Below the pieces are notes generated by a model, which saw only the letters and a program-made list of their open reading frames with translations, had not been told where the DNA came from and made no database searches. A program made the position numbers and the translations under genes. This document shows, piece after piece, positions 1-64,000 of a DNA stretch of 64,000 nucleotides; within the stretch, counting starts at the first letter, position 1, and the number at the start of each line of letters is the position of its first letter. The stretch comes from Carcharhinus longimanus (Eukaryota), in the NCBI GenBank assembly GCA_030264375.1, contig JASCQW010000072.1, positions 46,843,476 to 46,907,475 of the forward strand. The letters run 5' to 3'.

Positions 1-40
1 CTGGGTGGGAATAAGCTCTGCCCCCTGAAATGTAATGATA

Positions 41-115
41 AAGAACAAAGAACAAAGAACAACCCAGCACGGGAAACAGGCCCTTCGGCCCAACGAGCTC
101 GCGCCGCCGCATTCA
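41..115 (-). mobile_element. CR1-type LINE 3' tail fragment inserted into a TIR element
   Basis: (AAAGAAC)n tail plus GGCCCTTCGGCCC; reverse complement of the tail at 41797-41870. Confidence 0.75.
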
Positions 116-246
116 GACTGGTGGCCTCTGCTTTGCACAGAATGTGGAGATTGTAGTGTGAACTCCCATTGAAAAAATCAGCATGAATTACTCAAGTTTT
201 CCCACGAATTCAACACTTAGAATTTTTCTGGGAGAATTCCGACCCC
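115..246. mobile_element. Right end of a non-autonomous TIR element (Harbinger-like), same family as 57225-58323
   Basis: Ends GGGAGAATTCCGACCC; resembles 58190-58323. Confidence 0.55.
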
Positions 247-808
247 AGTCCACATCCTAACAGTTACATAGGTTGCTGACTTGACTATATGCCTGATTCA
301 TAAAGTCCACATTATACAGAGCCATAGACATTAGTGAACATCTGTAGCAGGGATCCGAGGCAACAGTGAACATTTAACATGGAGGTTGTACTTTTTATCC
401 TTCAGCTTGACACATGGTGATATCATAATATTGCCCCTATGCAGCTTCTTAAAGGTACATGTCAGTGTCTGCATTGGCATACATACACTATCAGGATATC
501 AAAGACAAGCTAGAAAGCGAAATAGGTAAGAGTAATAGTGGTTCAAAGAAAGCACTAACAATCAGAAACATGGTGGTAGTTTATGGTGAAAGCAGAGCTT
601 ATGACCCATGGGAGAGAGGGATGGTACTGTCATTTTGTTTTAAGTTCCTCTGAATGGATGCATTAAGATGGAACGAATGGCTTCCTTCATTTCTTTTTAT
701 TTTAACTTGAACATTCTGCTTATCTCCTACACCAGGGAAATGAAAACATCATTAAAGAACTCGTCAGTGTTGATGTCTGACATCGGTGTGCTTTCTCTCT
801 CTTGACAG

Positions 809-862
809 CTGACTGCCATAAGGAAACCGAATCTAATAATGAGGCAGAGCCTTGCAGACAGG
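809..862 (+). CDS. Candidate 54-nt exon, unknown gene (phase 0: LTAIRKPNLIMRQSLADR)
   Basis: Pyrimidine tract ending TTGACAG, donor GTGAGT, length divisible by 3; no recognised homology. Confidence 0.25.
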
Positions 863-1584
863 GTGAGTATTAATGAGAAAGTCTCATTAGCCAGTTACAG
901 CACGTGCCAGCACCAGCACTTATGATCCCCCTAGAATAAGACGACAAACATCCTGCCACTTGCTTATAACCTTCAGTGCTGTGAACATTCCCGACTGGGT
1001 ATTTTAGCGCAGTTAGGAGGTAACACAGTCCCTGGGAGTTTAAGGGCAAATGAATTGTGTGTGGGCGAGGTTTCTCAAGCTGTATATTTTAGGTCTATTT
1101 ATGACCAACAGTATGAGCCATAAATTAACATGTAGACTTGTCTTAGTGCTGCATTCATGCACCAGCTAGCAGGCAAGCAATTGCAGAGGAGCATATGTTG
1201 AGACTCTGCTCGCAACAGCAGGCTTTAGTTTAATGAGCAGTCTGTGCATCTCTGTATTGTCTATAAGGTATATGGAATATCTGAGTGAATGAACTAGTGA
1301 TGTGTGATGAGTCTGGCAAATTTAATTATCACTGATGATCCAATTGTCAATGACCAATCTAACAATTCAGTCTGTTGAATGAAATAACTAAATACTGTCC
1401 CCACAGGTAAATCCAATCACAGCTATTATAGAGCTTCCTCAACAAGGAACAGGGCCGCACCATTCATTTGTTGGGTGGGAGTGGGTTAGGTCAAGAAAGT
1501 CTGAGAATTGTAGCTATGCTGTAATAACACAATATAAGAAATGGGACCACTAATAAACACTACTTTTCAGAATAAGTATGAAGT

Positions 1585-1870
1585 TAGAATGTCTACAGTG
1601 CAGAAGGAAGCCACTTAGCCCATCGAGTCTGCACTGATCACAGTCTCACCTCGACCCTAACCCTGTAACCCCAAACATTTACCCTGCGAGTTCCCCTGAC
1701 ACTAAGGGACAATTTAGCATGGCCAATTAACCTAACCCATCTTGAGTATGGGAGGAAATCCACGCAGACATGGAGAGAACTCCACACACACAGTGACCTG
1801 AGGCCAGAATTGAACCGGGTCCCTAGCGTTGTGAAGCAGCAGTGCTAACCACTGTGCCACCGTGCCACCC
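1585..1870 (-). mobile_element. HE1-type tRNA/V-SINE, CR1-like tail
   Basis: Reverse complement has A box TGGCACAGTGG, B box GGTTCAATTC, V-domain and a GATGGGCT..GGCTTCCTTCTGCACTGTAG tail. Confidence 0.9.
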
Positions 1871-1969
1871 ATGCCATTGTTCTTATTGATAGGCATAACA
1901 TAAAGCCACCTCAGCAGAGAAACTTCACTTTCCCTCTTTGCAGAAACACAAACAGACCCGAGAAATGAG

Positions 1970-2432
1970 CGGCACATTGGCACAATGGTTAGCACTGCTG
2001 CTTCAGAGCACCAGGGAGCCAGGTTCGATTCTGGCCTTAGGTGACTGTGTGGAGTTTGCATATTCTCCCCGTGTCTGCATGGGTTTCCTCCGGATGCTCC
2101 AGTTTTTTACCACAGTACAAAGATGTGCAGGTTACGTTGATTGGCCATGCTAAATTACCCNNNNNNNNNNNNNNNNNNNNNNNNNNNNNNNNNNNNNNNN
2201 NNNNNNNNNNNNNNNNNNNNNNNNNNNNNNNNNNNNNNNNNNNNNNNNNNNNNNNNNNNNTCCAAAGATGTGCAGGTTACGTTGATTGGCCATGCTAAAT
2301 TACCCCTTACTATCAGGGAATTAACAAGGTAAATACGTGGGGTTATGGGGATAGGGCCTTGGTGGGATTATTGTTGGTGCAGGATCGATAGGCCAAATGG
2401 CCTCCTTCGGCACTGATGTGAATCTATGATTC
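1970..2432 (+). mobile_element. HE1-type SINE split by an assembly gap
   Basis: TGGCACAATGG / GGTTCGATTC boxes; tail GGCCAAATGGCCTCCTTCGGCACTG; gap flanks duplicated. Confidence 0.9.
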
Positions 2433-3201
2433 TTGGTTCAGGCTTCCAAATTGGCATTCCTAAGTTGGTAGAATGACACCTTGTCTATCCGTTTATCCAT
2501 ACGAGTATGGATACATGGCGTGGGGTGAGGTGTTGGGGGAAATGGGTTCCCAAACAGTTTGGTAGAGATCAGAATACTACCACCATGAAACACACTCAGT
2601 GCCAAACCTCCCTTAATCCTCTGGGATCAGTGCATCATATCTAAACTGTTGCTTCTTAATAAATGGCCTGCAAATTACTTACAAATACTCAACTGTCTAT
2701 CTTTTGTACCTGCAACTCCAGAATACAAAATTCTTACAATGAGGAAGGAACCATCATTGTTTGGGTGCTGGTTAGAGGAGTAAGCTGCAGCTCCTTGTCA
2801 GATAATTAAAATCTCATTATTCAAATCACTTCATTTCAAGCATTTAATTAACACAATATGCGCCTCACTAGCGATATTATAGCTAGGAAACAAATTGACG
2901 TAGCATGTCTGAGCAATACGATCTCAGGAATTCCAACCTACAGTCTAATACTACACACCGTGAACACATGCACTATGAGATACATTGATAAATACCATAA
3001 ATGCAATAGATAAAATTGTACATTCTTATTCTCTGTACTTCAATTCCATATTTACTTCAAGTTTTGGAAAGGGAAACTTTAGTCCTATTAACATAAATTG
3101 TGTGGTGAATATACCAGTGATGGTAGAACTCCCGTTATCTAAATTCCTGCTCTCTCAATCCTCCTGATAACCAGATCTGAGACATGTGTCTTGTTGTACA
3201 G

Positions 3202-3270
3202 CACATCATCATTGTAAACTCGGTTCTGGACATTCTGGAATGGGGTGTTACAGAGTCCGCCTGGCTCGTG
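3202..3270 (+). CDS. Candidate 69-nt exon, unknown gene (phase 0: HIIIVNSVLDILEWGVTESAWLV)
   Basis: TCTTGTTGTACAG acceptor, GTGAGT donor, length divisible by 3, phase-compatible with 809-862. Confidence 0.25.
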
Positions 3271-3785
3271 GTGAGTCTGACGTTCCAGTAATTCAAACTG
3301 AAGTTCAGAGCTACAGTTTTCCCAACTGTTCGAAGCAAGATGAAGGAAAACCCTGGGCAGTGCAGTGCACCTGAATTCATGATTTGAGCTGGCAGCATTG
3401 ACTCATAAAACAGGCCATGTAGCTTTATACTTTCCATTATGGTTACTATTAGATGGAGAGAGTGTCACAGTTGGTTTTCCTTCCCTCTCTGCCATTCTTA
3501 CGTAGCGGGGTTGGTGACGGGATGGGGGGTAGGGTGCGGGGGGAGGAGTGCAGGAAATACCATGGGAAAGGCAGACTCATTGCTGTGACCCCATTAATCA
3601 CAGCTTCACGCTGACATCAGTTCAATCAGTACAGAATTAGCATCCAGCTCAGGGCTGTGCTAATCTGTCTAGTTCCATACAACATCGCATGGTGAAATGT
3701 GTCAGCCACTAATAAGAGGACCTGTGCAAACATCTCAAAATACTCATATTGATTTGTTAATTAATACTAAAAAAACAGATAAAGG

Positions 3786-3883
3786 CTCTGACAAAGGGTC
3801 ATCTTGACTCGAAATGTTGGCTCTGTTCTTTCTCCACAGATGCTGTCAGACCTGCTGAGATTTTCCAGCATTTTTTATCTTTG
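3786..3883 (+). mobile_element. Penelope-like short element with a decayed hammerhead motif
   Basis: CTGACAAAGGGTCATCTTGACTCGAAATGTT (CTGAnGA...GAAA with CpG decay); related minus copies at ~34135-34550, 35508-35590, 53995-54080, 56800-56890. Confidence 0.6.
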
Positions 3884-4602
3884 CTAAAAAAACTGACAGA
3901 TTACAGATTTCACAAAGCCAAATGAACTATGCCACAAATGGATCTGGAATTTCCAAACACTCAAAGGTTTTACTGTAGTGTTAATGTTCTGATGTTAATA
4001 ATGATCTTATTAATAAGTGCCTTTAGACGATCAAAATGGCATCTGGGTACATGCACTTAATTCTGGTGCAAATTGTTCTGGATGCAATATTTGTGAGGGC
4101 ATTATCATGTGCCTTCTGGAGATAGGTAGATTAGAAAGATCATAATGCCAGTTGGTGTTACATGATGATTTGGTGCTGGTGCAGTTACTATGGCGCTCAG
4201 TGCATCAGTTACACCTTCTCTTAATTATATATGGCTGAACTCATGTTCAGTAGCACAAAATACCCCAACACACCCAACTCGGAGCTATTTAAATGGAATA
4301 GGTTAGCTGCTGATTTACCTCTAGTGATGCTGCTGTAATTTTGCAAGTATTTGGCGTTTTCTAGAATTTATTAGAATTGTCAAAGTTAACAGGTATGGTG
4401 TGTCAGGTATTGAAGGACTTTTTGCTGACATCAAGCTTTAGCACCAACCAATTGCATGTGTGAGTGGGCCTTCCCTTTGGAAACAAACTTGACAGGGAGA
4501 ATGAGTAAAGGTTACAGAGCAAGGCAAGTTGCTGGAAGAGGAGAAGAGAGAGAAGGGGAGGAATTTTCCCTTCCCTCCCATCACAGGAATCATAGCAGGT
4601 GG

Positions 4603-4875
4603 GGGACACGGTGGCACTGTAGTTAGCACGGCTGTCTCACACCGCCAGGGACCTGGGTTCGATTCCTGGCTTGGGTCACTGTCTGTGTGGAGTTTGCACG
4701 TTCTCCCCGTGTCTGTGTGAGTTTCCTTCGGGTGCTCCAGTTTCGGAAAGATATGCTGGCTAGATGTGTTGACCCAAACAGGCGCCAGAGTGTGGTGACT
4801 AGGGGAATTTCACAGTAACTTCATTGCAGTGTGAATGTAAGCCTTACTTGTGACTAATAAATAAACTTGTACTTT
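4603..4875 (+). mobile_element. tRNA/V-SINE with alternative (Rex1-like) tail
   Basis: Same head as HE1; tail TTTCACAGTAACTTCATTGCAGTG..TACTTGTGACTAATAAATAAA. Confidence 0.85.
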
Positions 4876-5888
4876 AAAAAACTTTGGGGGACAGACCATT
4901 CAAAGGTCCACTGACCGTGGGCAGAATTTTCCGGTTTTGGGGTGGGCAGGAGGCCACATTTGCCCAGCGTTTTGTGCGATGTCTGAACTTCACTCAATGT
5001 CCTCATTGAAATGTGCCACCTGTTCTAGCCACAGTTGCAGCCTCAGAACACATTCAGGATTATGTTGACTAGAGTCGGAGCTATTTGTTGCATCTCACAG
5101 TTTGCTATCCACTGTTGTATAAGGGAAGTCATGGAAACCCTGCTTTTACAAAGTGCCAACAATATTATGTTCTCATTTGCTGGTGAACAGCAGGTGAAAT
5201 GAGTGTACACACATTCATGTAGGTTGTCACCTTACCCATGGTGCAGACTGCTATTAATGGAGGACATCTCACTTTGCAGGCACTACATGACAATGTTGGG
5301 GCGTGGCACAATCAAATATGATTCTATTACCTCAATATACAGTTGGTGTGCAACCATTTGCAGTGAATCATGGAGACCAATGGTCCCATCCTGGTGGCAG
5401 TGATGTCATCTTCATTTTGCAGCGATCCACTGCACCATCTGCAATTGAGCCATTCACCAAGAGTTCCACATGCTATCTTCCCTCTGCCAGCACAGAGTCC
5501 ACTTGGCCAAAATGCAAAATTAAATGTCAATGCAAAATAAACATTACAAACTAAAGCTACCATTCAAGCCATACCATTCTGCATACAAACATCAACTAAC
5601 TATCTTTGTACATTCCTTTAGTGCCTGTCTCAATGCTCCAACACAACTGGCGGAAGGCCAATGATTTTCAAAAGATGAGACTCTAGATGATCTTGCAGGG
5701 ATATTTCTGGTGGCTCTGGGTCAAAGAAGCCCAGCTCTGGACTGAGCCATCTTGGCATGGCAGGCAGATGTCTGGGTTGGCTGACTGGCGGACATCAGTA
5801 AGGGCAGAGGCAGGCGACAATAGTGGAAGAACAAATGCTGTCCTTGTGAGAGGACAAGAGTTTTGTATACTGTGGAACAACTGCCAGT

Positions 5889-7450
5889 CATAAGAACATA
5901 AGAACATAAGAAATAGGAGCAGGGGTAGGCCAACTAGCCCTTCNNNNNNNNNNNNNNNNNNNNNNNNNNNNNNNNNNNNNNNNNNNNNNNNNNNNNNNNN
6001 NNNNNNNNNNNNNNNNNNNNNNNNNNNNNNNNNNNNNNNNNNNNNNNNNNNNNNNNNNNNNNNNNNNNNNNNNNNNNNNNNNNNNNNNNNNNNNNNNNNN
6101 NNNNNNNNNNNNNNNNNNNNNNNNNNNNNNNNNNNNNNNNNNNNNNNNNNNNNNNNNNNNNNNNNNNNNNNNNNNNNNNNNNNNNNNNNNNNNNNNNNNN
6201 NNNNNNNNNNNNNNNNNNNNNNNNNNNNNNNNNNNNNNNNNNNNNNNNNNNNNNNNNNNNNNNNNNNNNNNNNNNNNNNNNNNNNNNNNNNNNNNNNNNN
6301 NNNNNNNNNNNNNNNNNNNNNNNNNNNNNNNNNNNNNNNNNNNNNNNNNNNNNNNNNNNNNNNNNNNNNNNNNNNNNNNNNNNNNNNNNNNNNNNNNNNN
6401 NNNNNNNNNNNNNNNNNNNNNNNNNNNNNNNNNNNNNNNNNNNNNNNNNNNNNNNNNNNNNNNNNNNNNNNNNNNNNNNNNNNNNNNNNNNNNNNNNNNN
6501 NNNNNNNNNNNNNNNNNNNNNNNNNNNNNNNNNNNNNNNNNNNNNNNNNNNNNNNNNNNNNNNNNNNNNNNNNNNNNNNNNNNNNNNNNNNNNNNNNNNN
6601 NNNNNNNNNNNNNNNNNNNNNNNNNNNNNNNNNNNNNNNNNNNNNNNNNNNNNNNNNNNNNNNNNNNNNNNNNNNNNNNNNNNNNNNNNNNNNNNNNNNN
6701 NNNNNNNNNNNNNNNNNNNNNNNNNNNNNNNNNNNNNNNNNNNNNNNNNNNNNNNNNNNNNNNNNNNNNNNNNNNNNNNNNNNNNNNNNNNNNNNNNNNN
6801 NNNNNNNNNNNNNNNNNNNGTATCCCTCCATTCCCAGTCTGCTCATGTGACTATCCAGGTAAGTCTTAAACGATCCCAGCATGTCCGCCTCCACCACCCT
6901 ACCTGGCAGTGCATTCCAGGCCCCCACCACCCTCTGTGTAAAAAACGTCCCTCTGATATCGGAGTTATACCTCGCCCTCTTCACCTTGAACCTGTGACCC
7001 CTCGTGATCGTCACCTCCGACCTGGAAAAAAGCTTCCCACTATTCAGCCTATCTATACCCTTCATAATTTTGTACACCTTTATTAGGTTTCCCCTCATTC
7101 TCCGTCTTTCCAGGGAGAACAACCGCAGTTTACCCAATCTCTCCTTATATCTAAGACCCTCCATACCAGGCAACATCCTGGTAAACCTTCTCTGCACTCT
7201 GTCTAAAGCCTCCATGTCCTTCTGGTAGTGCAGCGACCAGAACTGGACGCAGTATTCCAAATGTGGCCTAACCAACATTTTATACAGCTGCAACATCAGA
7301 CGCCAATTTTTATACTCTACACCCCATCCTATAAAGGCAAGCATATCATATGCCTTCTTCACCACCTTCTCCACCCGTGCTGCCACCTTCAAGGATTTGT
7401 GCACACCTAGGTCCCTCTGTGTTTCTATACTCTTGATGGCTCTAATACCT
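5889..7450 (-). mobile_element. CR1 (HER1-like) LINE 3' region, ORF2 RT C-terminus, spanning a gap
   Basis: LYKMLVRPHLEYCVQFWS, RVQRRFTRMLPG, LFSLERRRMRG, FFTQRVVGAWNALP; (TTCTTATG)n tail at 5889-5943. Confidence 0.95.
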
Positions 7451-7689
7451 TCCAATAAACCAAACCTACATAAGAACATAAGAATTGGGAACAGGAGCAG
7501 GCCATCTGGCCCCTCTCTTAGAGTTTTCCAGGTTGATTTTTATAGCACTTTTCATATCTGTTCCATAAACCTCAGCTTCAACCCATTGGTGAAATCCAAA
7601 TTCTGTCCTGTTATAATTCTAAAAAAGGGAATATTACCATCTGACGCGGCGGGACTAGCAGCAAGATACATTGGTGCTGATTTTTGGTA

Positions 7690-7860
7690 AAAGGTAAAGT
7701 AAAGGTAAAGTTTATTTATTAGTCACAAGGTTTACATTAACACTGCAATGAAGTTGTAGTGAAATTCCCCTAGTCACCACACTCTGGCGCCTGTTTGGCT
7801 CAATGTACCTAACCAGGACATCTTTCAGAATGTGGGAGGAAACAGAAGCACCCAGAGGAA
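7690..7860 (-). mobile_element. 5'-truncated SINE with Rex1-like tail
   Basis: Reverse complement of the 4740-4870 tail; abuts the Rex1 3' end. Confidence 0.8.
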
Positions 7861-7861
7861 T

Positions 7862-8515
7862 TTTGATTTGATTTTATTATTGTCACGTGTGTTAACATAC
7901 AGTGAAAAGTATTGTTTCTCATGAGCTATACAAAGCATACCATACACAGAGAAGGAAAGGAGAAAGTGCAGAATGTAGTGCTAAATGTAATGTAGGTCCA
8001 TTCAAAAGTCTGGTGGAGCAGGGAGGAAGCTGTTCTTGAGTCGGTTTGTTCGTGTCCTCAAACTTTTGTATCTTTTTCTCGATAGAAAATGTTAGAATAG
8101 AGTATGCCCAGGGTGCATGAGGTCCTTAATTATGCTGGCTGCTTTTCTGAGGCAGCAGGAAGTATAGATAGAGTCAAAGGATAGGAGGCTGGTTTGCATG
8201 ATGAGTTGGGCTACGTTCACAATCTTTTGTAGTTTCTTGTGGGCCTTGGGCAGAGCAGGAGCCATACCAAGCTGTGGCACAACCAGAAAGAATGCTTTCA
8301 ATGGTGCATCTGTAAAGGGTGGTGAGAGTTGTAGCAGACATGCTGAATTTCCTTAACCTCCTGACAAAGTAGAGACATTGGTGGGCTTTCTTAACTATAG
8401 CACAGGCATGGAGGCACCAGGACAGGTTGTTGCTGATTTGGACACCTAGAAATTTGAAGCTCTCAACCACTTCCACTTTGTCCCTGTTGAAGTAGACAGG
8501 GGCATGTCCTCCACG
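7862..8515 (-). mobile_element. Rex1/Babar LINE 3' fragment
   Basis: VESFKFLGVQISNNLSW, QCLYFVRRLRKF, YRCTIESILSGCATAWYG; (AATCA)n tail. Confidence 0.9.
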
Positions 8516-10145
8516 ATGTTCACATGAAGTAACCTCTCCTCATCTCAGCTCCTGATCAGCCCCTTATCCTGAAATTGTGTGCCCTTATTCTAGATTTCCC
8601 AACCAGGAGAAACAGCCTCCTAGTACCTACCCCACCGAACCCCTTCATACATTCCAGTGAGATCGCTCTCATCCTTCTAAATTCTGGAGGATAGAGACCC
8701 TATTTACTCAGTCTTTTTCCAAGCCTGAGTGTCTTGAAAAAGGACTTCCACCACCAGCTCCAGCTGCAATCATTCTTCCCTTTAGGAGATGCAGGCTGGC
8801 TTTAATGTATGGTAATAAGAGACAGCACGGGGTTGGTGTGCCGTTTAGAATGATTTGTCATGGGACAGTCACACGCTTTGTGCGGTGTAGGCTATCGAAT
8901 TTAGTCCGCCCTATTTCTTCCAATATCTGTGCTCAGTTACTGAGCTCCAAGCACTTTGATGAAAAGAAAGATGTTCTGCATTTTAAAGACAGCAGGATCA
9001 GTTTCAATTTTCCACCTTTTTCTGCAAACATCTACTTATTTTCACGTGGTGTAGTTCAACTCTCACATATACATCAGATTTGAAGGGGGTGTATGTGAAC
9101 ACAAGAAACAGCAAGTAAGGTATTGTGTAAAAACATCCAGGCCAAAAATAATACATGGCTGGCACTACATTGGAGGAAGAATTCTGTGTCTGAACTGACA
9201 AGAAGTATCCCACTGAGCATCAAATCTCCCATAATGTTGCTCACAGATCAGTTCTGAGACACTACAGTGCTTTTTTCAGATTGCTTTGTAGGGAAAAAGG
9301 CATAGAAATAAATATAAATATGTATGTATGTACGTATGGACGGAATTGTTTCAGAGGTACATTACTTCTTTTGTTTTCTTAGCGGAATGAACACTTCATG
9401 TAAATTACCAAACCTGATCTCTTTTTCCATCGGTTTAAAATGTGAATTTTTTAAGCTGAAGACTGAAAAATATCAAGATTGAACAAATTACACATAATTT
9501 CCTCTTTTCCAAATATCATGGCAGTAGTGTGTCAAGAAATACACTAGTAAGCAATTTAAGATTGTCAGTGCAGTTTGTAAATACAGCTCATGTATGCTTG
9601 CTGGAAGTTACTTATATTTACTCTGCAGGCAAAAGGAACATGTACAGGCCTTGTGCCTTTTTTGAATTAACAAAAACGATGGGGGCAATAATTCCCTGGT
9701 GCATTCTCCATGACAACACCTCAACCAATCAGTCAACTCCCAACCAGTCAGCAACCTTTAAGGGGCATCTCCACAGCTATGTGAATGGGATGAGAATAGA
9801 GGCATATGGTCCCCGGAAGGTTAGGGGGTTACAAATCAGATGAGCAGCCTGGTTGCTACAGGCTTGGAGGTCTGAAGGGTCTGTTCCTGGATGTAATTTT
9901 ATTGGTTCTTTGTTCTATGTTCAATGGAGACATGTGAATCGTGTGTTTGGCACCCCGGATTCCTCTTCCACTCTTGCACTTAACCTTGTGCCCTGTGTTG
10001 CAGGGATAGACCTGGACATCACGGGGCCTTCTGGACTCCAGGCCCATACTGCAGCTCCCACCCATCCTGGTCATGACAGCTCAGATGAGCCCTTGGAGGA
10101 TATGGGTGAAGGGACATCCAAGGGTGGCACCGTTTTGGTGTCAGC

Positions 10146-10381
10146 TGTTTCTTCAGAAGGGACTCTTCAAAAATGCAGCCAGTGAAAATACAACAAAACT
10201 TACTCCAGCTTATAAATCAAAGAAAGGGTTTAATAAAGAAACACCCTCACCCAATCCCAGGAGTCCATCATTCTACATAGTTCCTTACTTATAGTGAATC
10301 AGCTGGTCAGCTGACCCTTGCACCTTGTTCCCATTGGTAACATTAATCCAATACAAAGTTGTCACCGGTAACATTCTAATA
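10146..10381 (-). mobile_element. Solo LTR (236 bp) with a 5-bp TSD TCAGC
   Basis: TCAGC at 10141-10145 and 10382-10386; plus-strand termini TGT...ATA (decayed TG..CA); TATAAG and ATTAAA on the minus strand; removal restores the host frame. Confidence 0.8.
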
Positions 10382-10974
10382 TCAGCTGCCACTTTGCGGT
10401 TCACCATCCCAGATACTGACAAGTCANNNNNNNNNNTGGGTTCAGTTAGTGTTGAGGCTTCTGGGTCACTTTCTGATGAGCACAACACATCTGCTGATGT
10501 ACATCATGTGGAGGAGGGAACATCCAAGGCCTCTGACATGCAGGGGGCTGCTGGAGGCGAGGACTCAGCTGGCCCCAGGCTACATGCTGGTACTCTGTGA
10601 TCACTTCTCCCTCAGCTGCTGGAGATGCAACAACAGAGCCAGAGAATGCAGGAGGGGCTGACAGCCACATTGGACCAACTGTAAGACTGCTGGGAGGAGT
10701 CTCAAAGCTTTGAGATGGACTAGCTATTGCCTGTCTTTCATGGTTCCCGGGCCAATACTGCAAGTGTAGCGTCCGTAGCGGAAAGCCTAGGGCAGGGGAT
10801 CCATACAATGAATGGCAGGCTCCAAGCAATGGCCAAGTTATAGCAGGCCTTCCTGGTGGACTGAACAGGTTTCTCAAGATTCTGCGGCCCATGGCTGAGA
10901 GGCTCAGGAGCTTGGAGGAGACCCAGTGGGACAGCACTAAGACACAGCGGACTATGGCAACAGCCCTTGAGAAC

Positions 10975-11142
10975 ATGGCCCAGTCTCAGAAGGTCATGGC
11001 TAAGGGCTTGCAGAGCGTGGCCCAGTCTCACAGGGCCACAGCTGAGGGCTTGCAAAGTATGGCCCAGTCTCAGAAGGTCACAGCTGAGTGGATGCAGAAT
11101 GTGGCCCAGTCACAGAGGGCTCTTGCTGCGGCTATTGAGAGA
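10975..11142 (+). repeat. 4 x 42-bp coding tandem repeat with an 84-bp higher-order dimer
   Basis: Units start at 10975, 11017, 11059, 11101 and alternate ATGGCCCAGTCTCAGAAGGTC / GTGGCCCAGTCwCAsAGGGC. Confidence 0.9.
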
Positions 11143-12169
11143 TGGCCCCCCACTCAAGTGGTCATCGCAGAGGACTCAACCACCATGGGTAGGACGCAAG
11201 TCTGGCAGTGCCAGGTGATGCCAGAGCTTCTGGACTTCACTGCAGAAGCACTGCCATTCCACATAGTGACCCAGGGGCCCACAGGAACCCCAAGGGAGAA
11301 GGAAGGGCTTGGATCCATGCTCCTTCCAGTCAGGAGACAGTGGCTGTGGCTACACCTTCTGACTCCCCCCCTTCCTGACAGCAGGGCATCTCAGGAGCAG
11401 TGGGATGAAGAGGGCGCCATGAAAACATCCCAGCCACCTGGAAGCAGGCCAGGGCCCTCATGATCCAGGGCCTTCAGAGGATGACTGCCACATGCATCAC
11501 AGGCCACAGGGTGAGGTAGGCAGCTGGCCCCCTCTACCTCTGATATACATTCTGGGAGTCATTGAGACGTAGTGTTAGGCCATATAAGGTTAGGAAGTTG
11601 TAATTGCACTGAGATGGCACGGATGAAGGCCACACTAATTAGAAAGATATTTAAGCATGTTAACATTTTCTGTTCACAAGTTTTTATGTTACAGAATCTT
11701 ATTTAAACATCTTTATTGTCATCATTAAATGTTTCTCACTGTCCACCTATGACTAATCCTCCATTGATCATTGCTGGAGGGATGCTTCATACTGATGTCA
11801 GTTGAGGAGGCCCTTCAATGCTGTGTCACTGAGAAAAGGAAGTCATTGGTTTCACAGACCTCCACGAGCGTTTCCCTCCTGCCCCCACCCCACCCACCCC
11901 CACGGTCCTACATGGAGGTTTCAGATTCCTTTCCCACTGCACAGACAGGGCCCAGATGCCAGTGTGCATGTGGAGCTCAGGTAGGAGTCAGACTAATTTC
12001 CAACACGGCATCATCATAATGGTGCTTAGCGAGTTGTCATCACCCTCCTGGCTGCCAAAAACTCACTCACATGGAGTATCCAGGCCCACCACTCTGGTGT
12101 AACAATATTGCAGGATATAGAAGGAATTTTGTGGGGGGAAAGGGGAATGGAACCCACAGATACAAACCC

Positions 12170-12686
12170 CTAGCGACTGAACCGTCGGGTGATCATGGCC
12201 TCCCTTGCCGCCCTCACATGCCTCATTTGGGCTGCCAGCCTTCCAGCACCTGGTTGGTGTTTCTCGGCATGCTCTTCCTCACCTTCCTCCTCCTCCTCTT
12301 CCTCCTCCTCCTGCTGGTCATCCTCCCTAGTGATGCCCAGCTGATCAGCCTCCACGTCCTCCTCCTCCAATAGGTCATCTCTCTGTAGAGCCAGATTGTG
12401 CAAGGCATAGTGCATGACCACAATGCAGGAACAGATCGGTCCAGGCACCAGAATCGCATTTTCAGGAGCCCAGTGCACCTCTTCACTATCGCACAGGCGG
12501 GTACATGGGCCTCATTATACCGGGTCTCCGCTTCAGACACAGGCCTCCGCACAGGTATCATCAGCCATGTCCAAAGTGGGTTACCCACATCACCCATGAG
12601 CCACCCCCACAGCCTGGGGTCCTCCTCAAATACCTCTGGGATGTCCGAGCTCCTGACAATGAAACTGTCGTGCACACTACCTGGAT
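12170..12686 (-). mobile_element. Harbinger (HARBI1-like DDE) transposase C-terminal half, frameshifted
   Basis: PGSVHDSFI, GWLMGDVGNPLWTWLMIP, RYNEAH, GLLKMRFWCLDRS, ALHNLAL, acidic tail, REAMITRRF. Confidence 0.93.
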
Positions 12687-14869
12687 GTTTTCTCTCTGCG
12701 AGAGCAAAGGATTCCAATACAAAATGACAAAACTAATTTCAATGCTTCTAACATCGGGAAAAGCTGAAAGCTTTGATGGGTCATTCGTCTTCAGTGGGTT
12801 GGAACAGAAATCAGAACCTACCTAACCAGCAGCAACAACTGGGAGACTTTGTGACCAGTCAGTCTAATCATCAAAAATTAAAAAGAAACCTGAATTTTTA
12901 AAAATCTGGGAGTTTGAGCCATAAATGGGTGCTGGAAATTCTACATTGTTAACTCTGACCACTTGTTCATTCAATTGCCAGTGATAATCTGCCAAAAGTG
13001 CTCATTGTCATGATGGCAAACATCGTAAGAGCCATTTTCTAAATGCACATGATTCTGCTGTATTGCTAAGTCCAGTAATTAGGTAGCAATTATTTTAATG
13101 TTTTGATTACTAATCGTACATCCATTGTGAAAGGTCATTTTAATCCCGGGGTACTGGTCAGGATGTGAACATTTGAAACACACTTGCTATCTTCTTATCT
13201 TGGCTCTATAAACAGCTTTTGAGATAACGTGTGAAAAGGTGAGCTTTTTGATATCCAAATACTGTAATTATTCTGTATGACCAGTTTTCAATCTGCTTCC
13301 TCTATTTATTTCTTTTGTGTAGCTGCAACGAACTATGTCCATTTGGCTAACGCATTACCTCCACAATCACACATGATAGTTACCCAAAACAATTTCCTTT
13401 AGCTTTGTGAGAACATGAGATAGTCATCAAGTTTATTTCCAAAGCTTTCAAAGCAGGAAGATATTTCAAGGTAGTAGCGGATAGCATTACAGGGGAGATT
13501 ATGAGCCCAGTTAATGTGAGACACATCGCAATTGGATCATACAGTTAGGCTAAGGAAACAGCATTTGAGAAGATTATATCGATTGAAAATATACCCCGTG
13601 GAAGATGTGCAAGGATTAATATTTATTAGCCAAGACTTTAGGTAGTGCAATCAAATATTTTCAAAAAAAACACATCAAGGTATGATTAGGAGCAGCTTAA
13701 CTTCATACAGCACATGGCAAAAAAGTTGTCTGTTTACCCATCATGTTTATAATCCTATTCATTTCTACAGGATAAGTAACTGATTTCAGAAAAATTAAAG
13801 TAGACTTGGCACAAACTAATTCAAATCTTCAAAGCAATCTTCTAACAATCCTATTTCGCTGGTTAGATGGTGAATCAGATATGTCTTACTAGTAAGGTAT
13901 TCCTGGTGATTTTTCGCACACTCTGCCCTTATCGCAATTTATTCCAGGTCCAGCTGCAGCAAATGATAACTGAATATATCATTGCACAGGTAGTTGATTA
14001 TTTATCTGTACCTAAGTAAAATAGTCCCTTAACTCCTTTGCTTTTGTCAGCTGGCTGTTATCAGGTATCAGTGGCAGAAATGTTTCCATTAAATGGTGCA
14101 GCAATAGTTCTCAGTTTCTTGTCACATTGGCTGAGGTGATTTAAGGGCACCATTTGGTCTTCGTTGCTGTTTCTGTTATCAATGGGATTTTAATTAATTC
14201 AGTTAACTGTCAAATGTAGATCCTCATGTAGGGATCAGATCCTGTTGTCTTGTAAGACACAATAATTCACGTAAGGACTAAAAAGAGCAACACAAGTTAC
14301 ATCAACTGAGTCACATCAGAGTTGAACTGTTATCTGTGTTTATNNNNNNATTTTAAAGTGCCAGAGAATCCATACCAGTTCCCATGCGTTGGGCATCCAC
14401 CTTCATCCATCCCTTAATTAACTGCCACCATTCAATGACGACATATACTGAACCCACCGTAGCAAATTCTTAATAACATAACATATGTACATCAGTTCCC
14501 ATTTTATTTTTGGCATAATTGCCATGTTATGCAAAAACATGACCTTTAATAACTGTACAATCTGTTCTGCAGTGATTCCAACATAATTACAAATTTGGAC
14601 CCTTCTTTGCCACAATTCAAGTTTCTGCATTTGTTCTACAATTAACTGAATTCATGTGCAAGATAATTCCAAAAATAACCAACAGCAGAACAGGTAACAA
14701 AATTACAGTATGCTAGTTGAAAAACCTTTTTTTCAGACAACTGCTGAACTTATTATTTTGTATCAAGGCAAGTTCTTTCCTTTAGAAGATTACAAGGAAC
14801 ACATGAGATCAAAACATTTGTAAGCCTTCCGGAATAAACTCAGATGGACCATTTCAATCTACCTTAGAG

Positions 14870-15890
14870 CTGTTTTGATTGCCTCCTCCTATGTTTCTTC
14901 TCATGTTCCTCCTCCACTTGCTCCTTAGCTGCTTGCTATATATTGGTGGCAAAACCATCTCCTTATGGTGGCGAGCTTGTGTGAAGCAGCAAGCAATTGA
15001 CACTTATTCTGCCAGGTACTGCAGGGCTACTCTAGTGTAGTCCAAATGTTGTGTAAGCTTCCCAGTGCTCTCTTCTACCACATTTTGTTTAGAAGTACCT
15101 CTTCTGTTGAATGCATGCTGCCCTCATAAACAAGGGTTCCACACTAGAGTCATGAGACAAAAGGATAACCCTTTTTACACAGCAACCCTTTGGTTGGTCA
15201 TGGGACCAAGATGCAGACTGCACCAGGATGACAATATCATGGAAGCTGCCAGGACACTAGGCATTGACCTACATGATTCCCTGCACATGGATAAACACCA
15301 GCTGGACCCTGAGGGAATGACATTCTATTGGGTTATGGCACATTACAGAATTGGCATGCAACATCTGCAATGTAGTCAATAGTATGGATCATAGGAGATC
15401 CATACTATTGACTATAATTGACTATATTGCTTGTAATTCTGCTGAAGCTGCTGTTCATTTCATCTACTTTCTTCTGGCAAAGCTCAGTGGAGTGCATTTA
15501 ACTCCCTGGGAATACAGAGGCTCAGGGACCTTCTTTATGTGAACTGGGAGATGTATCAAATGCTTCAGCCTGGAAGGAGTCTGATGGCTAAAAGTTCATG
15601 GATACACTTCACAGCCCTGGCAATGTGGTCGTTACTCTGCTCTGAGACTTCAATTGTATCTACAACAGGCGATAGATTTTAATGAGGACATCCTCACTGA
15701 AGCACAGGCATCTGAAATAGTTTTCCTCACTGATCTTCAGGAATCAGATGTGCTCCCTGAACACTATTGGTGGACGTGGTTTCCTGCTGAGATCCCTCTA
15801 CTTTTCCTCTCTCTCCCAGCAGCTTGCCCACTCTTACATGACCTCTGTCAGATCTCCGAGCCATGCAGTGTTCCAAGAAGAATGCAACCC
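14870..15890 (-). mobile_element. Nearly full-length, heavily decayed Harbinger transposase
   Basis: Hand translation of the minus strand: RKPRPPIVFREHI*FLKISEE, QSRVTTTLP, HSLRVQLV, CPGSFHD, KGYP, NVVEESTGKL, ALQY; many stops and frameshifts. Confidence 0.8.
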
Positions 15891-16013
15891 AGTGCAGCAT
15901 ATCTGCATCAACGCACAATCCTTGTGCACAATCTTTGATCCTTCAACATGTAAAATGCCATTTCCTGACCACTTGAGCAATTTCAAACAAGTCTGGAAAC
16001 CTCCAAATACATA

Positions 16014-16140
16014 GGGGCAAATTTTCCCATTCCACCAGCGACGGCAATCAGAGCAAATGAAGGGCGGACCACGGTAAGGTCCGTTGACCTCGGGCAGGAC
16101 TTTCCGGTTTTGGGGCGAGTGTGGCTGAAAAATCCTGTCC
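16014..16140. mobile_element. Harbinger-type MITE, 3-bp TSD ATA
   Basis: Imperfect TIRs GGGGCAAATTTT / AAAATCCTGTCC flanked by ATA (16011-16013, 16141-16143). Confidence 0.7.
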
Positions 16141-17002
16141 ATAAACATTCTCAGCAAGAACCAATAGAAATTAATTAGCAGCTAACCTGAAAGCATTTGA
16201 TGATCACTTTCAAGTTATTGTGGTGGTGGCTGACTTTCTGCTGCTGAACGTGTGCTCAATGATGCATGATTAAGAGTCAGCATTAGCTGACGGAACTAGT
16301 GCCAAATTATTGTTACAAACTGATTGGAATTATCTATTCTATGATTCCATGGTCTGCCTACTCCACTTAGTTCTGGCCGACTTTCTCATGTACACTGATA
16401 CCCTCATCAAAACAGCATCTGGGACATGAGATGTCTGCCTTCATGACTTGTATACCATTTTGATGGAAAAGTGCTGCAAGACTGAACGTTAAAGGGCTGA
16501 ATTTTATGGCTGCAGTTTATCCAATATGCATGGCAAGATAAAACTAAAATGGCTCAATACAATTTGTGTATCAAAGAATCTGTTCCAACTGTTGAATAAG
16601 ATGAATTTCATTGAGACATCCGTGACAATATTGCTGTCATTGACAAGCCTTCTTTGAGTAAGTGCGAAAAGACCCAATCTGAACACCTAAATATATAATA
16701 GGTGAGACACACAAGTTGAAAGAAAAAGTGAAGCTTAATATCTTCTGTCTCACACCAGCCATGTGAGATTGCTAACATCAAAATTTTCCATCCTTGCTGG
16801 CAGCTAGGATTCCATGGTACCACTGAAAGTGAACGGAACTTTGGCTGGAACGTCAAATTCTCCATTCTCAGTTACAATGAGATGGACAAGGATAAGAAAA
16901 TCCTTGAGTCTAAAACAAAAGCAATGTTTTGTTGTTCCTTTGTTGATTCGATAGTGTTTTGAAACTGTCCAAATTATTTTATGCCTGATCTTTACAATAA
17001 AA

Positions 17003-17312
17003 GCGACACAATTGCACAGTGGTTATCGCTGCTACCTCACAGCGCCAGAGACCCGGGTTTGATTCCTGACTTGGGTCACTGCGTGTGTGGAGCTTGCACC
17101 TTCTCCCCACATCTTCGTGGGTTTCCTCCGGGTGCTCTGGTTTCCTTCCGCAATCCAAAGATGTATGAGTTAGGTGGATTGGATTGTCCATTTATGTCAG
17201 GGTATTAGCAGGGTAAATATATTGGATTATAGGGATAGGGCCTGGCTGGGATTATTGTCAGCACAGGCTCGAAGGGCTGAATGGCCTTCTTCTGCACTGT
17301 AGGAATTCTATG
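17003..17312 (+). mobile_element. HE1-type SINE
   Basis: A/B boxes, V-domain, CR1-like tail. Confidence 0.9.
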
Positions 17313-17738
17313 AAAAATAGTGGAAAATTCTATAATGGACTGGAACCAAGTCCCAAAGGTCAAAATTCCACATCAAGACTTTTTTTTTGTTGAAAACTTA
17401 AGTTTCCTGTCAATTTTTAAATGCCCTTAAAACCAACTAATGTTTGACAATAAGAGCATGACTGACAATGAAATAGATTGCTTTGCAAAACTATATTTGC
17501 ACCAGAAACATTACAGAATCCTCTGTACATTGCTGCTAGAAGATANNNNNNATATTCATACACTGGAAGTTCAATTTCATGGTTTCAAAAGATGAAAAAA
17601 CCTTCTCCAGTACTGTATTTTGATACAAATAGAGTATTTCAAAATAATTCCGGACCTACAATGTTGACAAACTGAAGTACACTGAGGCACTAAGGCAAAG
17701 CAGATATCTGAATACTGGCATCAGGCACAGTTAACGAT

Positions 17739-17824
17739 CACACACATTCATACACACATGCTCTTTCACACACACATGCTATGTCACACACATGCTGTTA
17801 ATCACACGTGCTCTCACACACGCC
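17739..17824. repeat. Degenerate (CA)-rich repeat with CACACATGCT units
   Basis: Visible in the sequence. Confidence 0.7.
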
Positions 17825-18644
17825 TGTTTTCTGCAACACTTGATTTGCAGACTGAACAGTTTTTTGAGTTTCACAGTGAGAGCAGATGTTTAATTTGCAA
17901 CACCGTTGGAATTAAATCCCTTTTGGATAAGTACATCACAAGACTTCTGCTATTCTCAGGTTCTGTTTCATCATTTCCTGTCAAAATAAATCTTGCGTGA
18001 TTTTGAATTCCCTTGCCAAGACCTCTTTTTTTCAATAGTCAGTTGATACAATGATTTATTAGGGATTTACAAGCACCTCTGCAAGAAGATTTGTCAGTTT
18101 TTATTCCCTCATGACCAAACATATTTTTGAATGTATAAAAATATTAACATCTATCACAAGAGCATCAAAATGTCAAATGAAGAAAAGGGTAATTGAAAAG
18201 TCGCAATACTCTAATGCACTGGCTGGCAAATTATTGCAAAAATCTAATCACACATCTTCCTGATAGCCATTTTTCATTTTAATTTCACTTATTTCTACTT
18301 ATGTCATTTGACAGCTGATTGACTTTGAATGAATATACTATGAGTATCTCATTTTCTATTCATCACACTTAGAGAAGGTACCTGCTGCCCTCAGCTATTA
18401 ACCAGCTTATCACTGGGCAAGTGAATCTTCAATCATCACACAAAGTGCTTTCCCTCTTTCTTGTCTGGATCAGACATGTTGCTTGTTGCCAACAGCTACC
18501 TAATGTAAAGTTCTTTTGTCGTGGGAAATGATGACAGTGGCGACGCCAACATCAACATAAAAACCAACAGTGGAAGGATGAAGGAATGAAATTTGGCTTT
18601 CCTGGTTTTGGACAGTGGGGATGGAATTTTACCACACGTCTGAA

Positions 18645-19290
18645 CATAAGATCATAAGAAATAGGAGCAGGAGTAGGCCATCTAGCCCTTCGAGCCTGCC
18701 CCGCCATTCAATAAGATCNNNNNNNNNNNNNNNNNNNNNNNNNNNNNNNNNNNNNNNNNNNNNNNNNNNNNNNNNNNNNNNNNNNNNNNNNNNNNNNNNN
18801 NNNNNNNNNNNNNNNNNNCAAATTTCGACACCCTACACTCAGCCCCCTCCTCCAGATCATCTATATAAATGGTAAATAGCTGAGGCCCCAGCACTCCACT
18901 AGTCACCAACCACCAATCAGAATAGCACCCATTGATACCAACTCTCTGCCTCGTATTAGACAACCAATCCTCTATCCACGCTAACACCTTACCCCCAACT
19001 CCATGCACTCTAATTTTCTGTAGCAACCTTTTGTGAGGCACCTTATCAAACGCCTTTTGAAAATCTAAAAACACCACATCTACCGGTTCCCCTCTGTCTA
19101 CCGCACTAGTCACATAAGAACATAAGAACATAAGAAATAGGAGCAGGAGTAGGCCATCTGGCCCTTCGAGCCTGCCCCGCACATCCTCATAGAAATCCAA
19201 TAAATTTGTCAAACACAACTTCGCCCTAACGAATCCATGCTGCATCTGCTCTATCAAACCATTCTTTTCTAGGTGCCTCGCTGTTTCTTC
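18645..19290 (-). mobile_element. CR1 LINE RT fragment plus tail, gapped, with a nested 69-bp tail insertion
   Basis: QHGFVR, CLTNLLDFYE, DVVFLDFQKAFDKVPH, VLGPQLFTIYIDDL. Confidence 0.95.
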
Positions 19291-19699
19291 TTTGATGACG
19301 GATTCTAGTCTGCCCAAGGTTCATATGATCCCTCCCAAGGCCAATGGAGAATGCCGCTCTGCGAGCCTCTCCCACCCCCAGAATCGGGGTGTACGTGCCG
19401 GTAAAATTCCGCTCTGGATTTGTGATTCACAATCTTCCCCCACCAGTTTTATTGAAGATGGGCAGCATGTAAGTTTGATGCCGTCACCTTTTACCATGAT
19501 TGTAATGTGGGACCAAGGAGTTTACCTGTTGATGCCTACCTCTGCACTCAGCATGGGGCTGGACAATATTGTGACGGACAGCATTCTGCTCTTAACAGCA
19601 GTCTATTTTTCTTAAAGAGAAGCTGTACTGAATAATATTGCTGCAATTTAAAACATAAAAAAAAGAACCACAGGACAGAAAGATGGTTTCAAGGTAGTG

Positions 19700-19840
19700 G
19701 GTACAGAACTAATAATCTCAGTCATGGATGTTGGCAGGAAGAGAGATGTTATTGTTCTGTGGTGCCCCAGGATGGCCTCAACACTACCATCATTATGGAG
19801 CAAGCTGCAGGTGGCCAAGGAGGTTAATTCCCATCGTCTG
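19700..19840 (+). pseudogene. Decayed Harbinger Myb/SANT domain relic
   Basis: ELIISVMDVGRKRDVIV...LQVAKEVNS resembles the copies at 22815 and 43344. Confidence 0.5.
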
Positions 19841-21959
19841 GATGATGGCAGCGCAGACCACAGAGAGTCCATAATAACTACAGCCAGGGGGTCAAAGTTA
19901 ATGATTACATCTTCATGTGACATTCCCTACCCACCACTCCATGAACCCCTCACACTACACAATGTACCACACCACTCGATAATAGTTCCAGCTATCAGGA
20001 TATGTAATGTCCTAACTATGTTAGAGGCTCTGTGGTTCAAACAAAAAGATGTGGTTTGCAAACATAGATACAAAGTAACAACAACAGCTTCATTGATGGA
20101 CCTGTTGCCCGTGCAATGGACAAACTGAAACTAAAAGCAGGAAACATCCCATTGACATCATCACTATATCATGTGACCTTCTCTGAAAGCAATCGTGCAA
20201 CCACTTAAATGTGTAACATCCTTCTCCTTTGCTTCAGTGGTCATGACAACAAATTACTATGATATATATGTAGGATCAATAATACTCACAGTACTATGCA
20301 CCATTAATCGTTATACACAGTCAATAAGAAAGTCAATCAGGAGGATATCTATTCCTCTTTCGTTATATATATTTGGCTGTTCTTGAAATATAATTTGGAC
20401 CTTCAGTAGGCACTTCTTTTGGAACTAATTCTGGATCATTCTCATGTGGTATAGTTGCTAAGACATAACCGTCAGATTCAACTAAGTCTTATGCTGTAAT
20501 ATTCACAACACCAGGAACTAGAAGTTGGCACTTCTGGAGATGATTCTGAGAAATCATTTCAAGATGACAACAATTCGTCAGCATGGCATAGTCAAACTAG
20601 TTCATTTTCGGTTTGCACTGTGTAAGAGATTGGACCTGTTTTTGCTAAAACTAGCCGATACCATTTCTCACTCATGGCATAATTACTTGCTAACATTCAA
20701 TCTCCTTGTTGAGATGAGTTGTTTTGCCCTCATCTCTCGTCTAGCAACTTGAGATTGTTGTTGATGGCACACCATCGCTGAAATTTCTGGAGGTAACAAC
20801 AAATCAACACATCTCCAGGGGGATGTGAGACTCATGTAGCGCCACCAGAAACCAACTTCGTATCCGAGCAAGGTATTCTAAGCTTGGCCTGACCAGTACA
20901 ATTTATAGCCTTAGCATAACTCCTACCGACTTATATTTAATTATTCTGATTATATGTCCCTGTGCTTTATTTAAATCCTTGGTCGGTTCCCACTATTCTC
21001 CCGAAATGTGTGATTTGGGATAGAAATCTGGTTGCTGCAGACAGAGGGCAAATTCAACATTTCACCCTTGCAATTTTATCACTAATTGAGCAAAATTCTT
21101 ATCAAAAAGCTCATTTATTCTCAATCGTTATTTTGTATCACCAAACCCAAACAAAATCTTTAAATCAATTTGTATTTAATAGTCATTGCGTGTCTTATTA
21201 GGGATAAGATTGCTCATCAGTTTATTCTTTTATTGAAGTGAGCACAGTTGTGTGTGACAATGGGAGATGATTAAGATGTGAATGACTGCTCGGTGCAGAA
21301 GTAATTACTTTTATAATGTTATATAATTCCCATCCCCCTTTCCAATTCAATTTTTCAGCAAGTTTCAAATCCATTCCTGTTTGCTGGTCAGACTACCACT
21401 GTTCACTTCTTTAGTTCACCTGGGTAGTCATGACAACATCTTGGCAATCAACTGTGGGTAATTTTGTTGGTGATAAAGATTCCCTGTGTGAAATATATTT
21501 ACATTTGGAAATTTGCAGGGATTACAGCATGTGGGGCTGAATAGCCCCCAAAAATGGGTGCAGGGATCGTGATGCATGATTAGCCTGCACCCTTGCAAGG
21601 CAATAGTCAAACTTCATGTCATCTGCAATTTAAATGATGGTGACCTGCAGTCCAGTTTTCAACTCTGTTGAGTGGCAAGANNNNNNNNNNNNNNNNNNNN
21701 NNNNNNNNNNNNNNNNNNNNNNNNNNNNNNNNNNNNNNNNNNNNNNNNNNNNNNNNNNNNNNNNNNNNNNNNNNNNNNNNAGGATTGAAGGTTATAGGTA
21801 AACCTCGTAGGTAGCGATATGATTGGTGCAACTTGTGGGCCGAAGGGCCTGTTTATGCTGTATTTTTTCTATGTTCTAAAATCATCTTTAGATAACAGAC
21901 ACTATTACATATATTTAATAATTCATTAGAAAAAGTAGTGCCAGAGAGTTGGTAGAGAG

Positions 21960-22445
21960 TTATCATTACATCTATATTTAAGAACGGACATGGACCAAGC
22001 TGAGGAAATTATATGCCAGTCAGATTAGCATCGCCAGTAGTGAAAATAATAGAATTCCCACTGAAGGAGAAAATAGAAAAACATCTAGAAACCAAAAACA
22101 TCATGAATAGACAACATGAATTTCAAAAGAAAAAGGCTTGCTTGGTAAACTTCATTGAATTCTTTCAAGGACATCAGAGAGAGTAGACAAGTGTAATATA
22201 GTAGATGTAATTTATCTAGATTTCCAAAAGGCCTGTGGTAAAATTCCACATAATAGTCTGATGAATAAGGTCAGAGCAAGCAGATCCAGGGAATGAGTGA
22301 AAGAATGAATACCCTGCTGACTTACCAAAAAACAAAGCAAAGGGCAAGAGTGCTTTTCAGAGGACAGAATGTGGAATGTGAGGCCTCAAAGGATCAATGC
22401 TAGTACAATGTTTGTTCCTAATTTATATTAATGATCTAGGAGACA
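21960..22445 (+). mobile_element. Old CR1 RT fragment
   Basis: QHEFQKK, CLVNFIEFF, DVIYLDFQKA, IYINDL. Confidence 0.8.
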
Positions 22446-22814
22446 AAATCCTATTGCACCCAAAAATAGGTATAGAGACTAAAATACATAATTAACCTTT
22501 GCCTGTTGATTTTGATGCAGGTGGCACACTTACCTTGTGCTGCCTGCTAATGAGCATGATGGCTGCGTGGATCCTGAACAAGCAGGTCAATTGATTGGTT
22601 TCAACAGAAAGCCCAAATTGTGTCTGGCTAACACCAGTTAAAACCTGCACTACTTAAAGCCAACCTGCACTTTTCAAAGGGATGTGCATTGTGGATGGAC
22701 CACTTACTGCAAGCCATTCCATTACTGGTTACAAGTATAAAGTTTATTTATTAGTCACAAGTAAAGTTTCTATTAACAATGCAATGAAGTTACTGTGAAA
22801 TTTTGATGTGAAAA

Positions 22815-23459
22815 ATGATAGCACAGCATGGGAGAGCACAGACTCCAAGTTTTTCCTGTCTGGGGGCATTGGTTCAGGAGGTGGAGATGAAGAGAGGTGT
22901 GCTGTATTCCACAGGGTATCAACGGGGTCTGCAGACAAACAGAAGGCATTAGGAGCAGATAGGACTCCCTCCATGATCATCCTCAACACCGGTGCCCACA
23001 AGGCTGCATCCTCAGACCCTTACTATACTCCTTATACACCTACGACTGTCTGGCCAAATTTTTCTCTAACCCAATTTTCAAGTTGGTTGATGACACCGCT
23101 ATATTGGGTTGGATCTTTGACAATGATGAGACAGAGTACAGGAATGAGGCAAAGAATCTGGTGAACTGGTGCAATGATAACAATCTCTCCCTCAATGTCA
23201 ACAAAACGAAAGAGATAGTCATTGACTTCAGGACATGCCCCTGTCTTCATCAATGGGGATGAAGTGGAAATGAAGAGCTTCAAGTTTCTAGGTGTCCAGA
23301 TCACAACAACCTTTCCTGGTCCCTCGATGCTGATGCTATAATTAGGAAAGCCAATCATAACCTCTAGGTTCTCAGAAGACTAAGGAAATTTCATTACAAC
23401 TCTCACCAACTTGGATGCAAAATTGTAAGAAATTCAATGACCTCATAGGAATCATCAAG
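22815..23459 (+). pseudogene. Harbinger Myb/SANT partner gene exon 1, interrupted by Rex1
   Basis: MIAQHGRAQTPSFSCLGALVQEVEMKRGVLYS...RRH*EQI; after the Rex1 insert, WMQ..CKKFNDLIGIIK then donor GTCAGT; NAIF1/MSANTD-like pattern. Confidence 0.8.
22965..23410 (+). mobile_element. Rex1/Babar RT fragment
   Basis: LNTGA, DDT, NLVNWCNDNNLSLNVNKTKEIVIDFR. Confidence 0.88.
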
Positions 23460-23914
23460 GTCAGTGAAATAATCTTCAAATGTTATATCCTTGTAATAGA
23501 ACCATTAATCGTACAGGCTGCTTAATGTATCACACCCCCTTCACTCACATACTAAATATCTTTATTAAGCATAATTTATTCCTCACTTTCATGGCTTAAC
23601 CTTCCCTTCACACATTTAGACCTGAATTTTCAGGATGTCCGCTTCCTGCTTTAGACACTTGGATGCTGTATCAAAATATCTGAGAGCTCACTTGACTGCC
23701 ACATTGTGCCATCTTTACTTTTACCGAAGACCCCCTTCGATGACTGGCACCACCTTTTACAGCCAGAATGCACCTGCCCTTTAAGAGAAGCAAGCTGGCT
23801 TTAAGTGGTGTGGGACTTGCATGAACTTGAGCATCTTGCCACTCAACAGAGTTGAAAACTGGACTGCAGGTCACCATCATTTAAATTGCAGATGACATGA
23901 AGTTTGACTAAAAT

Positions 23915-24225
23915 CAATGTTTTATACAAATTTAACATAGCTTTCTTTTGTACTCAATGCTCTAATAGTAAAGCCTTGGATGTGTATGCCTTAGCTACTC
24001 TCTCAATCTCTCCTGCCATCTTCAGTGTCTTATACCCATATTGCAATGCTCTCCCTTCCTCCTTTCCAACCTTTCTTGAACATCTTGTATCCAGCCATAT
24101 TTCATACCCAGTCTTGCCCTTTCAGCTTAGGTCTCTCTTATAGCCATAAGATCATATTTCCACGTGGATATCTGAACCTGCATCTCACCTATTATATTTA
24201 TCATACTGTAGGCATTCATTTTCTT
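23915..24225 (-). mobile_element. Internally deleted CR1 ORF2 (APE N-terminus joined to RT C-terminus)
   Basis: MNAYSMINIIGEMQVQISTWKYDLMAIRET...GYKMFKK, then MLNLYKTL. Confidence 0.65.
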
Positions 24226-24594
24226 TCTTCACCAAATATTTTTAAATTAATACGTCATTTAAAAAAAAAATTGGTCGGAGTTCTCTGGTCTTGTACCCCC
24301 TACCACCTCTGCCAGCAAGCAAGCAGAATTTAGCGCTCAGCTAAATCTCCATTTTCTGGCAACGGGCCAGAAAATCCCACAGGCTTGAATGGCTGGAAAG
24401 TTCCACCCAGCATTTCCCCAAACTCAAGTACACACAATAGAGAATAATCAACAACTTTTTTTTGATTCATTCAAGGAACTTGGGCATCACTGGTTAGGGC
24501 AGCATTTATTGTCCTTCCCTTTGAGAAGGAGGCGGTGAGGTGCCTCCTTGAACTGCTGCTGTCCATGCGGTGTAAGTACATCCACAGTGCTGTT

Positions 24595-24860
24595 AGGTTT
24601 ATTTAATAGTGTCACAACTAGGCCTACTTTAACAGTGCAATGAAGTTTCTGTGAAAATCCCCTCATTGCCATACTCCAGCGCCTGTTCGGGTACACTGAG
24701 GGAGAATTTAGCATGGCCAATGCACCTAACCAACACATCTTTCAGACTGTGGGAGGAAACCAGAACAGCCAGAAGAAACCATGCAGATACAATGAGAATG
24801 TGCAGATTCCACACAAACCTGTGTTCCTGGTGCTGTGTGGTAGCAGTGCTAGCCATTGTG
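24595..24860 (-). mobile_element. SINE with Rex1-like tail
   Basis: Matches 34175-34460 in reverse. Confidence 0.85.
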
Positions 24861-25124
24861 CAGTTCCAAGAACTTTGACCTGATTCACTGATGCCATGAT
24901 ATGCTTCCTCTGCATACTTCTGCATTAAGCTCCTGATCTCTCATGCCTTTAGCAAGGTAGTGTTTCAGCACAGCTGTTCTAGAAGTATTTACAAACAGCT
25001 CTTTGGTACCAAAACAGCAGATGTAGTGATGAAACCGCAAGTGCTGCAGAATCCCACCTGGGACATTAATTTGTAAGGAAACGTGCAGTAAATAAAATAG
25101 AACAGAAGATACATGGAGAAATGC

Positions 25125-25325
25125 TGCTCCAGTTTCCTCCCACAGTCCAAAGATGTGCGGGTTAGGTGGATGGGCTATGCCAATTCCCCCTTAGTCTGAG
25201 AGGGATTATTGGGGTAAATACGTGGTGTTGCGGGGATAAAAGAGAGACTGGGTGGATTGTTATCAGTGCAGACTCGATGGGCCGAATGACCTCCTTCTGC
25301 ACTGTAGGGATTCTATGATTCTATA
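25125..25325 (+). mobile_element. HE1 SINE 3' half
   Basis: CCAAAGATGTGCGGGTTAGG...GGGATTCTATGA. Confidence 0.85.
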
Positions 25326-26269
25326 ACTATAATTAAAGATTTCTACATATATTTTAAAAATCAAACTTTTTTACCTCGACTTAAATTTGGATTTCAACGT
25401 CTGAGAAATCCATGATAAGGGAAGACTAAATCAGAAAGGTGTGCTTAATATTTTAAAATCATTTCCAAGTAACAATATTAACTATAAATAGCCATGAAAA
25501 CTGACAAAACTTAAAAGTATTACAGAAAATACAAAATGCTGGAAATCTGGGAGTGGATTGAGTATGCAAGGATTCTTTGTTCTCATTTGGCCATTGAAGC
25601 TGATTGAGTCAATCACAAAATATAAAAAGGATTTAAGGAGAAAAATATTAAAAGATACAATGTACCAGCTAGGAAATGGAGTGAGGGGTACATACCTTTG
25701 GGAGGAGAGACAGTACAGACACAATAGCCAACGAACCTTTCTGTACTGAAGCTTCTTTATGGTTCAAAGAAAATTATTGAAAGGTAATTAGGTGGCAAAA
25801 TTGTGTTGCTGAGTAAATGGAAATTCAAGTTATATGAATAAGGCAGCACAGACTGCACTGACCAGATAAGTGAGAAATACCTGAGGTTCAGTTGTTAAAT
25901 GAAGAGCAGAGTGAGTGGCNNNNNNNNNNNNNNNNNNNNNNNNNNNNNNNNNNNNNNNNNNNNNNNNNNNNNNNNNNNNNNNNNNNNNNNNNNNNNNNNN
26001 NNNNNNNNNNNNNNNNNNNAGTGAGTGGCATCATAAATCTAATAATTTCCACACTTCTTTAAGGGTTTAATGTACTAGGAAAAGGGTCCCAAATCATCTT
26101 AGATCACACACTCCATTTAGCTACAAAAATTCAATGAAACAATTTCAACAGGGACATAAAATACACCTTTCCTAAAGTAAGACTGTAGGAAAGTATATCT
26201 GCAGTGTACAAACTTGAAGTAGAATTTAATAAGGTGTTCCCTTCTGTGGAGTGGGATATATTTTGGATT

Positions 26270-26820
26270 GGAAATGCCAATCTATGAATTTGCATGCATG
26301 CTTTTAGTAGATCTGCTATTGCACCCAGCTTTTCACTGTGCTCATCCAATAGTCTTTATCTGTAAACTGCTAATCTGAGTTCAGCACAATCCATATGTGA
26401 CTTCAACTTGTAGCAAGCTGGCACCTGCCCCACCTTTGTCCCCTGACCTGGCTGCGGACCATTCATTCTCAATGTCTCAGCACATACATATTCCACCTCC
26501 ATGCTACCCTGTGAACATCTGAGCTGGTGGCTGTGTGCTATTGAGTGATGCCGTTGTTTCCTAATTGTTGTCTTGCTGTTCTTCCACCACTGCAACGGGA
26601 TGGTGCAAAAAGTTCAATAATTTCACACGAGTGATCGAGATCATCTCCAAATGCCGTAGCCCACACTGGGATGAGGGGAAATGGGATGTGAGGGGGAGGA
26701 TTAGGTGATGGGATACCATCAGTTTTTATAATGGCCAGTCCTTCGTGGGGCACATCCTTTTGTGTCAATCCCCTGCCGGTTACATTCTGTTATCTCCGGT
26801 TTTATGACCCTTTGATCTGC
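26270..26820 (-). pseudogene. Harbinger Myb partner gene exon 2-3 relic
   Basis: TTGCAG acceptor then IKGS*NRR*QNVTGRG (post-Myb 'HNRRE..TGGG' motif); GSMEVEY..NGPQPGQG and RLLDEHSEKLGAIADL, homologous to 39900-40180 and 63200-63450. Confidence 0.65.
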
Positions 26821-28039
26821 AAGACAGGATGAGGCCTGTCAGTGAATGTTGTCCAATGTGCTGGGTAATTGTTGAAGAGCTGGCAGTGTGCAGTTGTGAA
26901 ATGTGGGTGAGAGTCTTGCACCAGAGATAACTGTATAATAATGAAGTGAGGTTATGAACATATGAGTTAGTGATTAATACAGACTGCTGATAGATAAGTG
27001 TAGTGTGTTGCATTGATGACATGATCAGTTTACAATGACTTCCGGAACTGTTGTAGCCACAATACATCCCCATTTTTGGAGGTGCAGGCTGGCTTCAAGT
27101 AGTGCAGGCTGGCTTTAATTGGTGCCAGCCTATGTTTGCCGTAGACTGTGCTGCCATGACCGAAAGGTCTCCATGCAGACTACGCACTAGTTGACCCCTT
27201 TAAGTTGCTACACACTAAAGAAAAGGGCTGCTCATTTAAATAAATCCCTCATGCATGCCAACAGAAATATTAAACTGCATATTGATGCTAGGCTCTGTCC
27301 ATTTTGGCCCTCCTGTTGAGATGTTCAGCCACTCAATTGCGCAATTAGTGCCAGCTACATGCTACAATCATGTTAATTTGCAGGCAGCGCCAAGCTGGCT
27401 TGTTGCCCGCATCAGAAACAAAGGCCACTGATTATTAACACATCACAATCCTGATTTCATTATTAGGAACTAATTTCAATCTTATCACTTAGCCAAAAGA
27501 TTTTGCACTCTGACAGCACAAGCACTTTGCATTTCACTTTATTTCGGGGAAATTAGTTTAAAAGTTCATTGTGAACAGGTTCGGTTTGTGGGCCTTGGTG
27601 TATATTAGGAACCCTGTAGCACCCCCCCAACTCAGACCGTTAAAAATGTGGAGCTCTGCCAGTGTCGCACTGTACTGTAATCTGAGGGCTGGATTTTCAC
27701 TCCCAAATCAGGAGTGCAGACTCAGGGGAATTGTTATCTGGAGTCCAGCCTGCTGACCCCAGAAAGAGTTCAGTGCCAAGGTTGCTGAATGACAAGGTGG
27801 ACTGGCTAAAAGCTCCACCTTGTTACTCAGAGTTTTATCCCAGGTACAATGAAAACAACAAAACAAAAACTGTCCCCATGCCCTATCTATGCCAATTCAT
27901 TGCTCTCCACCCATTCCCCTGTAGGCCCTCATACCCTGCATGCCAACCCATCACCCACCACTCCTCCCCATGGCCCTTTTTAGCCCAATGCCAAATCAAC
28001 GTCAAATCATACCTATCACATATCCACCACCCTCTGCAC

Positions 28040-29266
28040 TTACAATTTTTGACACTGTTATTCCTCCAAATTTCATGGCCTGGAGCCCAGCTTCTCCCTC
28101 TGCAACTGTATCTTCGACTTCCTAACCCACAGACTGCAGTCAGTAAGGATAAGCAACAACACCTTCTCCATGATCATCCTCAACACCGATGATCCGCAAG
28201 GCTGCGCTCTCAGCCCCTTACTATACTCTTTATGCATCTTTGATTGTGTGGCCAATTCCCCTCCAATTTAATTTTCAAGTTTGCTGATGACACCACCATA
28301 GTGGGTCGGATCTAAAACAATGATATGACAGAGCACAGGAAAGAGAAAGAATATCTGGTGAACTGGTGCGATGACAAAAATCTCTCCCTCAATGTCAACT
28401 AAATGAAGGATATAGTCATCGACTTCAGGAAGTGTAGTGGAGAGCATGCCCCTGTCTACATTAATGGGGATGAAGAAGAAATGTTTGAGAGCTTTAAGTT
28501 TTTAGGTGTCCAGATCACCAACAATCTGTCCTGGTCCTTCATTGTGGGTGCTCTAGTTAANNNNNNNNNNNNNNNNNNNNNNNNNNNNNNNNNNNNNNNN
28601 NNNNNNNNNNNNNNNNNNNNNNNNNNNNNNNNNNNNNNNNNNNNNNNNNNNNNNNNNNNNATCACCAACAATCTGTCCTGGTCCGTCATTGTGGGTGCTC
28701 TAGTTAAGAAAGCCCACCAATGCCCCTACTTTTTCAGGAAACTAAGGAAATTTGGTAACTTTCACCAACTTCTACAGATGCACCATAGAAAGCATTCTTT
28801 TTTTTTGTATCACAGCTTGGTATACTGTCCTTTCCAAGACCACAAGAAACTACAAAGGATTGAGAATAAAGACCAGTCCATCACTCAGACCAACCTCCAA
28901 TTCATCGACACTGCTACAGTTTGCATTGCCTCAGAAACGCAGCCAGCATAATTAAGGACCCCGTGCACCTTGGACATTCTCTCTTCCACCTTCTTCCATT
29001 GAAAAAAAGACACAAAAGTCTGAGATCACGTACTAACCGACTCAAGAACAACTTCTTCCCTGCTGCCTTCAGACTTTTGAATGGACCTACCTCACATTAA
29101 GTTGATCTTTCTTGACACCCAGCTATGACTGTAACATTACGTTCTGCACTCTCTCCTTTCCTTCTCTATGAATGGCATGCTTTGTCCGTATAGCATGCCA
29201 GAAACAATACTTTTCACTGTATATGAATACATGTGACAATAATAAATCAAATCAAATCAAATCAAA
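28040..29266 (+). mobile_element. Rex1/Babar LINE 3' ~1.2 kb
   Basis: PQGCALSPLL, KFADDTT, FKFLGVQITNNLSW, FYRCTIESIL; tail TGTGACAATAATA(AATCA)n. Confidence 0.93.
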
Positions 29267-31189
29267 CAACTCCCTGCCACTCATCCAGTATCCACCTTGG
29301 GCAAATGTCAGGAACCATGGTAGGATAAAATAAAATGAAGTTCCATCTATTGCAGACTTCACAATATTAAAAAAAACAGTCATTGATAACATTTAGATCC
29401 CTTTACGTACTTGATCGCTTATTAATAATAAACATAAGCATAAGTGCTTAATCCCTTATGCAACATACAGTTATATTCATAGCCTCAAATCAAAGGTAAT
29501 TAATCTCTGTATAATCCTTCACAGTTGTCAATCAAACAGTGAATTTACAAGTCCCCAGTGTGATAATGGGAGGTTGTGTAAGTAGTCAAGTGGCACTAAT
29601 CTTTATGTCAACAAATAGTAAAATGGCAAGCACCATTTTTTACTCAACAATTTCTTTCAAAAATTTACAAGCTTGGGGATTTAGGTGATTTGACAGCTTG
29701 ATCATTCCACAAAGCTGATCTACTTATTACACACATTCATGTCTACTCTTAACATTCCCGGAGGGATTTTTCTCGAAAGTCTGACCTATCCCAAAGGGGA
29801 CAGTAAGCACACCCTACTGCTCCAAACTGGATACCTTACCTCTGCAAAATGGGATCCTACTTCTCCAATTAACTCCAGCAATTTTAGCACTTTCCCTTAA
29901 ATATCTAAAGCTCAAGAGTCATGTTTTGAAAATCCCAGGAATTAAAATTGTCTCTCTTTCAAGGGATATTCACTTTTACATGTGCAGCTGCCTCTGTGAA
30001 ACTCAATGTGAAAAATACAACCTTCCCCTGTTTTCCCCACTGTCTCTGGTGAGAAAGATTGCTGCCAGGTTTGGGTGTGGCACTCCTAAAATCATGGCTT
30101 CTGTGGCGTTTTGCCTAAGGTGTAGAAATCAGGCTTGAAACTTATTAATAGATCCAAGTGCCATATAAAAAAAACATATGTCAGATTTTAAATTTGAAAG
30201 TGTAGCTTTCCCTTAAATGTCACCATCACTTCAAGGAAGGAAATATGAAGAAGGCTTTCCTCCTGTCAGTGCATAATAGAAATAAATCTATTTATTTACT
30301 TCAGCCTCAAATATTTTCTATAACCAGCTGAGAACATTTCTTACATTGTTATATAATTTTTATATTGTGAAGAAGAGTAAATGTGTGCATTTTTAGTCAT
30401 AATGTACTCAAATCAATAGAATTTAAAATATTTAATTTCAGATATCAGATATTTGTCTGTTTTACAATACTTAAACGTATTTACAAGCAACACTTACAAA
30501 ATAAAACTTAGTGAGATTAGTCAGAGACCCAAATACATTACAGTTCTGAGCTCAGTACACAGGTCGATCAGACCTTAATTGAATTCTAAAGTATATTCTC
30601 CAACATTCACACATCTTTTTCTTACTCCTTCTACATGACAGGCTAGATATTTCTGAATTACATAACCCCATGAATTTTAAAGAGTTCGTCCCTTACTAAT
30701 AGCTTTAACTTTATCAAGTTACTTTTCTCAGTATAAGTCCCTTACATTGCTAAATGATCATGAATCTCACCATTACTCTATTTTACCACATGGAATCAGC
30801 TGCTATAGCTTATGCTTGAATAAATATGTTATCGAAGACGTTTCCAGGTACAGGATTTGTCATCAGCCGATTAAAGTTACCTAAAATATATGTTCTCAGT
30901 TTGCACTAATGTCCTTTAATTCAACACAAAATTGACCATTGCTTTAAGGTCTGTCTAAGCTCAACATTTCAGTGGTTACTGCATCTAAACTGAACCGTAC
31001 TTCTTTACTTAACAGCCAAAAGCTAAAGGATAATGTGAGCAAAAATAAATCAATAGCAGTATAACATTCATAGACTTCTAGACATTCTGATTAATCCTTT
31101 CTAGAAATATAATAAAACCTTTGAGGGTAGAATGAGTTTCCATTGCTTACATTTGACTGTATTCTATACCGCCAGGATGAGAGTATTAT

Positions 31190-32180
31190 TTCCTTCTATC
31201 TCATATCTGTCTTTGGATTATATCAATTCTGGTCACCACACTTCAGGAAGAACGTCACCTTTCAGAGATCCAGAAGATATTTGCTCAAATTATATCATGA
31301 AGTGGTTAAGATAAGATTTGATAGAAAATGGAATGGTAAAGGAATTTAAAAAGTTCTTGATTAAATAGGGAGCAACTGTTACTCATGGCAGCAGAGTCAG
31401 TAACCACAGAACACAGATTTAAGGTGATTGGTAATATAAGTGACATAATGTTTTTTTACACTGACTTAATGTGATCTGAAATGAGTGGAAGGAGCTGGTT
31501 CGATACCAACATTCAAAGAATATTGGTTCAGTACTTGAAAGGAAACTGTTTACAGAGAGATGGGGAAAGAGCAGGGAAGTGGCACTAATTGGCAGAACAA
31601 AAAGCAGCCAAGTTATNNNNNNNNNNATGTTGAACTTTTTGGCCACAACTAGAGTAATGCAACCATTTCTGGTTCTGACACTTTCAGGAAAATGTGAAGG
31701 TTATTGAAAAGAGTGCAGAGGAGATTTGTCACAATGGTTCCAGAGATGACATTTTAGTTACAAGGATAACTTGAAGAAGCTGGGTTTGATCTCTTTGAAG
31801 CAAAAGAGATTGAGGGGAGATTTGATGCAGGTGTTCAGGATTATGACAGATGTAGATAAGGTAGACAAAGAAGATTTGTTCCTATTAGTTGATGGAACAA
31901 GGACTAAGGTACACTGATTCATGGTTCTGAATATAAGAAATTCTGGGGGGATGTGAGGAAGAATTTTTTTTACATGGTGGTAATGACCTAGAGCTCGCTT
32001 CCTATGAGGCTGGCTGAAGTGGGATAATCAATAATTTTGAAAGGAAGTTAGACAGACCTTTGAGCAAAATAAATTTACAAGGCTGTGGAAGTAGAGCAGG
32101 AGAGTGGGACTGATTGAATTGTGCTATAAAGAACCAGGGTGGATGTAATGTGCCTTGTGTGCTGTAATGACTCTATGATT
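31190..32180 (+). mobile_element. Two old CR1 3' fragments in tandem
   Basis: QFWSPHFRK, RVQRRF, LKQKRLRGDL; ACTCTATGATT tail. Confidence 0.75.
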
Positions 32181-32717
32181 CAATGACGATAATTGAACAG
32201 GTCTATTAAAGAACCAGCAGAATCACTATGGGCCAAATGGCCTCTTTCTACACTGCATCATTGCATAAGCAGATATTGAATTTGGCTCTTATTCTGTAGA
32301 CATCCAGTAGAAAAGGTCTGTTATTTGGTATGTATTGCTTGTTTCCTGTAGACAAACTACATGAACAACTGGTACCATTCAAATAGGGAACAGCATTGTG
32401 CTATACCAAATTTAGGGTTATGACATATTGGTAAATGAAGAATACAAAAAGCTTTATGATACATCGGACATATTAACGCAGTGGCCAAATCTTACCAGCC
32501 CTTCCGGCCAGCAGATCTTCTAGAGCTGCTGATTGCTAACTGCCACAGCCCCCCACCGGCCCACCCTGTGGTGCATTCCCCAGCATCAGTGAGTGCGTAG
32601 CATCCTATAGACATTAGCAGGACTGGAAGATCTCATCACCAGTCAATGAAGGAGCACTTCCAACACCAGGGCAGATGGAAAATCCTGTCCCATAGTGACT
32701 GCAGAAGAGGAGGCGCA

Positions 32718-33545
32718 TTATTTTAATTCATTGATGGAATGTGGGTGTTGCTTGCTTATCAGTAGTTGGCCTTGACAAAATGTTGGGGGCTGTACCCACA
32801 GTGATGTTAGGGAGAGAATTATACCCACTCGGCACAGTGACGATGAAGGAATGGTGATATAATTCCAAGGCAGGATGCATGTGATTTGGAGGGCATTTGG
32901 TGGTGGTGGTGTTCTTATGCATTTCTGTTGTTCTCTGTGTGGTAAAGTGGCAGGTTTGTGAGAAGCTGCTGAAGAAGAGGTGCTGAGATTCATTCATAGC
33001 TGGTACATCGGAGAGCCACAGTTCACCGGTGCTGGAAGGAATGATGCTCATTGTGATAGATTGTGCTGTCAAGCAGATTGCTTTGTCTTGGGTGGTTTTG
33101 GACGTTTTGAGTGTTGTTAGTGCTGCATTCATCCAGGCAAGGACAGTATGCCATCACACTCCTGACTTTGCCTTTTAGTTAGTACAAAGGCTTTGGGCGG
33201 GGTCAGGGATTGCTGCAAAATACCCAACCTCTGCTGCTCTTGTAGCTACAGTACTTACATGACCGGTCCAATTAAGCTTCTGCTCAATGATACCCTTTAG
33301 GATGTAGATGGTGGGGAAATTCAGTGATGGTAATTCCATTGAATGTCAAGGAGTTAGACATTTTCCTAGTAGAGATGATTGCTGCTTTGGGCTTGTGTAG
33401 TACAAATACTACTTGCTGTTTAGCCTCCCAAGCAAGCATGCTGTCCAGGTCTTGTTGCATGTGGGCATGGACTGCTTCATTATCTGAGGAGTAGCAAATG
33501 GTAATGCAATTATTAGGAAACATCCCCACTGCTCCCCTTATGATA
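32718..33545 (-). mobile_element. Old non-LTR retrotransposon (CR1/L2 group, Daphne-like) 3' fragment
   Basis: MQQDLDSMLAWEAKQQVVF..HK, ILPWNYITIPS; same family at 24460-24595, 42150-42855, 59320-59660. Confidence 0.75.
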
Positions 33546-34174
33546 GTCAAGAAATTATAACTGGTTTATTAGATTAGTTCCAAATAATTGCATTGGATAT
33601 TATTTCCTCCACAATAATCTTTATTAATGCAATATTCAATCGACTGATTTCCTGAACATTTGTTATGATGATGAAACAACCTTTCTTTATTTCAGTGATT
33701 ACGCTTGCCTGCAAGTCATTTTATAAGATCAAAATGTGACTGATAGAATAACTTAGGGCCACTGATGACTCCATTAACTTGTGTTTCTGAAGCGTATAAA
33801 CTAAGCAAAATACCCATGGGTAGGCTTAGAAGACCACATACCAGGAAAGTGAGAGGGATTTGGTTTACTTAGCAGTCGGCTAGTATTCAGTGGACCTGCA
33901 GGCTGAGCTGGCCATTGCTAGCTCCTTGCTCTCGACCACACCATTCTTTTCTGAAGAAATATAAAAAATAAAGATTTTTAAAGATTTTGCCCTCCTTTAT
34001 AATTTACTCAGTGCTTGTAAATTTATAATTTTACAGTGGAACTCAGTGTAAACCATAAATAAATTACAAACTCATCAAACTCTATTCTTTAAATACCTTA
34101 CTGATATTATTCTTTTAAAGGTAAGTTTTAAAAACAAGAGTAGAAAGTGCTGGAAATACTTGCTGCAGGTCAGA

Positions 34175-34460
34175 CAGCATGGCACAGCGGTTAACACGAC
34201 TGGCTTACAGTGCCAGGGACCCAGATTCGATTTCCAGCTTAAGTCAGTAAGTGTGCGGCGTCTGCAGGTTCTCCTCGTGTCTGCATCGTTTTCTTCCCAC
34301 AGTCCGAAAGATATGCTGGTTAGATGCATTGACCATGCTAAATTCTCCCTCAGCGTACGCAAACAGGCACCAGAGTGTGACGACTAGGGGATTTTCACAG
34401 TAACTTCATTGTAGTGTTAATGTAAGTCTACTTGTGACACTAATAAATAAACTTTAAACT
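34175..34460 (+). mobile_element. SINE with Rex1-like tail, nested in a Penelope-like relic
   Basis: Head boxes plus TTTTCACAGTAAC..TACTTGTGACACTAATAAA tail. Confidence 0.85.
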
Positions 34461-34669
34461 TAAAGGATATATGGAGAGGTATACAGAGTTAACATTTCAG
34501 AAAGATTATGTCCTTTCATTTCTTCCAGATTTCCAGCATCTGCAGTACTTTGTTTAATGTTTTAAAAATTTTGTTTTTTATCCTTAGAAAGGATAAAGGA
34601 CAGGTCATAAAAAGAGTAAAGCTGAGAAAGGCCTAGTTTTAGGCCTCATTAAATGGGAATTTGAATATC

Positions 34670-35047
34670 AGGTTGCCAATTAACCACCTCAGAATTGACA
34701 CGTCCCCTGGAATTTAGAAAGAAGGAACACTTGGGCAGACTAGAAGAAACATTATAGGGGGACCAAGATAAATTGCGTGTTTTCCTGTTTAGGCTTTTCT
34801 GTTTCGTATCTGAGAACAATTTTGCCTGTTAGTCACGATGATACTGGAGCTCGGAGATTATGTTTGTTTGGCAGTCAGCAATCATCCAGTCAGCCGACAA
34901 TCAGTTCTGATTGGCTTGAGATGGTGTTGCATTGTGAGGTTGAATGCGTCAGTGACCAATAGACAGAGTATGACTATAGGACATTTGGAGGTGGGAAGTC
35001 ATGTGATGAAACCTCCAGGCCTCTGCCTCTAACCAAAGTTGGCAGCC
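34670..35047. mobile_element. Non-autonomous TIR element with GGTTGCCAA termini
   Basis: AGGTTGCCAA ... TTGGCAGCC inverted ends; similar end near 56500. Confidence 0.55.
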
Positions 35048-35184
35048 AGCCATCTCCCTTAATAAATTGTCACAAGGTCAGATTGTTATTGCTGGTGGTA
35101 AATAATTGAAATCTAGTACGATGAACACTACCACTTGTATTACGAGGATAATTTAACTGCCTGACGTGGTCCCTGACTGCTGAG

Positions 35185-35441
35185 GAGAAATTTCTTCACT
35201 CAGAGGGAGGCCAACCTGTGGAATTCTCTACCACAGAAGGCTGTGGAGGCCAAGTCACTGAAGATATTTAAGAAAGAAATAGTAAAGTTTTCTAGACTCT
35301 AAAGTTGTCAAGGGAAGGGGTGTGGGGAGAAGGCTGGAGTATGGTGCTGAGGTAAAGGATCAGTTATGATCATGTTGAATGACAAAGCAGGCTCGAAGGG
35401 CCGAATGGCCTATTCCTGCTACTATTTTCTACATTTCTATG
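35185..35441 (+). mobile_element. CR1 3' end
   Basis: RRNFFTQR..NLWNSLP; GGCCGAATGGCCTATTCCTGCT tail. Confidence 0.88.
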
Positions 35442-36227
35442 TACTTGCTGTGAAAAATGTGCCTCAGGCGTGCCCAGAGTAGCTGGCAGGCAAGCAATGT
35501 TGGTCTAGAACAAAAACAGAAAATTCTGGAAAATTTCAGCAGGTCTGACAGCATCTGTGGAGGAGAATAGAGTTAATGTTTTGAGTCAGGGTGTTTGTCT
35601 GGAATTTGCTTGTACTGGCATTTCTGCCACAATTCATTTGAAATTGGCAAAACTAACGGCAAACGGTTGGAACACGTGAAGTGCAATTTATTGTCAGTGA
35701 GCGATGGTGGCATGGTTTTACAGTGGTTAACACTACTGCCTCACAGAGCATATTACTGCTTCCTCACAGTGCTAGGAATCCAGGTTTGATTCCCAGCTTG
35801 GGTCACTGTGTGGAGTCTACATGCTCTCCCCTTGTCTGCATGGGTTTCCTTCAGTTATTTTAAAATCAGATTAATCACAACGGTGAACAAGACAGTGATG
35901 AAAACAATTTTTTTTTGTGATTACTCCATTGTTAGCTGCATTATTCAAACTATTACCACCCTTAAACATATCATGGAATATTTCATAAAGCAAGCATCTG
36001 TTTTTAAAAACATTACCCAGTTGCACTGGCTAATGGCAGATTCAACATTTGATGATTTCGTGGGAACACCAGAAAAAAGCTTATGAAACAAATACAATAT
36101 ACAAAAACACCCAGATTGCTGAATGCATACAGTGTAGAATCTCTTCATTAAGTGTAAATTCATTCAAATTCCAGAACTGTTGTTTTGCTTTATATATATA
36201 TATTTATATAATAATTATATTATATTG

Positions 36228-36460
36228 AACGTTGGTCCCTTAGAGGATGAGAAGGGGGACTTAGTGGTAGGGGATGGGGATATGGCTGAGGTCCTGAATA
36301 ACNNNNNNNNNNNNNNNNNNNNNNNNNNNNNNNNNNNNNNNNNNNNNNNNNNNNNNNNNNNNNNNNNNNNNNNNNNNNNNNNNNNNNNNNNNNNNNNNNN
36401 NNCGGGGCAGGCTCGAGGGGCTGGATGGCCTACTCCTGCTCCTATTTCTTATGTTCTTAT
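36228..36460 (+). mobile_element. Young CR1 collapsed into a gap, inside a (TA)-rich tract
   Basis: NVGPLEDEKGDLVVGDGDMAEVLN, gap, then TTCTTATGTTCTTAT tail. Confidence 0.8.
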
Positions 36461-36946
36461 ATAATTTATATACATATATTTATATATATATATATTAGGT
36501 TAGAAATTGGTCAAGATTGTTTTTTGATGGTGTGTTTGCAATATCATACAGACCATTCACAATTTTTTTTTGCTGTCTCCTCATTTAAATGAATGTTTTA
36601 CATGTTTCTAACTGTCTGCCTGCTCATTAGGAGATGGAGCAGCATTCATAGAGAGCAGATGTTAACTGATCCTCTTTAAGATAAAGTCTGTCACCCTTAA
36701 GGGGAAGCTGCAGTGAATAACAAGAGGCTGTTTCTGAATGCTATTGCTGCAATCCACCACTAACTTCTCACAGTGCTCAGTGCTTCATATCCCCATCACT
36801 CTGCAATTTCTAGCAATCAGATGCCTCTTGTCTCATATTCATCTGCTCCCCCTTGCCCTCTCACACAGAGGAAGCCTCATAGTTTGCAGCTTCCAGATAC
36901 TTTCAGTAATTCAGCTACGACAGGCAAATTACCCAGAAAGACACAG

Positions 36947-37152
36947 GGTGGTGGCGGTATTATCATTGGGCTAGTAATCCAGAGAACCAGGGTTCTCTGG
37001 GGACCCGGGTTTGAATCCCATCACACTCCACATGTGACTCCAGCAATGTGGTTGATTCTTAACTGCCCTCTGAAATGGTGTGGCAAGCCACTCAGCTCAA
37101 GGGTAATTAGGGATGGATGATAAATGCTGGCCCAACCAGCAACACTAATGAT
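36947..37152 (+). mobile_element. Third SINE family: tRNA head plus Daphne-like LINE tail
   Basis: CTAGTAATCCAGAG..GGTTTGAATCCC head; AAGGGTAATTAGGGATGG..ATAAATGCTGGCC tail. Confidence 0.7.
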
Positions 37153-37447
37153 TTTTTTTAAAAGCTCTCTGTCACTCTGTCTCTATCAGAATGAGGAAGT
37201 ACATAACAAGAGGTGACAGTAATGATCTAGTGGAGGACAGGCCCAACTGGATGGCGTCACCTTATTGGCATGACCATTGGCACGATGATCAGCAACATTA
37301 AGGCCATCCAGATTGATCGGATGTTCCTGTTTTAGGGATCTTCTCAAATCCCACTTCACCCTTATCTCATAATCTGGTATGAGGTGGAAGTTGTCAGATT
37401 GGGTGACTATGAACATCTTGCTTTTCAGCCATGCCCCTTCACTCACC

Positions 37448-38625
37448 TGTTAGGGCTGGGCTCAGAGGAGCCCCATTACCCCACAGGTCGCAACTTTAAA
37501 GTAAATGTTTAATTCACTCATAAATTTACCTTCATTGCTGTTAGACCCAGGATAAAAGGGACTTTAACCAGGTTTCTTTCAATAGACTCAGAAACAAGTT
37601 GTAAGAACTAGATAACACATAACTGTAATCTGGAAGTAGAACTATCTATCCCTTTTTAAAAAAAACCCACACACTCACATATAGACATGTGAACAGATAA
37701 ATAAGGTCTCTGCAGAGGTGGGCTTTGAAGGGTAGGCTTTATACATTAAAAGATGAAGTTTGTGAGGTTTGGATGCTGTCAATCTAGAATTCGCTCTTGT
37801 GAAGATGGGCTGCTGGTCCTAATAAATATCTGGAAGTTCTCACCAAGGGAGCTTCAGTTTGGAGGAGAATGCAGAGCCGAATAAATTCTTCTTGTCCCAA
37901 CTTTCCCGGTTTCCAAATGGAGACAAGTTACACTCAGATGAGGGTTGTCTGACTGCAGGTAGATAACCACACATGGATTTTCAGACAAGGCAGAGAGAGA
38001 GAGAGAGAGGGCAGCTTTTCTTCTCAGCGTATTCCCCAAAATAATGTAATTTCAAAAATAACCAGGCCAAAATAATTTCTGTCATATAATTTCTGGTGAA
38101 TCACTTGCTTTTCCCAGTTTTCTCCCCATTGTTTAAAATAATCATGGTACAACAAGCACACAGCAGTTCATTCCCTTTCAAGTATAGCACGATGACACAG
38201 TGGTTGGTACTGTTGCCTCGCAGCACGAGGGACCGGGGTTCAATTCCGGCCTTGGGTCACTGTGTGGAGTTTGCACATTCTCCCCGTTTCTGTGTGGGTT
38301 TCCTCCAGGTGCTCCGGTTTCCTCCCACAGTCCAACGATGTGTGGGTTAAGTTGATTGCTATGCTAAGTTGCCCCTTATTATCAGGGGGACTAGCAGAGT
38401 GGATAGGTGGGGTATAGGGCCTGGGTGTGAATGTTGTCGGTGTAGGGTCAATGGGTCGAATGGCCTCCTTTTGTATTGTAGAGATTCTATGATGCTGCTT
38501 AGATGATTCCTTGGAAAAGAGCAGGTGTACTCCAAGTTCAAGGTGAACTTATAACCTTCTTTAAAAAATTCCAAATATCCAGATATCATTGTGTCCCTCT
38601 GTATATGAAAAGAAAATTACAGTTT
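37448..38625. mobile_element. Possible long solo LTR with a nested HE1 SINE
   Basis: Abrupt start TGTTAGGG, LTR-like composition; right end and TSD not found. Confidence 0.35.
38185..38492 (+). mobile_element. HE1-type SINE
   Basis: Complete head, V-domain and tail. Confidence 0.9.
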
Positions 38626-38954
38626 TGAAAGACGGGGAGCAGAATTTTTCAGCCCCCTCCCCCGGTGGATCTTCCCATGGCAGAGGTGACTCAGCATTGG
38701 TCACTCATGAGATCTTCGGATCCCACCACAGTTAATGGCAATTTGCTTGGCTCACTTTCCTACAGCCAGGGAACCCACAGTGGGCGTTGGCTTTAGCAGA
38801 ACCAAAGAATCTGGTTGGTGGAAAGAGCTGGCAAATCCTGTCCGTGAGTTTTATACACCTCAAACATTCCCTATGCATTTTGGACTTCACATAGCCAAGA
38901 ACTGTTTTCTTATCAGCTGGTGATGCCCAGGCTGGCTATTTGTCCAGATTTGAA

Positions 38955-39262
38955 GGTAAAATATATTTATTGGTCACAAGTAGGCTTACATCAACACCAC
39001 AATGAAATTACTGTGAAAATCTCCTATTTGCCACACTCCGGTTTCGGTTGGGGTACACTGAGGGAGAATTTAGCATGGTCAATGCACCTAATCAGCATGT
39101 CTTTTTGGGCTGTGGGAGAAAACCAGAGCACCTGGAAGAAACCCATGCAGACATGGAGGGCACATGCAGACCCTGCACAGACAGTGACCCAAGCCGGAAT
39201 CAAACCCAGATCCTTGGTGCTGTGAGGCAGCAGTGCTAACCACTATCGCACTGTGCCACCCC
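38955..39262 (-). mobile_element. SINE with Rex1-like tail
   Basis: Full copy in reverse. Confidence 0.88.
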
Positions 39263-39440
39263 TTGTACTGCACGGTCCAATTATTAGTTAGTCTGACCAC
39301 TGTTTCATACTGGATAGTTTTATGCCTGTTATTCTGCTCTTAACCCACTTCATGCAGTGAAGTACTGACTGGAGTCTGTGCTCTCTCCTTTCCTGAGCTG
39401 CAGCAGCCTCAAACTGACTGGAACACAGAAAACAGAGATT

Positions 39441-39646
39441 GGGCTGGATTTACCACACAACCTTCTATGGTTTTCATAGAGGCGGGCGGTGGTTCTCCAT
39501 TGGTCAGCAGTGGGATATTCTGGTACCTGTTATCAATGGAGTTTCCTGGTGAATGCACCCCTTGATGCCATGGAATCCATGGTGGGGGTACACCATCAGC
39601 TAAACCAGAAGATCCCACCAGTGTGAACAGCCGAAAAGTTCCAGCC
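39441..39646. mobile_element. Harbinger-type MITE, TSD ATT
   Basis: ATT|GGGCTGGATTT ... AAGTTCCAGCC|ATT; related MITEs near 24270, 32483, 38635, 53578, 60005. Confidence 0.75.
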
Positions 39647-39819
39647 ATTGGCTTTCATATTTTTTTCCTCCATCAATCCACCTCCAAATTGCCATCTCTC
39701 ACTTACTTACAACTGGACCTTTCCAATCTTGAAGCACGATTACATTATCTCTAAACGCAAGGACATCTCTGAGTGTTGTGATGGTGTCCTTAGTGGCCTC
39801 TGGCAGTGGCCACACCACT

Positions 39820-40180
39820 GGCATCAGAGAATTTAGGAGCAGAGGAAGAGCTGAGAAAGAAGCGCTGTAATATGATTGCACTCTTACAGTCACCAGACCA
39901 GATACTGGCATTAAGCATACCTCAGAGGATTAGAGAGTGTTTGGATCAGCCCGGGATGCATTCCCAGGCTCAAATGGGCTGCAGTCAGGCCCGAGGTAAA
40001 GACTATGGGTTTCCTTACCAGGTGACAAGGTCACCAGGTGACTTCAGGATCAAGTGAGGATTTCAGTGGGTTAATATACAGGAACTGGATGATACACATG
40101 GAAATGTCTGGTCCATTGATGTACTCGCCAAAAAGCCTCTTATTTTTGTCGAGGAGCATAGAGGAGTCCAATGTCACAAT
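39820..40180 (+). pseudogene. Harbinger Myb partner gene exon 3 relic
   Basis: FGSARDAFPGSNGLQ; EDFSGLIYRNWMIHMEMSGPL..PKSLLFLSRSIEES aligns with 63360-63460. Confidence 0.55.
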
Positions 40181-40566
40181 CCACCCACTCTGCGTGTTTC
40201 TGAGGTTCTCCTCAGCCTGATGATGAACACAGCCTATGTAGATAGGAGCAATCCCGTTGGTTTTCCCTTGTCATTGGTGCTCTGGAGACACATTTTGCAG
40301 ACAATATATTTTCAGTGAAATGGAATATGACTGGAGAAGCAAATGCAAACCTGAAGATCAAAAATGCCACTGATGATTCAGCATTTTGCAGTGCGCTGAT
40401 CAACTAGCTCATCTGGAACATTGCAATCAGCATTGAAAACACTTTCTTCTTTGGAAGATTGAGTCAGTTTTCCGACTGTCAATTTAAAGTTTGACAGCAA
40501 GAATCAGCATTCTTTGAATTGACTTCAAACTCTTATGAAAAAAAGCAATATTCCGGCAGGACCATC

Positions 40567-40723
40567 TCCAGAGATGTACAGGTTAGTTTGATTGGCCATG
40601 ATACATTGACCCTCATGTCAGGGGATTAGCAAGGTAAATATGCGGGGTTACGAGGATAAGGACTGGGATCAGTGCAGACTTGATGGGCCGAATGGCCTCC
40701 TTCTGCACTGGAGGGATTCTATG
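40567..40723 (+). mobile_element. HE1 SINE 3' half
   Basis: Tail motifs. Confidence 0.85.
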
Positions 40724-40734
40724 GGGGTGGGGGA

Positions 40735-41448
40735 GCAGTGATTCTCCAAAAAGTGCAGAATTGGCAGGAAAACTGTTCTAAATCCCAACTGTTCTGTCAG
40801 TTCAGCTTCTCATTTGAATCTCCACACTCTGTGCACTGAAGAGTTCCCAGCCATGAATGTCATTAAAAACCCGAGCAGGGCCTATTCGCACCGGAGTCTG
40901 ACAGTACTGGAACTCTGCCCCGAACTGTCAACCTCCCGTTTGCTGGCCAGCCTGATCACTGGTCAGTCTGGGACTCCTGCAGATCTGCCCCTCCAGGCCC
41001 CCCCACGGCCCAATTGTGGCCCCCACAACAATTCCTGGGCTAGCCCTGACACCGCCCAGCCCTGAAGCACCACGATGTGCTGCTCACCCCTCCACCCTCC
41101 CCAGGATTGACAATCGCCCTGGCAGATCCCTCCTCCCCAGTGATCCACCCCCCACAGTGTCAGAGTCCCTGGAGGCAGGCTCCCCCTTGGCTGACCATAC
41201 CCCACCTCTCCAGCCCATCCCAATCGCTGTCCTCCCTCCACCCCCGACCGACCCTGTCTGCAGAGTGGCAGTGGGAGCCCCCCAACCCCACTGATCATAT
41301 CTAGGCCCTGACCACAGTAGGCTCTGCCCCCAAGCACCACTCAATGCCTGCTGAGCAGTCCCAAGGTGCCCCCTGGGTGTGGGCGCTTTGCCCCTTGGGC
41401 AATGCCAGGGGCACAGGCTGGCACTGCCAGAGTGCCCATGCCCAGGGG
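40735..41448. mobile_element. GC-rich non-autonomous TIR element, inverse of 57225-58323, running into a gap
   Basis: GATTCTCC end; TGGGCAATGCCAGGG / GGCACTGCCAG motifs shared. Confidence 0.65.
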
Positions 41449-42954
41449 NNNNNNNNNNNNNNNNNNNNNNNNNNNNNNNNNNNNNNNNNNNNNNNNNNNN
41501 NNNNNNNNNNNNNNNNNNNNNNNNNNNNNNNNNNNNNNNNNNNNNNNNNNNNNNNNNNNNNNNNNNNNNNNNNNNNNNNNNNNNNNNNNNNNNNNNNNNN
41601 NNNNNNNNNNNNNNNNNNNNNNNNNNNNNNNNNNNNNNNNNNNNNNNNNNNNNNNNNNNNNNNNNNNNNNNNNNNNNNNNNNNNNNNNNNNNNNNNNNNN
41701 NNNNNNNNNNNNNNNNNNNNNNNNNNNNNNNNNNNNNNNNNNNNNNNNNNNNNNNNNNNNNNNNNNNNNNNNNNNNNNNNNNNNNNNNNNNNNNNNGATG
41801 TGGCGGCGCGGGCTTGTTGGGCCGAAGGGCCTGTTTCCCGTGCTGGGTTGTTCTTTGTTCTTTGTTTGTTAATCGCGGCCTATGATTTTATGATTCCAAC
41901 AATGTTCACTGAATACAAATACTTTGGCTATCTGGTTGTAAATAGCATGAAGCAGGATGTGATGCATGTTGTGCACAGTGCCAGGAGCAGATTAAGGCTC
42001 AATTGGATAATCCACACAAGAGCTTGAGGTTCATGGTACATGATTATCCATCACCCAATTAAGTGCAGCCAAACAGTGTACAATTCCAGGATTATAATTG
42101 ACAGCCTAGAGCTGAAAACACTGTTGTGTGGTGTGACAGATTTAAAAAATTATTTGTTTATGGAATTTGGACATCGCTGCTACGCATTTATTGCCCATTC
42201 GTAACTGCCCTTGAGAAGATGGTGGGGAGCTGTCTTCTTGAACTGCTGCAGTCCCTGAGGTACACCCACAGTGCTGTTACGAAGGGAGCTCGAGGATTGT
42301 GATCCAGCAACAATGAAAGGACAGCAATATATTTCAGGATGGTGTATGGTTTGGAAGGGGGCTTTCAGGTGGTGATGTTCCCATGTGGCTGCTGCCCTAT
42401 TCCTTCCAGAATGCAGTTAATTTGGAAGATGTCATCAAAAGAACTTTGTAGGTGGCAAACAAGGCTGCCACTGTGCATTAGTGGTGGAGGGAATGAATGT
42501 TTAAGATGGTGGATGGGTGCCAATCAAATGGGCTGCTTTGTCCTGGATGGTGTTGAGCTTCTTGGAGCTGTATTTATCCAGGAAAGTGGAGAGTATTCCA
42601 TAACAGTCCTGACTTGTGCTTTTTACAAGCTGGACAGGTTTTGTGAAGTCAGGAGGTGAGTAACTTTCTGCAGAATTCCCAGAGTCTGACCTGCCCTTGT
42701 AGCCACAGTATTTATATGGCTGGTGCAGTTCAGTTTCTGGTCAACGGCAACCCTCAACGTGTGATAGAGGAGGATTCAGCAATAGTAATATTATTGAATG
42801 TCAAGAGGAGATGATTACCTTCTCTCTTGTTGGAGATGGTCATTTCCTGGCATTNNNNNNNNNNNNNNNNNNNNNNNNNNNNNNNNNNNNNNNNNNNNNN
42901 NNNNNNNNNNNNNNNNNNNNNNNNNNNNNNNNNNNNNNNNNNNNNNNNNNNNNN

Positions 42955-43186
42955 GGTGGTGAATCTCTGGAATTCTCTGCCCGTTGAAGTGGTGGAGGCT
43001 GCCTCGCTAAATATTTTTAAGATGCGGGTTGGTGGGTTTTTGATAAGCGAGGGGATTAAGGGTTATGGGGAGAGGGCGGGGAGTGTGGAACTGAGACACG
43101 ACAGATCAGCCATGGTCTTATTGAATGGCGGGGCAGGCTCAAAGGGCTGGATGGCCTACTCCTGCTCCTATTTCTTATGTTCTTAT
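42955..43186 (+). mobile_element. Young CR1 3' end
   Basis: VVNLWNSLP..GIKGYG; TTCTTATG tail. Confidence 0.9.
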
Positions 43187-43343
43187 TTCCCAATATACAG
43201 ATTATAGCAAAGTGATGAGTTATATGGCATTCTGGACATATGTTTATACATGCGCATCACAAAATAGCCTCTAAAACCTATAACAATATAACAGGGGCTG
43301 AAATTGTGTACACAACATTTGATGACTTTCAGAAAAGTTTGAA

Positions 43344-43535
43344 ATGGCAAAAAAGTAAGAGAACAGATCCTCAGCTTTTCAGATGCTGAGCTTCAGTCAT
43401 TGGTGTAGGATGTTGACCAGAAAAGAGATCTATTTTTCCAGGAGGCGAGGAGACCTTGTAGATGAGCTGTCAGCAGGTAATAACAGCAGGTAGCTATGCA
43501 CTGTTACTATAGCCCCCATGTCTGGTGTAGTCAGA
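43344..43535 (+). pseudogene. Harbinger Myb/SANT exon 1 relic
   Basis: FSDAELQSLV*DVDQKRDLFFQEARRP...QQVA. Confidence 0.75.
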
Positions 43536-44223
43536 GGCCGTCCAGTAACAACAAATAGCTTCCGAATGTCTAGCACCATTCCTTGCAAACATTAGTAACT
43601 TCAATGATTCAACGATTTTCCCAACTCAATCCTGTTACAGATTACACAAGAGCCAGTAGATAATAATAATCAAATGACCTGCGGGTTGGAGAGATCCCTT
43701 CAAGCAGAGCTGGTTAGAAGGACTGGGTAGTTCCTGTTGTACCTGAGTGCACATGCTGCTGGTATGTTTACTACAGGATGTTATCTGAGACTGCAAGATC
43801 GAAAATGGAAGGTCATTTATCAAATCAGCATTAGATATGGGCTGCTGTCACAACCTGCCCACTCAACATACCTCCTGTGTGCGTCACAGCATGGCAATCA
43901 CATGGGCCATATCAGGAATGCTGGGGAGTGTCTCCTCCACCCCACTATTTCTCATCTCAAGTGGTACCCACTACCCCAAAACTACTGGCGTGACAGAACT
44001 GAGCACTGGGACCATTGCCTTGGCATTAATTTTTCATTTGTCATTCATACCAAGGCAAGAGCTACATCTTGCCTTCAAACAACTGCAAAACCTCAAACCC
44101 CTTACTTCTTGCCTTCAAACAACNNNNNNNNNNNNNNNNNNNNNNNNNNNNNNNNNNNNNNNNNNNNNNNNNNNNNNNNNNNNNNNNNNNNNNNNNNNNN
44201 NNNNNNNNNNNNNNNNNNNNNNN

Positions 44224-44365
44224 ATCCGCATGAAACCCACGCAGACATGGGGAGAACGTGCAGACTCCACACAGACAGAAACCCAAGGCGGGAACCGACC
44301 CCGGGTCCCTGGCGCTGTGATGCCGTGAGGCAGCAGTGCTAACCACTGTGCCACTGTGTCACCCA
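44224..44365 (-). mobile_element. SINE head, rest in gap
   Basis: A/B boxes and V-domain start. Confidence 0.85.
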
Positions 44366-44449
44366 CTGAGCATGTGCGTAAGGGGCTATGTCGTTACAAT
44401 GTTGCTCAGAGAGAGATGAGTGTGACAATCTATATTTCTGGCCTCAAAT

Positions 44450-44870
44450 TCATAATGTGACACAGCCAGTATGTGCCATCCTTTGAGCTATGTTCATGAA
44501 AGTACTCTTCAGGAAAGATTTTTGCCTCTGACCCAGATAGTGTAGGCCACAGGATATCTTCTGAGATGACCCAGCAATAACAGAGTGATTGTCGAGTTGA
44601 GTGAGTGTCTTTGAATTGGGAATTGTACTCATTGGCAGACTGAGAATATTGACACTCAATGTAGTTGACTTTGAACAGCTGGTGGGATAGGCAGACCCTT
44701 TATATTATCCCTTAGCCATGATACAAAGTGAGAAGTCTCAGGGTGAAGGACAGTAACTAATGCTGATGTCATGAGGCAGTTGTGCTGTTTTGGCAGGCCC
44801 GTGTCATGGGGCTGCTAATCAACTCCATTTGTTGTTCAAGTGAAATGTTTTAAACAGCTGTGGAATCTTT
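44450..44870 (-). mobile_element. Possible very decayed Harbinger transposase
   Basis: Faint FHS, EYN and C.TL motifs; convergent with the Myb relic at 43344. Confidence 0.3.
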
Positions 44871-45184
44871 GACGCCTGTCCCAGGCATTAGGTGCACAGC
44901 CCTTGTGAATGCAAGCTACAAACTCACTAATGGTTTAGGATTCTGGCTGATTCATCCATGCAAACTAACACAGCTGTAATCATCCTCTGACTGTCCGGAA
45001 ACACTTGAAATTGTTCCGGCTACAGCCGCTGTCATTCCAGTTCAAAGCTGGACATTGACACTGATGATCCCTGAACGAGTCAACAAACTTTTCATCAATC
45101 TGAAACTCATACCCAAACTCATAATGTGACGCAGTCTGCATGTGTCACCAGCAGACAAAGCACAGACTTACTCTCGCCTTGTGT

Positions 45185-45617
45185 AGGCAGTTTGGCACAG
45201 TTAGGAACATCCTTACCTCTGAGTCAGACGGCAATGAGTTCAAGCCCCAGTTCCATTCTAGCACTTAATCTAAACTGACACTCCAGTACAGAATCAGAGG
45301 AATGATGTGCTGATAGAATTGCCCTCTCTCCAGATAAGCTGTTCAGCTGAGGCCCTGCTCAGATGGATATTAATGATCCCATGGCACAACTTCAGAGGAG
45401 AGTAAGGAGCTGGCGTGCTTAACATCTCTCCCTCAGCTAACATCCCCTCTGCTCCCAAAACAGGCTGACTGGTAATTCATCTCATTCTTGTTTGTAGAAT
45501 CTCCTGTGTGACGGAATGGCTGCCGTATCTACTTATTTAACATCAACAGTTGATATGAAACACTTTGTGATGTTTCTTAGACCCACAGTAAGATGTGATC
45601 TAAATGTAGCTTTCTTG
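45185..45617 (+). mobile_element. SacSINE1-like Deu-SINE (tRNA head, Deu domain, L2-type tail)
   Basis: CTCTGAGTCAGA..GTTCAAGCCCCA head; GATCCCATGGCAC; ATCTCCTGTGTG..AATGGCTGCCG Deu core; AAACACTTTGTGATG..TAAATGTAG tail. Confidence 0.7.
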
Positions 45618-45917
45618 TACTCTAATGAGAAGGCAAATTTGGATTTGGCCAGTTAGGGCTAATGCGATACAAACTCTTAAATATTTCAGTCTCATTCTTG
45701 GTGAGTGAAAGGCTACCCGTGTGTTCCCATACATGCACAGACTATTCTACTTTACCTGACTACAAGTACAGTCAGTGTCGTGTAGTGTGGCTGCCCACAT
45801 CGCTCTGAACCAATAGCTTTGTCAAGTTCCTACCTGTGTTGTGAAAACAGCTTTTATTAAAGTCTCTCAGTGTATGATTCATTTGGTTAATATTCCAAAA
45901 CTATCCAATCAGTAAAA

Positions 45918-46548
45918 CACTGCGGCACTTTGATTAGCAATACTGCCTCACAACACCAGGGGCCCAGGTTCAATTCCAGCCTCGGATCACTGTCTGTGTG
46001 GAGTTTGCACTTTCTTCCCATGCCTGCCTGGGTTTCCTCCAGGTGCTCCAATTTCCTCCCACAGTCCAAAGATGTGGGGGTTAAGTTGTTTGGCCGTGCT
46101 AAATTATAGAATAGAATAGAATAGAATTCCTACAGTGCAGAAGGAGGCCATTCAGCTCATTGAGCTTGCACCGACAATAATCCCACCCGGTCCCTATCCT
46201 TAATCCCCTGACCCTAAGGGGCAATTTAGCATAGCCAATTCACCGAGCCTGCATATCTTTTGGACTGTGGGAGGAAACCAGAGCACCTGAGGAAACCCAC
46301 ACAGACACGGGGAGAACATGCAAACTCCACATAGACAGTGACCAAGGCTGGAATTGCACCCAGGTCCCTGATGCTGGGAGACGGCAGTGATGACCACTAT
46401 GCTACCATGCTGCCCCAAATTCACCCTAGTATCAGAGGAATTAGCAGGGAATAGGATTACAGGAATAGGGCCTGGGTGGGATTGTGGTCAGTACAGACTC
46501 GATGGGCCAAATGGCCTCCTTCTGCAAAGTGGTGATTCAATGATTCTA
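45918..46548 (+). mobile_element. HE1 SINE interrupted by an antisense HE1 SINE (46106-46416, TSD AAATT)
   Basis: AAATT at 46101-46105 and 46417-46421; the outer halves rejoin as GCTAAATTCACCCTAGT. Confidence 0.9.
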
Positions 46549-46799
46549 CAAAGAAGATAATTAATTTACTTTAGGATTAACTGGCCTGTTCCACATGTTG
46601 GCCTGCAATCTATCTTTGGTGCCTCGCTAATTTTGGACTCTTGCACTTCTCCAATTTTAATTACTCTGCCATTGACAGTCATGCCTTGAGCTGCCTAGGC
46701 CTGATTCTTTGGAATGACCCCTTCAATCTTCCAGCTTCTTTCTCCTCCTTTGTGACCAAGAATTTGGTCATGTATCTTGATATCTCCTTATGTGAAAAA

Positions 46800-47850
46800 A
46801 TAATCAGTTTTGTATCATCTTACCAGCTCACCTTGAATCCCATATCACTTCACCTTCTGTGCAAGCCTGCCATGAGGGAGGGCCCTTGTCAAAGGCTTTA
46901 CTAAGGTCCATATATGCAACATCCATTGCCCTGCCCTGGTCATTTTTTCTTGTCACTTCCTCAAAGCAGTCAATCAAGTTTGTGAGACATGACCTCTCCT
47001 TCACAAAGCCATTCTGCCTATCACTAATAAGCCTATTTTTTTTCTAGATGTGAGTACATCCTTTCCCTAAGAATTTTTTCCACTAATTTTCCCATCATTG
47101 ATGTAAGGCTCACAGGCTGGTAACTTCCTAGATTGTCTCTTCTGCCCTTCTTAAGCAGAGGAACAATGTCAGCTATTCCCAAATCCTCTAGTACATTGCT
47201 CATGGCTAAAGGGGATGTAAAGATTTTGGCCAAGGCCTCAGCAATTTCTTCCTGTGTCTCTCTTAGTATCCTGGATAGACCCTATCTGCTCTGAGTACTT
47301 TTCCACCTTAATGTTTTTCAAAACATCCACTACCTCCTGCCTTTTTTATCTCAATATGTCCTAAAATGTCAACATCCTCTTTCTACATTCACTATCCACC
47401 ACTTCCTTCTCCTTTGTCAATACTGATGCAAAGTATTCATTAAGGACCTCACCCACCTGATCTGGTTCCACACACAAATTCCCTCCACTGTTCGTGAGTG
47501 GACTTACCCTTTCCTTATATGCCTCCTCATATATGCATAAAAAGCCTGGGATTCTCCTTAATTCTGCCTGCCAACTTCATGGCCTCTTTTTGCCCTCCGA
47601 AGTCCCTGTTTGAGCTCTTCCCTGCTATCTTTATATTCCTCAAGAGCCTTATCTGTTTTCAATTTCTTGAAATTTATGTATGCCTCCTTCTTCTTTTTCG
47701 CTAAACTCACAATCTCTCTTGTCGTCCAGGGTTCCCGAATCTTCCCGAATCTTGCCATCTTGATCCTTCATTTTTGCAGGGACATACTTATCCTGAATTG
47801 TTAATAATTAACTTTTAGAAGACTCCCACATATTGGATGTGGATTTACCC
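46800..47850 (-). mobile_element. CR1 ORF2 middle fragment
   Basis: EPWTTREIVSLAKKKKEAY, IADIVPLLKKGRRDNLGSYQPVSLTS. Confidence 0.9.
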
Positions 47851-48124
47851 TCAACCAGCAGCCCTCCTCCCCCAGTTATTTTCCCTATCTCCTGCCTCCT
47901 ACTGTTGTATTACAATAGTAATAGTCAGTATTAGTACCTCAGTACCTTGGTCCCACAAGCTCTAGAAATCCTTACCTGAAATTCTTCAACTCTCTACCTC
48001 TCTGACAACTCTGATCAAGGATATGTTTGTGTGTCCTAACAACTCTTTATATGGCTCAGTGTTAATTCTTTGCTTGATAATGCTCCTGTTAAGCATCTTG
48101 GGATGGCACCATATAAATGGTCAT

Positions 48125-48580
48125 GGGCATTGAGCCTCTGATCTTCGGGTAAGTGTTCTCCAAGGTGGTCTTCACGACACATGACAACACAGAATCGCTG
48201 AGCAGAAACTGATAGCCAAGTTCCACGTGCATGATGATGGCCTCAACTGGAATCTTGGGTTCACGTCACACTATCTGTAACCCCCACGACTTGTCTGGGT
48301 TTGAAAAATCTCGCTAATTGTCCTGGCTGGAGAAAATATACGCCTCTTCAATCTGTGCTTGGCCCTCTCTCCACTCACATTGTCTGTGCCTTTAAGACTT
48401 GATTATCTGTAAAGACTCGCATTCCAACCATTATCTTGTAAATTGAGTTTGTGTCTTTCTATGCCCTGTTTGTGAATAGAACTCCACTCACCTGATGAAG
48501 GAGCAGCACTCTGAAAGCTTGTGGCTTGTGCTACCAAATAAACCCGTTGGACTTTAATCTGGTGTTGTGAAACTTCGTAC
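48125..48580 (+). mobile_element. Penelope-like element 3' end (GIY-YIG C-terminus plus pLTR)
   Basis: IAEQKLIAKFHVHDDGLNWNLGFTSHY; pLTR with AATAAA. Confidence 0.85.
48486..48524 (+). ncRNA. Minimal type-I hammerhead ribozyme motif
   Basis: CTGATGA, stem GGAG/CTCT, GAAA, palindromic AAGCTT, as typical of Penelope pLTRs. Confidence 0.7.
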
Positions 48581-48720
48581 AGGTTGTTATGGCCAACTGC
48601 TGTCATCTGACTGCTAATAAATCGTGCCATCTTGCAGTTATTCATTAACTTGTCCTACTTAAAATCTAATATTGTTTCCTTAATGTTAGTGCAACCAGAG
48701 CCATGTGTTTGCCCAGATTA

Positions 48721-48873
48721 GGAAATCAAACAGGTCAGCATCTTTCCCGCTCTGCAAGCTCAGGTGGACTTGGCAGATAAAGTTGTTTCATAGTGAGCGA
48801 CTATGAAACAACTTTATCTACCAAGTCCACCTGAGCTTGCAGAGAGGGGGAGGTGCTGACCTGTTTGATTTCC
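48721..48873. mobile_element. Palindromic MITE (74-bp arms, 5-nt loop), TSD TTA
   Basis: Arms 48721-48794 and 48800-48873 match at 69 of 74; TTA at 48718-48720 and 48874-48876. Confidence 0.85.
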
Positions 48874-49157
48874 TTAAGTTGTTCTTCTGAAAAAAAAAGC
48901 CAGGTGTCTGCTGCTTGTCCTGCTGCCTGGATAATTAGTGGCCAATTTTGCCATCTCACACTGGACGATTCTCTCAAATCATTATTTACTTATGCTTTTT
49001 TAAAAATTGAACAGCATCTGAACAGTTGATCTCCATTCCCCCAAATCTTGTATTGCTATTTTCCAAAACTTTCAATACAATATAAAAGACATTTTAGTGT
49101 ACTCAGATTGAAGTTGTTAATTCCCCACTTTTTTGAGTATGAATATTTACCCTGTTA

Positions 49158-49700
49158 CAGAATCATAGAGTCATAGAGCAATACAGCATGGAAACAGACC
49201 CTTCAGCCCAACCAGTCCATGCTGACCATAGTGCCCTCCCAGCTAGTGCCAATTGCCTGCGTTTGGCCCATATCCCTCTCATCCTTTCCCATCCTTGTAC
49301 TTATCCAAATGCTTTTAAAATGTTGCTATTGTACCAGCCTCAACTACTTTCTCTGGCAGCTCATTCCAAATACACATCACCTCCTGTGTGAAGAAGTTGC
49401 CTCTCGGGTCTCCTTTAAATCTCTCCTCTCTCACCTCAAACCTATGCCCTTTACTTTCAGATCCCGGTCCCCTGGGAGAAGACTATGTGTGTTCACCCTA
49501 TCTATGTCCCCCATGATTTTGTACACCTCAATAAGATCACCCCTCATGCTCCTATGTTTCAAGGAATAAAGTCCTAGTCTGGCTAACCTCTCCCTATAAC
49601 TCAGGCCACTAGTCTTGGCAACATCCTTGTAAATTTTCTTTGCATTCTTTCCAGTTCATTAATGTCTTTCCTATAACAGGGTGACCAAAACTGTGCACAA
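49158..49700 (-). mobile_element. CR1 3' fragment
   Basis: CVQFWSP-like start, RGDLIEVYKIM; (ATAGAGTC)-type tail. Confidence 0.88.
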
Positions 49701-49929
49701 TAACGGTACGCAATTATACTTGGGGAAAGAAACAGTTTGAAAAATATTGATGTTTTTCTATTGGACACTTATCTGTGTCCTCTGACTGGACCAGATGCCA
49801 AATTATACAACAATGCACTGATAAAAAATACCTGCTTTTTCAAAAATGAGATAAAATCAAATAATAGAGATAACTATTTGTGATAATTCGATAGGTTTTG
49901 TCCTGACTAAAAATTGAAACTTAAATTAT

Positions 49930-50123
49930 GTCCAAAGATGTGCAGGTTAGATAGATTGACCATGGTAAATTGCCCCTTAGTATCCAAAGATGTATAGGTT
50001 AGGGGGATTAGCAGGGTAAATGAGTAGGGTTACAGGGATAGGGTGGAATGCTCTCAGAGAGTCAGTGCAGACTTGATGGGCTGAATGACCTTCTGCTGCA
50101 CTGTAGGGATCTACAATTCTATG
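49930..50123 (+). mobile_element. HE1 SINE 3' half (another at 53025-53172)
   Basis: CCAAAGATGTGCAGGTTAG and tail. Confidence 0.8.
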
Positions 50124-50559
50124 AGCTCCGGTATTTCTCTCCACTGTTCAGCAGTTTGATGGTGATCTCTTTAATAAGAATGCTTTCTATCCAAGTGTCG
50201 AGTACTGCCCCAAGGATTTCTTGCTGAAGCTCGCATTCTGAAACTTGGCCATATCAAATCTTACTCTTCAGATGGCAGTACCCCAGGAGCCAAATTAATT
50301 AAGTAATTTTGAAGTAGCTCTTCGGGTGAATGGTCACAGTTCTGTTTATTTGGTCCGTAAAATCTAACTTTAGGAAGCAGAATGAACAGTATGAATCTGC
50401 TCATTCCCTGTATGGAATTTTTAAACATTTTGAAAGAATGAACTGGAACTTCCTGACAGTGAACCTAATTAGCAGCATTGTACACGTATATCAGAAATTG
50501 AACCAGTTTTCAAATGATCCTTCTCTTTTCTTTTCATGTTATGTGTAGTTAGAATCATA

Positions 50560-50872
50560 GGGGTGGCACAGTGGCACAGTATTTAGCTCTGTTGCCTCAC
50601 AGCGCCAGAGACCTGGGTTCAATTCCAGCCTTGGGTGACTGTATGGAGTTTGCACATTCTCCCTGTGTCTGCGTGGGTTTCCTCCGAGTGCTCCAGTTTC
50701 CTTCCACATTCCAAAAACATATAGGTTAGGTGGATTGACCATGCTAAATTATCCCTTAGTGTCAGGGGTAGCAGAGTAAATATGTGAAGTGAAAGGGATA
50801 GGGACTGGGCGGGATTGTTGTCAGTGCAGGCTCGATGGGCTGAATGGCCTCCTTATGCACTTTAGGAATTCT
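50560..50872 (+). mobile_element. HE1-type SINE
   Basis: Full copy. Confidence 0.9.
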
Positions 50873-51824
50873 TTGAATCTAGTTAGCTCGAACAGTTGCT
50901 TGAACTATGATAAATTAACTCAAGAATCTGTGGATTTTAGGTTGTCCACCATTTCAAAGTTAAATCTTCCCATAAGATCAAGAAGTGATATTAGCATTCC
51001 TCTAACATAGGCTTTGTTTTGATTAATCCTCATTTTGCTTATCTAGATTTACCACTCTGCCAGTTGCTGACTTGTGCAGTTTGCCTATTGAAATTGTACT
51101 TCATTAGTTGTAAAAGGCTTTGGTATCCTAAGGTCATGAAACTCTCTTTCTTTTTATAGCTATTGATGTCACTTTAAGTAAGCGTGCAAAACTTTTAATA
51201 TAACAGACTCTAAAGTGGGCTTTGTGGCTTCTTTGTCTTTTAACGTGCTGTGTGGCAACTCAACACTCAAAAATAGGATCTGGGATGTACATGCCAGCTT
51301 CTGATGGGAAATGCACCTCAGTAAAGGGTTTTGCACATGTGTACCCAACAACTGCAGAGCAGGTAGATCATAACGTGAATCAGTGTGCAACACTTATTTA
51401 ATCTCAGAACTGCCCATTTCAATTCCCATATTCAGATTTGGCACAGACTTGGAGGGCCAAAGAGCCTGTGTTGTACATTTCTTGGCCCTTTTTGTTTCTC
51501 TAGCCAATGCCCTGTCTTAACCTTGCACAGGCGCATTAAACAGTACAAAGAGCAGCCCCCAAACCCTGCCAGCATAATTTAAAGGCATGTGAGACTACTT
51601 ACATTTTAGTTACTAGATTACTTTTGAAATGGTTGTACAATTCTCCATGTCTTTGGAGTTTTCCTGTCTTAGGCTGAAGTGTAAATAATCTACATGGAGT
51701 GATCTGGTTGGAAAAGTACTTTTCCCTTTATTTAAACCTTTCGCTGGAACAAATTGCTCCAGGCATGGGTGGCTTGTTAAGGCTTCCATGAAGGGAGGCC
51801 ATGGGGAGCAGGACAAGCTTCTCA

Positions 51825-52130
51825 AAGTGGAGGAGAAGGAGGGGAAGAAGGAATCTTAACAGAATGCCATATCTGCTGAGGGTCTTTAGAGAGCAATTTG
51901 CTTATCTCAACTTCAGTGTTGGCCAATATCTGAGAAATCTTTACTTCATTATTTGGTCATGACAGAAATCTCTTAATGCTGCAGCCACAGCTGAAACCTC
52001 AAAGCAGGGCAAGGATATTATTGCCAGTGGCTGTCAAGGTTACTGTGGCTCTTAGCTTTTATGCAGCTGGTTCCTTCCAGAATATTGCAGAAGATATGAG
52101 CAATATCTTATAGTTCGTCACACACACTGC
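51825..52130 (+). mobile_element. Harbinger transposase N-terminal relic
   Basis: RRRRGRRNLNRMPYLLRVFREQFAYLNFS; LQPQLKPQSRARILLPVAVKVTVALSFYAAGSFQ. Confidence 0.88.
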
Positions 52131-54099
52131 TGTTTAAGCATCTGAGTCTTTACACACAGAGGAACTGCTTAATGTTATTCCTTGAAAATATCAGAGCATG
52201 TTCACATATGCCCACCCACTCCTGAAAGTATCCCAGCTCAGATTCACTTCACAAAATCCTCCCACTACCTTTTGCAGCCACAGTCTTGCCTTTAAGAGGT
52301 TCAAGCTATCCTTAAGAATTGTTAACTACTGACTAATATGGGCAGCCGTTGAACAGAGTGGGTAGTGCTGGCTGAATACAGCAATCATGCAATGAATAAG
52401 ACAGCAAGACTACAATGAAGAGGTGTGGATTAATTGTGCATTGCACCCATTAGCCAAATGAAACACCTGACATGTCTTAATTACAGAGCACACTTTTATA
52501 ACATATCCAGCCACAGCGCTTCCTACATTATCCATAGGTATTGAATATTGAGCAGTTGCATTAGTTTTTCACCCCAGCTAGATATGGATTGGTTGGTTGC
52601 AAGAACTGCATGCAGCTAATGTCACATCCCTTTGCAATGTGAACAATAATGTGTTCTGGTTTCTTTTAAAATCTTTTACTATCCCTAACACTGCAGTGAT
52701 ACTGATTCAAATCAGGATTTATAATACTTATTGGGAGGTGGCAATTCCTGCTTTTCTGTCAGTTTCTCAGACATGTGTGCAAAGCTTTATTCCTCAACAG
52801 TAAACTGGAGCTGTATCGAAAGCATCTTTAAAACAACCTTTGCTTGAGTTTGTAAAAGCCCAGTCAGATGCAAACGCTGTACACTTTTTAATTCCAGTCT
52901 CACTCTGTACTAAATGAGACATGACAGTACACTAGCGTTTTATCCTATGAATTATCCAAGTCAACTTGTGACAGATGCATTGCTACAAAGTAGGACTGTC
53001 GATATGCTGAGCTCCATAAATGAGTCCAAAGATGTGTAGGTTAGGTGGATTAGTCATGGTAAATGTGTGGGGTTATGGGGATAGGGCAGAGGAATGGGCC
53101 TGGGTAAGATGCTCTTTCAGAGAGTTGTGCAGATTTGATGGGCTGAACAGCCTCCTTCTGCACAGTAGGGATTTTAACAGTTGAGAAAGAAAGCTAGGGC
53201 AGCATCGCCACACTAAAACTCAACTGGAATCTGACAGAAGATTTCTGAACGTTACACATATTTCTGTATTTACACCCTGCAACAGCATCGCTAATTTTAG
53301 AAAATAAATTCTTAAACTGTAGAAATAAATAAATGGATTTATTTTGAAAGTGGATTTGTTTAACGAGCTAAGCAATAGTTGGCACATCACCTCAGCAATT
53401 TTCCTCTCTGTTGCCTCCAGTAATCTGGATACCACAGCTAGCAAACAAAGTCTGTCATTCAAAGTATGATGTTTTGTTTCCTTCCAGAAAAACCGTCACC
53501 GAGGAAATGAGCTGATCCAGCAGATTAAAGGATAGACATGAATATGTGATCAGAGAGTCAGTTCAACAGAAGATCCATGGACTGAATTCTCCGGGCCCCT
53601 GGGAGAGGGGATTGACGGTGGCAGGGGATAGAATGGCAGGGTGGGAAGGAAAATAGTGGGAAGCTGCATCAGGATGGCCCCTTGACATATTTGCACTTCG
53701 AGGGGAGAGGAACATCCAGGGGATGAGCAGCCGGTTATGTCACTTAAGAGCCATTCAGGGCCTTTTTCCCATGGAGATAGGATCTACCTGCCTTTCAGGA
53801 GAATTCAAGAAACAGGCTGTGGACTATCTCCAGCTGCCTCCCATATTTCACCCCCCTCACCTCCCAGCTAGCCAAAACTATGGGAAAAATCTGCCCACAG
53901 CTAGGACTGCTGAGCATTTCTCCCCATAGAATAAGGGCCGTCAGTCGTAACACTTAATTTTAGCACTCATGAGGCAACATGCCTACTCTGTAATAAGAAC
54001 AAAAGATGCCAAAAACTCTCAGCAGATCTGTAGAGGGAGGAAAACAGAGTTAATGTTTTGAGTCAGATTGACTCTTTTAGGGCCTACTTCGTAACCTTT

Positions 54100-54390
54100 T
54101 TTTTAGTTTATTTATAAGTGTCACAAGTAGGCTTACATTAACACTGCAATGAAGTTACTGTAAAAATCCCCCAGTCATCACACTCCTGTTCAGCTAAAAT
54201 AATGGAGAATTTAGCATGGCCAATGTACCTAACCAGCATATCTTTCAGACTGTAGGAGGAAACCAGAGCACCCGAAGGAAACCCATGCAGATACGGGGAG
54301 AGCGTGCAAACTCCACACAGTCAGTGGCTCGTGCTGGGATTGGAACCCACGTCCCTTGTACTGTGAGGCAACAGTGCCACCATACTGCCC
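54100..54390 (-). mobile_element. SINE with Rex1-like tail
   Basis: Reverse copy. Confidence 0.85.
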
Positions 54391-54736
54391 TCTGTTTAGA
54401 TGCAGTGCTCATAAACCAGTGTTAATCAGATACCAGAGTATGTTACACTTTGTCCACTAACCAAGTCCCGTGCCTAGAGTCCAAGGTAGAAAGACTCATC
54501 TCAGAACAGTCCCCCACTATATTGGCAACACTTACCTCCATCTCACCCACAGCCTTGGACACTTCTATTGACCCTTCTGCCATCCCTAAATTGGACTGCA
54601 CTCCTGGAGTTGTCCTCCTAATTGCCCCCATTTGGGAAAACCGCACAAGCAGGCAGGACTTGGAGATCACTGGGGTCAGGAGCAACAGATGGTCCGGGCT
54701 CCCAAAGTAAGAATCAGGCTCATGTCTCCCACAGGA

Positions 54737-54923
54737 CAGTAAGAAGTCTGACAACACCACGTTTAATTCCAAACGATTTATTTGATAGTAAACTCACAAG
54801 CTTTCGAGGTTAAACTCTTCGTTAGGTGATTCACCTATCAAATAAATCAGTTGGACTTAGACCTGGTGTTGTCAGACTTCTTACTGTATTTACCCCAGTC
54901 CAACGCCAGCATCTCCACATCAT
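54737..54923. mobile_element. Penelope inverted pLTR pair with a TCCCACAGGA flanking duplication
   Basis: ACAGTAAGAAGTCTGACAACACCA / TGGTGTTGTCAGACTTCTTACTGT inverted; decayed hammerhead on minus (CTAACGA..CGAAAGCTT). Confidence 0.8.
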
Positions 54924-57224
54924 TCCCACAGGATACACAAGCTTCACTGCAGTGTTTTGTATCAAATTTATAGGTTGGTGCCTTATTCAGGGCTGACTCT
55001 AATCAATCCACCATTCTCCTGTTAAGAGAAAAATAGACAGTACTGTATAATTATCTATCACTTGCTGAACTAAGATTTTTGGAATCATATTTTAGGCTGT
55101 GAATGTTTCTGCTTTTGCCCCTAAGCATAAAAACCCAGCTCTTGCTGTTCTTCACCCGATAACCGAGATTAAATTCATCATATCGGCTCCGACAGAGATG
55201 GTTGTTATGCTGTCACATTTTACTACTTAATTAGAAGTCTTACATCCAGTTTGAAACTCACAATTCAAAATGTCACACATAAAGAAGTATAGGTCACGTT
55301 ATCAGTCACATTTCACCTGACTGCTTCAAACATCATTCAAAGAACAAAGCAAATAATCAAGGTTAACTGATTGATGCTGATATGACTAACTAGGTAAGAA
55401 TGAGAAATGAACTAACTACACAAAAAAAACACATTATGCTGATAAGAAAAGCAGAAAAGACCATGCAGGGAGCAGAAAGAGATCCAATATCCATTCTTAT
55501 TTTTAAAAATTACAAAAATACTTTTCAAGTGCTTTCAGCCACAATTCTCTTAGCTTCAAGAGAAAGTTTTAAAAGCAAAATGTCACATGTGACAAAGTTG
55601 AACATTCAACCTTAAAAAATATTAACTTAGCCATGGAATTGCCTTTGTTTTAAATTTCTAAAATTCCCCCAACAGGCCTGTCATTCTCAGTTGCTGCTAT
55701 ATTACCAGCACAAATCAGTATAATCACTCCGATTGGAAATTAACTATCTAAGGACAGAGTCTCTGCATTGAACTCTGGCTTCTCATTGCTTGGATTTCTT
55801 TTGTGACTTAAATGTAGATGTGCTATGGACAGCTCAATTTTGTAGCAAAATCAACTCCATTTACCGTTAGCAAGAATGTAAAATTCTACAATGCAACAGT
55901 TGATAAAAGATGCAATGCTTCAAAGTGCAGAGGATCTTACAAATGTAATAAGCCACAGTGCAGCAAAACCAAGTGTACCAGGCTGAAATCTTCCATCCTT
56001 GTTGGTGGCTGGGATTTTCCGGTGCTGCTGACAGCGAACGGAGTTTTAGCTGGAACACCAAATTTTCTGTTTTTGCTCACAACAGGTCCCACCAGTGTCA
56101 CTGTTACTTGACCAGCCAAACTGCAACTGAGAGCTGCCCGCACCTGCTCAATGTGGAGAGAGGGCACAGAGAAGTGACAGTGTGAGAGTTTGTGGCATGC
56201 ACCAACTGCCCTTTAAGTTAGAAGGAAGAAACAGTCCTTCAAAGACACATTCTGATTTTCTCGTCAGACTAAAAACACTTCTCAAAGGAATCCCTGATTG
56301 GAAATCAAATTAGGAGGAGAGAATTTTCTCTCAGAACAACTGCCAGTCCAATTTGCCTTACCCCAGCATGAGTAAACAAGTAGGCTGGCATCAAAGTAAC
56401 TAGCCAGCAGTATTGTCTTACCAAAAGGGCATTAGTTTACCTACTAATCTGGATCCTGCTTTCGTGGTGATGATGTTTTGGAGTATTCTCCATGACAAGT
56501 TGGCAGTCCCAGCTATGGGGGCAAGGGTGGTGAGGGAACAGGATAAATAGGCCAGGGGCATCAGTCTCTGCCCACTGCAGAACAAACTGTGGTGGGAGTG
56601 GGCAAGTAGGTGCAAGGAAATGCGCCCATGGCATTATCCCCAATTTTACACCCCCTGCCCCAGGGATAGGAGGTGTGATAAAACTCAGCTCATAATATTT
56701 ACACAGGGCCTTTCGCACAAAATGCCCCAAGCTGCTTCACCGCAGTGATGACCGCAGAGAGTTGAACACTGAGCAATATAACAGGGTATCAGGACAAAAG
56801 CAAAATACTGCAGACATTGGAAATCAGGACTAGAAGCAGAAAACGCGGGATGTAGTCAGCAAAACAGGTAGCATTTCTGGTGAGATATAGGGAGAATGAG
56901 CTGGCTGAATTTTCCCTGAGGTGCAGGAGCTGATAATACAGTGGGCGTCGGCATCAAGAGCAGAGCCAGATGTCTTCCCATCACCTTGGCATATTGCCAG
57001 TGGCAGGAACCTCAGAGGTACATGGAATAGTGGGAAGGTGGGAAATAGGAGGGGGGCCATGGACAGATCCTTGGAGGTCACCAGAGGTAATTGTGTAGGT
57101 GCAGGAACAGAAGCCATTGCAAGCGATATTCTTATTGGTTGGCAGATCTGGCAAGCAGTACATCCTCTCTTGGAGGGGCAGAAGCTGTCACTGCAGTCAA
57201 ATTAACTGCCTGTTCGACATAAGG

Positions 57225-58323
57225 TGGGCGATTCTCCCAGCCTGCTGTGCTGCTCTAGCATTGCAGCGGGCTGGAAGACATCAGCAGAGGCCATTTCGTG
57301 GGCTCCCTACTGGGCGCCCGGGCCTTTGCACATCTCTGGCTCTAAGATTTCTTACCGAATCAGCTCTGGCGCGGAGCTGATTACAATGTAGAAATCAATA
57401 TTTCCATATCATTAGCAGATCTGGGACAGGAGTCTCCGGGCCCACTAGCATCTCCCCACCAGCCAAGAGTGGTTCACTCCAGCAGGGTTTACAACAGCTC
57501 CCCACTAAAAGGGAGCAGGCGGCCTGACCCTGCTAGGGTAAAGAAAAGCCATTGAGGCCTCTCCCGAGGAGGTCGGGGTTAAGGAGAGTGCTCCCTGGCA
57601 GTGCCGGGCTGACTCCCAACATTGCCCAACAGGCAAAGTGGAAATGCTAAAGGGGCATCTTGGCAATGTCCACTGGGCATTGGGCAATGCCAAGGGGATG
57701 GGGTCAGAGGGGATGAGGCCAGATGAGGGGGTGGGGCCTTTTGGTGGGGCGATTGGTGGAGGTTGGGGGGGGGGGCACTGCCACACTGCCAGAGGATCTC
57801 AGGCAGAGAAAGGGAAGAGAAGATCGAGGCTGGCAGTGGAAGTGGGCATGATTGGGATTCTCGGGGGTAGGAGAGAGGGATCGGGAGATTGGGTCTTGCC
57901 AGGTGGAGGGTCAGGGAGATTGGGGTGGACTGGGCGGGAGTCTTGGGGCTAGCCCGGAGAGGTTCAGGAGGCCAGTGGTCAGAGGGTGGGGTGTCAGAGG
58001 CGCAGCAATGCAGGGTTCCTATGATGGCCAACGATCAGGCTGGCCAGTGATCGGGAGCCAGTAATGTGGGGCCAGTGCACATATGCCGATCTCTGTCTGA
58101 CAGATCAACTTATTACACATTGGCCGGCTCTGCACTATGCTGCCGACCTCTCCAGTAGGAATAGGCCCCACCTCTGATTTTCAGGAGGAATCCTACTCAG
58201 GCACTCTGCAGTGCTCAGAGTGTGGGAGATTCAATCTGAAAATCATGCTAAAAGAACAGTGGGAGTTACTCCCATTTTCATGTGAACTGGGGGGCTCAGG
58301 AATTTTTTTGGGAGAATCCGGCC
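57225..58323. mobile_element. ~1.1-kb GC-rich non-autonomous TIR element (Harbinger-like)
   Basis: GGGCGATTCTCCCA ... TGGGAGAATCCGGCC inverted termini. Confidence 0.7.
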
Positions 58324-58349
58324 AAGATATGGTTGGAACTTCTAATGGT

Positions 58350-59257
58350 TATGGAGATGAAGATGACCTATCCCTTTCCAGCTGAGGGGTCTTGTAAAAT
58401 CCCAGCCACTAATGTTATCTCCATATAAAGCTTGGAGTCAGTGCTTTAGTTTCAAGAGAGTGATTTACTGGCCCTGACATAGTTGGACATCATCATGAGT
58501 GGGAGGGAGAGCTGTGACAGCTTTCCAAACTTTCCCAGCCCACCTGCAATGATGTCTGCTGATGTCAGTTCTGCAAAAGTTTGTCCTTTGGTGCATTTTA
58601 TGAGAAAACAAGTTATTTTAATATCTTTAGTCAAGGTGAGCCAGTGTTTATTTTTGGCGGGTGCTGGGGTGGTTCTTTTCTGCTTATTTTCTAAGAACCT
58701 TTCCCCCTTTCTGTACCTCTGACCGAGTTTTACTGAACTACTAATTGCACCGACATTTCTAAGATATTCCAAAAATAAATACAGTACAAATAGTCCTATT
58801 GTCATGCATATGTTTATATAATATTGCATGTAATGGTTCAAGTAAACAGGCTAGAAGTCTCTCAGCCAGGTTAGAATAGGCCAAGACAAAGTTCATGAAG
58901 CTCTCTCCCATAAGCAAATTCCATTAGCATTCTTGAATGAATGCCATTGTCTGCTTGACCTTTGCATATTTTACATTAGAGAAGGCTGTGCATGTGAAAT
59001 TATTAATGGAGCTATCCTCTGGGAAGGGCAGTAACAGTATATTAGCTTGAATTTATCTGCCATTACTGTACTCCCAAGAAGTTGAAGATGAATGATTTTG
59101 CATAAACCTCCTACTCTGAGATTCTCCAGTTGTTTTATAAAATGCACTAATGACTATGGAGATGAGGATGACCTATCCCTTTCCAGCCGAGGGGTCTTGT
59201 AAAATCCCAGCCACCAATGTTATCTCCATATAAAACTTGGAGTCAGTGTTTTAGTTT
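58350..59257. repeat. Direct duplication of 103 bp (58350-58452 and 59155-59257)
   Basis: 98 of 103 identical; all five differences are transitions. Confidence 0.9.
58544..58758 (-). CDS. Candidate 215-nt exon inside a 129-aa unique ORF
   Basis: TTTTTGGAATATCTTAG acceptor, CAG|GTGGGC donor, open frame, phase-compatible with 59838-59914; no homology recognised. Confidence 0.25.
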
Positions 59258-60656
59258 TAAGGGCATGATTTATTGGCTCTTGGATTATATGGAGATGACA
59301 ATGATACATTATTCTATCGTATATTCTTTCATGGGATGTAAGCCTCACTGTCTTAGCATTCATTGCCGAACCCTAATTGCCCTTGTGAAGATGATGGTGA
59401 GCTGTATTCTTGAACTGCTGCTTTTGGGAAAGGAGTTCCAGGATTTTGACCCAGTGCCAGTGAAGGAGCCGTGATATAGTTCCAAGTCAGGATGGTGAAT
59501 AGTTTGGAAGAGAACTTGGAGGTAGTTTTCTCATGCATCTGCTTCCCTTGTTCGCATATGTGGTAGATTTTGCAGGTTTAGAAGGTGCTTTCAAAGGACT
59601 GTTAGTGCAATACTGTAGTGCATCTCATAGATGGCACGCATGCCAGCCACTTTGTGTCAGTGATGGTTGTAGAAAATATCTAGGGGATACTTTCTGATGA
59701 GTAAGGTACTGATCATTGATTAGCCTTGTTGCAACAGTAATGCTGTTCAGTATGAGAGGATCTGCAGGTTCAGACGTTTGCTGTTCATCTAAACATGATA
59801 CTTTCCCACAAATGTAACTGCAGCACTGTTAACTTACTCTGTTTTCCTTTTGCAGTCAGCCGCATTTGAATCTTGTCCATTCTTTTCAAGTGGCATACTT
59901 TTGGATGCCTTCATCTCTATGAAAGGTCTTCTCCTCAATACCAGTGTAGCTCACAAAGTACTAAAGACAATGACAAAGAATGGTGAATTGCAGGAGTTAC
60001 TGCAGGCTGGATTTTCCTGATCCTGCAAGGCTAAGGAAGTAGATGGGCTGGGGAGGTCTGGGGAACCATGTCCCGTTGGCAGCTTAGCATATTTCTGCTG
60101 ATGGGTGAAGTTCCCATGGACAAGTGCAGACCCAGGTCGTCTCTCCACACCATGGAGAGATGGGCATCCAATTAAGCTGATTACAGGTCTACCTTTGAGG
60201 TTGATGAGCATTTTGCCAGTTGTGTGGCCTTTGGCACCTGCTCCATGCTGGTGGCAAGATAAACTGAATCCATGGCCTAAAGAATTACCTGGAGTAGTTT
60301 TCCTCCTCTTCAATGGGCCAAATAACAATTTAAATAAACCCTTCTGAGGGAGCCTCCATGTTAAGACCCCCTCATAGTCCTCATCTTGCCTCAGCGGCCA
60401 CCACCTCTCCCAGTGGGGCCACCAAGGTGCCAGAGCTGTGGCCCTGTGGACTGGCAGCATTAAGAAATGTCAGTGAGTTCTCAATCGGATGGCAAGCATG
60501 GAGGAAGCCAATTAGGAGGCCATCTTTGTGGCGATTGTGATATTAGGCCATTTGCCAGTAAGGGTGGCCTCAGGGTCCTCACTGTAGTGCTGTGGGTCCA
60601 GGAGCTGTGCAAAATTTCAGCCCTTAGTTGTCGGATCTGTGTCATGTTGTATTGTA

Positions 60657-60880
60657 CATAAGAACATAAGAACATAAGAAATAGGAGCAGGAGTAGGCCA
60701 TCTAGCCCTTCAAGCCTGCCCCGCCATTCANNNNNNNNNNNNNNNNNNNNNNNNNNNNNNNNNNNNNNNNNNNNNNNNNNNNNNNNNNNNNNNNNNNNNN
60801 NNNNNNNNNNNNNNNNNNNNNNNNNNNNNNCTACCAAAGTGGACCACCTCGCACTTGCCAACATTAAATTCCATTTGCCA
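60657..60880 (-). mobile_element. Young CR1 collapsed into a gap
   Basis: KWQMEFNVGKCEVVHFG, gap, tail. Confidence 0.88.
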
Positions 60881-61492
60881 TTTCCTTGTAGAAAAGGTTC
60901 CTGTAGGCAAACCCACATTTTAAAAAGCACAGCCCTAGAAAATCTACTGAGAGCACCAACTGTTGGCCTCTGCTTTTGACTCCAATGAAGAATCAAGATT
61001 TGCGCTCCATACCCACCTTGGAATCCAGGCAGGTGACCATGCCACTGACAGCAATGCGACTTGGCACCAACTAAAAGATAGAAGGGATGGGGAAAATGGA
61101 GAAGTGTGAGGTTGACCTGCCTTGCATGCAGTTGCTGGTGACTCCACTATCTCCCAAAAATGTACAATAGCCTAGGAACCCCAGTCATAAAAGAGGGAAA
61201 AGGGATTTCCAAGCCTGTACTTCAAGTGGACCTCACATCTGCCTCTTCAAATGCCCTCACAACTGATGGTGCCTATCACCAATGACTAGGCTGCAGTGAG
61301 AACCTCAAACCCAGCATCTCACTTCACTCTTTCATTCCACTTATGGCAAGATTCAGCAGGGGGTTATTCCCTTTTTGTATAAAAAGATTTTTTTATTAGC
61401 CATGTGAACACAGTAATGTTCCTATGTCCCCCATATATTCTCCTCATAGATTTGGATAACAGATTTATATGTGCGGGACATACAGCTTCACA

Positions 61493-61820
61493 TGGGCAGC
61501 ACGGTGGCACAATGGTTAACATTGCTGCCCCACAATGCCAAGGACCTGAGTTTGATTCCAGCCTTGGGTCACTGCCTATGTACATTCTGCCCGTGGCCTG
61601 TGCGGGTTTCCTCCAGGTGCTCTGGTGTCCTCCCACACGCCAAAGATCTGTGGGTTGGGTTAACTGGCAATGCTTAATTGCGCCCTAGTGTCCCAGGATG
61701 TGTAGGTTAGGAGGATTAACAGGGTAAATACATGTGGTCATGGGGATAGGATGCTCTAGTTGGTGCTGACTCAATGGGCAAATGGCCTCCTTCTGCACCG
61801 TAGCGATTCTATGATTCTGT
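61493..61820 (+). mobile_element. HE1-type SINE
   Basis: Full copy. Confidence 0.88.
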
Positions 61821-63084
61821 GAAACACTAACTTGAGTGCTCTAGTCTCAGCACTGCTAACCCCTTTGAGTTCAATTTTAACTCCTTTGAGCTCAAAGTTA
61901 ACAAGAATGGCAATTTTCAATGATTCCCTTGCATAACATCAATTGCAAAATATTTGTCTATAATGATCTCCAATTTTACAAGTCTACATTCATCTTCAGC
62001 AGTTTGTGGCTTTTATTTTTATGGCCACTATATATTGTGCAGATTGATGAAGGTATTCACTATTCAAAGCACTGCCCATGTGGCCAACTAAAGGTGGCCA
62101 ATAGTATTGGCAATAAAAGGCCAACTGTTTGATAAATAACCCTGCCAACTCGCAGTCTCACAAATGGAAAGAGTGCTGCCAACTTGGCTTAAGGTTGGTA
62201 TGCTATATATCATGACCCTGTTTATAAAGACTATTATTAATCCAACCAATGAAGATTAAATTTTATCTTCTCCTTTAGAGTCAGTAGACTTTAATCCCAT
62301 CACAGGTGAATATTTATTCCTTCATTGTTGCTTGCCCACTTATTCATTACCTCAGGTTTCTATCCATGATCAATAGATACTTTGCAGACAGAATTGGAAG
62401 AAACAATCTGCAGGAGCATATGCCGATTGATTACAACATAATATTATCAAGCCATCTGCTATTGAATTAGTTATAAGCGTTATGATGTTGGTTTTACAGG
62501 CAAAGGATCCAGGTACAATAATTTGCATAAGGTGTAGAGGGATGGAGGGGCTAGACTAGGAATTAATATTAGAAAAAACTATTAGCATCTAGTGTAATGC
62601 ATTCAGTCAAGCTGCGTACAATTTAGCTGTCTCGCGTCCGAGGGATCCATCTGCTCTCTGCATAATCAAAGACTTTGCAGCATAAAAATGGAAGACTGCT
62701 GTAAACTTTACAACTACTGGCAAAACTAAATCAGTTCAATGCTACAGCAAAACAGTGACATAAATACACATGCCTTGAATAAAAGGAGCACACTCATTGT
62801 AAAATAGGAAGGTAAGATAATGGAGGGAATTTTAACCTAGGAAGACCTGATGGAATAGGATTGAATACACATGGAGAGAAAGCTTGAGGACATCAACAAG
62901 CAGGGCTGTCTGCACTGCGTTCAGCTCCAGGCAAGTTTGAAACTGAGGCTGGATCACATGACACACTCCTCTCAATCTGATTGCATTCTGCTTTCCCATA
63001 AAGGCATATTATAACAACTCCCCACCACCCCACCCCACCCCCTCACTTGTTCAAAACCCTACACATGCGTATTTTCCTTTTAGA

Positions 63085-63530
63085 TACCCATGAACTGAAA
63101 CCTGGCCAGACAGTGGTGGAAGAGATAAAGGAGGAACAGCAGAAAGATAGTGATGAAGAAGAAATATTGTCACTTTCATGATACAAGTCCAGAAACTACA
63201 TTGAATATAGCTTAGAAATGGGATCTGCACATGGTGAGAGATCAGGTATAAATAGCCTGCAGCACAGGACAGGACACAAAATTAGCCCAGATATTGGCTC
63301 ACCATATGACAAGATTGCATATGGGTTCTGTTGCAAAAGAACTCATGGGGTGACTAACAGAATAAGGTTAATCAGCATGCACATAGAAACACTTGGTGTA
63401 TTAGCAGACATACCACAAATCCCCTGGTCAATGTCCTGGAGCAAGGAGGGATCTAACACCAGCTTGGCACAGGCCTTTACATAGAGCTTGTAAATGCATT
63501 CTTTCCAGTGTGGAAGTGATGGTCAACTCT
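63085..63530 (+). pseudogene. Harbinger Myb partner gene last-exon relic
   Basis: TTTTCCTTTTAG acceptor; EEQQKDSDEEEILSL, SLEMGSAHGERSGINSLQ, RLISMHIETLGVLADIP. Confidence 0.65.
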
Positions 63531-63759
63531 ATGGAGATCCGTGCAGACCATCCATGATACAGTGATTGATGCAGGCTAACAATGCAACTCCTATTGCAGC
63601 CCAAGCAGAAGTCACCCAATATCTGGGTATTGCAGACTGAAGTCATCCAAGTTGCCATGCAGACTCAAGCAGACACTATCATAGCAATGAATATCAGTAT
63701 TTCCCAGTATCGCAGGCAGATGAGTTAATGGCAGAAAGTCTGAACAGAAAGGGGCTGTA

Positions 63760-64000
63760 TTAGTTGCCTCCTTCTTTCTTCTTCCGTTTCTTCTCCCACT
63801 GCTTCTCACCCTATAGCCGCTGGAAAGGATGTCCATTCATACAAGCAAGGTTGTGCAGCATATAAAACAAAACCCATACCAAGTCTTGCTATAAGCTCAG
63901 CTGAGCACTGAAGGACTCCTCCAGTCAGTAGAAGTGTTGCTTAAGCACCCCAGTAGTCTGCTTTGTTACAGTTTGTGTGGTAATATTGTTTGCATTATAT
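63760..64000 (-). mobile_element. Harbinger transposase C-terminal relic, continuing beyond the window
   Basis: YNANNITTQTVTKQTTGVLKQHF, GGVLQCSAE, MLHNLACMNG, then a charged tail. Confidence 0.8.

Follow-up and report, generated by a model that had tools for sequence, protein, structure and literature searches.

Decayed copies of a two-gene PIF/Harbinger transposon in a Carcharhinus longimanus window, and probably domesticated relatives of both genes in sharks and rays

In the 64,000-nucleotide stretch of Carcharhinus longimanus DNA analysed here (the window), an old PIF/Harbinger transposon of 3.7 kb with two genes (family B) has very probably left about 13 insertions, all dead and in fragments, alongside one copy of a second family (family A). 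Relatives of both family B genes are found elsewhere in the genome; they are intact, conserved across sharks and rays, and likely domesticated as host regulators. At least two Harbinger families are mixed in the window, and all of their copies there are decayed. The window is thus a transposon graveyard, yet it yields the anatomy of a family covering about 1% of the shark genome. This bears on a published open question, the superfamily having been reported absent from sharks (PMC4482050), or absent from the elephant shark and possibly lost in cartilaginous fish, with a call to test other members of that group (PMC9179366). Shark Harbingers have already been reported at the superfamily level: in their available portions, two genome papers list PIF-Harbinger in the repeat tables of the whale shark (PMC8455134) and the grey reef shark (PMC12498223), the latter with DNA transposons, mostly Tourist/Harbinger, at 1.58% of the genome. 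Hence, the window itself is ordinary. Unlike the present analysis, those tables describe, in the same portions, neither the anatomy of the element nor a partner gene or host genes derived from it.

The element and its remains in the window

Given that the window contains many separate, diverged insertions, the element was reconstructed from genomic copies and not from the window. The family B DNA profile was built solely from copies outside it, using 36 of the 40 fetched loci and excluding the four with intact genes. The outcome is a single 3.7-kb consensus in which a three-exon Myb/SANT gene meets a single-exon DDE transposase tail to tail. Both genes are near-open, with GT-AG junctions and a DDE triad, and the convergent arrangement recurs in 20 of the 21 loci carrying both; this consensus and a copy that is collinear from 63035 onward place both ORFs inside one element. 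The Myb gene is laid out as a trihelix, an NRR..GG exon, an acidic linker and two long amphipathic helices, a C-terminal region for which no Pfam family was found. Its exon 1 matches P0040, an intact sawshark Myb protein (E 7e-15), which itself matches PF13873 (E 2e-10). The transposase frame groups with PF13359 proteins and has D, D and E at the presumed triad positions, as assigned by alignment.

Family B ends in imperfect 14-bp terminal inverted repeats, degenerate copy by copy; the left-end consensus is GGGGGCAAAATTGG (40 ends), and the right end is its imperfect reverse complement (25 ends). Terminal ends were resolved for family B, not for family A. The left subterminal region carries a 16-mer motif as a tandem pair, and this motif, which the preliminary description had noted as a shared upstream element, has four matches in the window at ≤1 mismatch and none in 40 control stretches. 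The 3-bp TWA target-site duplication that separates PIF/Harbinger from NuwaI/II and Pangu was not recovered: of 14 flanks on each side, whose register is uncertain at 30% decay, none on the left and one on the right shows TWA, so that any assignment to a group within the superfamily is provisional. In the dead copies, stops occur at 1.65 per 100 codons (one of the 36 is stop-free), and dN/dS to the consensus is 0.70. A first look gave 5,655 DDE_Tnp_4 and 5,340 P0040 candidates; together with the convergent two-gene loci, these bear out the earlier proposal of a high-copy elasmobranch family with a three-exon partner gene.

Like the PIF/Harbinger elements of teleosts and the coelacanth (PMC9179366, PMC4482050), the shark element has two ORFs, a DDE_Tnp_4 transposase and a Myb/SANT gene, as well as short terminal repeats, and its size of about 3.7 kb is close to their reported mean of about 4.1 kb. 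Unlike them, it is old and dead, at 23-43% from consensus, and it differs further in the three exons and Pfam-less helical C-terminus of its partner gene.

Against the window, the family B profile gives 33 matches at E≤1, 26 of them at E≤1e-3, and none when the window is reversed; the insertions (Table 1) lie 25-41% from the consensus, with a mean of 33%. The preliminary description had read the scattered fragments as one Harbinger system, and all but 44450-44870 do match the one consensus; its further idea that the element could be rebuilt from these fragments stood only in that they tile, the reconstruction itself having needed genomic copies. Its Myb exon 1 at 22815-23459 was located in two parts, 22439-22962 and 23409-23589, with the K|GT end at 23459/23460, and is indeed split by a reverse-transcriptase fragment, which we take to be Rex1-like. 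Further exon 1 pieces (43311-43497, 19414-19973 and 23664-23906(-)) were recovered, along with the NRR..TGRG exon 2 at 26663-27017(-), broken by stops, and last exons at 26287-26593(-), 39844-40175 and 63035-63699, for which tblastn of P0040 gives E 4e-9, 2e-5 and 1e-14, with none in the reversed control. The convergent transposase placed at 63760-64000 spans 63704-64000(-) and runs on collinearly about 2.6 kb past the window edge. The proposed Myb/SANT identity holds in the window by a profile made for this analysis (iE 1.7e-4 at 43358-43498), while the Pfam scores (PF13873, E 4e-10 to 5e-12) come from intact relatives and not from the window fragment. A transposase suggested with reserve at 44450-44870 was rejected as family B, with no DNA-profile match and marginal protein scores (iE 0.08-0.28; tblastx E 0.012). 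Also rejected as part of the element was 62865-63020, a separate high-copy repeat: none of the 29 loci fetched with it shows a Myb or transposase match. Later LINE and SINE insertions, together with deletions, fragmented the window copies. It should also be noted that transposase remnants at 4945-5454, 14896-16013 and 51499-52124, and the second family at 9966-12690, had escaped the preliminary description.

Table 1. Harbinger remnants and an associated insertion in the window; strand is that of the consensus orientation (Myb gene on +).
Feature	Position	Strand	Evidence
Family B: right end, transposase remnant, 3' region (consensus 1795-3684), SINE-like repeat inserted	4017..5888	-	DNA and transposase profiles
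Family B left end with tandem 16-mer motif (8805)	8708..8907	-	DNA profile
Family A (second Harbinger family), dead: Myb last exon 9966-11741(+), convergent transposase remnant 12176-12690(-)	9966..12690	+	PF13359 E 7.8e-14; E 3e-66
Family B: transposase remnant, almost complete and coded on -, plus right-hand region	14896..16431	+	E 7e-115
Family B left end and Myb exon 1 remnant	19414..19973	+	E 4e-35
Family B left-end fragment adjoining assembly gap; 77 bp identical to 23834-23910	21538..21676	+	DNA profile
Family B left end, motif (22654), Myb exon 1 (22815-23459, K|GT), broken by RT fragment	22439..23589	+	DNA and protein profiles
LINE reverse-transcriptase fragment inside exon 1	22963..23408	+	RVT_1 E 1e-6, just under cut-off
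Family B left region and exon 1 start, motif at 23804	23664..23906	-	DNA profile
Family B right-end fragment, weak	24888..25019	+	E 0.002
Family B: left end, tandem motif (27098, 27118), intron 1, exon 2 (NRR..TGRG), exon 3 start; exon 1 deleted	26287..27471	-	tblastn, DNA profile
Family B, a single copy split by later insertions into five collinear pieces (left region, then intron 1 and exons 2 and 3, the last at 39844-40175)	36567..40175	+	tblastn, DNA profile
Family B, internal deletion: left end, exon 1 start (43311-43497) fused to right-hand region	42000..43892	+	Profiles
Family B, internal deletion: left end, transposase 5' half, right-hand region	51287..52447	-	Profiles
Family B Myb exon 3 remnant (acidic linker, amphipathic helices)	63035..63699	+	tblastn E 1e-14; profile E 1.5e-103
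Convergent DDE transposase remnant, C-terminal part	63704..64000	-	iE 3e-9

Family B insertions occupy 14.6% of the window versus about 1% genome-wide (1.06% over 40 control stretches of 10 kb each, picked blind at round coordinates on large scaffolds). The controls rule out a genome share of about 15%, and their 1.06% agrees with the grey reef shark figure in the available portion of PMC12498223. The local excess might mark a hotspot for insertion, or else a locus of silencing akin to a piRNA cluster, and not passive survival in gene-poor DNA, given that the copies lie in both orientations, belong to two families and run on into the flanking 10-kb stretches, and that 35 of the 40 controls contain no family B at all. 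We nevertheless regard this as improbable: the controls are patchy too, with one stretch as high as 17%; Pfam finds no convincing host-gene exon among the 80 longest of the window's 210 non-repeat frames, consistent with neutral DNA; and one fragment pair in the window may be an assembly duplicate.

Intact relatives outside the window

As the preliminary description had anticipated, intact copies exist elsewhere in the genome, with open frames of 365-689 aa. At least four are three-exon Myb genes in orthologue groups that our searches found only in sharks and rays. L111, L112, L227 and L228 share GT-AG splicing and the three-exon layout, with open frames of 404, 412, 412 and 380 aa, respectively. 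All 31 proteins that match L111 exon 3 come from sharks, rays or skates; weaker matches to the Myb domain include frog, axolotl and teleost proteins. The Myb tree resolves four orthologue groups that largely track species relationships, and L227 is 92-98% identical to its orthologues, its cluster having 11 shark members at ≥90%. Myb paralogues give dN/dS of 0.27 and 0.31 versus 0.70 for the dead copies, as expected under purifying selection, with any earlier transposon phase averaged into the paralogue values. The exon 1-2 junction of L111 is present in contigs of all three putative RNA runs (three studies) and the exon 2-3 junction in two of the three, the runs being classed as RNA by guess; in a DNA-like run L111 is unspliced. 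Of 23 coding differences taken from these L111 data, 13 are synonymous and 10 non-synonymous. One Myb cluster member is named 'nuclear apoptosis-inducing factor 1' by NCBI.

An AlphaFold model of the Myb protein confidently shows a trihelix together with a pair of long helices (residues 226-291 and 299-345), the pair having the 3.6 periodicity of generic amphipathic helices. Foldseek returned nothing at E≤0.001, the top match being the Zeste DNA-binding domain (E 0.11), and a search by sequence found no relatives of solved structure. Atlas look-alikes of the C-terminal part all fall below the 0.9 bar, and the best with a name, at 0.79, is a plant trihelix family.

At least five intact transposase-like genes likewise fall in orthologue groups found, in our searches, only in sharks and rays. 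Among 7,991 candidates scored with the transposase profile, 28 match at E≤1e-125, of which 27 are named elasmobranch proteins and the last, unnamed, clusters with them. Starred clades of the tree unite L025, L032, L028, L118 and L042 with other elasmobranchs; the L022 group has no resolved place. Either the first D or the E is missing from seven of the eight long open frames of transposase type, and in L025 the same D-to-G change is seen in all 16 orthologues examined, which are 92-98% identical across sharks and skates. The loss of catalytic residues is not shared by all, as DDE is kept in the L028 orthologues of Pristis and Chiloscyllium and in L022 relatives of two sharks. Several paralogues are about 45% identical, and most pairs are saturated at dS. 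L118 shifts frame at a run of N. Contigs of all three putative RNA runs cover L032, which is intronless and so offers no splice proof. NCBI names these genes 'putative nuclease HARBI1'.

The window thus leads to shark- and ray-only genes, within our searches, that are masked by this automatic name or by 'uncharacterized protein'. A search of openly available papers found no description of shark-specific Harbinger-derived genes, nor any paper describing the dead shark transposases. If both Harbinger genes have indeed been domesticated repeatedly within a single vertebrate lineage, this would add to what is described for HARBI1, NAIF1 and MSANTD and would offer concrete genes testable in catshark or skate.

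Host genes or transposon copies

The family B profile matches only the coding parts of L111-L118, with no element ends there, and the intact genes are sisters of family B and not nested within it. Hence, the family in the window is a relative, and not a demonstrated donor. Judged by trees and identity, on which orthology is based here, the intact Myb and transposase-like relatives are likely host genes conserved across sharks and rays. They could instead be merely well-preserved or horizontally moved transposon copies, the reading of the window being right all the same: L023 keeps its DDE next to a Myb gene in decay, L110 adjoins a transposase remnant although it is itself an intact Myb gene of family A, and the sawshark has several intact frames near family B. 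Such an origin is very improbable for the genes described above, as each orthologue group has one copy in the genome among the matches scored, the trees track species, identity stays high from sharks to skates together with a common catalytic loss, L111-L118 are without family B ends, and splicing is observed in three studies of putative RNA runs. Still harder to credit is that sharks merely have their orthologues of vertebrate HARBI1 in the transposase-like genes, and of NAIF1 or MSANTD in the Myb genes, as the two NCBI names would have it. The presence of several paralogues at about 45% identity speaks against this, and in place of the jawed-vertebrate-wide presence expected of such orthologues the top matches are all elasmobranch, on the transposase side among the 7,991 candidates scored; the trees were built without human HARBI1 and NAIF1. 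In the accessible part of PMC9392472, HARBI1, NAIF1 and MSANTD1-4 resemble the shark genes as host genes from Harbinger ORFs, with three- or four-exon Myb genes and purifying selection; their origin is placed at the base of either jawed vertebrates or sarcopterygians, whereas the shark genes are elasmobranch-only in our searches and multi-gene on both sides.

Possible partnership of the two proteins

By analogy with the Harbingers of zebrafish and plants, the element ends would be bound by the Myb protein, whose C-terminal helices would recruit the transposase for cut-and-paste movement. The intact Myb proteins likely contribute DNA binding that is sequence-specific, and the transposases, most of them catalytically dead, likely serve as scaffolds, as in plant HDP1/HDP2. 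We offer, as a speculative and on balance unlikely extension, that an ancestral Harbinger burst gave rise to a multi-gene regulatory system of sharks and rays, in which the DNA-binding Myb genes (four or more) would pair combinatorially, via the Myb helices, with five or more transposase scaffolds, mostly dead, and tens of thousands of dead copies would serve as binding sites. If true, this set would be the animal counterpart of plant HDP/ALP chromatin modules. As in HDP1/HDP2 (PMC5339849) and the insect co-domesticated PIF pairs (PMC9710019), in the portions available, an incomplete-DDE transposase is retained with a Myb/MADF partner. The same portion of PMC5339849 has the C-terminal region of HDP2 required for binding HDP1, a role that its shark counterpart might share.

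A better candidate than this extension, though still short of probable, is that the two genes were domesticated independently. The Myb proteins would then be transcription factors acting alone, with helices that do no more than self-associate, and the dead transposases would work with other partners or repress Harbinger movement as dominant negatives. The genes are unlinked, the helices are generic, and the best named look-alike, below the bar as it is, is a plant trihelix family. No Myb exons were found within the 10 kb fetched around L022, L025, L028, L029, L032 and L024/L118, and no transposase near L111-L113; adjacency from one insertion, the mark of a co-domesticated pair, is thus lacking at the shark loci examined, unlike the insect pairs. 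A complex prediction for the sawshark transposase P0207 with P0040 scored 0.00 when run without alignments, a value that speaks neither for nor against an interaction. Against independent domestication, the HARBI1-NAIF1 and HDP1-HDP2 interactions were kept after domestication, according to the available parts of PMC9392472 and PMC5339849, and both kinds of gene have been retained in parallel in the same lineage.

Harbinger remains within the window

The window lies at G000:C72:46843476-46907475. About half of it consists of recognisable repeats, and the motifs from which the preliminary description proposed to rebuild an ancient two-gene Harbinger system are visible in a six-frame reading. All of the fragments listed there, except that at 44450-44870, map onto a single consensus built from outside the window (family B, a PIF/Harbinger element carrying a three-exon Myb/SANT gene and a DDE transposase). 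A search of the window with this consensus gives 33 matches at E<=1, of which 26 reach E<=1e-3; the reversed window gives 0. The fragments, 25-41% from the consensus, come from about 13 distinct insertions that occur in either orientation, with copies 22439-23589 and 36567-40175 split by later insertions and copies 42000-43892 and 51287-52447 internally deleted. Three further transposase remnants and one copy of a second Harbinger family (family A, related to loci L109, L110 and L122) were also found. Pfam searches with the 80 longest of the window's 210 non-repeat frames yielded no convincing host exon. As decayed transposon DNA, the window is ordinary.

The proposed transposase at 44450-44870 lies off the family B consensus and has only marginal transposase scores. 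On the reverse strand, 44532-44970 shows a marginal likeness to transposases, among them that of the other Harbinger clade (L026; E 0.012), and may by this likeness be a very decayed third family. An identical, inverted 77-bp pair (21604-21680 and 23834-23910, one copy abutting an N gap) is probably an assembly duplicate, and hence what counts as two fragments of family B may be a single one. Outside the Harbinger consensus, 62865-63020 is a separate high-copy repeat of ~150 bp (474 candidates, ~77% identity), and self-comparison reveals common repeats in a self-complementary (inverted) arrangement at 48720-48874, 1751-2091 and 54736-54887.

In a blind sample of forty 10-kb stretches, with 322,649 non-N bases in all, family B accounts for 1.06% of sequence (10 matches in 5 stretches; bootstrap 0.2-2.0%), compared with 14.6% of the window. 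Extrapolated roughly to the 2.68-Gb genome, this amounts to some 67,000 fragments, together equal to 6,000 full-length copies, and it agrees with the 1.58% of DNA transposons, mostly Tourist/Harbinger, reported for the grey reef shark (PMC12498223). The window is a local pile-up of family B, for which passive survival in gene-poor DNA would be the simplest cause.

Anatomy and decay of family B

The consensus was drawn from the genomic loci that best matched last-exon proteins; 40 stretches of 10 kb were fetched and 36 used, the four with intact genes being left out. The resulting ~3.7-kb sequence is 23-43% (mean 30%) away from its 75 aligned segments, and 20 of 21 two-gene loci are convergent. 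No TWA target-site duplication was recovered from the flanks of family B copies, and any assignment to a group inside the superfamily is therefore provisional. Given 89 stops in 5,384 codons, a single stop-free copy among 36, and a dN/dS to the consensus of 0.70, we conclude that the family B copies are dead. The word TTAAAGGG occurs upstream of each ORF, in both subterminal regions of the consensus, and a possible splice donor precedes the transposase start; such features may act as promoter elements or be bound by the Myb protein. One copy, L127 (G000:C32:71.133-71.136 Mb), has both ends present and its transposase deleted.

Features of the Harbinger families and positions of intact relatives
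Feature	Position	Description
Family B left end		imperfect 14-bp terminal repeat
Family B tandem 16-mer	~70-90 bp upstream of Myb-gene start codon
Family B exon 1		Myb/SANT, ends K|GT
Family B exon 2		NRR..GG
Family B exon 3		acidic linker, then helices
Family B transposase	tail to tail with Myb gene	single exon; consensus retains D, D, E
Family A copy	window 9966-12690	last exon encodes repeated 14-residue helical unit
L111, L113/L131	G000:C119:11.31-11.40 Mb	Myb genes
L112	C81:90.63 Mb	Myb gene
L227	C122:2.44 Mb	Myb gene
L025	G000:C190:49.50 Mb	transposase
L032	C81:57.15 Mb	transposase
L028	C1:58.82 Mb	transposase
L118	C81:81.59 Mb	transposase

In the predicted model of the Myb protein, a trihelix modelled with confidence is followed by a disordered linker and then by two long helices (pLDDT 57-72) with a hydrophobic periodicity of 3.6 residues. 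For this C-terminal region no Pfam family matched, no solved relative was found, and atlas matches all fell below threshold. The C-terminal region of HDP2 is reported to be required for HDP1 binding (PMC5339849); by analogy, that of the Myb protein most likely forms oligomers and serves as the docking site for the transposase. Four database proteins have odd architectures, with the last exon placed after a SAMD1 WH domain (P0048, Heptranchias) or KH domains (P0063, Rhincodon), a three-Myb protein (P0036, Pristiophorus) and a KRAB-Myb protein (P0076, axolotl); exon capture or annotation joins are possible origins.

Conserved Myb and transposase relatives

Splicing at the same positions in L111, L112, L227 and L228 gives open frames of 380-412 aa, and the intact genes are nearest to named shark proteins (Mustelus, 90-98%). 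L111 exon 3, used as a query, matched 31 proteins; every one comes from a shark, ray or skate, and almost all bear the name 'uncharacterized'. Myb trees, one of them on 35 rows with several long-branch or partial rows omitted, resolve four groups that largely follow species relationships; the family B consensus lies outside them, beside sawshark P0040 (exon 3 identity 64%) and Heterodontus P0055. Between paralogues, dN/dS is 0.27 and 0.31. In L111, exons 1 and 2 are joined in contigs of three runs guessed to be RNA, from three studies, and exons 2 and 3 are joined at GT-AG in two such runs, while a DNA-like run retains the introns. L113/L131, next to L111 in tandem, contains an assembly gap; exon 1 is divergent and exon 3 near-identical between the two, which suggests gene conversion. 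Further open exon 2-3 frames occur at L203 (C146:45.63 Mb) and L204 (C175:0.715 Mb), stop-free over 427 and 382 aa; no exon 1 turned up in the sequence fetched for them, which contains N gaps.

Among the top 25 DDE_Tnp_4 loci fetched, of 150 scored, eight carry long open frames of this transposase clade. Seven lack a catalytic residue (the first D or the E), and only L023 retains the triad. A profile of six transposases recovers 28 proteins at E<=1e-125, of which 27 are elasmobranch proteins named 'putative nuclease HARBI1' and one is unnamed. L025, L032, L028, L118 and L042 each group with sequences of other sharks or rays in a well-supported clade; placement of L022 and L029 is less secure. 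The L025 cluster numbers 25 members, and a D-to-G change is common to all 16 proteins examined (92-98% identity). L032 is covered by contigs of the three runs guessed to be RNA, and 6 of its 9 listed coding differences are synonymous. Two observations count against a uniform story: some L028 and L022 orthologues retain DDE, and no Myb gene was found within the 10 kb fetched around any of the intact transposases examined. L029 and L042 are dead transposases bearing long in-frame N-terminal extensions of low-complexity repeat.

Proposed domestication and the published record

Harbinger Myb-like proteins are described as binding element ends and importing and recruiting the transposase (PMC9392472). 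Since derived genes are common to both sharks and rays, the lineage would have been active before their split. Several related families would have been tamed, more than once, and the dead transposases would serve as scaffolds, plausibly pairing with products of the Myb genes.

The superfamily in sharks is already in print (PMC8455134, PMC12498223); other papers give it as absent in sharks (PMC4482050) or in elephant shark (PMC9179366). PMC9392472 is limited to Harbinger-derived genes present in human, and the main text of the catshark genome paper does not contain 'Harbinger'. In literature listings, abstracts and passages, Harbinger-derived genes specific to elasmobranchs were not found described. 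Of what this window leads to, the elasmobranch-specific gene sets deserve to be followed, the conserved dead transposases most of all.

Two family A loci elsewhere in the genome may be added. L110 (G000:C81:80884-80886 kb) is an intact three-exon Myb gene of 524 aa with its transposase largely deleted. At L023/L109 (G000:C99:71.215 Mb), the open transposase frame with its full DDE triad adjoins a decayed family A Myb gene, and judging from sequence it would be either a young copy or an active nuclease that was tamed recently.
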